Counted from the first letter of the stretch, positions 1-64,000 are shown. The stretch is DNA of 64,000 nt from Rhodosorus marinus CCMP1338 (GCA_029953675.1 JAMWBK010000003.1:1984001-2048000); one strand, 5' to 3'. Translations and numbers: made by a program. The notes: a model not told the origin generated them from the letters alone.

Positions 1-1197
1 CATCCGCCACAAAGCCCTGCTCAGCCATCACATCCCTGGACACCGAGACACCAGGACAAGCTCAGCGAACACCAGCTTCCCAATCCGTAATAAACCGATC
101 ACTACATGTTCCAAACCGAGTCTAGGAGACGCTTTCAGGACCACTCTCCATATCATTCCCTTACACCAGACAAAAGCAACCTGACCATCTACACTGTGAC
201 GCTCCACCAACCCTCCCTCCCTCTACATCACATGAATGCCAGCGGCATCGATCGGCGAGGCAAACACCAATCCCAACTCTAGCTCAATGCTCCACGTAAA
301 CAAACCAATGCGGCGCAGCGGATATTCAACTTATTCACAGGAAGAAACTGTTTCTAGTGCACATCACTAGAGGCATATAGCAGTGAAATCGATGGAATAA
401 TCTAAATCTCTACTAATGTCTGAATCCATCCAACGGAAAGGGTGCAGCCACCGCTCCAGGACTCGTGTAATTCATTAACTAGAAGCCGCGAGAACTCAAA
501 AATACTATTCGGATCACAAACACCGTTTCCATTGAAAATGATTCTTCCTCTGTGAGACGATCTTCTAATTCTAAAGAATGAAAGAGTTTAAAACGAACTT
601 CAAATGAATGAAAACCTACAACGACCTCAACTATGAAACAAGATGTTAGTCTTCCATCCAACGGTGTCCAGTCAGGAAGGCCGGCAAAAACGCCTCCTTG
701 TCCCGCCTCCCCCGTCCCCTTTTGCCCTCTTCATATTACTTTATATTGCAAATCTCTCCTTGAAGGAGATATAATATATTTTCATAATAAAATCAAATAA
801 ACGCCAATTTTCTTTGTTCCCCTCTCAATCGAATTGAATTGGAAAAACGCCCGCCTCCTGGGCCAAATTAATTTCAAAAGTTCAACAAATGACAGTCTTT
901 TAAATTTTTGGATTTTTGGAAAATATCTTTCCTCCCCTTTTTTTGGTCCCATTTCTCATAGTATTGCGACGTAAACAAGATACTAAATGTGTATCCAATC
1001 GTTTCGTGCTTGCCCGTTTTGTAATCTTGATTTGCTTTAATGTTTGGAGACAATCACCGAATAAAATATAGACACGCGTCTTTTATAGAGTTGTTTTTAC
1101 GAATGGAGAATCGACGCGTGTCGTCTCTGGGGAGGGCGAGGAGTCTGTTGAATGTGAGGGGGCGAGCTCTGGAGTCAGGTGGAGAGTTCTTACAAAC

Positions 1198-1200
<3 letters not shown>

Positions 1201-1243
<43 letters not shown>
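1201..1243. repeat. (AG)21 microsatellite
   Basis: Uninterrupted agagag run at 1201-1243, upstream of the P450; it produces the spurious ER/LS-repeat ORFs in the track. Confidence 0.97.
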
Positions 1244-1248
<5 letters not shown>

Positions 1249-1808
1249 GTACGAGCGGCAAGGTGAATAGCTTGTTCAGGATTCGTCCAATAGCTATTTT
1301 GGCCTGCGAGATTTTGGGGACAATCATTTTCCCAAAAGCTCCGGGTTACATTTGGCAAACAATGCCGAGACAAAGAGGGCGTGGATAAGCGTTCCAGAGT
1401 GATAGCCATCCACCGCTGCTGCGTGTGTCATCTCGACATTCACCAATAGTCGTTTTCCGGGTTGAGATTGAGCTTGCCGAGCATAAGACGCGAATAGCGA
1501 ATCTTGATAGACGGCTGGCACCTTCTGCTTGGGAGCCAAAAATATATTCGAAAACTAGAGATTTCGGGTTACTGCTGGAAGCTGGAATGTTCTTCCCCCC
1601 TGTCGAGAAGCACGGGCCAGTGAGAGTAACAGCCGACCATGGTTTTAAAGATTATGGGGTGTGATGGAGAGTTCTTATAGTTCCAGGCCTTTGGCCAGCG
1701 TCTTTTTTTGTCTGACGACAGAGCGGTGGGGCTGCGTTGGAGCTGCGATTACCAGCTCTGTGGACGGGTTTGGGTTGGTTTGAACTTTTGGGGCGGTTGT
1801 GTACAGAT

Positions 1809-3302
1809 ATGGACGCCGTTTCCGTTTTTGAACTTTTGGTACTATGGATCGTCGGGTACGGGACATACAAGTACCTGAAATTCCGATTGAATCCGCTTTA
1901 CCTTGCTGTAGGCCCCCCAGTGAAGGTTCCCATTGTGGGGCACCTGAAGGAGCTGGCTTTTGAGGAGGCGACTGCTCCGATGCTGAGGTGGGCCAAGGAG
2001 TATGGAGATTTCGTTGTTTTTCATACCTGGTTTTGGACCCCAACTGTTCTTGCTACCAGCAAGGAAGCTGTTCGATACATTCTGGTAGAGCATGAAGAAA
2101 AGTTCTCGAGGAGCCCGCTGACTAGGGCAATCCTGTACGATATCGTTGGTGAGGGCTTGTTGCTGAGCAACCACGATGTGCATGCCAGGCAGAGAAAAAT
2201 GCTTGCGCCAGTATTCGCGCCGGGCAACCTCCCCAAGTTCATCAGCATATTCCTTCAGAAGAGTAACGAGGTAGCGGATCTATGGGAGGAACAGATAAAA
2301 GCGTCCGGGGACGACCGCATCGTCGAGTCGGGATATTTAACATCCGTGTCAGTGGCGATGGACATCATAGGCCTGGCGGCATTCGGCTATGATTTTCGAG
2401 GGGTCAGCAAGAACGATAAGGCGTCCGCAGTTTCCCAAGCCGCGAACGAGTTGCTTAAGCCTATGAGTACTGCCGGCATGAGGCTGCTGAACTTGTTTCT
2501 AGCCTCGATTTCCCCGACGCTTTCCGTTTGGGCAATACCCAGCAGGACAAAAAACATAAGAACTCTCCGGAGGGCCGTTCAGGACGTCATCGATGCGCGA
2601 AGGAAAAAGCTGGAAAATCAAGGGGAATTCACTCAGGACCTGCTCGGGCTGATACTTGAGGCTGACGCAAGGAACGAAATTACTGACAAGGAGCTGGTCG
2701 ACCACTGCTTGACTTTTCTCATAGCAGGACATGAGACTACCTCTTCAGGTCTACAGTGGATCACAGTTGTCCTTTCGAAGCATCCAGAAGTGGTTGAGAG
2801 GATTCGCCAAGAGTTGCACGGGAAAGAGTTTACGTTTGAGACTCTACGAAGCTCCAAATATCTGAACGCCGTCGTAAAGGAGGTGCTAAGGCTATATCCG
2901 CCGGTGCCCATTGTGTCGAGACAAGCCGTGGAGGACGTCGTGATTCAAGGGTTCAGAATTCCGAAGAAGACGCTAATTGTGCTTCCTCAGGGCGTGATAC
3001 ACTTGCTTGACGAAAACTTTGACAACGCAGACAAGTTCATTCCGGAGAGATGGCTGCGTGAGGATAACCCAGCCAGGGCCTCCAACTTCATGGGATTCGG
3101 TGTCGGAGGGCACAACTGTATTGGCCAGCGATTCGCATTCTTCGAGCTCCTGGTTCTGGTAGCGGTGTTATACACGAGGTTTAATATACAGACAATGGAG
3201 GAAGACTACAGAAAGTATTCGCGGGTGACAATGAAACCATCACCAGAGTTGTTCGTTCGAGTGTCCCTCCCCAAAGAGCAAACGCGCGTCCTAAGGACGT
3301 GA
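1809..3302 (+). CDS. Cytochrome P450, intronless, N-terminal membrane anchor
   Basis: ORF 1737..3302, likely ATG at 1809 (MDAVSVFELL). Motifs AGHETTS (I-helix), EVLRLYPP (ExxR), PERW and FGVGGHNCIG (heme Cys). CYP family not assignable by eye. Confidence 0.95.
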   Translation: MDAVSVFELLVLWIVGYGTYKYLKFRLNPLYLAVGPPVKVPIVGHLKELAFEEATAPMLRWAKEYGDFVVFHTWFWTPTVLATSKEAVRYILVEHEEKFSRSPLTRAILYDIVGEGLLLSNHDVHARQRKMLAPVFAPGNLPKFISIFLQKSNEVADLWEEQIKASGDDRIVESGYLTSVSVAMDIIGLAAFGYDFRGVSKNDKASAVSQAANELLKPMSTAGMRLLNLFLASISPTLSVWAIPSRTKNIRTLRRAVQDVIDARRKKLENQGEFTQDLLGLILEADARNEITDKELVDHCLTFLIAGHETTSSGLQWITVVLSKHPEVVERIRQELHGKEFTFETLRSSKYLNAVVKEVLRLYPPVPIVSRQAVEDVVIQGFRIPKKTLIVLPQGVIHLLDENFDNADKFIPERWLREDNPARASNFMGFGVGGHNCIGQRFAFFELLVLVAVLYTRFNIQTMEEDYRKYSRVTMKPSPELFVRVSLPKEQTRVLRT

Positions 3303-3373
3303 AAACCTACGGAACTATGGGTATGCTGCACTGGGATGTATAATAGTGTTTCTCGAGCTCCGCTAGCATGGTA

Positions 3374-4056
3374 TCAACCGATAGTTCTGGAGTACAGATT
3401 TGAAGAAAAGTGCCAAACGGAACTGTATGAGACTCGTTGCCCGGGGGAACCAAAAAAATTATCTAGTCTTCAAACTTTGGTGGAGACCTTACTTAATGAT
3501 TTCAAAGCCTGATCAGTACTTATATAAATGTTCTGATAAAGAGGCAAAATGTTCTTCTCAAGTTCTTGCATCGAGGCCATTGTGTCTTGCGTTATCGCAG
3601 CGATCTCAACCTCAGAAATCAGCCGCAGGATGTCTTCGAAAGATTGAGCAATATGTGAAGCTTCGACATCGGTCTAAAACCGAACAGAAAGAAAAACCTT
3701 TTAATCAGCTGTCCTTCTTGGAGACCAGAAGAAACCCGAAAACACAGAACGTAATTTTGATCTCGTATCTCCCTACCTGGTATTCTCCCACAGCATTCGT
3801 CGCCTTGTCTTCAATCGACGCTGCGTCCACAATATTCTGATCAACCAAAAAAACAAAAAACAACCATTAATCCACAGTCGGAAACAACCCACCAACAACT
3901 CAAACCGGAGCAAGACACCGAAACAAGTTTCCCCCATATAGTACACACCTGCAGCGACGTTACAATATTGTTCACCCTGTCATCAAACCTTTTGTACAAT
4001 GAATTCCTTACGTCAGCACCAGAAGTCTGACCTACTGCAGCATCTCTAGAAGCCAT
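3374..4056 (-). CDS. MED22: Mediator subunit 22-like, 4 exons (hand-spliced)
   Basis: Spliced translation MASRDAAVGQ...RFDDRVNNIVTSLQ|NIVDAASIEDKATNAVGEYQ|TDVEASHIAQSFEDILRLISEVEIAAITQD... with GT-AG introns kept in frame; resembles the MED22 core (human [26 protein letters not shown]). Last exon and stop are tentative. Confidence 0.65.
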
Positions 4057-4727
4057 CTTTCCAATCCAAACCAACTTTTAAACCCCTTTCCGCCATCCAT
4101 TCTTCCCAACCCCTATTCCCTCGCAACCCCTATCAAACCTCCATTTAGAGCTCCCTCCCTACATAGATCCGACTACGCCATGAAAAAAAACTCCATTTTC
4201 CCCCCCACGCTCAATGTACCAATTTCATTAAAGAAATTTCCTGGCCAAGCACTTAACCTTCGGATTGGCCAATGAGCCCTTAACTGAAAACCTCCAAAAT
4301 CATAGATTTTGTATTCATACTTCTAATACCCGTACTATCCGGAATCAATATTTTCACCGATTATGTCGAACTTATTATGTGAATAGATTTATTGTATATT
4401 AAATATTTACCAAAAGGGGGTTGGATATCTAGAATTTATTTTTTGCAGATTTTTTTTTTTTTCGGTTGGGAATTTCTCGTATTTTTGAGGTTTTGGACTC
4501 TGTCTGACTCTGTCTGACCGGCGGAATGGATTGGGAGAGATTTCCTCGATGGAGTAATGGGAACGGTGGGAGCGATGGGGGAGGGATGGAGAGGCAAAGC
4601 GAGGAAAGATGGTTGTGGACTATGAGGAGTTGGAATGTGTCTGGTTTAAGATACCATATTACAAGTATGGTGGAAGAGAACATGAGGAGTTTGAAGGTAT
4701 AAGGACGAAATTTGTTTTTGAAGAGGG

Positions 4728-5930
4728 ATGCAAGCCTGTCATCGGTTTATATTCAGTGTGAGTCTTGAGACTGGGGAGGGTGAGGGTGTATTCGTTCTTG
4801 GTTCTTTGCCAGAGTTGGGAAAATGGAATGTAAGGAATGCGATTCCTATGACTCGATTGGAGAGTGAGGAAGATGGGGATTGTCTTTGGCAGGTCGTTGT
4901 AGATTTTGGGTCAGCACCGAATCCAGGGTCCACCTTTGAATACCGCTACTTTGTTGCTTTGAGTTGCGGTAACCTTGATCCTGGGCAGTCTATCAGATGG
5001 GAACGTCGGTCAGAGAGAAAGGCTGTTCTGAAAACTGGGGACGTACTGTTGGGGAGGTCGAAGCTTGAGGATACGCATGAACAGGGCCGCCTTCGCATCC
5101 CCCGAAGGGTTGCGTATGGACAGAATCTTTACATTCTTGGTGCGCCGAAGGAGATTGGCAGTTGGAATCCCTCGCGTGCGAAACGGATGAACTGGAAGCA
5201 TGGAAATGATTGGGGTCTCGTCGTCAACTTCCGGTTGGCAACTTTGGAGGAAAAGTTTGAGTACAAGGTTCTAGTCATTGGGGATGAGTATGAAAGCATG
5301 TCACATCTCGAACAGAAAAAGGCCTGGAAGGTCAGGGGGGAGCTACGAACCGCCGTTTGGGGTGAAGACTGGCAGTCTTGCGAGAAGGTTGAGGAGGTAC
5401 ATCTAGAACTAGGAGAAGAGACACGGACTCGGGAGACATGGGCGGAGGTCCTGGAAGCAGTGGCGGCACAAAAAGCGCGAGTCAGTGAGCTGCAAACTGC
5501 GCTTAAGAATGCTGACGAAAGATATCAGCATTTGCAGAAGGAGATGGAAATGGTACAGTCGGCGGGACATGCGGACGCGAGCGCCGGGGAGGAGAAGCTG
5601 CAGAACCAACTGACGGCTATCGAGGAATTGCTGCGGACTGCTCTGTCCGATTTGGCGGTCTCGGTGGAATCGAATGCCCCCTCTGAAAGCTGCGTACCGA
5701 TGAACGGCTACTACGAATCTTGGACATCGCAAACCAGGAGAAAAGAGTTGCTTTGCGCGATGAAGGTCTACTCGGCTCATGTTTCTAGGTTGGCACGATT
5801 TATGATGAGCTGGTTTGTAAGCAACGAGCCCGACCGTGTCGGACCTATCCAAGGCTCCATGTGGGGGTGGATTCTTCTCGGATCGTGGTACCCTGAACGG
5901 ACTGAACTCGCGCGCTCCTTTGGAACCTGA
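4728..5930 (+). CDS. Tandem CBM20 starch-binding domains plus coiled coil
   Basis: Two CBM20-like units (VFVLGSLPELGKWN...FEYRY and LYILGAPKEIGSWN...FEYKV) followed by a heptad-rich stretch (QKARVSELQTALKNADERYQHLQKEME). True start and 3' exons uncertain. Confidence 0.75.
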   Translation: MQACHRFIFSVSLETGEGEGVFVLGSLPELGKWNVRNAIPMTRLESEEDGDCLWQVVVDFGSAPNPGSTFEYRYFVALSCGNLDPGQSIRWERRSERKAVLKTGDVLLGRSKLEDTHEQGRLRIPRRVAYGQNLYILGAPKEIGSWNPSRAKRMNWKHGNDWGLVVNFRLATLEEKFEYKVLVIGDEYESMSHLEQKKAWKVRGELRTAVWGEDWQSCEKVEEVHLELGEETRTRETWAEVLEAVAAQKARVSELQTALKNADERYQHLQKEMEMVQSAGHADASAGEEKLQNQLTAIEELLRTALSDLAVSVESNAPSESCVPMNGYYESWTSQTRRKELLCAMKVYSAHVSRLARFMMSWFVSNEPDRVGPIQGSMWGWILLGSWYPERTELARSFGT

Positions 5931-6410
5931 CTAAAAGAGCCGATCAGAAGTCCTCCGAGCAAGGTAATAGACTGACCCGCCAAACTTGTCAAGGCTTTTG
6001 TCAGCGGACAAGCGAGTGCAAAGAACCAGCACTGGAGCAGGTGTATATAGTTACTATTTCTGAAACGGGCTCCAGCTACTATTTGAGATGAGGCTTCAGC
6101 GAACAGCCCCTCTATTAAGCCAGAATTTTTTTTTCCTGAGATCAAGACAGCACGTCACAATGCTGGAGTCGGACCTCGATCGTGCGTTAGCAACTCAAAC
6201 TACAAGTCCCCGCTCCGGCGTCGTAGTCGTTGTCGTTGTGGTTGTTGAGCTGACTTTTGCTTGTTGGATGTAGTCTTTGACAGACCTGTTTTTTGCGTAC
6301 AGAGATTTTATTACGTGTGTTACCCGAGATTAACGTAATCACAGAACTGGCGCTCCGGAAAACCTGTTAGATGCGTTTTCATGCTTTTTGCACTAGGTGG
6401 AAGTTGAGGT

Positions 6411-7027
6411 TTAGCGGCCACGCTTCAGAGCTTTGTCGATTTCCGCAAACTGCTGCGTCAACCTCTTCTTGCGCTTCTCGGGCACCGGATAGTTGTTTCC
6501 ATACGATGCGTAGTGACCACTGAGGGTGTTGATCGCGGTATACAGAGTGTTGAATGAAGCTGATCCGTTGACATTGTTGTTTCGACGATATCTGGCAACA
6601 AAGTCGTTCATCTCCTTCCTCACGTCCGAGACGACGTCGCTCATCCCCGGTGTCCCCTTCTTGAAGGTACAAACATTAATCATATTGTCCAAGACATTCT
6701 TCGCGTCTGCGGGGCAGGGAGAAAAGCAAGAACAAAACAATGTCAAAACCAGCCCCCTTTCTAAACGTCAAAAAAAAGCCTCTCAGAAGTGACGACTCCC
6801 CTACCATCAGCATAATTTCCGGACACCTTGGTCGGCGCTGCCTTTGTAGCCGCAGCAATACCGTCCTCAGCCAATGCGAAAGAAGGCACCAAAGCCGCAA
6901 GAGCACCCAACGAGAGGACATCTCTTCTAGACAGAGACATCGCCACAGCCTGCCTCTTCCTCTCACAAACCACCTCACGGGTACCCCCGACCCTCGCACC
7001 TACCAATCCACTCCCAACAAACGCCAT
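6411..7027 (-). CDS. psb27: Photosystem II assembly factor Psb27, nuclear-encoded, 2 exons
   Basis: Exon 1 7027-6805 (MAFVGSGLVG transit peptide, then SRRDVL...ALA lumen signal), GT-AG intron 6804-6707, exon 2 6706-6411 with YRR...SFNTLYTAINTLSGHYASYG...PEKRKKRL, typical of Psb27. Confidence 0.92.
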
Positions 7028-8529
7028 CTCTTCCTCCCAAACCCAATAAAACAAAATACACCTACAAAAAACAACCTACTACTCAATCCCTGTTCCCACC
7101 TCCCTCCCCCAAAAGCCACCCCATCCACACCCCCTTTCACTAGTCTCCCCAAAAAATGATAATCAGAAAATTCCCTAAAAGCTTTTTATGGATGAGAATA
7201 GCCTCTCATCCATGACTCCATTGCTCTTGTGTTTCCGTTGCCTCTTTCCACTCGACTAGTGATTGAGAAACACAAACACAATCCACACATCACACACACA
7301 ATACAATTCCTATCATATACTTAACCCCCCCGTGTGTCACAAAAACAACAAAATGGTTCCCATAATCGTTCAAAAATAAATTGCCAAAAACAAAAGCATG
7401 TATTGTCGCAAGTATTTTCCCCCCTAGTCACACATAAGAACATACACCAATCCCGATCAATCGGAGTTTTATTTAATATATATCTATCATATTAATTATC
7501 CTCATTTTCAGATTCTAAAGGACTTTTTTATTCTTTTTTTTTAACTCTATCTCCTTTTTCTGTTTTGATTGTAGTAGTTTATTCATTAATATAGTCCTTA
7601 TTTTACTTTTTGATGTTCTTACAAGTATTGTTGGAAAGTCTTAGATATTGGACCACACGTCCGCTGAGATTGTCCCCTACGGATAGACCCGGTAATATTC
7701 ATCTATTTTCAGGTTTTTCTTATCTGTATTTAAATTGTTTAAAAAATATGTTCATAAAGTTTTTTATTTATGATACATAAACGAATTATCGAGCAATATG
7801 GGTCAAACGTGTGTTTGTATTGGATTTCTTGAGTATGAATTATAGACTTAATTGTAGGTTTTCCGGATGCTTCAGTATAATTGGATATTAGTTCTGTAAG
7901 ATGGTGAGGTTTTACGACTATATTAATGTCGTTTTCTGAGTTAGCAGCTCAATTCCGCCGGGAGGTCCATTTTGTGACGGTTTAGGTGCATCGGCTCTCT
8001 TTTCTGATCTCCTCTGCAACAGGGCACAGCAGGTCTGCCCAAGCACTCTTTCACATAAACATATGCAGTGATAGTTCTGGACAACCCCGCGGGAAGGAGG
8101 ACACGCCGCGGAAAAGCTATTGGTATGGAAATGATGGCTGCTCGAAGAATTATCTTCAGACAAGAACGCACGAGGCCCAGCTCGCCGGTTCCTCCAGCCC
8201 TCCCTCGGAGAGTTTACGGCTGTGGACTCGGAGCCGGATTCAGAGTGAGGACCTATCAAATGTTCGGTCGGCGATCCCGATAGCGGATTTACAATGCTCT
8301 TCTTGTAAGGCGTATGGGCAAATGAAACGATCACTCTCCCAATGTCTCCGTCGTCCATCCTGGTAACCAACTTAGATCCGTGAATCGTGAAATCAACTAA
8401 AACTGTAACAAAGGAGCACCGGACGCAGAGAAAGGCAACCCCTATGCGCAAGCGACTTGTCGATAAGCAAGAACCCTCTATTTATTCTCAGGAATTCAAA
8501 ACGTAATCGGCGCCTCAAGTTGGAAATAG

Positions 8530-9231
8530 TTATTCTTCTGGTTTTGTCCCCGGGGTTTGGCTTTGAGTTGCCTTTTCTTTGAGGTAGAGGTATATACACA
8601 CTGTCGCTACGGCTGCGTCGAAACCCGCATTTACGAGTCCGTCCATAAGATAGCCAGAGTCTATTCCGCGCCAAACGTAGTAAATAGATCCACTGCCGAA
8701 GCCCCAGGAGAGGAAGAACAGTACTGCCTGTCTCGGCGAGAACGATGAGCGGGGGGAGTTCTTCAGAGTAGCGTACTCCTCGCTAAGCTTTCGTATCTGC
8801 TCCGCCTCCTCGATCACTTTCTGCTGTTCCCTGTCCATCATCTCCTCCAGCTCCCCGGCCTGCTGGTCAAACTTTTCCATCAGCTTCTCCAGCTTCTGCA
8901 TTTCTCCAGACTTGAGAACATTATCCCTCTTATTCTCTCTGTACTGCTCCAAATCCTCCTTCAGAGCATCCGCAAGCAACCGAATCTCCTTCTCCCCAAT
9001 CCTTCTAATCTCATCCGTTTCCTTCTCCCCATACTCTCCCTCGTCCTTCATATCCTTAATACTCTGCCTCAATGCCCTCTCCAACGCGTCCTGAACGCTC
9101 GAATCTCCTCCTCCAGACTTATCCACTTTCCCATCCTCACCGCAAACCAACAAACGCTTCCCAAACCTACGAGGACAACATCCCTTTCCGACCCGTCTAC
9201 ACACCCCAACACCAGAAACAAACGCCGCCAT
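8530..9231 (-). CDS. Hypothetical plastid-targeted coiled-coil membrane protein
   Basis: ATG at 9231 (MAAFVSGVGVCRR, transit-like), an E/K-rich coiled coil, then two hydrophobic segments near the C-terminus. No family recognised. Confidence 0.7.
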   Translation of the reverse strand: MAAFVSGVGVCRRVGKGCCPRRFGKRLLVCGEDGKVDKSGGGDSSVQDALERALRQSIKDMKDEGEYGEKETDEIRRIGEKEIRLLADALKEDLEQYRENKRDNVLKSGEMQKLEKLMEKFDQQAGELEEMMDREQQKVIEEAEQIRKLSEEYATLKNSPRSSFSPRQAVLFFLSWGFGSGSIYYVWRGIDSGYLMDGLVNAGFDAAVATVCIYLYLKEKATQSQTPGTKPEE

Positions 9232-10280
9232 TGTCAATCCCTAGCCTCCGGAGATTAAGAAAACAAACAAACCGGGATCTGGTTATAACCTCACTACCCC
9301 TCCTATCCACACGCCTCCCCACCCATCTGACAACAACAAAGCCTTCCTCCCTAAAGCTAAAAACCAGAAACGTCAAAGTCAACTGACATCCTGTTCGCCC
9401 ATCTCTCAAAACAAAACCCTCGCCAAGCCGTCACGTCTCCAATCCACAGCTCCGCCGATACCTGTGAGAATGACCCTGCCGAAGTATAGAAAAATACACT
9501 ACTCGATGCAAAGTTAACTAGAGACGCCGATGCTGAGAGAGAAGAGCAAAACCCTAGTTAAGAGATCTCTAATGTGGCCTCTGTCTTAAGAGGCCCGGCC
9601 TTTTCAGGTTCAACTCCCCGTTGTTATCTCTGAACAAGCGATGACGAGTTCAAGCAGGATGCGTAAGTTGTTCCCATTCTGTATTCTACCCTACTCGTGG
9701 AGATGAGGCTGATGTATTCAGAGCCCCAAACGGATCCGAGCAAGGCTAAGCTTTACTTTTCGAGGCACTGCTTTTTCGCAGTCGAAACGATGCTACAGAA
9801 AACTATCGATGATAACTGGGATGGACCTTGTGCAGCTCCTCTCGCCATATACTCAGGACCCAGCACGTCGCTTGTAATGATCGCTGCGTAGTGCAGGTAA
9901 AGCTCCGCCAGACTCGTTTGTTTCTTTCCATCGTGCCCTCTCGCCTTCCGCAAGTTTAGTCTGAGCGCTTGACGATGATTCTTTGAGAGTCCAAGCAAAG
10001 GTTTTAGATGTACGCTGTGGAACTTCGCTAAGAGAGCATCCTCGTGGTGAAGGAGCTAAGCACGCGCTTGCCGGCGTGCCGGCGTCCAGGTCGAACGGTG
10101 AACTTACGGGATTATATTTAATCAACGAACTTATTTGTGGATGGTGATGATCACGTGGAGCGCATGCACAAGCACTTGATCAGCCATCTCTTGTTCCCTC
10201 CGCGCGGGTTGGGTGGGGTATTGGGCACTTTGCGAAAGGCGCTTAGTCTCGGGCTTACCGATTGCGATAGAGCTAACGCG

Positions 10281-11473
10281 CTATCGCTCTCGGACCTTGT
10301 GATTGAACGTCAGAGCAAGTGATTTGCTATGTAGCTCCGGAGGAAGCTTAGCCTTCAGAAGATCATCGATCTCCTGCGCAGAATAACGTGCACTGAAATG
10401 TGTGAAAACAACCGCCTTATTCTGGAACAGGTGCGCCTTCTATGAACACCAGAAGAGACGTAAAATATCCCAGCATTCAGTACTCCATCCATGCACTTCT
10501 TCTTCTTCCTGACAATGCCTCTTTATCCCAAAGAGAGAAGCCAAGGGCCATACCTCAATCACATCTTCAATGTGTATATGCCCGAATCTCCTAGCATCCT
10601 CTGGTGAACTTGAATCATCTAAAAACGTCACCTCAATCACCAAAAGCGATGCGTTGCGTACATCCTCTTCCTCTTCGAGCACTTGAATAGTGGAATCACC
10701 AGGCACCGCGACCTCTGGAGTTAAAACCGATTGAGAGACTTTGACTCCGCTCTTTCTCAGACGACTAATCTCCTCAGAGCTCAGCTCAGCGTATTCATCG
10801 CACAATTTCTTCCTCTGAGAATACAGCAAATAGCCCTTTCACAGAACAAAAGGAAGGCGCCTTCAGCACATCGGAAGGTCTTCTAAACTCGAAAATGTGA
10901 GGAAGAATGGAATAGTCATTGAATCACCTGAGATGGAACGGTATGATACGTTGGAAACGATTTCAGGATTCTACCTTTCCCGAGGCTGTGGCTTGTCTCA
11001 TGTGGAATCATTTCCTGTATTTCATAATTCCAATTAGAACCATCGAGCTTCTCAAAAGCTTGGATGAGGGAACGAAAGTCTGACAAGATGGCTTTTGGGA
11101 CGAGGTAGGTAGGTGGTTTCATCTTTCTCATCGTCCTGGTCGCGACGTGCATCCCGATCCCTCCGATATGATCCATATGCGCGTGGGTAATGGCGACCGT
11201 CTCCATGTTGATGGCGGTTGGCGGACACCGCCCGATATCGATGGCCAGTCTGTACGACGGAAACTGAATGCATGTCTCCCAGCCCCCCACTGAGACAGCT
11301 GTCAATCGATGCCCGGCGACCTCAAGAATTGTGGATCGCTCCTGAATCCCATTCGAGGGAACACCTTCTACCGCCATCTTGACACTCATCTTCCTACTAC
11401 CGATTACTCCACTCCCGAACGAGCGACGGGGGATGACCCATGAACCACCACTCACCCAGGCGACATATCCCAT
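10281..11473 (-). CDS. tRNase Z short form, TM-type (plant TRZ1/TRZ2-like), 3 exons
   Basis: Exons 11473-10928, 10835-10554 and 10439-10281 with in-frame GT-AG introns. Motifs SVGGWETC..FP....DIGRCP, HAHMDHIGG (HxHxDH), YHTVPSQGY, TPEVA, EVTFLDD, GHIH and HFSARY. Confidence 0.9.
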
Positions 11474-13002
11474 CGAAAACCTGGTCAATGTGACCTGGTC
11501 AACAGAGCAGACAGAGAAAACCCTATGACAAGCTCTTCTCAAAAGTCTCAGAACTGCCTCAGAAGCCCTTGTTCTCGTTTGAAACGAGCTCCAGCCCTTT
11601 CCTCCTCAATCCTCAATTGACAACCGCCTCATCCGGATTCATCTGTTTTACAACTTCCAACCTTCGAAATGGATCACCAAACACTGTTTCAACAACTTCT
11701 GCTTTCCGAACTCTTCTGTTCGGTGCTCTCAGCCCAATCTCTACCTGAGGAGTTCCCGATTTCATTCACTCTCATTGGAATCAGCTACGCAACATTCTCC
11801 AGAATCGAGATCTCATTCTCAACGACCCCGCGCCATCCCCGAAACATCAACACCGGTCTGGAAGAGATCTGAAACCAGGGTATGCTCTCAGTGACATCAT
11901 GGGGGCAATTAGACACCAAAATGTTTGCTTTTTATGTTTTCTGATTCCATTGGTGTTGTGAAAGCCTGAGGCTTACTCCAAGACTTTCTCAAACCCAGAA
12001 TATCCTCTTAGACTATATTTCCCCTTCAACAGTTTCTGTGATTCGACGTGGATGCCCTCAGGTGTCGTTTCGGGACCATTTTTCGATGCTCAGCTTGCCG
12101 ATTTATTTCAATAGCAATGTTAAGAATTTTTGGTACGCTCCCTGTTTCTCTCATGGAGAATTTGCTACCGTTGCTTTCTGAACACGATAATCCAATGGCG
12201 AAATCTATCAACCGCGACTGGTATCTCCGAGCTAAGCACTCCGTTGATGAATGGAGAGGCTCTCTATGCCCACGATGAGGGCACTATGATATTCAAGTTG
12301 AGGGTGCGCTCTGTTGAGTTTTACGAAAACCCTCAAAAAATAATTGGGAGTCGATAGAAAAATCCAACCGCCAAACTCCGCGTGATATTCATCCTTGGGA
12401 GTCTAGTTGAGCAACATCCTGATATCGAACTTTGTCACTAATACTAGCCATACTGAAGATGTGCTGAATAGGGTATACAGAGCTCAACTGCACGGAGAGA
12501 GTTGCTATACTGGCTTTGAGCACTGCAATCCGTCAGCGAGTCCATCTCGCACACGGCGGTGGCTGGGATCGGAGGATGGAACGGATTCATCATCGTCTAG
12601 ACTGAGACAACATCCCGAAGAGGATGAAAACTAGGCCAAACCGAAAAGGCAGGTTAGTGGAGAGCTTGTTCATTTGGCTGATCACATGATGACGCGATCT
12701 CCAATGCAGTCCAAGTTGTCGATTCCGACAGCGGCACTGAAAAATCGCAGAAAGAGCATTATTCCGTTCGTAGCGAGTTCAGGGATACGTTCGGTCGTGT
12801 TCAGCTACAAGGTCGGAGTTTTGATTATGAGTTCGGCAAGTGAACCTATGCATGTAAGTATATTCGGATTCCAATAGCGAAGCCCTCAACACAAGATCGT
12901 CCAAGTTTTGATCCACGTGCTTGAGGCGTGCGGTACTAGTTAAATCCGTGTTCATTTAGACGACGACTCTAGCGTTCGCTGCTCTTGCCACATACTTGAA
13001 CG

Positions 13003-14200
13003 TCACTCTCTCACGAAATACTGAGCCGTAATCCTCCGAAACTGATCCGGGACTTCCAAGAATGGACAGTGGTCAGACTCGACCGCCATGTCATATGTAC
13101 AGTTGGTACCTGTCTCCTCCAAAGCCTTGTATAGCCTCTCAACAACCGGAGCGGGTGTTAGAGTATCCATATCCGCAGCAACAATATGTACGGGCATATC
13201 AAGGCGCTCCAGATGGTCAAGGAGAGGTCTTTTCACTACCGGTTTGTTCCACGACTCAAACTCAATGAGGTTCTTTATCGCGATGTCCCCTGACGGCGTT
13301 GGTCGACAATTCAGTTGCCAAGTCAGGTCTTTCAAACCGTTCTGCGTATATGGTCCTTCCCCGGGAAACTTGAGCTCGAACAACAAGTACCCCAAGAGTC
13401 CAAATCGCCTCCCCACCATCTATGCTCAAAGACAAATAGAACATATTCTGGAGGTTAGCATAACGCCCTCAGCAGTGTTAATGGCTTCCTGTTCTCACCT
13501 GAGGGGTCAACGTAAAGTAGATCCCCCGATAAAACGCAAGCTTTCGCTCGATCGCCGCGGGGGTGATAAGCATAAGTCTAGTTACCACTCCCGGATGTGT
13601 CCTCGCGAACTCATACGCCAAGTACGCACCAATGCTATGAGAAATAATGCTGAAATTCTCAAGTTGCAATTTCCTTCTCCAGTCATCAAACGACTCCAGA
13701 TAGAACAGAATACTGTCTTCCGACGTCCGACCTGTGTACAGAGGCCGTTCAGAACGACCCCAACCTAGTAGATCCATGCCGATCACATAGTAGCCCATAT
13801 CCACAAGGTCGGCAAAGTTCCTGTAGAACAAAGTACTGCTCATAGAATGTCCATGTATGAGCACAAGAGGTTGGTCGGCCGGATTTCCAGCGAAAACAGT
13901 CCGAATCTTGTACTTCTCGCATTGTATAAACTCCTGCCTCAGCTCGATACCCGACGCTTGCAAAACCTTCTGGTCTACTCGATCAACGTTTTCCTCACTA
14001 ACAGGCTTAACCACACGCCCAATCAATCGCTGCGCTTCGAGCAAGATCGCAAAATTCGAGGCGAGGCCGAGCATATTGAACGGCATGACGGCTTCCAGGC
14101 CCATTCGGACATTGGTCGTCCTCTTACACAGCACGCTACCCCCAAACGAGCGCCGGTGGCCCAGGAATGAGCGTGCGCTCACCCACCCCACAGACCCCAT
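13003..14200 (-). CDS. Alpha/beta hydrolase, ABHD4/ABHD5 (CGI-58)-like, copy 1
   Basis: Exon 1 from likely ATG 14200 to 13499, intron 13498-13420, exon 2 13419-13003. Motifs LIHGH, DLLGWGRSERP, SHSIG, SGDIAI and C-terminal DHCPFLE. Confidence 0.85.
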
Positions 14201-15389
14201 CGAAAACCCCAATCTCCAAGACCTGCCACCAGTGCCCACTGGGAGTATGGAGGACCACTTGTACTGTGGATCTCTCAATTTCTCGTGCACATCCGCACTT
14301 GGTCCCTGAGGAGAAGCTAACCGAAAATCCCACTTACCCAGGCAATATAATCCCACCGATGTTATCATAAACTAGAAGAATAGAGCAATGCAGCCATCGC
14401 AACCTTCACACTTGCTGGGATCAGGGGCCATGCAATTGCTGACACTCCTCTATCCCGGCGTATACGAAGAGCACGACAACACTCTGCTCATCATCAGACA
14501 CCTCTAACCTTTCGGAAAAGATCTGGCTTCTGCTTCAGGATCAGCATGAAACCATCGCCAACCAGGACGTCGATAGCCCTCCGAACCTCACTATTGCTTT
14601 TGCTATTGTCTGTTCTCCGTTCAGTTTTCTTTGCTTCCTTTGTGGACTGCACAATACATGAAGCGTTTTTTCTTAGTTTTTCTCTATTTCCACGCAGCTA
14701 CATGTTAGGTATATTTCTTTGATTACGGACAAAAGCTGACCCTATTTCTTAAGGTTGTGAGTGCATTACGTGTTCTTGTCCGTAATCAAGAAAAATGGCA
14801 AAATATCCAGCCAGAAATAGGTAAAAACTTAGGAAAAATGCCCTAGGCAGGCCCGCCCATCGGCCACAAAGTAAGTAAAAAAAAAAAAGGTGAAAGGGCA
14901 TTGAAAAAACAACTGGGAAAATAGCAAAAAAGGTTCCAACAAACATTGAATGTGATGCGTGACGCGATCCGAATGGTAGAAGATGATTCCTTTCCTGCTG
15001 GTGCTGCTGCACCTCAAGAAGTCCGTTAGTTTAGTTTGGTGAACAACGAATGTGTTGTGTCCCAGATATTTTATATCTAATTTCAATTCTTTTAATTGAC
15101 TGATGATCACAACTGAAACCCCCCTTACGTTGTTTTTTTGGGCCTAGAAACTTGTGTGGAAGATGGTGAGAGGGCCGGGTGACCATTTTCCATCCTGCAT
15201 TGTCGATTTGTCAATAATGATTGATTCTCAGTCTCTGTTTTCTGAACGGCGTTTCCATGAAGGAAATATATGTTGAGAGACTGAAAAACCAAGCACCGCA
15301 TTATGGTGGAAAAAGAAAAAGCCAAGAGTGCTAGGGAAGGAAAGGATTATGAAGCCTCGAACTTCAAGGAAGCCTTCATACGAAGTTAT

Positions 15390-15450
15390 TCGTTTCCCAG
15401 TTAACCACAACAGGACGCTCAACCGGGTAAACAGTGAAGAGAGCTGGTCG
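15390..15450 (-). mobile_element. Decayed 3' fragment of an RLE non-LTR retrotransposon
   Basis: Minus-strand translation ESPDQLSSLFTRLSVLLW resembles ERPDRLQSLFTRLSFLLW at the C-terminus of the RLE ORF at 22473..23345. Confidence 0.5.
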
Positions 15451-17491
15451 GGGCTCTCATGGACCACTTCGCAAAGCCAGAACGGGAACCAACACGGAAT
15501 CCAGGAAGCCGAAACAGTCTATTCCTATTGTAACGGCGGTGATTTGGTTAACTCTAAACAGAAGTTATAGAAAACACAACCTAAGTGTCTAAGAGCTTAA
15601 ATGGAGCCCTTTGGACAACATCTGATGAAGCTTCCTCATTCCAAGCTCGCCGGAGAGGTTCGACACGAACAGTTCCCCTTTAACCAAACCGCGTCGCACC
15701 AACCCCTTCTAAAGATTCGATGGTGAAGCTCACAGCAATACGCAATAGACAAACTTCACGTAACATTGCGTCTACTCACGCGTCCCAAGGATTTCAACTT
15801 TTGCCTTCACCGCAAATCTCTCTTTTCTTTTCTTCTATCTCTGCTCCCCTGCTATTTCTACCCTGTCTTGGGATATTATGGGCAAGTCCACTTGACAGTA
15901 AATATCGACTGTAATTCCAACTGCAAACCAGGGCAGCGGGGGAGGGCCACATAGCCGATGCTCGAAGTCCCGAGTTCTTGTAGCTCCCGGTGCGAAAAAC
16001 TTAAAACTCCATTCGAGAGTTGTCAATGTAGCTTGATGAATACCCAAGCATTCCCGTGTTCCGGCATTTCGGCACTGGTTTCCAACGTACACAAATCCTC
16101 CGTAGTTACAGAAACGCCAGTTTTTGATTGTTTTTAGCTCGGCTTCGCTATCAATAAGAGGGATGACAGCATTTTTCTTCAACTACCTATCCTTCACAAT
16201 CCTCCTAGCATCGGTTCCCTCCTCGGTTTACACCTGTCCCTATTTTCACATGCGCCCTCCCCTATACACACTGCTATATATGTCTTTGGGCTACGGAAAA
16301 TGTTCATTGACCTTTACTCCGCGCACTACTTTGCGAGGAACCTTAAAACCCTAGCGTGTAAAGTGATAATTCAACTTCGCAGGGTTTCTCTGTTAGTTTG
16401 TTTCTGAAATAGGTTTTTAGGTTTGCCAGGCCTGGCTTTTTTTTTTTTTTTGGGCTAGATGGTAACCGTGCTCCGAGACCAGCTAAGTGAGTGACTCGGT
16501 GCTAAGCTCGGTGGTCTTCGCGCGAGAGCGTCAATGACCATTGGAGCATCTCAAAACCAAAATACTCCAAATGTGATCAATGGACGCTTTCAGTTGAGGA
16601 CGTAGGTGCTGGAGTGCCGGTGAGGTGAGGAGTATCAGCTCGAACATTGCGTCAACTCGGGACCGTGATTCAAGACAATAAGAGCGATATTGTGCTCCAG
16701 AGGAGTACCAGACAAGTTTGCAGGGCAGGATATCAGTCTATTAGGCAGTTGAACATCGACGGCTGATTCGTAATTTCATCGATTACCCCGTCCGCGAGCA
16801 GGTCACCCTCGTGAAAGGCAATGTTGGTTCATCTGTACGGAAGAACCCTCACGATCTTATCTGTTTCCAGTACTTGACACTGTATGACATGTGAGTGTGT
16901 AGGAAAGCGTTGAAGATTCTTTATTGCAGAGGCTACAGGAGAATTCAAAGCATATTAATTGAATCCAGCGTAACCCCAGCTTATTCAGAGTGTAGCCAAC
17001 TCTTTGAACACTTAGCTTGTTCAATAGGCTCATCAACCAGGTCTCCAGGAGTTCATGCATGTCCGGATATTCCTCTAGGTCTAGAGTGTGCGGCCGGTGT
17101 CGAGAGCTCTGTCCTGGAGCACCATCAGATTGCTCAATCGTTTCGCTTCACCCGCCAGAAAGGCGGACTCTCAAGTTTACGAGCAGCTTGCACCCCACCC
17201 GGGTCAGCGATTTCTAGCACGGGCCCCTGTCAAGCACCTGGACTAGTGAGTGTCAATGAAGCTGGGAACTCAGCTTTCACGCACGCCTCACTCTTTCCGG
17301 GACACCTAGAACAAGGCCATCATAGCTTCTGTTCAACCAATAAAAGATAGGTTATCGAGACAAATTCTCTTCAGCTTGGCTTTTATTCTCGATTCTCAAA
17401 ACTCTACAGCTTTCTTCTGCGCAGTTACTCATGTAAGCAGAAGAGGAATAATTTTCTACAATAAATACTATATATAAATCACTCCCTGGAA

Positions 17492-18915
17492 TCATTTTCT
17501 CTCGAAGTACTGAGCGACGATTCCGTGAAACTGATCCGGAACCTCCAGGAACGGACAATGATCGGACCCGACAGCCACATCATATGTACAGTTTGTGCCC
17601 GTCTGCTCCAGAGCGTGGTGCAGCTTCTCCACAGTCTCCGCGGGTACAAGCGAATCCATGTCCGCGGACACGATATGCACGGGCATATCAAGACGCTCCA
17701 GAAGATCCAGAAGCGGTCGCTTGACTACCGGTTTGTTCCAAGACTCGAACTCGATCATATGCTTTATCGCAATATCCCCAGACGGCGTTGGCCGACAGTT
17801 AAGTTGCCAGGTTAGGTCTTTCAGCGAGTTTGCTGTGTACGGTTCCTCCTTTGGAAACTTCGCCTCGAACAACAAATAACCCAAGAGTCCCAAGCGCCTC
17901 GCTACCGCCTAATTTTCGATTAGAAAAGAAACGCAAAGCTCGTACGTCAGCAAAAGCAAGGAATCAGGAGATGTCCTTCCGAGGTATCCAAGTCGTTAAT
18001 TCTCACCTGTGGAGTAAGCGTAAAGTAGAGTCCACGCAGAAACGCGAGTTTCCGCTCGATGGCGGCGGGGGTGATAAGCATGAGCCTATTCACTGCCCCA
18101 GGGTGTGTCCTTACGAACTCATGAGCCAGGTAAGCCCCAATGCTGTGCGCAATAACGCTGAAATTCTCCAGATGCAAAGTCTTCCGCCACTCATTGAACG
18201 ATTCCAGATAGAAATGAATACTGTCTTCAAGCGTCTCCCCGGTGTAGAGAGGTCGCTCGGATCGACCCCAGCCCAGCAAATCCAACCCTATCACATAGTA
18301 GCGCATATCCACAAGGTCCGCAAAGTTCTTGTAGAAGAAAGTGCTGCTCATAGAATGCCCATGGATGAGTACCAGGGGCGGGTCTTCCGGGTTTCCCGCA
18401 AACACTGTGCGAATCTTGTACTCCCCGCACTTCACATACTCGTGACGCAATTCGATACTTGAGGCTTCAAGCACCTTTTGGTCGACTCGATCCACATGCT
18501 CCTCACTAATAGGCTTGATCAAACACCCCAGCAAACGCTGCGCCTCGAAAAAGATCACCAAGTTCGACGCAACTCGAAGAGCTTTGAACGCCGCTCCCAC
18601 AAGCCACATCATTTTTCCCAAACTCTCAAAGACAACGTCCTTCAATAAAGATAAGTCGCAGCAAAGCACACGTGTCTCTACTAGGCACAACCAACCCACC
18701 CCCACCTCAACACAAACCACCCCCAAACCCCGAGCTTGCCCACTTCGCTCACCAAAGCTCACCGCTATATATAAGTATCCATTCCTACCACCTGGAAAAT
18801 ACCATATCAAACACTGCCCCGGCTCTAAGCTGCTGGCCAACACATTTCGTTCATTCGGAAGCCCTCCGGGGCGGGGTTGTGATGGGAATTCTGCCCCACG
18901 ACAGATGCTTAGCAT
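17492..18915 (-). CDS. Alpha/beta hydrolase, ABHD4/ABHD5-like, copy 2 (tandem paralog)
   Basis: Same motifs as copy 1 (DLLGWGRSERP, AHSIG, DHCPFLE) and the same intron position (18006-17909). Start codon uncertain (ATG at 18915 or 18612). Confidence 0.85.
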
Positions 18916-19784
18916 CTCCGAATTTGTGAGAAAAAGACTTGGGGATGTGAGTAGGACCGAAATTCTGCCTCAAACCTCCTCCACCCGCGCCCTAGACCCC
19001 GCAACACCCTTTGTCCCGCTTGTGTCCCGGGCAGGTGGGACAGTCCCGGGGCAGCACACGCGGGTCACGTCAGCGTGTACTCGTCCGTTTCAAAATTAGA
19101 GACAGCTGTCCATTAATTTGCTTCCCTTTTTATGTACTGGATGGGGCATTGAGCGCCAACCAATGGAGAGCGGTTATCGTGGATTCGAATATTTGTCGAA
19201 AGTATGAGAAAATACAATGAAAAAGGTGAAAAGAAGATTCGAATGTAAGGTCGAGTTTATTTTACGGGACCTCAGTGGCCGAATAAGGTTTGAAGTTGGC
19301 CAATCACAGCGGATATAAATTCCTTAATTTGTTGGTAGAAATTTGTACCGATAGCTGTCAGCTTCCTTGATTTTTTGAGAATATTTTAGGAACCTTTTTA
19401 TGTTTTATATCCATGCATTTGAATTTTGAATTTATTCATGCTGGCTATCCAACCCTTTTCGTAGGTGGGTTCGTAGGGGGGGGGGGAGAGCGTGTTGGTG
19501 GGTGGGCCCAATGGATATGCAGAAATATCTAAGACATTGAAATTATCTCCAAATAGTCAAAAGATCCATGTTTTTCAGAGCTCACTGGCAAGAAAAAAGG
19601 GGGTTAGCACAAATAATAGTGTTAGTGGAGATCGTGACTAGTACTAACTGCGTTAGTACTTGGTCCTATCCACAACCTCTTCCAACTCCCTCGCCCTACC
19701 CCTCGCCCTGTCGTTTAGAGAAGCGCATAAGAGGCAAGTCTTTAATCACTTCTGTCGGGTTGGGAACCCCAGGAATAAGGTGGA

Positions 19785-20100
19785 ATAGGGTATGCTCTCT
19801 GGGAGCATAAGGCCAGCCCTCTCTGCCCCATACATATCGCGGAACTAATTTCAAGGTTTTGACCTAAAATGTGCCCTATCCTACAGCCAAATCGTCGACT
19901 CGAACCGGTGCGCGCAAAGCTTTGATGCCCTATATAGTCAGCTGGTATAATAGGGCACGCCCTTTGGGAGCATAAGGCCGGCCCTTTCTGCCCTATACAT
20001 ATCGCGGCACTAATTTCATGGTTTTGCCCTAAAATGTGCCCTATCCCCAGCCAGATCGTCGATTCCAACCGGCGGGCTCAAACTTTGATGCCCTATAGCA
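19785..20100. repeat. Two-copy ~164-bp tandem repeat rich in CCCTAT
   Basis: gggagcataaggcc at 19801 and 19966; tttgatgccctat at 19921 and 20084. The units are diverged but clearly alignable. Confidence 0.85.
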
Positions 20101-21285
20101 GGCCCTATGGTCCTATGCGAAGGTGTTCTTCCGTGCGAACACTCTACGAGCAGATGAGCAGTTGTCAAATAAATGGCATAGGGTTCGAGATACTAAGATC
20201 GCTTCTATTGGACGGTTAAGGGAGTAAGAACACTGAATATGGTCGAACAAGGGTGCTATGGCGGAGGTGTGGTTGGAGTACATCGGTCTGCGGTTTCGAA
20301 TCTGACGTTTTAGCTATTGTTTTAGCATGCACCCCTAGAAAAGGCTAAGAGCTCTTCGTGTTTAGAGAGCTGAGATGTACTGTGCTGGTTGAAGGCGTTC
20401 CTTGTTGCAGTCGGTGGTAACCAGGAGAGCTGAGTTCGAGAGCTTCCCCGTAGAAGCTGGCTGTGTCATCTTTTTCTTGTCGTGTTTATGTTTGGTTTGT
20501 GGCTTACCACACCCGTTACCACGTGTTGAGATCTTTTTTTTTCGCTCCTTTCTGTTGCGGAGCATGTCTTCTACTCCCACTTTTTGTCTTAGTTTTCATG
20601 CTCTCAGGCTTGTTGTCTGAATCATGAGGTTGTACTACTAGAGGTATGCTTTTTTATTGCATATTGACTTTCTACTCCCGTCCTTTGGTTCCTCGAATTG
20701 TTTCAGGACCTGTCCGATCTCCCATATTGCTTCCTTTGGCCTGTGCAAAACTTTGAGAAGCGGATGCGGACGGAGTGCTAAGCATATCTTCGCTTTCTCC
20801 CAGCTTCGCTTTCTCCTCTAAGATCGTGCCCGAGATATCAGGATCGAGGTGTGCAGAAGCATCGAATTCATCAACATCTTGTGGTACAGAATTTGTTTTC
20901 AAGTCTTCCTTTTCTGCTTCCGTTCAGGGAGCCAGTGAAACCGTTGTTTGCCCGGTTCGCATTGATTCTACCTCAAAGTTGCAATCGTGTATGCAGTCGA
21001 ATGTTCAACATCATCCGTTTATTCAGAGCCTAAGTACGCCGAGGAAAGGCGAGTGTTCCGTGAATTTCTGCTCAAAACATTTCCCAAGCTCTTCCGGAAA
21101 CAAGTAGGCCTCATAGATTATGTACAGTATTGCGCATTTTCATTTAATAATTCATCATAGCGATAGGGTGACGTTTTGTTTTCATAATACGAATGTATTT
21201 AAAAATAGCCTATTTTATAAACAAAAACCACACAACCATTGGGCATGAATTAAAATATATAAATACATTATAGCGGACCACATAG

Positions 21286-21613
21286 GTGTGACTCCCCTTT
21301 CCCTTTCGCAGGACACCAATCCGGGTTGTTACTTTCACACTAAAACCCTCTAGCGTGGCCTGCTCTCTGAAACCCTTTCCTACGGGAATAGTTTTTGCAA
21401 ACCACCCCTCCCTTGTACAGTACAGCCCTTGCCGCTATGAACCGCACGCTGTGGAGAGGCTATGCCTTGGTTGCCCTCAATAGCCGAGAGAGCGCTACCA
21501 GTACTAGGTAGTTGGTGATTATTCCGGTAGTCGTCACATATTTGTGATTCCCCTTTCCCTTTCGTAGGACACGGATCCGGGGCTGTTAGTTTAACAGTAA
21601 ACCCTATAGCGTG
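21286..21613. repeat. ~70-bp imperfect direct repeat, period ~256 bp
   Basis: gtga(c/t)tcccctttccctttcg(c/t)aggacac...aaaaccct(c/a)tagcgtg at about 21286-21357 and 21542-21613. Confidence 0.8.
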
Positions 21614-21822
21614 AAAAACGGCCCTATGGTCTTACGAAAATGGTTCAGAATCGAGGGGTACCCCTCGAATTTTTTTCCTTATGGCCGTGCCATATCGAAA
21701 CCTACATAGGGTTGGCACTATGGCCCTATGCAAGCCCTATGGCCGTATGCCTCGATTAGCGTCGAAGAGCCTGGAAGGGTTTTCTTCGACACATCCTCTC
21801 ACAGAGAGCAGGGGCAGGGTAT

Positions 21823-21976
21823 CTTTCGCAACGAACTACGGCGTCTAGATAGTCTGCTCCCGGAGCTTTCTTTGACCCTGTGGCGCTCAAATGCTTTGTT
21901 TGTAGACGCGCGTCATCAGCGTCTTGTATCTCGCTTTTCAGGGTAGTTAGCCTATGAATAAACGTGATGATGATGA
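21823..21976 (+). mobile_element. 3' terminal fragment of an RLE non-LTR element
   Basis: Matches the family 3' end (gagctttctttgaccctgtggcgctc...tcagggtagttagcc..gaataaac), followed by tgatgatgatga. Confidence 0.85.
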
Positions 21977-21977
21977 G

Positions 21978-22128
21978 CAGGGTTGTTCCAAGTGGGTCGG
22001 GTCTCTGCCTAGTGGGCTGGGTTTTTCGCTGTTTACGACCCACCCACCCTCTTAAACCCCTGATTTTTGCGGGTTTAACCACTTCTGGGTCGTAAACAGC
22101 AAAACGCGACCCACTTGGAACAACCCTA
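21978..22128. mobile_element. MITE-like element, 151 bp, 21-bp perfect TIR, hAT-like (C/T)AGGG ends
   Basis: agggttgttccaagtgggtcg (21979-21999) is the exact reverse complement of cgacccacttggaacaaccct (22107-22127). Inner 15-bp inverted repeat at 22028-22042 and 22086-22100. No clear TSD. Confidence 0.7.
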
Positions 22129-22484
22129 CTGAGAGGGTAGCCTAACTACCTAACTACCCTGAGACCCTGAGACTCTCACGGCAGTTAGGCTCTGAATAAA
22201 CGGATCATCATACTCATAGACTATGGTAGTGAATTTCAGTTGAATAATTCATTAAATAGGTAGGGTTGTGATTTTTCTTCGTAATACGAATATATTTCGA
22301 AATACCCTATTTTAGAAACAACAAGCGTACAATAGTACGGTTGTTATAGGGGGGCATGAATTAAAAAAAAATAGCTACCTCAAGGGCAATGAAATGTAAC
22401 CAGCTTGGGTAGGAAATATCTCGATCGCCAGACTACGAAGCGATTAAAGAATACACGCGCAGATAACAACGGTTGGTGGTTGTT

Positions 22485-23404
22485 CAAGCACGCACGGATG
22501 CGCTGCAAAATATCCTTTCTTGGGACTTGCACCGTGCTGCATATGGCCGACTCCTCGCGCAGATGGTCTCATCTTCTCGCGCTCGCGCCCGCCTACGTAG
22601 TCTTGGAGGGGTTCTTAGCTCTCAGTGGCTCATGACCGTACCAGCCTTTCCGCCACTCACACTGTCGGATTTCGAAGTGCGTACTTCACTGCGCTTATAC
22701 CTCGGCTTACAGCAGCCCCCTTGGCCGTACGAGATGGGTTCGTCGTGCCCTCTCTGCTCTCAGACTGAAGACAACGCAGATTTTGGCGCCCACCTGCTCG
22801 CTAGTTGCCCGGCGGTGAAAGGTGCTCGGACCCGCCGCCACACACGGATCTTGAACCTGTTATACCGGGAACTTCGGCCTATAGTCCAGCAAGCCGGTCT
22901 GGAAATCGAACGTGAGAAACCTTTACCCGTCGCGGACTTTCAAAATGATGAACGCCGTGTAGCCGACCTGGTGATAACCTGTGACGACAGCCGCCGTACC
23001 ACATACGTTGATCTTGCTGTTCCCAACCCTCAAGCTAGTCGTTATCTCCCGGCTGCGGGAGAGCGCCGTGGATCTGCCGCCGCCAGCATGAGACGCCGCA
23101 AAGAGATCAAATACGCGGGGGCTTTGTCTTCCCCTGGTGTTCGTGCTTCGGCACTAGCACATCGCTTGGTACCCCTGATCATTGAGTGCTTTGGGTTCAT
23201 GGACTCTGTTGGTTCTCGCTGGCTTCGGGAGTTGTTCCGCGAACGCCCTGACCGTCTTCAATCGTTGTTTACCCGCTTAAGTTTCCTGCTGTGGCGCATG
23301 AATGCCGCTTTGATGTTGGAGGCGCGAGTACTTCGCCGCGCTTAGTCTTTTTTTCCCCTCGGGTTTTTTTTTTTTTTTTCAGCCTCCGATTAAACCATTC
23401 ATTC
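22485..23404 (+). mobile_element. 5'-truncated RLE non-LTR retrotransposon, family A, (CATT)n tail
   Basis: Uninterrupted ORF 22473..23345 with a CCHC knuckle (CPLC...HLLASC), RH, VADLV..VDL (PD-D-like RLE core), RKEIKY and VPLIIECFG. Ends in ATTAAA-CCATTCATTC. Flanked by an identical 176-bp direct repeat (22309-22484 and 23405-23580). Confidence 0.9.
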
Positions 23405-24041
23405 ATTTTAGAAACAACAAGCGTACAATAGTACGGTTGTTATAGGGGGGCATGAATTAAAAAAAAATAGCTACCTCAAGGGCAATGAAATGTAACCAGC
23501 TTGGGTAGGAAATATCTCGATCGCCAGACTACGAAGCGATTAAAGAATACACGCGCAGATAACAACGGTTGGTGGTTGTTAGGGGGTTTTGACGTTCTCC
23601 GGGGGTTGCGGAGGTGTTTCTCTTTTTCTTCGGGTGGGTTCGAGTGCGTTTTTGGCGGGGATTTCCCTTGGACTCAGAAGGTGCCTGGTGGTTGTGCCCT
23701 TCTACGGCGTTCTATCGCGGTCCCCCTCGCGATGGCCGTGTCGAGCACCCCACCGTTGTCGGTGGAACTCCGGCTTGGGCGATTTGGCACGCTCGCCGAG
23801 CTGCCAGGTTGCTCCAAGGCTACCTGCAGAGGCCCTAGTCATTCATATGCTCGCGCTGTTGCTGTTGCTGCTGAGGCCAACCGCCTCCCGGAGCTGACTT
23901 CCTCCCTTGCCGCCTTTGCCAATGCCCCGAGTCCCGGCTCGCGGTCGGCGGCGGTGGCTGTCCCACCTGCCCCTGTCCCACCTGTGCCCGTTCCATCTGG
24001 GACGATCGCTGCGGGGACAGCTGTCCTTGCCCCAGTGGTCC

Positions 24042-24268
24042 TGTTAGAAACTCTTTGAGCCAACTTGTCTTTACTCAATTCTAGGTCTCAAGATCTAGCA
24101 AAGCTAGGTCTTATATAGTCTTGGTTACTGTAAACTAAGACGTACCTGACAGTAAAGTAGAAACTGTTGGATACTATCACACTAGCGTCTTACACTAAAG
24201 TAGGGATCTTGCACTAAAGTAGGGAGTGTCTTACACAGATTACACAGCTGTCAGGGCAAGTTCTAACA
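24042..24268 (-). mobile_element. Solo LTR of the Gypsy family, 227 bp
   Basis: TG...CA ends, homologous to the two LTRs of the adjacent element, with GGTCC on both sides (24037-24041 and 24269-24273). Confidence 0.92.
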
Positions 24269-24273
24269 GGTCC

Positions 24274-27200
24274 TGTTGGAACTCTTCTAACCAACTGGTC
24301 TTTACTTAATTCTAGGTCTCAAGATCTAGCAAAGCTAGGTCTCATATAGTCTTGGTTACTGTAAACTAAGACGTACCTGACAGTAAAGTAGAAAGTGTTG
24401 GCTACTAGCACACTAGCGTCTTACACTAAAGTAGGGATCTTACACTAAAGTAGGGAGCGTCTTACACAGATTACGCAGCTGTCAGGGCAAGTTCTAACAT
24501 TCCTCCCGCCGAGTTTGGGGACAAACTCAAGAAGTTGAAGGTAGCGCGTAAAGCATCTTGCGATAATTGAGGTAGTGTCGTAAGCGTCGTCGAGGTTGTA
24601 GATCGGTCGGGTAGTCCGGCTCGGGTATTCAAGTCGCATCAGTCCAGGATTCCTTTTCGCGATAACATAGGAACTGTCGGATCCCGTTAGCCGCATGGCG
24701 GACCCCCAATACCGACAGGATCGGTAGCGTTGAATAGAGATCCGATTGGAGAGGGATACTCCGCATCGGAGAATTCGGAGGACACGTAGGGGCACCTTTT
24801 AGCAAGGAAACGTGAAATGTCGAATGTATGCGCATCTCATCCGGTAACTGCAGAGTGTATGCCACGTCAGAGTGTTTCTCGATCACGGGAAACGGGCCCA
24901 ACCATCGAGGTTGGAAGCGGGTTGGGCCCTCCAGTGAGAGATTCTTCGTTGACAAATAAACGTAATCGCCGATGTGGAACACCTTCGCATGACGGTGGGT
25001 ATTAGCGGATGCCGCAGATAATTCTTGTGCCAGGTTCAGTGATTTGCGTGCATCTGCAAGAATTCGCTGATGTCGTTGGGAGAACGCAGTAGCGGCATCG
25101 GGGAGGTTCTCAATTTGCGTGGTAGGTAGTGAGACATCCAAGTGGAGCCGCGGATGCCCCCCTGTTAACAGGAAATATGGTGAATACCCCGTGCTGGCTG
25201 AGGGATGATTGTTATACGCCAGCTGAAGTAGCGGGAGGCTCTGCACCCACGTGCGATTTGTACAGCAGCATCTCAGCATGATTTGAAGTGTCTGATTCAC
25301 GCGCTCCGTCTGACCGTCCGTTTCAGGATGGTATGCCGTGGACAATAGTTGTTGAATGCCCAGTAAGTGCATTAGGTGGCGCCAAAAAGTTGCCGTGAAG
25401 ACTGGATCGCGATCTGTGACAAAACTCCGTGGCAATCCGAACCAGGCGACGATATGTTGCAGGATAAGTGTTGCCACTCCTTCCGCGGTTACCATTTTCG
25501 TCGTCGGGATAAATACGGCGTACTTCGTGAGTCGATCGACCACAACTAGTATAGCGTCATTACCCGCGATACTGGGAAAGCCTGTTATGAAGTCCATAGT
25601 CCAGTCGACCGAGCGATTCTCCGGATTTGCGAGCGGTTGCAGCTTGCCCTGGATGCGCTGAAGTGGTTGTTCACGGGCGCATATCTCGCATTGTTGTGCG
25701 CGCGTGAAAATGTCTTTCCTCATGGTAGGCCAGTAATAGCGTCGTCGCACCACACGGTAAGTAGCTTGTGCGCCGAAATGGCCTGCCGTTAGAGACTGGT
25801 GGTGCTCATCGATGACCTGACTAACACGGCGTTCGGGTACGCAAAGTCGTGCATGGAGGAATAATAGACCCTATAAAGTTTTCGTTGTAAACCCTCAAAC
25901 TGGTCCGGGCTTCGAAATTGCGTGCAGAATTCTGGATCGGCTTGGTACTCTGGAGTCCAATCGGCTTCCATCGTGACGCGGGTGCCTCGTAGTGCGTCGC
26001 GACTCAGTGCATCCGCGACGTTTATCTTGCCGAGTACGTATTGAACCTCAAAGGAGTAGGGTAGTAATATATTCACGTACCGCGCCTGCCGACCGACGAG
26101 TTAATGTCGTCTGTGTTTGCGAGAAGCGTAGCGGGTTATGGTCCGTACGCACAGTGAACTGTTGCCCATCAAGATACACGGACCACCTGCGGATGGCCAG
26201 GACGATGGCGTAGAGTTCTTTCTCGTACGTACTATAGCGTTTCTCGGTACTATTGAAGGATCGGGACATATACGCCACGGGCACCTCCTGATCCTGGCGA
26301 GTCTGGAATAGTATAGCACCCACCCCGGTGTCGCTCGCGTCCGTGTGCACGATGAAGGGGAGGATCGGATCAACCATGTACAGCATGGTGGTTGCTGATA
26401 TGGCGGATTTTAACCCATCAAAGGCTTGTTGTTCGTCCGCGTGCCAACCCCACTTCTGGTCCTTCTTCGTTAGCCTGTGGAGGGGCGCCGCCACTTGGGC
26501 GAAGTGTGGTACAAAGGGGCGCAAGACGTTCGCGAAACCCATGAAGGCCCGTAGCTCCTTAACCGTCGTTGGCGTCCTCCAATTCTGAATTGCTTGTCCT
26601 TCTCCGGATCGGGACGTCGAGTGCCTCCCGCGAAGATTTGGCCTAGGTAGCAAACTTGGCCTAAACCAAAACCGCACTTCGAGTATTTGAAGATCAACTG
26701 ATGCTGCTCGAGGCGTCGTAGCACCTTTCGAACATCGTCCTGGTGTTGTCTGTCATCTGGGGAATATACCAGAATGTCGTCAACGTATAACACCACGCAC
26801 TGGTTGAGAAGATCATATAATACGTCTGTCAAGTAGCGGATGAATGCCGAGGGCGCATTCTTCAACCCAAACGGCATGACATTCCATTGGTATTGTCCGA
26901 AGCACGTGACAAAGGCCGTCTTCTCGCGTGATGCCTGTTCAATAGGCAACTGCCAATATCCAGAGCGAAGGTCTAACGTTGTGAAAACCCGAGCGCTGCT
27001 CAGGTTATCCAATAGCTCCTTCACTCTAGGCGGGGTCGTTCTTTCCCGCACGGTGATCTGGTTCAACTGGCGATAGTCGATGCAGAGGCGTCGCCCACCG
27101 TCTTTTTTGTCCACGTGCAACACAGGTGCAGCATACGGACTTCTGCTGCGTGAGATAAGTCCCTGCTCTTCCAAGTCGTGCAATTCTCCTTGTAGCCGCT

Positions 27201-28934
27201 CTCGGTCGACCCGTGACATCGAATATTCGCGTTGAGCTGGTGTACTCGCCCGTGGTTCCGATTCGATTTTGAGTGCATATCGTTGCCGGTTCTTCGGTGG
27301 CAACGGCACAATGTATCTTGGAAAACTTGGGGAAACTCTTTCCGGATGACCGTACCAAACCTCTTTCCTGGGTCGGCAACCTGGTCCTTTCCGCCTTTCT
27401 CTAGGCCTTCCTCTTTCCGGATGACCGCGCCAGACCTCTCCCCTATTTCTTCCTCAGTTTCCATACTTGTTATCCCACGCATGCTGGTGTCTTCCGCTCC
27501 CACTACCAGCTGTGGGGGCTCCGCGCTACAATCGATAGTTATTCGATGTTGCCTCAAGAAGTCGAGACCTAAGTATACATCGTGGCTTAGATGCTTGAAT
27601 ATTCGCACCTTCGTCTTGAATTGTCGTCCCTGGAGTGTGATCGTTGTCTCCGTCACTCCGGGGCTGATCACGGTCTCCTCACCGACGGCCAACCCGTAAG
27701 TCCGTGGCTCGTCGTACCTTGGTAGGTTGGCGGCTTTCGCAACGTCCTCTCTAATTGCCGTCACCGCACCGGTGTCGATGAGACATTCCACCGGTTCCGC
27801 CGCCACCACGCCTATTGCAGTTAGGCTTGCATTACCCCGTTGCTGTAACCCAACGGTTAGGATGCTGGTCGTTAGACTCTCGGACGGCATCCCTCGTCCG
27901 GAGTCCGTCAGTTTTCCTCCTGCAGGCTCGACAAGCGTGCCACCTCCGCCTGCAAATATGCCAGTCGTTGGGGGCAGTCTCGTTTAACGTGTCCTATCTC
28001 TCCACACAGGTAGCAGGTTGGCGGCGCTCCCATGCTTCGAGTGTGTGGTCGACGCGGTGAAGTTGTGCGGGGTTTGCTTCTGGGTGGATCCGAGGATCCC
28101 TTCGTCGCTTCCTTCGGCATCTCGTGGGCACCCGCCAGGCTTAATGCGATTGCTTTCGCTTCTTCATAATCTTGGGTCGACCATAATAGACGAAGTCCCG
28201 CTAACGACCAGTCAAGTCCGCCTTAAAACGCTCAAGCTCTTCAGAGTCGCTGATGAACTCGCCCAACTGCATGAAAAGTTCATCGAGATAGTCGACATAA
28301 CGGGTGACATCGGGGCTGCGTTGTCGAGCGCTGCGCGGTTTGGCCCGGACTCGCTCGATATTTTCGTGAGGTTCGAACTGTCCTCGCAGGGCCTGTTCGA
28401 AATCTTCGAGAGAGTCCAGTGCCTCCGGGATGCCATCCGCCGCCTGCCGAAGACCCTGGTACCAGACCTGGGCCTGGGCCTTCAAAAGCAGTCGCGCGTA
28501 CTGGACTGACTGCCGGCCGGAGTCTGCTACGTGATGGAAGTTCAGGTAGCCACGCAGTGAGGCCACGAACGTTTGAATCCTGACGAAATCCCGCTTGCCG
28601 TTGTAAGCCTCGGGCGGGGGTATAGTAAACGTAGTCATCTGAAGTTGGCTACTCGAGTCCACCAGCTTCCGCTAGATCGCACCTCCCTCTGTTCGTATCC
28701 TCTTAAACCTTTGAGCGATGAGACCACCGTTGGAACTCTTCTAACCAACTTGTCTTTACTTAATTCTAGGTCTCAAGATCTAGCAAAGCTAGGTCTCATA
28801 TAATCTTGGTTACTGTAAACTAAGACGTACCTGACAGTAAAGTAGAAACTGTTGGATACTAGCACACTAGCGTCTTACACTAAAGTAGGGAGTGTCTTAC
28901 ACAGATTACGCAGATGTCAAGGCAAGTTCTAACA
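24274..28934 (-). mobile_element. Ty3/Gypsy LTR retrotransposon (chromovirus-like), frameshifted
   Basis: LTRs at 28728-28934 and 24274-24499; GGTCC TSD; PPT ggcgggaggaa next to the 3' LTR; TGG-initiated putative PBS. Domains: gag with CYLCGEIGHVKRDC, protease IDTGA, RT (DLRSGYWQ, MPFGLKNAP, YVDD), RNase H (DASD, EKEL, TDH), integrase (H..C..C, MDFI, TDRD, ETDGQTER, GPF) and a degenerate chromodomain (ILSVLGVR...RQFLC...ESW). Domains lie in different frames. Confidence 0.95.
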
Positions 28935-29116
28935 GGTCCAGTCGACCCGAGCCCCTTGGGCAGATTCCTCAGTATCTGGCCCTGTGCCCCATGCTGCTCC
29001 TTCTTGCCCAGCGCGTCCTTCCTATTCCCAAGTCCTCCGGCGTGGGACTGTTGAGGCCCGAGCGGAGGCCCTGGTAAGTGCTTTCCCGCCTGAGCCCGCT
29101 GTTGACTCTGTTCGAC

Positions 29117-31310
29117 GATCCGTTTATTCAGAGGCTAACTACCCTGAGAAGCGAGAGACAAGACGCTGGCGGTGCGCGTCCACAAACAAAGCAGAATTGG
29201 AGCGCCACAGGGTCAAAGAAAGCTCCGTGAGCACACTATCTAAACGCCCTGGGTCGTAGCGAAACAGAGCTCACAGCCAGCGAGAACCTACACTATCTAT
29301 CAAGCCAAAGCACTCAATAATGAGGGGGACGAACCGGTATGTCACCGCCGAATCGCGAAAGGTAGGGTTCGACATCGCTGCCGCGTACTGCGAATCTTTC
29401 ACTTGCCGCATGGACCGAGCTGCAGCTCCTCGACGCCGAGCCGACGCAGGCAGGTACCTGGTCGGTCGCCTGAGGACAAGGGATGGAGGGAGAGGTCAAT
29501 GTACTCACTGCGACGCGCATTGAGGTCAGTCACAACGAGATCCGCCACCCGCTCTACCGCTGGGGCGTCACTCTCATCAGTAATTTCCGATGCCGCAGCC
29601 AGAGGGACCTCATACTCCACTTCTCGGTCCGTACCGAGCGATTGAGAACGAAGGCAGCGGAACAGCAAGCGGTTGAGCCGCGTATGGCGTCTGCCAACAG
29701 ATGCGCACCATGATCACCCCACGGCACATTGGCCTCGCACAATGCGCAGCTAGAATCCCGCTCAACAGTCCAAGGGGGTTGCGGGAAGCCCAGGTAAAGT
29801 CGTGAGCTTACACGAAGTTCGAGATCGGTAAGCGCCAACCGCCGATACGCAGGTATGACCTTGAAGAAACGGGAGCTGAGACTCCCCGCGCAGGCGAGCC
29901 AGAGTCGACGCCGAGCACGAAGGTAAACTCAGAAGGGTGGCATACGAGTCCCGATGTATGTCCCACGAAAGGGTTTTTTCGATTACATCGGTCCTCGAAG
30001 GGGCGGGACCCGACCGGGAAACGCCCCCCCCCTCCGGCGGCCTCGACGGCACAGCCACGGCGTCAATATCCTCGGCAGTTTCTACACCATTTCCAACACA
30101 CGGTGCTGCAGCAGAGACTCCCGAATGCTGGCCACCGAGGTAGTCAAGAACTGCCGCCCAGGAATCGCACCGAGCCTGGGTACCACTCGGCAGGGTGGTA
30201 CATTGTTGAAAAGCGGCCACCAGTTCCGGAAAAAAAACCCCCGAGCCGTGGGGCCAGAGTCCCGTCCAGTCGCCCAACCCGAAGTCCACTCAACAAACCA
30301 CTAACATGCGGATCACACTCCGCAGACCATGTATTAAGCGCATTGGCCCACGAACTCACCACAGCCGCCGGCTGGATCGCCGCGTAAGATCCCACAGCCA
30401 GCCCACCCAACCGCACGGGCAACGCGATCTGCCGGTGAAGGACGTGCTTTTCTGCATCCCCCAAACAGATAGCTCAGCATCCATCAGCGTGCCTAGCACG
30501 TCCCTCGCTCGTCGGTCTGCGCGGAGCGCCAGCCAAGACCCCGCACTCGGAGGGTGGCTGCCGCTAAAAATAGGTCAGCCTCTAGCACGCGCTGAACCGG
30601 AAGATGAGCAGAGCGGTCTGGAGGTACCCTTCTGGGGGACTGCACAGCTCAGTCAGGAGTTCATCCTGATGACTCAGGAACGCGGTGAGGCTGCGTTCAA
30701 CAAATATCGGGGTGCCTACGGGGACACCGAACAGAAGGAACCCCTCAGCTCGCCAAATATCTCGGAACCTGGATGGAACCGCGTCCGCGGTGCAGTGAGA
30801 CCCCCCCTAGAAATCTCACTTGGCATGGTTGATACGCAGCCCCACCAAGGAAGCCACCTAGCCGAAACAATCGTAGGCCGGCACCAGATCGTCGGGAGTG
30901 CCAAGAAGCGTCACATCGTCATAGAAGGCGACCGCACGGACCCGCGGGAACTGATGTTTCAGCTGCAACAGCATCAGTGCAATCCATAGGAGTGCAGGAA
31001 CGGCCCTAAGGGATCACCCTGCTGCACACCCGTATGAGCCGCAAAGGTGTGGCTCTCGGCACCCAAGGTGACAAATCGGGGCCCGTTCGGCGCTTCACCA
31101 TATACGCGGCGTAAGAACGGGAAGCCAGAGGGGAAAAGCTGACGAACTACCTCAAGCGCGTGTGCTCGAGACACACTGTTAAACGCGTTGGCGAGATCCA
31201 CAGAAAGCGTGCCCAAGGGCTCATCGCGGAGACCGTCCAGCTGCAGGATACGCAGCACCAGTTTTCACAGCCACCTGAATAGCCGACGCCGTCTCGCCCC
31301 TACCGACACC
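29117..31310 (-). mobile_element. RLE non-LTR element, family B, 5'-truncated within RT, decayed
   Basis: Reverse-complement 3' end gatccgtttattcagaggctaactaccctgag at 29117. Minus ORFs carry ANAFNSVSR, GVQQGDPLGPFL, LPVRLGGLA and RLE motifs. Confidence 0.9.
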
Positions 31311-32049
31311 GTCTCGAACTTCGTGTAAGCTTACGACTTTACCTGGGCTTGCCGCAACCCCCTTGGCCTGTTGAGCGGGATTCTAGATGCGCATTGTGCG
31401 GGGCCAATGTGCCGTGGGGTGATTATGGTGCGCATCTGCTGGCGTCTTGTGCGGAGGTTCAAGGGGCCCGGACCAGACGCCATACGCGGCTCAACCGCTT
31501 GCTTTTTCGCTACCCTCGTTCTCAATCGCTTGGTACGGACCGAGAAGTGGAGTATGAGGTCCCTCTGGCGGTGGCATCGGAAATTGCTGATGAGAGTGGC
31601 GCTCCAGCGGTACAGCAGGTGGCGGATCTCGTTGTTACTGAACTCAATGCGCGTCGCAGTGAGTACATTGACCTCTCCCTCCATCCCTTGTCCTCAGGCG
31701 AGCAGGTACCTGCCTGCGTCGGCTCGGCGTCGAGGAGCTGCAGCGCGGTCCATGCGGCAAGTGAAAGATTCGCAGTACGCGGCAGCGATGTCAAACCCTA
31801 CCTTTCGCGATTCGGCGGTGACATACCGGTTCGTCCCCCTCATTATTGAGTGCTTTGGCTTGATAGATAGTGTAGGTTCTCGCTGGCTGCGAGCTCTGTT
31901 TCGCAACGACCCAGGGCGTTTAGATAGTGTGCTCACGGAGCTTTCTTTGACCCTGTGGCGCTCCAATTCTGCTTTCTTTGTGTACGCGCGTCATCAGCGT
32001 CTTGTCACTGGCTTCTCAGGGTAGTTAGCTTCGGAATAAACGGATCATC
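31311..32049 (+). mobile_element. RLE non-LTR element, family B, 3' portion
   Basis: Knuckle and RLE region (CALCG..HLLASC, VADLV, VPLIIECFG) ending in aataaacggatcatc. Confidence 0.9.
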
Positions 32050-32199
32050 GACCGTTTAACAAGCGGGGGAAAGACCGCTGAAAGCAGCCTCCCACGAAAG
32101 AACACTTAGGCACCCAAAATTGCGCCAAACCCAACTCCAGACCACAATCACAATCCAAAACCCCGTCATGTAAATAGTTCAGATAGAGAGTGTCTCGAG

Positions 32200-33082
32200 A
32201 TGTAACCTGTGCGGTGGCTCACTGCCGTGCGGTGATTTTGGTGGGCACTTGTTGCCATCTTGTCCGCATGTTCAAGGGGCCCGGACTCGACGCCATACGC
32301 GGCTCAACCGCTTGCTCTTCCGCTATCTTCGTTCTCAGGTGCTGGACACGGGCCGGGATGTGAAGTATGAGGTCCCCGTGCTGGTGGCAATGGCAATTGA
32401 TCCGTTTATTCAACTACTGATGAGGCTGATGCCACCGTGGTGCGACGGGTAGCGGACCTAATGGTCACTGATCTGAGCGCTGGTCGGAGTGAGTACATCG
32501 ACCTTTCTAATCCTTGTCCTCAGGCTACCAGATACCTGCCAGCGTCTGCTCAACGCCGAGGTGCTGCAGCTCGGTCAATGCGGCAACTGAAGAAATCCCA
32601 GTACGCTGCGGCTATTTTATACTCTACGCTTCGCGATTCGGCATTGTCCTATCGGTTTGTTCCCCTCTTCATCAAGTGCTTTGGTTTAGTTGACAGTGTA
32701 GGTTCTCGTTGGCTTCGGGGCTCTTTTGGACCAACCCAGGGGGTATTGATAGCCTCATCACGGAGCTATCCTTGACCTTGTGGGGTAGAAATGCTGCTTT
32801 ATTTTTGGACGCACGTCATCGATCGATCCGTTTATTCAGAGGCTAACTACCCTGAGAAGGGAGAGACAAGACGCTATTGACGCGCGTCCACAAACAAAGC
32901 AGAATTGGAGCGCCACAGGGTCAAAGAAAGCTCCGTGAGCAGACTATCTGACCCAGGGCGTATATCTATACGCCCTGGGTCGTTGCGAAACAGAGCTCAC
33001 AGCCAGCGAGAACCTACACTATCTACGTCATCAGCGTTTGTTTCTCGCTTCTCAGGGTAGTTAGGCTCTGAATAAACGGATC
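32200..33082 (+). mobile_element. RLE element, diverged subfamily C, with two nested antisense family-B 3' fragments
   Basis: Host RLE region is interrupted at 32399-32415 and at 32821-33024 (8-bp TSD acgtcatc at 32813-32820 and 33025-33032), then resumes to gtagttaggctctgaataaacggatc. Confidence 0.85.
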
Positions 33083-33740
33083 AGATCATATAGTTGGATC
33101 AGGATCATACACCTGGATAAGGATCGTATAGTTAAGGATCTACACGAGAAATTGGTGAGAGTTCTTTAAAATAGATTGGGGTGGGTAGAACGCATGTCTC
33201 GATTTCTTCGTTTAGAATGGGGGTTGGAGAGATTTGGAATCCCTCCATGGAGCAAACCCATCTACCCGCCACTAAGCTACCTAGACAGCCATAGCGGACC
33301 AAGCATCGAACTCTGAGGATTCTCTCATTATCGACTCGGTTCTATTGGAGGGCTGGAATACACCTCGGAACTCTCGGTTTTGCACTTATTCTCCTTCCCT
33401 TGGAAGACGTTTCAGTTGGAAGCTAAAATTCGAGGGGTATGTACCACTATGTAGGCGGTTGGCTAACCCCCCATTTTGGTAAGTGTCTTATGACGAGACT
33501 TTTTAGCGAAAAAAATTAACTGCATCCATCCACTCAATCCTTTCGTCAAAAGCCCAAATTCAAATCAATCTCTGAATGATTTAAAACACAACAAAGTATT
33601 AATTATCATTTATTCAGATTACATAAATGAAAAACAATATCATGATTATGCTTCGCATTATGAATAAAACGTATCAAATAGCAAAGTTTATTTCTGCGAT
33701 TACTATATTCATATGCATTAAATAAATTTCAATATTTAGT

Positions 33741-34266
33741 TCTTGTTTGGTTTTAAATATACTCGCTCGCCAGGCAGTGTTCGGAGAGCCTCGTTGGAGC
33801 TATGGCATAATCTTTGATGTTGGAGGCGCGAGTACTTCGCCGCGCTTAGTCTTTTTTTCCCCTCGGGGTTTTTTTTTCAGCCTCCGATTAAACCATTCAT
33901 TCATTCATCCAATTGAATACTCAATGGTGCCAAACGTTTCCCCTGTTCACGGAGAAATCGGGGGTACAGTGCGGTGAACTCTTGTTTGGTTTTAAATATA
34001 CTTTCTCGCCACCGGGTAGTTGTTCGGACAGTCCCGTTGGAGCCAGAATCCAATTGAATACGCAATGGTGCCAAACATTTCCCCTGTTCACGGAGAAATC
34101 GGGGGTGCAGTGCGGTGAACTCTTGTTTGGTTTTAAATATACTTCCTCGCCACCGAGCAGTTGTTCGGACAGTCCCGTTGGAGCCATAATCCAATTGAAT
34201 ACGCAATCGTGGCAAAACAATTTCCCCTGTTCACAAAAAAATCGGGATACGCTGCGGTGAACTCTT
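33741..34266. repeat. 141-bp tandem repeat (about 3 units) interrupted by a family-A 3' fragment
   Basis: caattgaata at 33910, 34051 and 34192; tcttgtttggttttaaatata at 33741, 33980 and 34121. The first interval is 239 bp, i.e. 141 plus a 98-bp insert. Confidence 0.92.
33812..33908 (+). mobile_element. ~97-bp 3' end of family-A RLE element
   Basis: Near-identical to 23309-23404 (ctttgatgttggaggcgcgagtacttcgccgcgcttag...cctccgattaaaccattcattcatt); only an ~3-bp atc duplication. Confidence 0.9.
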
Positions 34267-34937
34267 AGGCGTCGTTGGATTGGATAGTGGCACTGATGGT
34301 TTTAATCAATTTTGGGGTTTGGTTCTAAAGTGTCCTCTGAACAGAGGTTCCCGGACAACAAATCGAATCGTTGTTTGACGATGAACTTTTCAATGTACGC
34401 ATCCAGCAGTTGGGACCCCTCGGGCAGGCGTGGGCGGAAGATAAAAACGAATCAGCAGTTCGGAGATGTGCAATAGAGATTCTCCGGCTTTAGTCACCAA
34501 GCGGGTAGGTACGCGACAAGAATATGTCTTCCTTTCCAAAAATGTCCGTAAAAAGGCCACGCCTGTTTCTTTCTAGGCATATTCAACGCCTGGGTAGAGT
34601 GGTGGGTCTCAGGAGATGCTCCAAAACTGAACAAATATGAAGCCGTTTATTCGGTGCCCCGCAGAGTGAGAGTTGGTTAAGAGCCACGTCCATGCTTACT
34701 AAAGGGTGGAACGGAAAAACGAGCGCCGGTTTGGATATGTGATCCAGCTTTTGACAACTTTTGTGCTGGTGGTGCGGCGGACAGGATTGCGAGTTTGGTG
34801 GTCTATTTAATCAGTCGTTGCGAGGTTGCAAGACGGGCTATGATGGAGTAGGGGTCTGTCCCTGCTAGACAACCGTTGGAAGGTTCGAGTTAGGATTTTT
34901 TTTGAAGGGGAGTGGGGCAGGAGGGCGCGAGTGCGAG

Positions 34938-35924
34938 ATGAAGGGAAAGGGTAACCTAGTGTTGATTTGGTGGTTGTCGTCATTGGCTTTTGCGATGGCG
35001 CAGGAGGGATCTGTTTGTTCAGATTTTCCGTTGGATCCTCCTGATCAAAAATTTTACTTCGGGTTGGATGTAGGTCCCGCAGACGGGAGGATTTTGTGGG
35101 GTCCGAGGAGATGTTTCTTAACGAATTTACGTGTAGATGGAGTAAGAGCAAAGGTTTGTCTTAGAAACGTAGTGGGTAGAGGGGTAAAGGTTGTTCTCAA
35201 CAAGGTGGATAAAACCTTGATTAGGCAAATGAGCGCAGGAATTAACCCGGAGTGTGATGGGAAGCCCCAGTTCCAGAAGAGGAGGACCGTAGACAAAGCC
35301 AGAGGAATCGACGGATTCAAGCAATTGATCGTTGATTGGGACGAGATCCCAGCCTCCTCCCCCGGATGCTGTGAAACCACGCGCTGCCTGGATTTCAAAG
35401 CTACGGTGGTGGACCCGAATGACCTAGTAACTATGACCGATGTAGTTATTGATGATCCCGGGTGTGGTCTGGCGGGGGAGTGTGAGATCCAGATTACCTG
35501 TCCGAACCTTGTCACCACTGGTATGAGGGGAATCGGCCTTCAGGGTAGGCAGGTCTATAGTGGTACAGACTTTGATGACGTAATTATTCTGCCCGAAACG
35601 CACCCCAGGGAATTATATGCTTATGGTAATCCCGGCAATGACTATTTCATCGGTTCGGAAGACCCGGACAGGATACATGGCAATGGTTCTGGAAACGACA
35701 TCATGCTGGGCAACGGCGGGGATGATTTCTTGTATCCGGCGGAGGGTGCCGATAGAGTTTTTGGGGGAGATGGAAATGACCAATTCAGGTTCTTAGATCC
35801 CGATGGCTCTGTGGATCTACTGAGCGGAGGCGACGGTGTAGATACTGTTACGTTTGCATTCTTGACCTCCTCTTTGGAACCCATAGATGTTCTCAAGAGT
35901 GTCGAGATCGTAGAACAACCGTAG
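34938..35924 (+). CDS. Secreted Cys-rich protein with hemolysin-type (RTX) calcium-binding repeats, intronless
   Basis: Signal-like MKGKGNLVLIWWLSSLAFAMA, a Cys-rich middle, and C-terminal GGxGxD-type nonapeptides: GNPGNDYFIG, GSGNDIMLG, NGGDDFLY, AEGADRVFG, GDGNDQF, GGDGVDTV. ORF is intact. Confidence 0.8.
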   Translation: MKGKGNLVLIWWLSSLAFAMAQEGSVCSDFPLDPPDQKFYFGLDVGPADGRILWGPRRCFLTNLRVDGVRAKVCLRNVVGRGVKVVLNKVDKTLIRQMSAGINPECDGKPQFQKRRTVDKARGIDGFKQLIVDWDEIPASSPGCCETTRCLDFKATVVDPNDLVTMTDVVIDDPGCGLAGECEIQITCPNLVTTGMRGIGLQGRQVYSGTDFDDVIILPETHPRELYAYGNPGNDYFIGSEDPDRIHGNGSGNDIMLGNGGDDFLYPAEGADRVFGGDGNDQFRFLDPDGSVDLLSGGDGVDTVTFAFLTSSLEPIDVLKSVEIVEQP

Positions 35925-36063
35925 AGAGCTTTTGTTGCCCGCTTGATTCAGGGTGGACTTCCTTTGTTCGTCATCTGCGCGCTTTCCAATAAAACCGAGA
36001 TGCCTGTAGAGTCTTCTAGCACCGAGCTGAGCGAAGCGTAGATACGTAGTTGATGCTCAAGTT

Positions 36064-36681
36064 GATGATCCGTTTATTCCGAGGCTAACTACCCTGAGAA
36101 GCCAGAGACAAGACGCTGATGACGCGCGTACACAAACAAAGCAATTGGAGCGCCACAGGGTCAAAGAAAGCTCCGTGAGCAGACTATCTAAACGCCCTGG
36201 GTCGTTGCGAAACAGAGCTCGCAGCCAGCGAGAACCTACGATGCACTATCTATCAAGCCAAAGCACTCAATAATGAGGGGGACGAACCGGTATGTCACGT
36301 CACCGCCGCATCGCGAAAGGTAGGGTTTGACATCGCTGCCGCGTACTGCGAATCTTTAACTTGCCGCATGGACCGAGCTGCAGCTCCTCGACGCCGAGCC
36401 GACGCAGGCAGGTACCTGGTCGCCTGAGGACAAGGGATGGAGAGGTCAATGTACTCACTGCGACGCGCATTGAGGTCAGTCACAACGAGATCCGCCACCC
36501 GCTGTACCGCTGGGGGGTCACTCTCATCAGCAATTTCCGACGCCACCGCCAGAGGGACCTCACGCTCCACTTCTCGGTCCCTACCGAGGGATTGAGAACG
36601 AAGGTAGCGGAAAAGCAAGCGGTTGAGCCGCGTATGGCGTCTGGTCCGGGCCCCTTGAACCTCCGCACAAGACGCCAACAG
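36064..36681 (-). mobile_element. RLE family B, 5'-truncated copy
   Basis: Reverse-complement tail gatgatccgtttatt at 36064; RLE domain on the minus strand, truncated by a GTGAC duplication. Confidence 0.9.
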
Positions 36682-39600
36682 GCCTAGTCCCAAGTGCTCC
36701 GTCGTGGGTCCGTCGAGGCCCGCCCGGAGGCCCTGGTACGTACATTCCCTACTGAGCCTGCCGTTGGCTCTGTTCAACGAACCATATCCCCTCTCCGCTG
36801 GGTCTTGATGACCAACGTGCGGCCCCAGCGCTCCTCGCGCTCTGGGGCCCGCATTCCTGTTCGCGATTTTCGTGACACGATGGCCTCGTGTCTCGGCGCG
36901 TCGCCCCGCGATTTTCTCTACGTTGATTTTTCGTGACCCCCATGCTTGCTTCTTGGTGACAGATACTGCGCATCAAATCCTATCTACTTTGTTGAAAACG
37001 CCTCCTGCGCAGAGACCTGTTTTAGCGAATAAGGTTTTGACACGCGCCCGTGTTTCTTTAATGCTTGATTTTGATCGTTGCTCTGCGGAATCCCTCGCCC
37101 CTTCGGATCTCCTTGGCGCTCGCGCAGAGGACATTCTGACCTTGGCGGTTTCGGCTCATTTTGAAGGGCTGGCTTTCAAGGGTTCAGAAAAACCTGCTAG
37201 ATCGGCTCCCAAATAGGGGTTTCCTCCATGCTGCGGTCCAAGATTTCCTCGCCTCGGAAACTTCGCTTTTGGAGAATCATCCTGACTTTGCTCGGGTGTT
37301 TCCCGCTGGGCGTCTTTCTGTCGGTGCGGAGCATTGTGACGACGTTGGGGAACTACCCTCTATGGATGTAAATGTCGATCCAGAGGTGGACCCGCTCGCC
37401 ATTGAGCCGAGCACCCCTTCGCCCTTTGGCGTCCGGGGGAGGGTCTCCGGCTCCTTAGGGGCTATCTATGCATCCCTCTCCTCTTTGCGTGCCCCTCCGT
37501 TCAAGCGCCCCTTCTTGGCGCCAGCTGGGGGGGAAAGTCTTATGATTCGCATCCCGTAGACGCTTCCTCCGTGGTGAGGGAGCAGGATGTCTGAGTCTTT
37601 TAGGGAACATTGCGAGCTTCCTGCTTTCTTTCCGAGCCCAGGTAGCTTTGAGGACTGGCGCTCTCGCCTTTTCTCTTGGTTCGAAGGTTTTGTTGGGCGT
37701 TTTCCTTCTGGGGATATCCCTCTTTGCCCTCGTTCGCCCCCAGTCTCTCTCCCTCATCGTTTGCGCAGGAGGGTTTCTTTTCTTTTGGATTTCCTGCTTA
37801 TGGAGGTGGCCGACCATCCTCAAGCAGCACTTGCTTGGCAGCTTTTGTTTGTTTTCCCTCGGCTAGTGCTCACGGTCTCCCAGGGACGCGATGCATGTCG
37901 AATTAGACGCAAAGTTCAGTCTTTTCTGGCGGGGGACTTTGCTTTCTTAGAATCTTTATACCTCGCTAGTGTCTCTTCTTCCTCTTCGTGCGGGACTTCA
38001 CCTTCTTCTCGTTCCCGTAGGCAGGTACGGGCAAAGGCAGCAGTGGCACAGAGGATATTCGGCGTGGGGCGGCCATCCCTCAGCAAGGCGCTTCAGTCGA
38101 GCCGTATTGGACTGACCTGGCTGATCCAGTCGCCGCGTTGTTCCCTGCGCGCGACGTGAGTTGGAACTCTGAGTTCCAGCGTGTCTTAGATCCTTTTGTC
38201 GATTCCTCACGCGGTAGGGTTCGGTTGCTCGTTCGGCCGGATGAGGTTCTGGCTCTGCTTAGGTCCGCCCCGAAATGTCGTGCACCTGGTCCCTCAGGAC
38301 TCCGGGTCGAACTTTTTCACTGGTTGGGTGAAGAAGGGCTGGACGCCCTTGCGCGGGTACTGGAGGGTCTTCTCAATGGGGACAATTTTTGCGCAGAGGC
38401 CTGGGCACTATTGTCGCGCTCCCAACTGGTCCTCTTGCCCAAGCCTGGACATTCCGAACAGACACCTTCCCTTTGGCCAATCGGGATGTGCGAAGCATTG
38501 CGGAATCTGGCGAGCCGTTTTCTATCGCGCCAGCTCACTAGGGAGGCCAGGGGTTTTTTTAGGTTGACCCAGGTCGGTGTCGGCTATTCAGGTGGCTGTG
38601 AACTGGTGACGCGTATCCTGAAGCTGGACGGTCTCCGCGATGAGCCCTTGGGCACGCTTTCTGGGGATTTCGCAAACGCGTTTAACAGTGTGTCTCGAGC
38701 ACACGCGCTTGAGGTAGTTCGTCAGCTTTTCCCCTCTGGCTTTCCGTTCTTACGCCGCGTATATGGTGAAGCGCCGAACGGGCCCCGATTTGTCACCTTG
38801 GGTGCCGAGAGCCACACCTTTGCGGCTCATACGGGTGTGCAGCAGGGTGATCCCTTAGGGCCGTTCCTGCACGCCTGTAGATTGCAACTGGAGCTTTTGC
38901 GGCTGAAACATCAGTTCCCGCGGGTCCGTGCGGTCGCCTTCCATGACGATGTGACGCTTCTTGGCGCTCCCGACGATCTAGTGCCGGCCTACGATTTTCT
39001 CGGCGAGGTGGCTTCCTTGGTGGGGCTGCGTATCAACCACGCCAAGTGCGACTTCTGGGGGGGGTCTCACTGCACCGCAGACGCGGTTCCATCCAGGTTC
39101 CGAGATATTTGGCGAGCTGAGGGCTTCATTCTGTTCGGTGTCCCTGTAGGCACTCCGATATTTGTTGAACGCAGCCCATCCGCGCTCCTGAGTCATCATG
39201 ATGAGCTCCTCACTGAGCTGTACAGTCTCCCGGAAGGGTACCTCCAGACCGCTCTGCTCATCTTCCGGTTCAGCGCGGGCCAGAGGCTGACCTATTTTTT
39301 GCGGCAGCTACCCTCCGAGTGGGGGTCTTGGCTGGCGCTCCGCGCAGACCGACGAGCGAGGGACGTGCTAGGCACGCTGGTGGGTGCTGAGCTATCTGTT
39401 TTGGGGGATGCAGAAAAGGACGTTCTTCACCGGCAGATAGCGTTGCCCGTGCCGCTGGGCAAGCTGGCTGTGGGATCTTACGGGGGATCCAGCCGGCGGC
39501 TGTGGTGAGTTCGTGGGCCAATGCGCTTAATACATGGTCTACGGAGTGTGATCCGCATGTGAGTGGTTTGTTGAGTGGACTTCGGGTTGGGCGGCTGGAC

Positions 39601-40779
39601 GGGAGGGACTCTCGCTCCACTGCTCGGGAGGGTTTTTGCGGAACTGGTGGCCGCTTTTCAACGATGTACCACCCTGCCGAGTGGTACCCAGGCTCGTTGC
39701 GATTCCTGGGGCGCAGTTCTTGACTCCCTCGGTGGCCAGCGTTCGGGAGTCTCTGCTACAGCACCGTGTGTTGGAAATGGTGTAGAAACTGCCGAGGATA
39801 TTGATGCCGTGGCTGTGCCCTCGAGACCGCCAGAGGGGGGCGTTTCCCGGTCGGGTCCCGCCCCTTCGAGGACCGATGTAATCCAAAAAACCCTTTCGTG
39901 GGACATACATCGGGACTCGTATGCCACCCTTCTGAGTTTACCTTCGTGCTCGGCGTCGACTTTGGCTCGCCTGCGCGGTCTGGGGGGGGAGTCTCAGCTC
40001 CCATTTCTTCACGGTCATACCTGCGTATCGGCGGTTGGCGCTTACCGATCTCGAACTTTGTGTAAGGTTACGACTTTACCTGGGCTTGTCGCAACCCCCT
40101 TGGCCTGTTGAGCGGGATTCTAGATGCGCATTGTGCGGGGCCAATGTACCGTGGGGTGATTATCGTTCGCATCTGTTGACGCCTTGTGCGGAGGTTTAAG
40201 GGGCCCGCACCAGACGCCATACGCGGCTCAACCGCTTGCTCTTCCGCTACCTTCGTTCTCAATCCCTCGGTACGGAGCGAGAAGTGGAGTATGAGGTCCC
40301 TCTGGCGGTGGCATCGGAAATTGCTGATGAGAGTGACACTCCAGCGGTACAGCGGGTGGCGGATCTCGTTGTGACTGACCTCAATGCGCGTCGCAGTGAG
40401 TACATTGACCTCTCCATCCCTTGTCCTCAGGCGACCAGGTACCTGCCTGCGTCGGCTCGGCGTCGAGGAGCTGCAGCTCGGTGCATGCGGCAAGTGAAAA
40501 ATTCGCAGTACGCGGCAGCGATGTCAAACCCTACCATTCGCGATTCGGTGGTGACAAACCGGTTCGTCCCCCTCATTATTGAGTGCTTTGGCTTGACAGA
40601 TAGTGTAAGTTCTCGCTGTCTGCGAGCTCTGTTTCGCAACGACCCAGGGCGTTTAGATAGTCTGCTCACGGAGCTTTCTTTGACACTGTGGCGCTCCAAT
40701 TCTGCTTTGTTTGTGTACGCGCGTCATCAGCGTCTTGTCTCTGGCTTCTCAGGGTAGTTAGCCTCTGAATAAACGGATC
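36682..40779 (+). mobile_element. Near-full-length CRE-like RT+RLE non-LTR retrotransposon, frameshifted
   Basis: Consecutive ORF pieces 36872-37216, 37161-37559, 37587-38159, 38138-39508 (RT: APGPSGLR, LVLLPK, IGMCEALR, QVGVGYSGGCE, DFANAFN, GVQQGDPLGP, FHDD), 39575-40111 and 40236-40757 (RLE). Stop TAG, then a ~20-nt UTR and aataaacggatc. Confidence 0.92.
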
Positions 40780-43700
40780 AAATAGGTGCGCACCATAAAT
40801 CACCCCACGGGACACTGGCCCCGCACAATGCGCATCTAGAATCCCGCTCAACAGGCCAAGGGGGTTGCGGCAAGCCCAGGTAAAGTCGTAAGCTTCCACG
40901 AAGTTCGCTTTCTTTTCTTTTGGTTTCCTGCTTATGGAGGTGGCCGAACATCCTTAAGCAGTACTTGCTTGGAAGCTTTTGTTTGTTTTTGCTCGGCTAG
41001 TGCTCACGGTCTCCCGGGGGCGCGATCATGTCGAATTAGACTCAAAGTTCAGTCTTTTCTGGCGGGGGACTTTGCTTTCTTAGAATCTTTATACCTCGCT
41101 AGTGTCTCGTCTTCCTCTTCGTGCGGGACTTCACCTTCTTCTCGTTCCCGTAGCAGGTACGGGCAAAGGCAGCAGTGGCACAGGGGGATATTCGGCGTGG
41201 GGCGGCCATCCTCCAGCAAGGCGCTTCAGTCGAGCCGTATTGGACTGACCTGGCTGATCCAGTCGCCGCGTTGTTCCCTGCGCGCGACGTGAGTTGGAAC
41301 TCTGGGTTCCAGCGTGTCTTGGATCCTTTTGTCGATTCCTCACGCGGTAGGAGTCGGTTGCTTGTCCGGCCGGATGAGGTTCTGGCTCTGCTCCGCTCCG
41401 CCCCGAAATGTCATGCACCTGGTCCCTCAAGACTCAGGACTCCGGGTCGAACTTTTTCACTGGTTGGGTGAAGAAGGGCTGGACGCCCTTGCGCGGGTAC
41501 TGGAGGGTCTTCTCAATGGGGACGATTTTTGCGCAGAGGCCTGGGCACAATATTGTCGCGCTCCCAACTGGTCCTCTGGCCCAAGCCTGGACATTCACAC
41601 CAGACACCTTCCCTTCGGCCAATCGGGATGTGCGAAGTTTTGCGGAAGCTGGCGAGCCGTTTTCTATCGCGCCAGCTCACTAGGGAGGCCAGGATTTTTT
41701 TCGGGTTGACCCAGGTCGGTGTCGGCTATTCAGGTGGCTGGGAGCTGGTGACGCGTATCCTGCAGCTGGATGGTCTCCGCGATGAGCCCTTGGGCACGCT
41801 TTCTGTGGATTTCGCCAACGCGTTGAACAGTGTGTCTCTAGCACACGCTCTTGAGGTAGTTCGTCAGCTTTTCCCCTCTGGCTTTCCGTTCTTACGCTGC
41901 GTATATGGTGAAGCGCCGAATGGGCCCCGGTTTGTCACCTTGGGTGCCTAGGGCTCTACCGCAAAGGTGTGGCTACACCTTTGCGGCTCATACGGGTGGG
42001 TGTGCAGCAAGGGTGATCCCTTAGGGCCGTTCCTGCACGCCTGTGGATTGCAACTGGTGCTGTTGCGGATGAAACATCAGTTCCCGCGGCGGGTCCGTGT
42101 AGTCGCCTTCCATGTCGATGTGACGCTTCTTGTCCCGTTAGGGAACATTGCGAGCTTCCTGCTTTCTTTCGGAGTCCAGGTAGCTTCCAGGACTGGCGTT
42201 CTCGCCTTTTCTCTTGGTTCGAAAGTTTTGTTGGGCGCTTTCCTTCTGGGGATATCCCTCTTTGCCCTCGTTCTCCCCTAGTCTCTCTCCCTCATCGTTT
42301 GCCCAGGAGGGTTTCTTTTCTTTTGGATTTCCTGCTTATGGAGGTGGCCGACCATCCTCAAGCAGCACTTGCTTGCAACCTTTTGTTTGTTTTTCCTCGG
42401 CTAGTGCTCACGGTCTCCCAGGGGCGCGATGCATGTCGAATTAGACGCAAAGTTCAGTCTTATCTGGCGGGGGACTTTGCTTTTCTTAGAATCTTTATAC
42501 CTCGCTAGTGTCTCTTCTTCATCTTTGGTCCGTCTATTCAGAGGCTAACTGCCCTGAGAAGCCAGAGACAAGACGCTGATGACGCGCGTACGCAAACAAA
42601 GCAGAATTCGAGCGCCACAGGGTCAAAGAAAGCTCCGTGAGCAGACTATCTAAACGCCCTGGGTCGTTGCGAAACAGAGCTCGCAGACAGCGAGAACCTA
42701 CACTATCTATCAAACCAAAGCACTCAATAATGAGGGGGACGAACCGGTATGTCACGTCACCGCCGCATCGCGAAAGGTAGGGTTTGACATCGCTGCCGCG
42801 TACTGCGAATCTTTAACTTGCCGCATGGACCGAGCTGCAGCTCCTCGACGCCGAGCCGACGCAGGCAGGTACCTGGTCGCCTGAGGACAAGGGATGGAGA
42901 GGTCAATGTACTCACTGCGACGCGCATTGAGGTCAGTCACAACGAGATCCGCCACCCGCTGTACCGCTGGAGCGTCACTCTCATCAGCAATTTCCGATGC
43001 CACCGCCAGAGGGACCTCATACTCCACTTCTCGCTCCGTACCGAGGGATTGAGAGCGAAGGTAGCGGAAGAGCAAGCGGTTGAGCCGCGTATGGCGTCTG
43101 GTGCGGGCCCCTTAAACCTCCGCACAAGGCGTCAACAGATGCGCACCATAATCACCCCACGGCACATTGGCCCCGCACAGTGCGCATCTAGAATCCCGCT
43201 CAACAGGCCAAGGGGGTTGCGACAAGCCCAGGTAAAGTCGTAAGCTTACACGAAGTTCGACATCGGTAAGCGCCCACCGCCGATACGCAGGTATGACCGT
43301 GAAGAAATGGGAGCTGAGACTCCCCCCAAACTGCGCAGGCGAGCCAAAGTCGACGCCGAGCGCGAAGGTAAACTCAGAAGGGTGGCATACGAGTCCTCCT
43401 CTTCGTGCGGGACTTCACCTTCTTCTCGTTCCCGTAGGCAGGTACGGGCAAAGGCAGCAGTGGCACAGAGGATATTCGGCATGGGGCGGCCATCCTCCAG
43501 CAAGGCGCTTCAGTCGAGCCGTATTGGACTGACGTGGCTGATCCAGTCACCGCGTTGTTCCCTGCGCGCGACGTGAGTTGGAACTCTGAGTTCCAGCGTG
43601 TCTTAGATCCTTTTGTCGATTCCTCACGCGGTAGGGGTCGGTTGCTCGTTTGGCCGGATGAGGTTCTGGCTCTGCTCCGCTCCGCCCCGAATGGTCATGC

Positions 43701-46700
43701 ACCTGGTCCCTCAGGACTCCGGGTCGAACTTTTTCACTGGTTGGGTGAAGAAGGGCTGGACGCCCTTGCGCGGGTACTGGAGGGTCTTCTCAATGGGGAC
43801 AATTTTTGCGCAGAGGCCTGGGCACTATTGTCGCGCTCCCAACTGGTCCTCTTGCCCAAGCCTGGACATTCCGAACAGACACCTTCCCTTTGGCCAATCG
43901 GGATGTGCGAAGCATTGCGGAATCTTGCGAGCCGTTTTCTATCGCGTCAGCTCACTAGGGAGGCCAGGGTTTTTTTCGGGTTGACCCAGGTCGGTGTCGG
44001 CTATTCAGGTGACTGTGAACTGGTGACGCGTATTCTGCAGTTGGACGGTCTCCGCGATGAGCCCTTGGGCACGCTTTCTGTGGATTTCGCCAACGCGTTT
44101 AACAGTCTGTCTCGAGCACACGCGCTTGAGGTAGTTCGTCAGCTTTTCCCCTCTGGCTTTCCGTTCTTACGCCGCGTATATGGTGAAGCGCCGAACGGGC
44201 CCCGATTTGTCACCTTGGGTGCCGAGAGCCACACCTTTCCGGCTCATACGGGTGTGCAGCAGGGTGATCCCTTAGGGCCGTTCCTGCACGCCTGTGGATT
44301 GCAACTGGAGCTTTTGCGGCTGAAACATCAGTTGATGATGATGACGATGATCATTATCCGTCTATTCAGAGGCTAACTACCTAGAGAAGCCAGAGACAAG
44401 ACGCTGATGACGGACGTAAACAAACGGAGCAGAATTGGAGCGCCACAGGGTCAAAGAAAGCTCCGTGAGCAGACTATCTAAACGCCCTGGGTCGTTGCGA
44501 AACAAAGCTCGCAGACAGCGAGAACCTACACTATCTATCAAACCAAAGCACTCAATAATGAGGGGGACGAACCGGTATGTCACCGCCGAATCGCGAAAGG
44601 TAGGGTTTGAGATCGCTGCCGCGTACTGCGAATTTTTCACTTGCCGCATGCACCGAGCTGCAGCTCCTCGACGCCGAGCCGACGCAGGCAGGTACCTGGT
44701 CGCCTGAGGACAAGGGATGGAGGGAGAGGTCAATGTACTCACTGCGACGCGCATTGAGCTCAGTAACAACGAGATCCGCCACCCGCTGTACCGCTGTAGC
44801 GTCACTCTCATCAGCAATTTCCGATGCCACCGCCAGAGGGACCTCATACTCCACTTCTCGGTCAGTACCGAGCGATTGAGAACGAAGCTAGCGGAAGAGC
44901 AAGCGGTTGAGCCGCGTATGGCGTCTGGTCCGCCCCCTTGAACCTCCGCACAAGACGCCAAGAGATGCGAACGATAATCACCCCACGGCACATTGGTCCC
45001 GCACAATGCGCATCTAGAATCCCGCTCAACAGGCCAAGGGGGTTGCGACAAGCCCAGGTAAAGTCGTAACCTTACACGAAGTTCGAGATCGGTAAGCGCC
45101 AACCGCCGATACGCAGGTATGACCGTGAAGAAATGGGAGCTGAGACTCCCCCCCAAACCGCGCAGGCGAGCCAAAGTCGACGCCGAGCGCGAAGGTAAAC
45201 TCAGAAGGGTGGCATACGAGTCCCGATGTATGTCCCACGAAAGGGTTTTTTGGATTACATCGGTCCTCGAAGGGGCGGGACCCGACCGGGGAACGCCCTC
45301 CTCTGGCGGTCTCGACGGCACAGCCACGGCGTCAATATCCTCGGCAGTTTCTACACCATTTCCAACACACGGTGCTGTAGCAGAGACTCCCGAACGCTGG
45401 CCACCGAGGGAGTCAAGAACTGCGGCCCAGGAAGGGTTTTTTGGATTACATCGGTCCTCGAAGGGGCGGGACCCGACCGGGAAACGCCCCCCTCTGGCGG
45501 TCTCGAGGGCACAGCCACGGCGTCAATATCCTCGGCAGTTTCTACACCATTTCCAACACACGGTGCTGTAGCAGAGACTCCCGAACGCTGGCCACCGAGG
45601 GAGTCAAGAACTGCCACCCAGGAATCGCACCGAGCCTGGGTACCAATCGGCAGAGTGGTACATTGTTGAAAAGCGGCCTCCAGTTCCGAAAAAAAACCCC
45701 CGAGCCGTGGGGCGAGAGTCCCGTCCAGCCGCCCAACCCGAAGACCACTCAACCACTCACATGCAGATCACACTCCGTAGACCATGTACTAAGCGCATTG
45801 GCCCACGAACTCACCACAGCCGCCGGCTGGATCGCCGCGTAAGATCCCACAGCCAGCCCGCCCAGCCGCACGGCAACGCGATCTGCGGGTGAAGAACGTC
45901 CTTTTCTGCATCCCCCAAAACAGATAGCTCAGCATCCATCAGCGTGCCTAGCACGTCCCTCGCTCGTCGACCTGCGCGGAGCGCCAGCCAAGACCCCCAC
46001 TCGGAGGGTAGCTGCCGCAAAAAATAGGTCAACCTCTAGCATCAGTTCCCGCGGGTCCGTGCGGTCGCCTTCCACGACGATGTGACGCTTCTTGGCACTC
46101 CCGACTATCTGGTGCCGGCCTACGATTTTCTTGGCGAGGTGGCTTCCTTGGTGGGGCTGCGTATCAACCATGCCAAGTCAGATATCTTGGGCGGGTCTCA
46201 AAAAAATGCACCGCGGACGCGGTTCCATCCAGGTTCCGAGGTATTTGGCGAGCTGAGGGCTTCCTTCTGTTCGGTGTCCCCGTAGGCACTCCGATATTTG
46301 TTGAACGCAGCCTCTCCGCGTTCCTGAGTCATCACGATGAACCCTTGACTGAGCTGTGCAGTCTCCCAGAAGGGTACCTCCAGACCGCTCTGCTCATCTT
46401 CTGGTTCAGCGCGGGCCAGAGGCTGACCTATTTCTTGCGCAGCTACCCTCCGAGAGTGCGGCGGGTCTTGGCCCTGCGCTCCGCGCTGACCGACGAGCGA
46501 GGGACGTGCTAGGCACGCTGATGGATGCTGAGCTATCTGTTTTGGGGGATGCAGAAAAGGACGTTCTTCACCCGCAGATCGCGTTGCCCGTGCGGTTGGG
46601 CGGGCTGGCTGTGGGATCTTACGGGGCGATCCAGCCGGTGGCTGTGGTGAGTTCGTGGGCCAATGCGCTGAATACATGGTCTAGGGAGTGTGATCCGCAT

Positions 46701-47917
46701 GTGAGTGGTTTGTTGAGTGGACTTCGGGTTTGGCGGCTGGACGGGACTCTCGCCCCACAGCTCGAAGGGGTTTTCTCGGAACTGGAGGCCGCTTTCCAAC
46801 AATGTACCACCCTGCCGAGTGGTACCCAGGCTCGGTGCGATTCCTGGGCGGCAGTTCTTGACTCCCTCGGTGGCCAGCGTTCGGGAGTCTCTGCTGCAGC
46901 ACCGTGCGTTGGATATGGTGTAGAAACTGCCGAGTATATTGACGCCGTGGCTGTGCCGTCGACACCGCCAGAGGAGGGCGTTTCCTGGTCGGGTCCCGCC
47001 CCTTCGAGGACCGATGTAATCCAAAAAACCCTTTCGTGGGACACACATCGGGACTCGTATGCCACCCTACTGAGTTTACCTTCGTGCTCGGCGTCGACTT
47101 TGGCTCGCCTGCGCGGTTTGGGGGGAGTCTCAGCTCCCATTTCTTCACGGTCATACCTGCGTATCGGCGGTTGGCGCTTACCGATCTCGAACTTCGTGTA
47201 AGGTTACGACTTTACCTGGGCTTGTCGCAACCCCCTTGGCCTGTTGAGCGGGATTCTAGATGCGCATTGTGCGGGACCAATGTGCCGTGGGGTGATTATC
47301 GTTCGCATCTCTTGGCGTCTTGTGCGGAGGTTCAAGGGGGCGGACCAGACGCCATACGCGGCTCAACCGCTTGCTCTTCCGCTAGCTTCGTTCTCAATCG
47401 CTCGGTACTGACCGAGAAGTGGAGTATGAGGTCCCTCTGGCGGTGGCATCGGAAATTGCTGATGAGAGTGACGCTACAGCGGTACAGCGGGTGGCGGATC
47501 TCGTTGTTACTGAGCTCAATGCGCGTCGCAGTGAGTACATTGACCTCTCCCTCCATCCCTTGTCCTCAGGCGACCAGGTACCTGCCTGCGTCGGCTCGGC
47601 GTCGAGGAGCTGCAGCTCGGTGCATGCGGCAAGTGAAAAATTCGCAGTACGCGGCAGCGATCTCAAACCCTACCTTTCGCGATTCGGCGGTGACATACCG
47701 GTTCGTCCCCCTCATTATTGAGTGCTTTGGTTTGATAGATAGTGTAGGTTCTCGCTGTCTGCGAGCTTTGTTTCGCAACGACCCAGGGCGTTTAGATAGT
47801 CTGCTCACGGAGCTTTCTTTGACCCTGTGGCGCTCCAATTCTGCTTTGTTTGTGGACGTCATCAGCGTCTTGCCTCTCGCTTCTCAGGGTAGTTAGCCTC
47901 TGAATAAACGGATCATC
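40780..47917. mobile_element. Nest of family-B RLE copies: plus-strand host(s) with antisense inserts at 42521-43396 and 44334-46039
   Basis: Host RT is interrupted at catcagtt (44326-44333) and resumes at catcagtt (46040-46047), an 8-bp TSD. Host N-terminal region is interrupted at 42520 and resumes at about 43397. Ends in ggatcatc at 47917. Confidence 0.88.
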
Positions 47918-50900
47918 AAGAGCAGAGGGATGCATAGATAGCCCCTAAGGAGCCGGAGACCCTCCCCCGGACGCCAAAGGGTGAAGGGGTGCTCGGCTCA
48001 ATGGCGAGCGGGTCCACCTCTGGATCGACATTTACATCCATAGAGGGTAGTTCCCCCACGTCGTCACAAGGAGTGCGGAGGCACCGACAGAAAGACGCCC
48101 AGCGGGAAACACCTGAGCAAAATCGGGATGATTCTCCAAAAGCGAAGTTTCCTAGGCAAGGAAATCTTGGCGCAGCATGGAGGAAACCCATATTTGGGAG
48201 CAAATCTAGCAGGTTTTCTGAACCCTTGAAAGCCGAGGCCTCCGTGAGGGGCATTTGGACGTGACTCTTAGCTCGAGGCTCGGAGACGTTTTTGACGAGC
48301 TGGAGGGTGCGTTTCAGCAATGTATTGCCCTGCCAAGCGGTACACAACCCCGCTACGGGTCGTGGCGCGCAGTTCTTGACTCTTTTGGCGGATCTCGTTC
48401 GGGAAGCTCTGCGGCCGAACCGTGTCTTGACAGTGGAGCCCGGATGGGGGCGTTTGGGCTGGAGACGATGCTGACATGGATGACGCTGTTGCCGTGCCGT
48501 CCAGGCCGCCTGAGGAACCTGTTACCCGGTGTGGCCCGGCCCCTTCGGGAACTGATGTAGTACAAAAAACCCTTTCCTGGGACATACATCGCGACTTGTA
48601 CGCCACCCTTCTAGGTTCAGCTTCCTCTCCGCCTTCGACCTTGGCTCGCCTTCGTGATTTGGGGGATAGCCTCAGCTCTCACTTCTTTACGGTCATTCCT
48701 GCCTACCCGCGGCTAGTGATGACAGACTTCGAGATGCACACGAGCTTACGTTTGTACCTTGGCTTGCCCTGTAAACTTTACTCGGCAACTACCTAATGCA
48801 GCGTAACATGCGCTGCATTAGGTTCTATCAAGATCTAGGGAAAATGTGTGTGTTTAACCCCGTCTCCCGGGGTCTCTAGCTACGATAAAAAAGAAAAATA
48901 AGGGATCAGTGGCTGGTCCGCCTGATCCACGCGCAAAGCCCCTAACGCGAGCTCTGCGTTCCCTGCCCAAAGTGTTCTGTTTAGTTGAGCCCGCACGTTC
49001 TACCTGTGCGGTAGCCACGTGCCGTGCGGTGAATTCGGTGGACACCTGTTGGTATCCTGTCCGCAAGTCCAGGGGGCCCGAACTCGTCGCCATACGCGGC
49101 TCAAACGGTTGCTGTTTCGCTATCTTCGTTCTCAGATGCTGGGCACGGACCGGGAGGTCATCAGCGAAGACGCTCAACCGCGTACTCAGACAAGAGGCTG
49201 AGTACGTGGTTGACCTTTCTATTCCTTGTCCTCAGGCGACCAGATACCTAACCGCATCTGCACGCTGCCGTGGCTGCCGTGGCGCTGCGGCTCGGTCAAT
49301 GCGGCAACTGAAGGAGTCCCAGTACGCTGCAGCTATGTTGGACTCTACGCTCCGCGATTCGGCCTTGTCCTATCCGTCTGTTCCACTCATCATCGAGTGC
49401 TTTGGTTTAGTTGATTGTGTCGGCTCTCGCTGGCTTCGTGGGCTCTTTCGTCACAGACCTAATCGTCTTGATAGCCTCCTCACGGAGCTGTCCTTGACCT
49501 TATGGCGTTCCAACGTGGCTTTATTGTTTGACGAGCGTCATCAGCGTCTTGCTTCTCGCTTCTCAGGGTAGTTAGGCTCTCATAAACTGATGATGATGTG
49601 TTACATCTCGAATCCCTGTCCGTAGGCCATGGCGGTTGTGGGAACCCAAGGTACAAGCGCAGCTCGTACGCAGCTCGAAGTCTGTCATCACCAACCCCGG
49701 GTAGGCAGGAATGACCGACCGAAAAGAAGCGAAAGCTCAGATTACCACCGAAACCACGGAGGCGAGCCAAGGTCGAAGGCAGAGAGGAAGGCGAACTCAG
49801 AAGGGTGGCGTACGAGTCCCGATGTATGTCCCAAGACAGGGCTTTTTGTACTACATCATTCCTCGAACGGGCCGGACCCGACCGGGTAACAGACTCCTCA
49901 GGCGGCCTCGATGGCACGGCGACAACGTCCATTTCAGCATCATCTTCAGCGCAAACGACTTCACCAGCCGCTGGTTTCAGGTGTTCACCACTTCCGAGAC
50001 ACGGCTCGGCTGCAGAGCTCCCCGCACGAGCCCTGCCAAAAGAGTCAAGAACTGCCCAGCCGGGACCCGTAACAGGGCTGTGTACCGCTCGGCAGGGCAA
50101 TACACTCCAATTCTGCTTTGTTTGTGGACGCGCGTCATCAGCGTCTTGTCTCTCGCTTCTCAGGGTAGTTAGCCTCTGAATAAACGGATCAGCAATACAC
50201 TGCTGAAACACAGCCTCCAATTCTGCAAAAACGCCGCCGAGCTTCGAGGCGAGAGTAACGTCCAATCTCCCCACGCGAAGGCGTCGACTTTGGCTCGCCT
50301 GCGCGGTTTGGGGGGGAGTCTCAGCTCCCATTTCTTCACGGTCATACCTGCGTATCCGCGGTTGGCGCTTACCGATCTCGAACTTCGTGTAAGCTTACGA
50401 CTTTACCTGGGCTTGCCGCAACCCCCTTGGCCTGTTGAGCGGGATTCTAGATGCGCATTGTGCGGGGCCAATGTGCCGTGGGGTGATTATGGTGCGCATC
50501 TGTTGGCGGCTTGTGCGGAGGTTCAAGGGGCCCGGACCAGACGCCATACGCGGCTCAATCGCTTGCTCTTCCGCTACCTTCGGTCTCAATCCCTCGGTGC
50601 GGAGCGAGAAGTGGAGTATGAGGTCCCTCTGGCGGTGGCATCGGAAATTGCTGATGAGAGTGACGCTACAGCGGTACAGCGGGTGGCGGATCTCGTTGCG
50701 ACTGACCTCAATGCGCGTCGCAGTGAGTACATTGACCTCTCCATCCCTTGTCCTCAGGCGACCAGGTACCTGCCTGCGTCGGCTCGGCGTCGAGGAGCTG
50801 CAGCTCGGTCCATGCGGCAAGTTAAAGATTCGCAGTACGCGGCAGCGATGTCAAACCCTACCTTTCGCGATGCGGGGGTGACGTGACATACAGGTTCGTC

Positions 50901-53130
50901 CCCCTCATTATTGAGTGCTTTGGCTTGATAGATAGTGTATCGTAGGTTCTCGCTGGCTGCGAGCTCTGTTTCGCAACGACCCAGGGCGTTTAGATAGTCT
51001 GCTCACGGAGCTTTCTTTGATACTGTGGCGCTCCAATTCCGCTTTGTTTGTGGACGCGCGTCATCAGCGTCTTGTCTCTCGCTTCTCAGGGTAGTTAGCC
51101 TCTGAATAAACGGATCATCATCATCATCATCATCATCATCAAGGCCCCGTAACAAACCAAGCACGTATGGATTATTCTCTCTAGACCATGTAGTCAGTGC
51201 ATTGGCCCAAGAGCTCACCACGGCCGCCGGTTGGATCGCCGCATAAGTCCCACGGCCAGTCCGCCCCATCGCACGGGCAAGGCCAGCTGACGGTGAAGGA
51301 CTGCCTGTTCTTCAAATAGTTCAGGCGCTGGCACGCGCTGAATCTGAAAATGATCAAAGCTGTCTGGAGGTACCCCTCGGGGAGGCGGCACAGCTCATTC
51401 AGCAGCTCATCATGGCGACTCAGGAGCGCGCGAATGGCCCGCTCCACAAACCCCCCCAAAACTCGCAGTGCCAACAGAGACACCAAATAGAATGAAACCT
51501 TCGGGACGCCAAATGTCCCGAAACAGAGAGGGAGCCTGGGCCGCAGCGCACAGCAGGCCTCCCCAAAATCACACTTGGCGTGGTTTGTCCGTAACCACCT
51601 AGAAGAGAACGCATCTCGCCGAGAAGAGAATACGCCGGCACAAGATCATCAGGAGTGCCGAGGAGCGTCACAGCGTCATGAAAAGCGACGACTCCGACCC
51701 GCGAGAACTGCTTCTGCACCCGCAACAACGCCAACTGCAAGCCACATGCGTGCAGGAAAGGCCCTAAGGGGTCTCCCTGCTGAACACCCGTATGGGCTAC
51801 AACACTTTGGCTGTCCGCACCCAAGGTGACAAGGCGAGGGGAATTGAGCCCCTCATCATAGACGCGGCGCAAGAAACAGAAGCCAGTTGGAAAGAGCTGA
51901 CGAACCACCTCGAGTGCGTGAGTACGCGACACGCTGTTGAAAGCGTACCAAAAGGCTCCTCACTGAGACCATCCGGCTGAAGGATGCGAGTCACCAGTTA
52001 CAGCCCCACCAGTTACAGCCTGAATAACCTACACCGACCTTGGTCAACCTAAAAAAGCCCCTGGCTTCCTTAGTTAGACAACGCGAGACGAAACGGCTCG
52101 TCAGCTTCCGGAGCGCTTCGCACATTCCAATAGGGCGCAACGAAGGCGCCTGGCATGAACGGCCGGGCTTGGGCAAGAGAACGAGCTGGGAGCGGAACAA
52201 TAAAGCCCACGCAGCTGCACACAAATCGTCTCCATTCACGAGACCCTCCAGCACCCGAGAGAGGGCATCCAGGCCCTCCTCGCCAAGCCAATGGAAAAGC
52301 TCAATCCCAAGGCCTGAGGGACCCGGTGCACGATCCTTCGGAGCAGACCCAATAAGAGCTAGAACCTCATCAGGTCGGACAAGCAACCGATCCGTGCCAT
52401 GTAGAGAGTCTACAAAAGGATCTAAGATATGCTGAAGCTCAAGAGTTCCAACTCAGGTCGTGCGCAGAGAACAGTGCGGCGACTGGATCAGCCAGGTCAG
52501 TCCGATAAGGCTCGACTGAAGGGCCCTGCTGAAGGATGGCCGCCACACGCCGGATATCCCCCTGTGCCCTGCTGCCTTTGCCCGTACCTGCCTACGGGAA
52601 CGAGAAGAAGGTGAAGTCTAGCACGAAGAGGAAGCAGAGACACTAGCAAGGTACAAAGATTCTAGGAAAGCAAAGTCCCCTGAGAGAAAAGACTGAACTT
52701 TGCCTAATCGGACATGCATGGCGCCCCTGTGAGACCGTGAGCACTGGCCGAGGAAAAACAAACATAAGCTTCCAATCAAGTTCTGCTTGAGGATGGTCGG
52801 CCACTTCCATAACAGGAAATCCAAAAGAAAAGAAACCCTCCTGCGCAAGCGATGAGGAAGAGAGACTAGCACTCCCTGTCCCATCCATGAGCGTCTGGCT
52901 CTGTTAGTGTGCTCGACTTCCCGTTCCATAGCAGGAGCGAGCACTACGCTCGAGTATTGAACACAGCCCTGGGACACTCGCCCACCCCCTGTCACTCCCC
53001 AATACCTACGCCGGTCCGCCTGGATGGGCATCTCCTTCACAGCCATGCAGACCTGGCTCAGTCTCGGACGATCCAACTCCTGTGTCGCTCGGGTAGCTTG
53101 GGTTCCCCATACAGGGGTGAATACAACCAA
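47918..53130. mobile_element. Nest of subfamily-C/B RLE copies: mainly a minus-strand host with plus-strand inserts at 50107-50191 and ~50283-51140
   Basis: Minus ORFs with APGPSGL, GVQQGDPLGP and FHDA. Inserts are flanked by gcaatacact (50097-50106 and 50192-50201) and aaggc (50278-50282 and 51141-51145); (ATC)9 tail at 51114-51140. Confidence 0.85.
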
Positions 53131-53898
53131 AAGCTGCTGTTAACTCCTGGCTGCAACTTTCCCATGGCCCCATTACAGATCTTCCTTCCGCTGCTACTTT
53201 GAGGTGTCAACGGCGCAATGGGACAGTCAAATGCTCCTCGATTCTGATGTGACTCTCTTCCTCGGGAGCTTCTGCGCGATATTATTCTTATTGTTCTACA
53301 TCATCTTTGGGGATCCAGCCTAGATCGCTCATTTAATCACACATCTCGTCCCCGTAACAATGGTCAAGGTGCTGCAGGTAGACGCCCGCGCTGGCAATCC
53401 CTCCTGATGAACCCTCAAATTTGAAACGCTCATGGTACTCCTTTACTCAGACCCCAGTCGTACGCAGCTTCTCTTGCGATGAGCGAGCTTCCCACTTGCT
53501 CCCTTGGGTGGGGGGGGTTGGAACTCACGGACGGCGGCAACAACGGGCACAATGAAAAAAAGTATGCGCTGACGAACTCATGGTTGTCACGCCACGCGTG
53601 GAGTACAAACAGACTCCTCAACAACTCAATTTGCAATCGTTGGGCTAGATGGGCAATTCCTGCCGTGGGAAACTATGCTCTCGCAGTTTCATGAGATATC
53701 CTGGCTATTCACGCCGTTATCAAGCTGGTCGGGTAGACTCTTTAGGAGACGCTACAATTGAGCCAGTCTCTTCTCCCCTCCCTCGGGCAAAACTACTGCA
53801 GGATGGAAGTGTACAGATTGCGGTCAGGACTCGGCGATGGTTGAGTTGTAAGCCATTACCATTCCCCTAGTAGATTTGCTTGTTTATAAATCGCTCAA

Positions 53899-54618
53899 CT
53901 ATTTAACGTATGGAGGCGGATCTTTGTAGATATGCGGCAAGTCATCGTCCTCGTCATCCACTTTTTCCCGGTCTTCTATTTGATTTTCGACTTCAGTCCC
54001 ATCCTTCTTCTTCCAATCCTGAATACAGAAGCGTGGGAAGTTCTCAGCACATGACCATCAGTCTTGAGTCAGCTCGAAGGTTGAGGCACTGTGACGCATT
54101 TGGAGGACGAATATGAACGGGCGGCAGACGTACGTTCCACCAGACAACGCTCTTGTAGATCAATCTCTTACATGACGGACATGGGATCCTCTTTCTTCCG
54201 TCACAAAGACGACACTGACAACTGGAAACCTTGCCCATCATTTCAACTGTATACATACCCCCCCCATTGCACAAATTACACTCGACCGAACCCTTCCCAA
54301 GACACTGTTCGCAGTCAGCGTCGCCCTCAGGTTTCATTGCCTGCTCGTAACCCTCAGGCAGCTGAAACTTCAATTCTTCCTCTTCCGCATTCCGTGTCAC
54401 GACTCTCCTATACCTCCTCGAGCACTGTGCTTTCCTCGGAACCAGCGATCGCGAAACCTTTACATCGGAGGACAAGCCAGCAAATTAGAGCAGAAACGCT
54501 CCATGCATTAGTTATGGACTGTCCGCAACATGTTTTCATGTTGCGGAAAACCTGGTTCAATTCCTGCCATACCCAGACTCACCAAAAAGCTTTCCACAAA
54601 ACAACTACGCGAAGCCAT
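53899..54618 (-). CDS. DnaJ-type Cys-rich zinc-finger protein without a J domain, probably plastid-targeted, 3 exons
   Basis: Hand-spliced exons 54618-54583, 54457-54134 and 54018-53899 with GT-AG introns. Motifs CEQCLGKG, CNLCNGGG, CRLCDGRK and CPSC; acidic C-terminal tail. Confidence 0.8.
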
Positions 54619-56179
54619 ATCTGAAACCCTGCTAATCTTTCATAAACCTTGCGCTTACTCTTCGAGAGCCCTTCTTACAATAGAGAAGCAGACAACCAGT
54701 TCGATTTGACTGCAAAAGCACACGTCAGAAAACCCCTCCACGGAGCAATTGGCAATCAACGTTCACAGCATGCTCACACAATCGAAAGGCGGAAGCCGAA
54801 AATCGTATACGAATCAAAAGAACTGCGCACTGCGAATGAGCCCCTACCGACAATCCTCTGTGGGATACAAATGGTACTCCAAGCGAACGCAATACACCAG
54901 CCCAATAGAAGCACTCTTCGAACCCGGACCCAAATCGCTGTCTCTCCTCAAGCGACTCCTCAGCAGAGAACTAAGAAAAAGATTTGATAACCCTGACGAT
55001 AAGTCTCCAAAGAAACTCGGCGCCTTACAAGCAAACTCTGTCGAACAAGGCCCAAGAATTCGTCAATCACAATCAGCACAGGTTTCCGCTCCGAAGACGA
55101 TGCAAAAAACGCAACGCCGCCAAAAGTGCAATCGAGGGAAATAAGAATATATCAAACAACACCAGCCGCTTTAGAAACTTTGTGAGGAAGACCACACCGC
55201 CACCAAACACAACTCACCCCCGTGAGGAAGAAGAGCAAGCCGAAAGACGAAGGAGCCCAACAAGGCAAACCGCGAATTTCCAAAAGCAAAAACGGTCTAT
55301 TCACAACTTTTTTTGATCCCCTTTTTTTTGATTTTATGAGAATGTAGGGAAACCTCTTCCTATCGATCAACTAGCTGTATACTTTTGGTTTCCAAGGGAG
55401 GAGATTGGCTTTAGATTGAGTTCTTAAAACTGCAGGACAGGAACCCGAAACTGGTTTTCCTTTTTTAAGTTGGGAAGACGAAGACAACAACAGAGCTAGT
55501 GCGGGAGAAACTAATCAATCCCGACTCTGAAAGGTTGTATTGAACACACTGAGCTTTTTAAGACGGAGCGGTGTTGTCGTCATCATGTGGATCTCACATT
55601 TGACGATCGACCGAGATCATTTGGATTGCTGTTTTTCGGAGTCGCGATCAATTTCTCATTCCCCGATCAAAGAAGAGCAAGGCATGAAACACATGCGCTT
55701 CGTGCTCTTTGCAATTCTACTTCCCTCACGAGAGGGTTCAGCATTTCACCACGTGACGTTCATCTCTGAATAGACTGATGAGAGATTTATGTATAAGAGG
55801 CCAAGCTCGATGAAGATCGATCGATTTTGTGTTCAACCTTCGATACGATGTGTTCGTCCTCGAGATATATCTGAAAGATCCATCGGAGTGCTCAGCCAGA
55901 TGGTTCTTTAGATTCCAAGTGAGCTCATACCAAGCTGTGCCTAAAGTTCGCTCTTTGTGAAAGGGGGTTTGGTTATTAGTAATGCACAAACAGAGAAAGG
56001 TCAAGCGGAGGAGTTGGGTTAGAGTGTCGATGGTCTATGAGGTTGGGAGCGCAAGGATAAACCAGATGAACAAGAGCTGAAAACCGTATCTGGAAGTTAG
56101 GGCTTTCGAACTAACAAAACGGGTTTTTACCTCCGTTAGGGAGAGTCAGTTGACCAGCTCTAGGCACCTTGAAAGCAGG

Positions 56180-57306
56180 ATGGTGGTAAGCTTTTTATTC
56201 TGTTTGGGAAGTAACAAGAAGATTAAGGTGTTTCTGAACAAATGTCATTCTGGATTACTTGATTCTGTTCATAGCTCGTTCTAGTTATTGGAGATCTCTT
56301 CGGTAAGTTTGTCTTGACGCCGTTCGGTCTATTATCATCGCTCTGTACACAAGCGCAGCTTGATGAGTCAAGTCTGCCGATCTGACGGTTTTACAACGCT
56401 CTGGCTGGCGTTCACGGAAACTCTTTAGTCCCGATCAAAAAGCCGGGACTTCCAAACCCTTTCAAACAACTTCTTGTTCCAGGCAAGATCAGCCACGTTC
56501 TATGTACGGTAAGGATATCGTCAACCCCAACTGCAGCACCGTCTTCGCTAGTGCTCGTCGTCCTCAACTGCCCTCATTGAAATTGCCGACCACAGGGCAA
56601 CCTCTGCGGAAAAGAAACGGAGGAGTACTTTCGGGAGCTTGCCGATCAAGTTCATATCGTCCAGGGAGACATGGACGAGTATCTATATCCAGAACGTCTC
56701 GTGATTTCCATAGAGTCTCTCAAGTTTGGGCTCTGCCATGGACACCAAATTCTTCCAGTTGGGAATCGCGCTGCGCTTAATGCTCTTCGACGGTAAGCAT
56801 GCTGGACCTCTACAAGATTTCGATAAGGTCTTGAACGCTGATGGAACGCCCGCTCGACAGAGACATGGGTGTCGATGTGTTGCTTACTGGTAGCGCGATG
56901 AAGATAGGCTACGTGCAAGATGACCTGGGTGGGCTCATCATGTATCCAGGATCGGTGGGAGCACACCACAAGAGTCAAACATGAGTATATACTGGATTCT
57001 CTCTCTTAAACGCTGTACCTCACGCCCTTGTGTCTTCGAAGGCCACTGGCGCTCCCAAAGTTGATGATACAACCGAGCCGGATCCGAGCTTCCTGTTGAT
57101 TGATGTTCAAGGACGAAAGATTGTTGCGTTTTTGTACCTCCTGGTCGATGGAGTGAGCGCGATCAAAAGTCAAGTCCTGTTACAGTGCCTCGTGGACATA
57201 TTCTTTTCGGGTGTTCCGAGATCCCTGTGTGCTTAACTCGCACGTCTTTGCATTTGGATAGGAACTCAAGGTCGAAAAAGCCGTGTTTGAGTGCCAGACG
57301 AGCTGA
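56180..57306 (+). CDS. VPS29: Vacuolar protein sorting 29 (retromer/retriever subunit), multi-exon, divergent
   Basis: Spliced MV|LVLVIGDLF|VPIKKPGLPNPFKQLLVPGKISHVLCT|GNLC...HIVQGDMD...FGLCHGHQILP...|DMGVDVLLTG...YPGS|ATGA...PSFLLIDVQ...LYLLVDG|ELKVEK, collinear with canonical VPS29. Confidence 0.88.
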
Positions 57307-58175
57307 ACATAGCATATCAGAAAAGTATTCTGCCGTTGACCAGTAACGAGGTGACCGCGAGTGATGATATATCTTCCCAAGAAGCGACGGTGGCCGATAA
57401 CTGGAACTCCACCAGGTTGAGAGCCAGAGGGACGACCGGTGGCGTCAACGATAGGTAGAATCTCGGGTACCGGAAGGATCTATTATATTATTCTTTTTTT
57501 TTGCAGTTTGCACTTCTGGCAATCCAGCTCGAGATTTGGGTAGGTCCGCAGGCATGAAGGAAACGCCGCCCTCACAGCCTTGAATTTCTTGGACCCGAGT
57601 GTCGAGAAGAGTCAAGGCAGGGCATCAATCAGGAAGTATTCAGATATCAACAGCAGTCGGGACAAGTGCGCCGCCGATCGCAAGAACAAAATCAAGGATC
57701 CTTGGCCGAAACTGGCTTTGGACAAGTTGTCGGTCACGAGATCTCAGTGCTGTGTTCGTGATCATTGATATAACCCATTCCAGAACATCGATTTATTATT
57801 AAACAGTTCGTTTTCTGGGACGGATTGTTTTTTCGATGCCCCTACATCGGATCCTCATGATACCTTCCTAGGTAAGATCCGTGGAAAACAATTCGTAGAG
57901 ATCCCGCCGCCCATGGAAGTTAAAAAGCGTCCCCTCTTCACTGACAAAGATATGACAGCAACTTCATGCTTGCAAGGTTCTTGAGGTTCTTGCGGTTCGC
58001 TGCTTTGGTGTCTCCAAGATAGCTCCGGCGCGCATTGTCAAGGGAGTCTTGTGATCAGCTCAAGTCCTTCAAACACCTCAATCCCACCACCTGTCTCAAA
58101 GCGGTGCGCTGCTTGCGGTGAAGTCTCCGCTATGGATATGTCAGTCTTTGATGCGCGTGGCACGTAATGCATTTT

Positions 58176-58718
58176 TTATGAGGACACTTCTCCTATTAGA
58201 AAGTCAATCAACTAGAAACGTTTGCAGCAAAACAGAGACGAAACGGTGCCTCAGCGAGCGGGATTTTAGCATGGAGCAAGGCTAACAAATGTGGAGCTCG
58301 AACTTACCATATCGTTCACCTTTGTTGGGTGTTGTTCACCTGCGACAGGAAAAGTCGAAATTGTGTTATTTAGAGGATTGTACTCCTAGTGTGCCGATCA
58401 TCAACTTGCATGCTCTTGATTACCATGGAAACCTGCGGATGAGTCCATTCCGGCATTCCTGAAGATCGCGTCGCCCCCGGGATGGACTTTGTAGTACTCG
58501 GAAAAATCGTACACCTTGCCATCTATGACTAGCCAGAGATCATCAGGGGAGTTGTGTTTTCGAACCTCTTCCTCTGGGTATACTTTGTATATCACCTCCT
58601 CCTTTTCAGTTTCAGCCTGCGGAGGTGATGCACCAGTTGATCGACGACGGCTAAACACCAAAGCCATCAAAACTATCACCAAAAGGGCGTTCGCCAATGC
58701 AAGATAAAGCGGCTCCAT
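58176..58718 (-). CDS. Cytochrome b5-like heme-binding protein with N-terminal TM anchor, 3 exons
   Basis: EEVRKHNSPDDLWLVIDGKVYDFSEY...HPGG...NAGMDS...FH, then spliced GEQHPTKVNDM|LIDFLIGEVSS-stop; resembles plant CB5LP-type proteins. Confidence 0.88.
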
Positions 58719-61700
58719 TATAGATCAAAAGAATTTGTAATTTGCTCATCCAAAAACCGACAAAACCGCTGCGGTCAGTTCCCAACAAACCCTTCCAAAC
58801 TCCCGACACGTCCGATCCTATCAGTGCCGGTGGTCGTCAAGGATTCGCGGGAAGAATCTAGTTGCTATGATCATCATAGGTTACTATGTCTGCACTATCG
58901 AAAAAAAGTCAGCGGCCAACTTTGTCAGTAACCAGGAAGTCTTTTGCAAGACGTAGCTTTGAAACATCAGATCAGCTTTATGAGGTAAGGTGAGATCAGA
59001 AGAGATGAGATGAGCTTAGTATATTCAGAGCTGAGCTAGCCTGCTCAGATTAGTGTTGTCAGTCTGTTGTGAGGAGATATGTGACGTATGCTAGAGCTCT
59101 CATTGCGGTGCTCGAAAAGGACTGGTACCAGTTTCCTTAAGGATGGAGCAGTTGCCTCTTGAAACATTTCACGGTTTTCCTGACTTTTTGATAATTACCC
59201 CGCGCGCACTGGGGCTGATGCTTGACGTTGATTAGGGTGGTCCTCCGTTTGCCGGAAAACGCGAATACCAGAGTGAATAAGCTTTCACCGAGATAGAACT
59301 AGCTAGAAAACCCGGTTGCGTGGCTGGTGAGAAGGGCTCGATTTTCCTCTAAAACAATCAAGCTGCAGGATCGCACCTCTTGGTCGTACGAGACGTGACA
59401 GGTGGGCAGATTCGACCTCAGTCTGTCCACGCATTTTTCTATAGGAGATCGTCCAACTCCAGCAGCAAGGAATCGGCAAAGGGCTGCTACCCGGAGCGGC
59501 TAATGGGACAAAGATTGAACCCCTCGCCAGTGAACTACCAAACTCCTTTTCGAAACTGATACTGCATCCTCGTTGCGATCTAGTGTGGGACGAGGGAAAA
59601 GACCCGTCTCATAGAATAGGGCGGAGGGGGAGGCAATGTGAAATGGATACGTCCCGAAACACCGAGCTCCCTTCTCTTCTTGCTCCACGCCAAAAACCTG
59701 ATCTCAGTCCTTTGAAGATATGTGCCTTGATCATGAAGTGTGACAACTCAAAAAGCATGAATGCCGAGCTACCACCCAAGGCCGTGCAGGCTCTGTTGAC
59801 CACCGACTACTATCCACCCTCACCTCCATTGCCATCCATGTAGGATCTCCTTACCCACCGCTACCGAAGGGACTCGAAGAGGGCAGAGGGCTTCCCATAC
59901 ACACTTCAATCAGGAGACCAACGCGGGACTAGGTCCCGCGTATCTAGTGGTCCCTGGCCTTGGCAACACTGTCAGGTATCCAACACGGTTTCTGGAGGCG
60001 AGCAGAAGGTTTTCGCGATGTGGAAAACAGTTTCTACAGCAGCGGTTTCATAACCAAGGCATGCTTGAATCTAGATCTCATGTGAGCGCATGAGGACAAG
60101 TAGACGCGTGCCAATGGATATGATCGCCCGATCCACGCTTTCAGAAGAGAACGCAAGGAGACAGTCGTGCCCGTCAGGTGGTTAGATCAACTGAGTGGGT
60201 GTTCACTACTGGTCCATCGATGACCGGCAAGAAGCTCAACCCGCCTCGACTCATTGGCTTTCTTTCCTCTCTTGTATAGCGCGGTGGAAAGGTGAGTGAA
60301 AGACACGCGCTGCGGGGATTGCAGGGATATGTTTCTCGAAGCAGAGAATCCTCAGTAGAGCGGATGAACGCAGTACATTGCAATCCTCCGATGACGTTGA
60401 CGTGTTGGGTTACGTTAGTCTGGGGTTACGATGTCTCTTGGGCAGTTGAGCTTCAAAAACCGGTTAGGAACCATTTGCACACACCGCACTCACCACCGAC
60501 GGCAGCTGCTGATGCGAAGATCCTCGCTTCAGCATGACAGTAGGGCGAAAACTGGCAGCGACAATAGTTCCTCATTTCAACGACGAGACCACACCCAGAG
60601 CTCAGCAGAGGATCTAGGATCTCTACATTGCTCGAGGAGAACTCTATGCTAGAGGCGATCTCGTGCCCTCCTCGATGATTGAGCCAGTCCACACCAGTAC
60701 AAGACCGCCGATGCAGCTCTGTGCTCAAATGTGGAGTGCGTCAATCATCGAACAGACACTTTTCAAATACCTGTTAGTCTCCCTGCACTCTCAGTTGTCA
60801 TACCCCAGGAGGACTATCAAACAAGGCGATAAAAAAAAATAAAAAATTTCTTGCTTCTCACGAAGCTATGGAATCCCAATCGTATACTGTGCTTCCCACA
60901 GTTCAGAGTCTTCGGGAGAGTCTCCCATTGTCGTGTGATGATATTCGTTCCTCTATCGAGCCAAACAGTAGGACAATTTCAAATCGAAAGCTCAGATCTC
61001 TCGTCCATTCGATTGAAAAGAGTAGAAAAGAAGCCGATCATGACTAGAAGAATAACCTGCCTCCGCATTCAGCATCCACTCAGCTCCTCCGGCGCGTAAA
61101 GCTTCATACAATTTCATCCACCGCCGTTTAGACCAATTGATTCATGTCTGGATCCTTCAAACTCTGAAAACCAGGCATTCCTCAGGAGGTCACCCCCACA
61201 CGTCCACTACCGACTGAGGTCATCCTGAAGGCCTCTCTCAACTCAAACCAGACTTTTACCCTCCTTCTTCGGATGCAGAATTTTCCTGACGGGCTATGCA
61301 TGTTTAGGCCTCCCCCGTAATGAGACACCGTCGCCATCTCATTCCACACACTCCCTTCGTCCAGGTCAAAGTCCACCAAAGCCTGTCGCAATGAGAGTTC
61401 GGAAGGACGCCCCGGACCAGGTCCCTTGTCGATATTCTAAGAATATGGTCTTCTATTCTAGAGAACTAAACATCGCAGATTCTCAGTTTTTTGAAAACAA
61501 TATGGCAAAGAGTTCAAAATCTGGAAATTAAAGATCTTGTGTAGTTCAAATAAAGTGGATCCGGTGAAAATATCCATTCTCGCTATGGAAAGATATTTGC
61601 TCGTTATTTTGAGAGAAATACTCCCTAATTTAAGCTTATTAATCCAAACATAGCGCAATATTTATTTTAATAATGAATGAGTTCGAGATTATTGCGGTAT

Positions 61701-62595
61701 TCGTACTAGATGGGTTTTTTAGGAGTTTTAGATTTCACGAGTTCATGGTCTGAAACCAGACGGGTATATATGCCAACGAACAATCAGCTGAATGGTTTGA
61801 ACTAATCAATCTGTGACTAGCCTACACCTCTTGGCAAGCGAGCGCGATCAAGAACCAGTCCACATACTCCCTGGACGCAGATTCATTATACATCGCCAGC
61901 CCTCAGCTGAATTCTCCATGAATGATGGCCACGTTCCACCTCCGGCAAGAGCATACAGGTGCTCCCATAGATGCCGAAACAACTTGCTACAAGGCTTCTC
62001 CTCGTTTCTTTTTTGGCCCCCGACATGTTTTACTTCACCAAAAAAAAATCACGGTCCTCCAGGACGAGTCTTTTTCCGCAAATAAACCAACTATACAAGG
62101 TGAAGAAGAAGTGTTTCGTTCAACACCCACAAACTCTTACTCACTCGCTCATTCTAGGATGCCCCTATTGTTCGCTCACAAGACGATGAAACTAGCCAGT
62201 GACTGTCCGAAAACAACATATGGACCAGCAAGACAGTCCTCCTCATGTTGCAAAGCGCCTTGCTCATTGCTCAGACGAATATGGAGGTCTTCTCTCAAGG
62301 AGACACAGGTTTCCAATAGCTCGAGGACAAGTGATGCTTTGTGCACCCCTAGCAACCTCCTCCCCACTCTCCCGATCCTCGACCATCCCAGCTTGCTCGG
62401 ATGGAGTCCACATACGGCTCCGCAGTGAAAAGGAAGTTGGGGACTGCTTCGAAATTGGAAAGAAGTATTGGAAGGGATTGGTAAATCTTCTCAATGAACA
62501 GAAGGAGTTCTAATCGGAAGATCTGAATGAGCCCGGGTGGCGTCTAGGACCATATGGAGGAGTTTTGAGATAATCTGTTGATGTCTAATTGAAAG

Positions 62596-64000
62596 ATGGT
62601 GAAATCTCGAATGAGTGTTTTGGATCTTGAGGTCCAAGTGAAGGAGCTTAGGAGACGTTTAGTAGGATCTAAAGTGGTTAATGTATATGATGTCACCGAA
62701 AAGGTGTACACGATCAAACTGAGCGTACCTCCGAGGAGAAAATCGATTGCCACCACTGAGGAGTCCCCTAGCGAGCAGCAGGTTGCGGATCAGTCAGAGG
62801 CCGGCACACAGGGCCAGCAGGTTGGCGTGAAAGAAGGATGGCAGAAGGTGCTTTTGCTGATTGAAAGTGGGATTAGAGTCCACACCACCTTGTTTGATCG
62901 GGAGAAGGGAGATGCCCCATCCGGGTTCACAGCAAAGATGAGAAAACATCTCAGAAACAAGAGGCTGGACGGTATCGAGCAACTCATGTCGGACCGAACG
63001 TTCAAATTGATTTTCACGTCTTCCTCTGAAACGTGTCATCTCATTATTGAGTTGTACTCGGCTGGAAACATCATTCTCACGGATGGTGAATACAAGATCA
63101 TTGCCCTGCTTCGAGTGTTTCGACCCAAGGACGAAACCAAGTACTCCCCGCGCGTGGTAGGTGCAGTGTACCCCATGTCAGCTGCAAGAACGAAAGATCC
63201 TCTTACAGAATCTTCCGTCCGAGACGCGATTGAAACCAGCGAGGGTAACAAGGAGCTCAGGAAAGTCCTCGCGCACAAGACTCTGTACGGAATCCAGAGC
63301 GCTGAACACGCCCTCGTTGAGAACCAACTCAAGTTGAACGTCTTGGTCAAGGTATGCCGTACACAGCGGAAGGAGGTGACCTCGACACATCGCCCAATGT
63401 TAACACTTTGGCTCTGGACATAACCATCGCCAGGATATCGAGTCTTCAAGAAATGAAGCGATCCCCAAGATCACAACATCGATTGTAGAACTGGAAAAGC
63501 GACTAGCAGACGAGCCCGACCAAGACGCGCAGAGCCCGGGATATATTTTGCTACGCCAAGGCCTGGAATTGGAAGATGGAGAGGTTGCTTATGAGGATTT
63601 CACTCCGGTTCTACTCGCTCAATACAAGAATCGCCCGAACAGAGAGTTCAAGACGTTTGGTGAAGCCATGGATGAGTATTTTACGAACATAGAGAAGCAG
63701 AGGGAGCAAACTCAGAAGCAGAAGAAGGAGAATGCAAAGATCAAAAAGGTGGGCAGCAATTAAATCCTCTTTAGGAATAGCCCTAGTAGCTTGGTTTTGA
63801 CGGGCTGGGAAAGACGTTCTGACGCCAAACTGGCTTCGCCTTTGGGAACGCGTGAAAATGCGCAACTAGGTTGAGAAGCTCAAGAATCAGCTCGACGGGA
63901 GGGTCATAGAGTTGGAAAACCAGGAGATTTCGAGCATGGAAAGCGCTAGGCTCATTGAGGACAACGTTGAAGAGATTGAGACCGCGTTGACAGTTTTCCG
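62596..64000 (+). CDS. NEMF: NEMF/Rqc2 ribosome quality-control subunit, 5' part, runs off the window
   Basis: MVKSRMSVLDL...VVNVYDV...LLLIESGIRVHTT...PSGFTAKMRKHLRNKRL...IIELYSAGNIILTD, then downstream exons (YEDFTP, FKTFGEAMDEYF). Confidence 0.92.

Follow-up and report, generated by a model that had tools for sequence, protein, structure and literature searches.

Why should copies of a retrotransposon that have landed within their own relatives always be inverted with respect to the copy that hosts them? The question is raised by an island of repeats within a stretch of 64,000 nucleotides of Rhodosorus marinus CCMP1338 (JAMWBK010000003.1:1984001-2048000), referred to here as the window. An initial annotation had proposed that these elements nest in their kin strictly in antisense orientation, and that homology or element RNA guides them to do so. 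We therefore examined the identity of the element, the orientation of its nested copies, and the sites at which they were inserted.

The element and its domains

The evidence supports the identification of the island copies as a restriction-like endonuclease (RLE)-type, R2-like non-LTR retrotransposon of R. marinus. The reverse transcriptase (RT) matched Pfam RVT_1 above the gathering score (E = 3e-7) and, among PDB sequences, L1 ORF2p and R2 proteins (E from 6e-11 to 7e-8); its nearest match in the protein database was only 34% identical. In the C-terminal domain, residues C92, H107, C112, H123, E144, D165, D180 and K210 were unchanged in seven aligned sequences. When an AF2 model of this domain (pLDDT 67.5, with 75-90 in the core) was compared with the PDB using Foldseek, the top seven matches were all R2 proteins (R2Tg, R2Pm and R2Bm; probability 1.00; E from 1e-7 to 7e-5). 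The predicted fold is thus R2-like, with a CCHC motif and a PD-(D/E)xK restriction-like endonuclease. The element may lack an N-terminal APE endonuclease, although all copies are degenerate: a Pfam search with a 190-aa N-terminal ORF upstream of the RT gave no match, no zinc-finger or Myb domain was found in it, and the 0.9 kb further upstream contained no ORF of at least 150 aa. The longest copy, G (4.1 kb, about 64 bp less than full length), carried both RT (RVT_1) and RLE ORFs. Transcripts of the family were also found (MMETSP transcript P0159 and transcript contig L003).

The copies displayed the hallmarks of target-primed reverse transcription (TPRT), namely, 5' truncation to varying extents (5' ends from 1 to 4082), an invariant 3' end, and TSDs of only 4 to 10 bp. 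The common 3' end, …GAATAAACGGATC(ATC)n, was present in 16 of 16 tails, and the tail itself is microsatellite-like, consisting of AATAAACGG followed by (ATC)n.

Orientation of the nested copies

Tails were searched for by all-against-all BLASTN together with a tail-motif scan of the window (Table 1). Sixteen family-B/C 3' tails were found. Six lay in non-kin DNA (21012, 21975, 22207, 32047, 33086 and 36064), and at the other ten the immediate downstream flank was an RLE copy, in every case on the opposite strand. The strict antisense nesting described initially was thus borne out, as was its estimate of about 1/1000 for random orientation (10/10 against 50:50, P ~0.001). Seven of the ten kin tails were clean nests, flanked by host sequence at either end, and six of these had TSDs of 4 to 10 bp, which extends an earlier count of six host resumptions and four clear TSDs; for these seven alone, P was ~0.008. 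The other three (A at 29117, O at 47917 and R at 49598) were abutments without resumption of the host. The absolute orientation of the ten inserts was mixed, with five plus and five minus. In TPRT terms, the primer strand was the host sense strand in all ten cases, as had been claimed. No intact sense nest was found in the window by BLASTN and the tail-motif scan.

Two of the tails deserve comment. The one placed earlier at 42521 is indeed antisense in a plus host, but its end lies at 42526 (copy K). The one reported at 32399 is a real 17-bp tail fragment, visible in a pairwise alignment with G and with an exact 13-mer match to the tail; it represents an abortive insertion in C.

Table 1. Copies and fragments of the RLE element in the island (positions in the window; G, G-coordinates)
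Feature	Position	Strand	Description
X	28958..29116	+	5'-terminal family-B fragment, flank/primer side of the A tail; start is the true family 5' end (81-82% identical to the 5' ends of G and of the L002 full-length copy)
A	29117..31291	-	Family B, G 1894-4098; tail at 29117 abuts X; tail/target junction can be placed anywhere within up to 5 nt (GGATC vs host GGTTC)
B	31298..32047	+	Family-B 3' copy, ~3342-4099; head-to-head with A; tail flank non-kin
C	32186..32820	+	5'-truncated family C, 74% identical to B; hosts the 17-bp micro-insert and D; continues as E
17-bp tail fragment (…GAATAAACGGAT)	32400..32416	-	Inside C; no TSD
D	32821..33025	-	Family-B tail copy of 205 bp, inserted in C/E(+); TSD ACGTCATC
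E	33026..33086	+	Host C resumes, with tail
F	36064..36681	-	3' part of family-B host; tail in unique DNA
G	36682..40780	+	Longest family-B copy; nested in F/H(-); TSD AACAG/AATAG
H	40781..40908	-	Host F resumes (G 3496-3371)
I	40909..42137	+	Family-B fragment, 1093-2291, tailless; runs straight into J (919) on the same strand; possibly a remnant of a sense-oriented event, or a copy that a later insertion deleted
J	42138..42525	+	5' part of copy Z (J+L+O, 919-4099)
K	42526..43393	-	Family B (3235-4099) nested in Z (J/L) at G 1305; TSD 10 bp, TCTTCCTCTT, with mismatches
L	43394..44333	+	Middle part of Z
M/N	44334..46039	-	Family B (2599-4099) nested in Z (L/O); TSD CATCAGTT; 193-bp internal tandem duplication
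O	46040..47917	+	3' part of Z; tail abuts P at AAGAG site, G 804
P	47918..48234	-	Family-B fragment (804-490); probably part of the old F/H host, ~2.5 kb missing
Q/R	48256..49598	+	Family-C copy; tail abuts S(-)
S	49599..50104	-	Family-C host, 3'-side piece
T	50105..50191	+	87-bp family-B tail copy nested in family-C(-) host; TSD GCAATACACT
Host piece between T and U	50192..50279	-	Family C; tblastn alignment 49630-50256 spans T
U	50280..51140	+	Family B (3271-4099), (ATC)9 tail; in family-C(-) host; TSD AAGGC
V	51141..52867	-	5' part of family-C host, covering RT and N-terminal region

M and O were 99-100% identical across ~850 bp and N and O 92-95% identical, a pattern that indicates gene conversion between M and O, as judged from their sequences. 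A 4.9-kb LTR element nearby retains both of its 230-bp LTRs.

Two more antisense nests came from a second locus (L002), on another contig of this assembly: insert e in a family-B/C host, and insert c, a family-B copy within a family-D RLE host. For B/C hosts, the window and L002 together gave 11 of 11 antisense. Family D had no BLASTN similarity to family B, and their RTs were 48% identical at the amino acid level. A further family-B tail in L002, d, probably abuts family D in sense: 74 nt separate it from confirmed family-D(-) RT coding sequence of the same strand, and similarity to family D at the motif level extends to the junction, at an AAGG-type site. Family-D hosts account for one or two antisense cases and one probable sense case.

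Nick sites and their strand asymmetry

The sequence at the tail junctions revealed a preference for nicking just 5' of AA, loosely S/AA(G), where the slash marks the nick. AA followed the tail directly at six of the ten kin junctions against a background of 8.4% on that strand (P = 5e-5), and also at the F junction in unique DNA; the weak preference for nicking at TT that had been remarked upon was thus correct and stronger than stated. In six of the seven clean nests the nick was preceded by G or C, and in the seventh, copy D, by T.

These sites are unevenly distributed between the strands of the element, confirming a strand-biased nick motif, which had been listed as an alternative to homing. 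The sense strand contains 15.5% A and 26.9% T, and AA occurs 113 times on it and 343 times on the antisense strand (3:1 antisense). The asymmetry was found for SAAG (19 sense vs 58 antisense), SAARR (16 vs 87), SAAGR (antisense by ~4-5:1), AAGAG (0 vs 7), and purine runs of at least 9 nt (6 vs 14). In family D, the skew was weaker (A 18.3%, T 23.0%, AA 85/140).

One hotspot was used twice. The nick for K fell in the longest antisense purine run, at an AAGAG site (G-coordinate 1305), and that for O in the second longest, also at an AAGAG site (804). Insert e of L002 was nicked at the same host nucleotide as K. Since e differs from K in length (418 vs 868 bp), has its own TSD with a host-specific variant (TCCACTT), and does not have K as its closest relative, it is a hit independent of K. 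Two independent insertions at one nick nucleotide point to sequence recognition. Altogether, AAGAG-type sites were used in 3 of 11 events.

We then considered how far the motif explains the orientation. Position-weight models predicted an antisense share of just 0.53-0.60; across models it was 0.53-0.80, or roughly 60-80% with the motif. Given the 2- to 4-mers at the nicks, an all-antisense outcome still had a probability of only 0.002-0.007 for the ten kin inserts and of 0.02-0.07 for the seven clean nests; for eleven inserts, it was ~0.005. Overall, taking the motif into account raised the probability of an all-antisense result in this small sample from ~0.001 to ~0.005-0.05. The four kin events away from AA sites (A, D, R and T) were all antisense as well, and three of them lay at k-mers equally common or commoner on the sense strand. 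Motif density in the RLE copies was not above that in the neighboring LTR element, in which no RLE insertion was found despite the equal density. The motif accounts for much of the antisense bias, though not provably for all of it.

Possible origins of the antisense bias

On balance, we think it somewhat likely that the region is a graveyard of 5'-truncated R2-like copies inserted through ordinary TPRT, and that antisense nesting is mostly a side effect of a cutting-site preference rather than of RNA-guided self-homing. The endonuclease or the priming step would favor nicks with AA immediately on their 3' side, ideally S/AAG leading into a purine run, as in CACG/AAGAGGAAGA, and the motif-bearing strand would become the sense strand of the new copy. 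Because the element's sense strand is A-poor and T-rich, such sites lie mainly on the antisense strand, so that a copy landing in a relative would usually be inverted. The remaining strictness could come from a small sample selected after the fact, from resolved sense events that leave no tail-to-kin junction (the same-strand I/J and N/M junctions may be their relics), and from same-family sense nests possibly lost via direct-repeat recombination, in an island whose copies visibly recombine with each other. We infer that the motif, sampling and loss together would suffice for 11 of 11. Against this stand the low probabilities that persist once the nick k-mers are given, for ten as for eleven inserts, the modest antisense share expected from position-weight models, the four antisense events away from AA sites, and the LTR element, equally rich in the motif yet free of RLE insertions. 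In addition, direct-repeat loss cannot cover T, U, D and the 17-bp insert, since repeats of 17-200 bp with ~75% identity should not recombine.

The excess left after motif correction (P ~0.005) would fit a strand rule that arises at integration because the host copy is transcribed, not because it is homologous, an explanation that we consider unlikely. Either the non-template (sense) strand, exposed, for example, in a co-transcriptional R-loop, would prime, or transcription-coupled repair would abort sense-oriented intermediates. The events at non-AA sites, the antisense inserts in dissimilar hosts (T, U, D and the micro-insert in C; c in family D), and the transcripts of the family all favor it. 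There is also a precedent in L1, whose antisense bias in transcribed genes has been modeled by transcription-coupled NER disfavoring sense insertions (PMC5717806). As with L1 in genes, the excess here would be antisense relative to a transcription unit and arise at integration; unlike in genes, the "unit" is a dead TE copy, degenerate and mostly 5'-truncated and promoter-less, and a composition-based explanation is at hand. Tail d, probably in sense, is also at odds with it, and reuse of a single-nucleotide hotspot suggests choice by sequence. It is quite improbable that filtering after insertion is the main cause, with both orientations inserted and same-family sense nests then lost by unequal exchange or single-strand annealing, or by repair during integration, leaving duplications or deletions within the copy. 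The M/O gene conversion shows that recombination is active, and two tailless same-strand junctions fit collapsed sense nests, one between I (ending at 2291) and J (starting at 919) and the other, with the 193-bp duplication, between N (ending at 3212) and M (starting at 3022). Sense self-insertions are also acknowledged to be hard to score in human TEs (PMC2836564). However, filtering is inapplicable to inserts of 17-205 bp or to family B in ~75%-identical hosts, that is, to four of the seven clean nests, all antisense, and the neighboring LTR element has not lost either LTR.

Self-homing, in which element RNA would pair with a homologous copy and the displaced sense strand would be nicked and prime TPRT, creating sources of dsRNA, was not supported and appears very improbable. 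It would account for the antisense orientation in 10 of 10 cases in the window and in 11 of 11 in B/C hosts, and for the fact that kin hold 10 of the 16 tails while the equally motif-rich LTR element holds none. Yet T, U, D and the micro-insert, which make up four of the seven clean nests, sit in family-C hosts just 70-78% identical to the inserted family B, and the family-D host of c has no detectable nucleotide similarity. The probable sense case d, the nick nucleotide shared by K and e at a purine tract, and the lack of relation between the truncation point of an insert and its position in the host also argue against homing. Pure chance, a 50:50 orientation in which a striking run was picked afterwards from many windows and patterns, is hardly credible either. 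There were just 10 or 11 events, spread over five or six hosts, and they were singled out because the pattern was striking; on the other side stand the P value of ~0.001, the two further antisense nests from the independent locus L002, and a strand-asymmetric motif that is demonstrably present.

A cutting-site preference as the main cause also has a parallel in human L1 and Alu. Like the present element, these non-LTR elements enter older copies of their kind by TPRT, and Levy, Schwartz & Ast (2010, PMC2836564) ascribed their orientation bias and insertion hotspots to sequence features intrinsic to the host element. There, however, the bias is toward sense, by ~2.2-2.6:1 for L1/Alu nested within L1/Alu, whereas here it is antisense and the sense strand is A-poor; moreover, the endonuclease is RLE here and APE there, and 11 events compare with tens of thousands. 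The piRNA-cluster "trap" locus flamenco (PMC10643416) shares with the island its richness in TEs and antisense fragments, and antisense or double-stranded RNA is possible in principle. In flamenco, every fragment runs antisense to a single cluster transcript and is maintained so by selection, whereas the bias here, with five plus and five minus inserts, exists only relative to the immediate host.

RLE-bearing clades include R2, R4/Dong, NeSL, CRE, HERO and Utopia (PMC4640811). The present element resembles them in its single ORF, with the RT followed by CCHC and PD-(D/E)xK endonuclease (predicted fold), in its TPRT signatures, and in its microsatellite-like 3' tail. Most of these clades use one site in a multicopy gene or a microsatellite. 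Here, in contrast, insertion was dispersed, and no single specific target sequence was found: the eleven nests lay at ten host positions and six window tails in unrelated DNA, with only a loose S/AAG or purine-run preference and hotspots. It is conceivable, though rather unlikely, that a protein-encoded preference for a CACG/AAGAGGAAGA-like purine tract, which lies antisense in the element's ORF, combines with an extra strand rule at integration to make this, in effect, a self-targeting RLE element. If so, its own dead copies would serve as a safe haven, and constant inversion would build inverted-repeat loci, potential sources of dsRNA. Target specificity of this kind would be new in a clade known for targeting rDNA, snRNA genes and microsatellites.

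Setting and identity of the retroelements

The first ~20 kb of the window, which is eukaryotic, consists of genes. A GC-rich (~57%) island of related retroelement copies follows, at 28.9-33.1 kb and 36.1-52.9 kb. The Ty3-like element adjacent to it has LTRs of ~230 bp that are ~87% identical, the left one being tandemly duplicated (24037-24268, 24269-24499). An ORF with RTX repeats, a domain that is unusual at a nuclear locus of a red alga, lies within a 3-kb gap between RLE copies and has no called gene on record; two ORFs of the window have no record as genes. Outside the island, a 1.1-kb direct repeat (75% identity; 13003-14062 and 17492-18570) with ORFs on both strands represents a gene family or some other repeat.

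We mapped the copies under study, which belong to families B and C, as pieces A to V and X. The longest, G, contains a frameshifted series of ORFs encoding a LINE-type reverse transcriptase (RT) (Pfam RVT_1, E=3e-7; PDB matches, L1 ORF2p and R2), and C, H, C, H, E, D, D and K columns are invariant between its C-terminal domain and distant homologues. For an intact version from family A, a further RLE family (22473-23345), the best seven PDB matches of the AlphaFold model were all R2 proteins (9dou, 9nl2, 9nl3, 8iby, 8gh6, 8ibz and 8ibw; E 1e-7 to 7e-5). All copies share a 3' end, …GTAGTTAGCCTCTGAATAAACGGATC, followed by an (ATC)n run of variable length, while their 5' ends range from 1 to 4082 and their target-site duplications (TSDs) from 4 to 10 bp. 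As far as sequence and modelled structure go, the label RLE retrotransposon for the B and C copies is justified by the RT matches, the C-terminal columns, the R2 matches of the model, the fixed tail, the varying 5' ends and the TSDs. No RT protein of this element family was found in the protein database (best RT relative, 34% identical), and the tail pattern found no match among metagenome contigs. One specific target site is the rule in most RLE clades (PMC4640811), whereas the R. marinus family has no single target site. It appears to be an undescribed RLE LINE of a red alga that inserts at dispersed targets, ends in an (ATC)n tail and comprises four or more subfamilies.

One 5'-truncated family-A copy (22485-23404), with an intact 290-aa RLE ORF and a tail ending …CCATTCATTC, has a perfect 176-bp direct repeat on both sides (22309-22484, 23405-23580). 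This is apparently an unusually long, 100% identical TSD of a very recent insertion. Family A was also found, 98% identical, at 11775-12688 of a second locus, L002.

Orientation of nested copies

Copies were mapped by BLASTN of each against G, tails were located by a 13-mer tail scan with manual inspection, and the 200 nt downstream of each tail were aligned in both orientations against a library of families A, B and C. Among the 16 B/C tails in the window, the flank was an RLE copy (kin) in 10 and non-kin DNA in 6. According to this alignment, all ten kin-flanked tails were antisense to their flank. The antisense nesting described in the initial annotation is therefore real, and its coordinates, TSDs and count were correct but for small shifts (the K tail, for example, ends at 42526). 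The ten tails comprised seven clean nests, in which the host resumes beyond the insert, and three abutments without resumption, each of which implies a kilobase-scale loss of host sequence.

Features of the window and of locus L002 (L002 coordinates are marked)
Feature	Location	Strand	Host or content	TSD
P450 gene	1737-3302		76% identical to Rhodosorus marinus protein	
MITE-like element	21976-22130		155 bp, palindromic; outer arms 27 nt, 93%; inner arms 19 nt, 95%; between short family-B tail fragments 21815-21975 and ~22131-22209	
Ty3-like LTR retrotransposon	24037-28942	-	4.9 kb; gag, PR, RT, IN ORFs	
RTX-repeat ORF	34902-35924		340 aa; calcium-binding nonapeptide repeats (Pfam HemolysinCabind, E=2e-9); signal-peptide-like start	
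Nest G	36682-40780	+	F/H	AACAG, one later mismatch
Nest K			J/L	10 bp, TCTTCCTCTT
Nest M/N	M, 44353-45433		L/O	CATCAGTT
Nest D			C/E	ACGTCATC
Nest T			family C	GCAATACACT
Nest U			family C	AAGGC
Nest, 17-bp tail fragment	32400-32416		copy C	none
Abutment, A	29117-31291		on X	
Abutment, O	I…O block, 40909-47917		on P	
Abutment, R	Q/R, 48256-49598		on S	
Insert c	L002 18544-19008	+	antisense in family D (-), a fourth RLE family	
Insert d	L002 19550-19765	-	tail 74 nt from confirmed D (-) coding sequence	
Insert e	L002 21130-21547	-	near-full-length B (+) copy	ACTT, extendable to TCCACTT (up to 7 bp)

Copy A, the I…O block and Q/R are each flanked by kin on both sides, and a gap of 1-3 kb in host coordinates separates the two flanks. 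Kilobases of host sequence must thus have disappeared there at or after integration, in contrast to the six clean TSDs of 4-10 bp. At the 87-bp insert T, the 12-mer forming its 5' end (50105-50116), CTCCAATTCTGC, recurs on the same strand of the host at 50214-50225, 13 nt past the right TSD copy and 23 nt past the tail of T. Chance self-complementarity within the ORF might account for this, as might the use of microhomology in forming the 5' junction.

Several other origins were rejected. Snap-back or twin-priming was ruled out for A|B, whose likeness (90-95%) is no greater than that of other pairs, and for M/N|O, where O has 2228-2599, M/N lack it, and identity is patchy. The H|I junction could not have arisen through recombinational inversion between inverted copies. 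The tail of B is not a sense case, since the same-strand copy C lies beyond 138 bp of non-kin DNA. Head-to-head (-)(+) pairs with tails outward occur at A|B (31291/31298) and H|I (40908/40909), with the 5' ends of B and H lying close to each other, at ~3342 and 3371. L002 contains a further head-to-head pair, in which a full-length (+) copy is met precisely at its 5' end by a 216-bp (-) tail copy (19759-19765), and a tiny palindromic pair, CATCCGTTT|CTGAATAAACGGATC, lies at 17775-17798. Such pairs could reflect reverse transcription primed from both nicks ("twin TPRT"), although the window cases fit imperfectly.

Nick motif and strand composition

Against a 50:50 expectation, 10/10 gives P ~0.001 and 7/7 gives ~0.008, but the true null for orientation differs from 50:50. 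AA directly followed the tail at six of the ten kin junctions (background on that strand, 8.4%; P=5e-5), as it did at the F tail in unique DNA, and G or C preceded the nick in 6/7 clean nests. The preferred site is S|AAG followed by a purine run, as in CACG|AAGAGGAAGA. Because the sense strand of G has 15.5% A and 26.9% T, AA occurs 113 times on it versus 343 times on the antisense strand; the corresponding counts are 16 and 87 for SAARR and 0 and 7 for AAGAG. Both O and K were nicked at AAGAG sites, at positions 804 and 1305 in G coordinates, where the antisense strand has its second-longest and its longest purine run, respectively. A strand-biased nick motif, which the initial annotation had listed as an alternative, is thus shown by the AA and AAGAG counts and goes a good way towards explaining the effect.

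Given the 2-4-mer present at every nick, an all-antisense outcome had a probability of 0.002-0.007 for the ten and of 0.02-0.07 for the seven clean nests; 5-mer conditional probabilities were dropped since the counts were too sparse. Position-weight models of the target predicted 0.53-0.60 antisense, being too soft with 10-16 sites. By our own arithmetic, an AAG-type class at 75-100% with the other events at 50% gives P ~0.01-0.03. A roughly ten-fold part of the effect can be put down to the motif, though the data do not show that the motif explains the whole.

In humans, sense insertions of L1 and Alu into L1/Alu outnumber antisense ones ~2.2-2.6-fold; the authors found hotspots, ascribed the bias to intrinsic sequence features, and left out same-type sense self-insertions, which are hard to score (PMC2836564). 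The R. marinus family, with its A-poor sense strand and RLE enzyme, is the mirror image of this sense bias (PMC2836564).

An independent locus and competing explanations

L002, 22.6 kb on another contig of the same assembly, was reached via an annotated R. marinus protein (P0160) and holds a second RLE island; L003, a transcript contig, holds no nest. The nick nucleotide of insert e is exactly that of K. Because e differs from K in length (418 versus 868 bp) and TSD, carries a host-specific variant in both TSD copies, and is less related to K (92%) than to G (94%), it struck this hotspot independently. With 11 events on 8.2 k strand-positions, we calculate a probability of ~0.007 that any two would coincide exactly. 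The host reading frame is continuous across insert c (…LQLVLQ|RLAAEVPEL…). Family D shares 48% amino acid identity with B in the RT (E=6e-40) and no BLASTN similarity. Insert d is probably a sense abutment at a T|AAGGCAAAG site, since a motif-level match (AKILKTLFRG versus ARVLEGLLNG) reaches its junction. The skew of family D is much weaker (A, 18.3%; T, 23.0%; AA, 85 versus 140). Orientation seems to track motif location rather than a strict strand rule, on tiny numbers. Three stretches of L002 (16747-19475 on the minus strand, 6159-7980 and 13533-17201) contain two or more additional RLE families, D being one of them; the locus also has numerous fragments, inverted and direct, as well as a tandem array (8249-8849). 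To judge from these sequences, the RLE diversity of the genome is much larger than the window shows.

The initial annotation had proposed that homology or RNA/R-loops guide the elements into kin. This mechanism was not supported and is highly improbable: four of the seven clean hosts belong to family C, only 70-78% identical to the inserted family B; the host of insert c has no detectable nucleotide similarity to B; one phosphodiester bond at a purine tract was used twice (K, e); and the truncation point of an insert is unrelated to its host position. Tails lay in kin in 10/16 cases, and none lay in the adjacent LTR element despite its RLE-like motif density. A higher motif density in kin was ruled out as the cause, since densities in kin DNA resemble those of other DNA or fall below them. 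The excess would ordinarily be put down to purging of genic insertions, and there may be a mild kin or regional insertion preference.

Recombination bears on whether survivorship is the main cause, with sense nests forming direct repeats that collapse and leave a copy carrying a duplication or deletion within it. Over the 3' ~850 bp, the insert M and its host O (46841-47916) are 99-100% identical, while other copy pairs show ~95% and N versus O 92-95%. This looks like a gene conversion tract between inverted neighbours 0.6 kb apart and indicates that copies in the island recombine. Two same-strand junctions have the collapsed form, I(…2291)|J(919…) at 42137/42138 and a 193-bp N|M duplication at 45433. 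However, the inserts that are short or cross-family, likewise all antisense, cannot be accounted for by survivorship, and we consider it decidedly unlikely as the main cause. The age order of host and insert was uninformative, all copies being 2-5% from the consensus. The non-AA events are antisense as well, which would agree with a transcription-linked variant of the R-loop idea acting through exposure of the non-template strand or through transcription-coupled repair, the latter reported for L1 within genes (PMC5717806); this variant is rather unlikely.

If the excess reflects only the motif and strand composition, the family would provide a mirror image of the L1/Alu sense bias in self-nesting and a caution against inferring mechanism from small runs. 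If nesting were nearly 100% antisense across the genome, in excess of the motif prediction, it would reveal a strand-choice step in RLE-type TPRT, involving transcription, R-loops or a self-encoded target site. Such a step would bear on the self-limitation of these elements, the seeding of inverted-repeat loci and the engineering of R2-like integrases.
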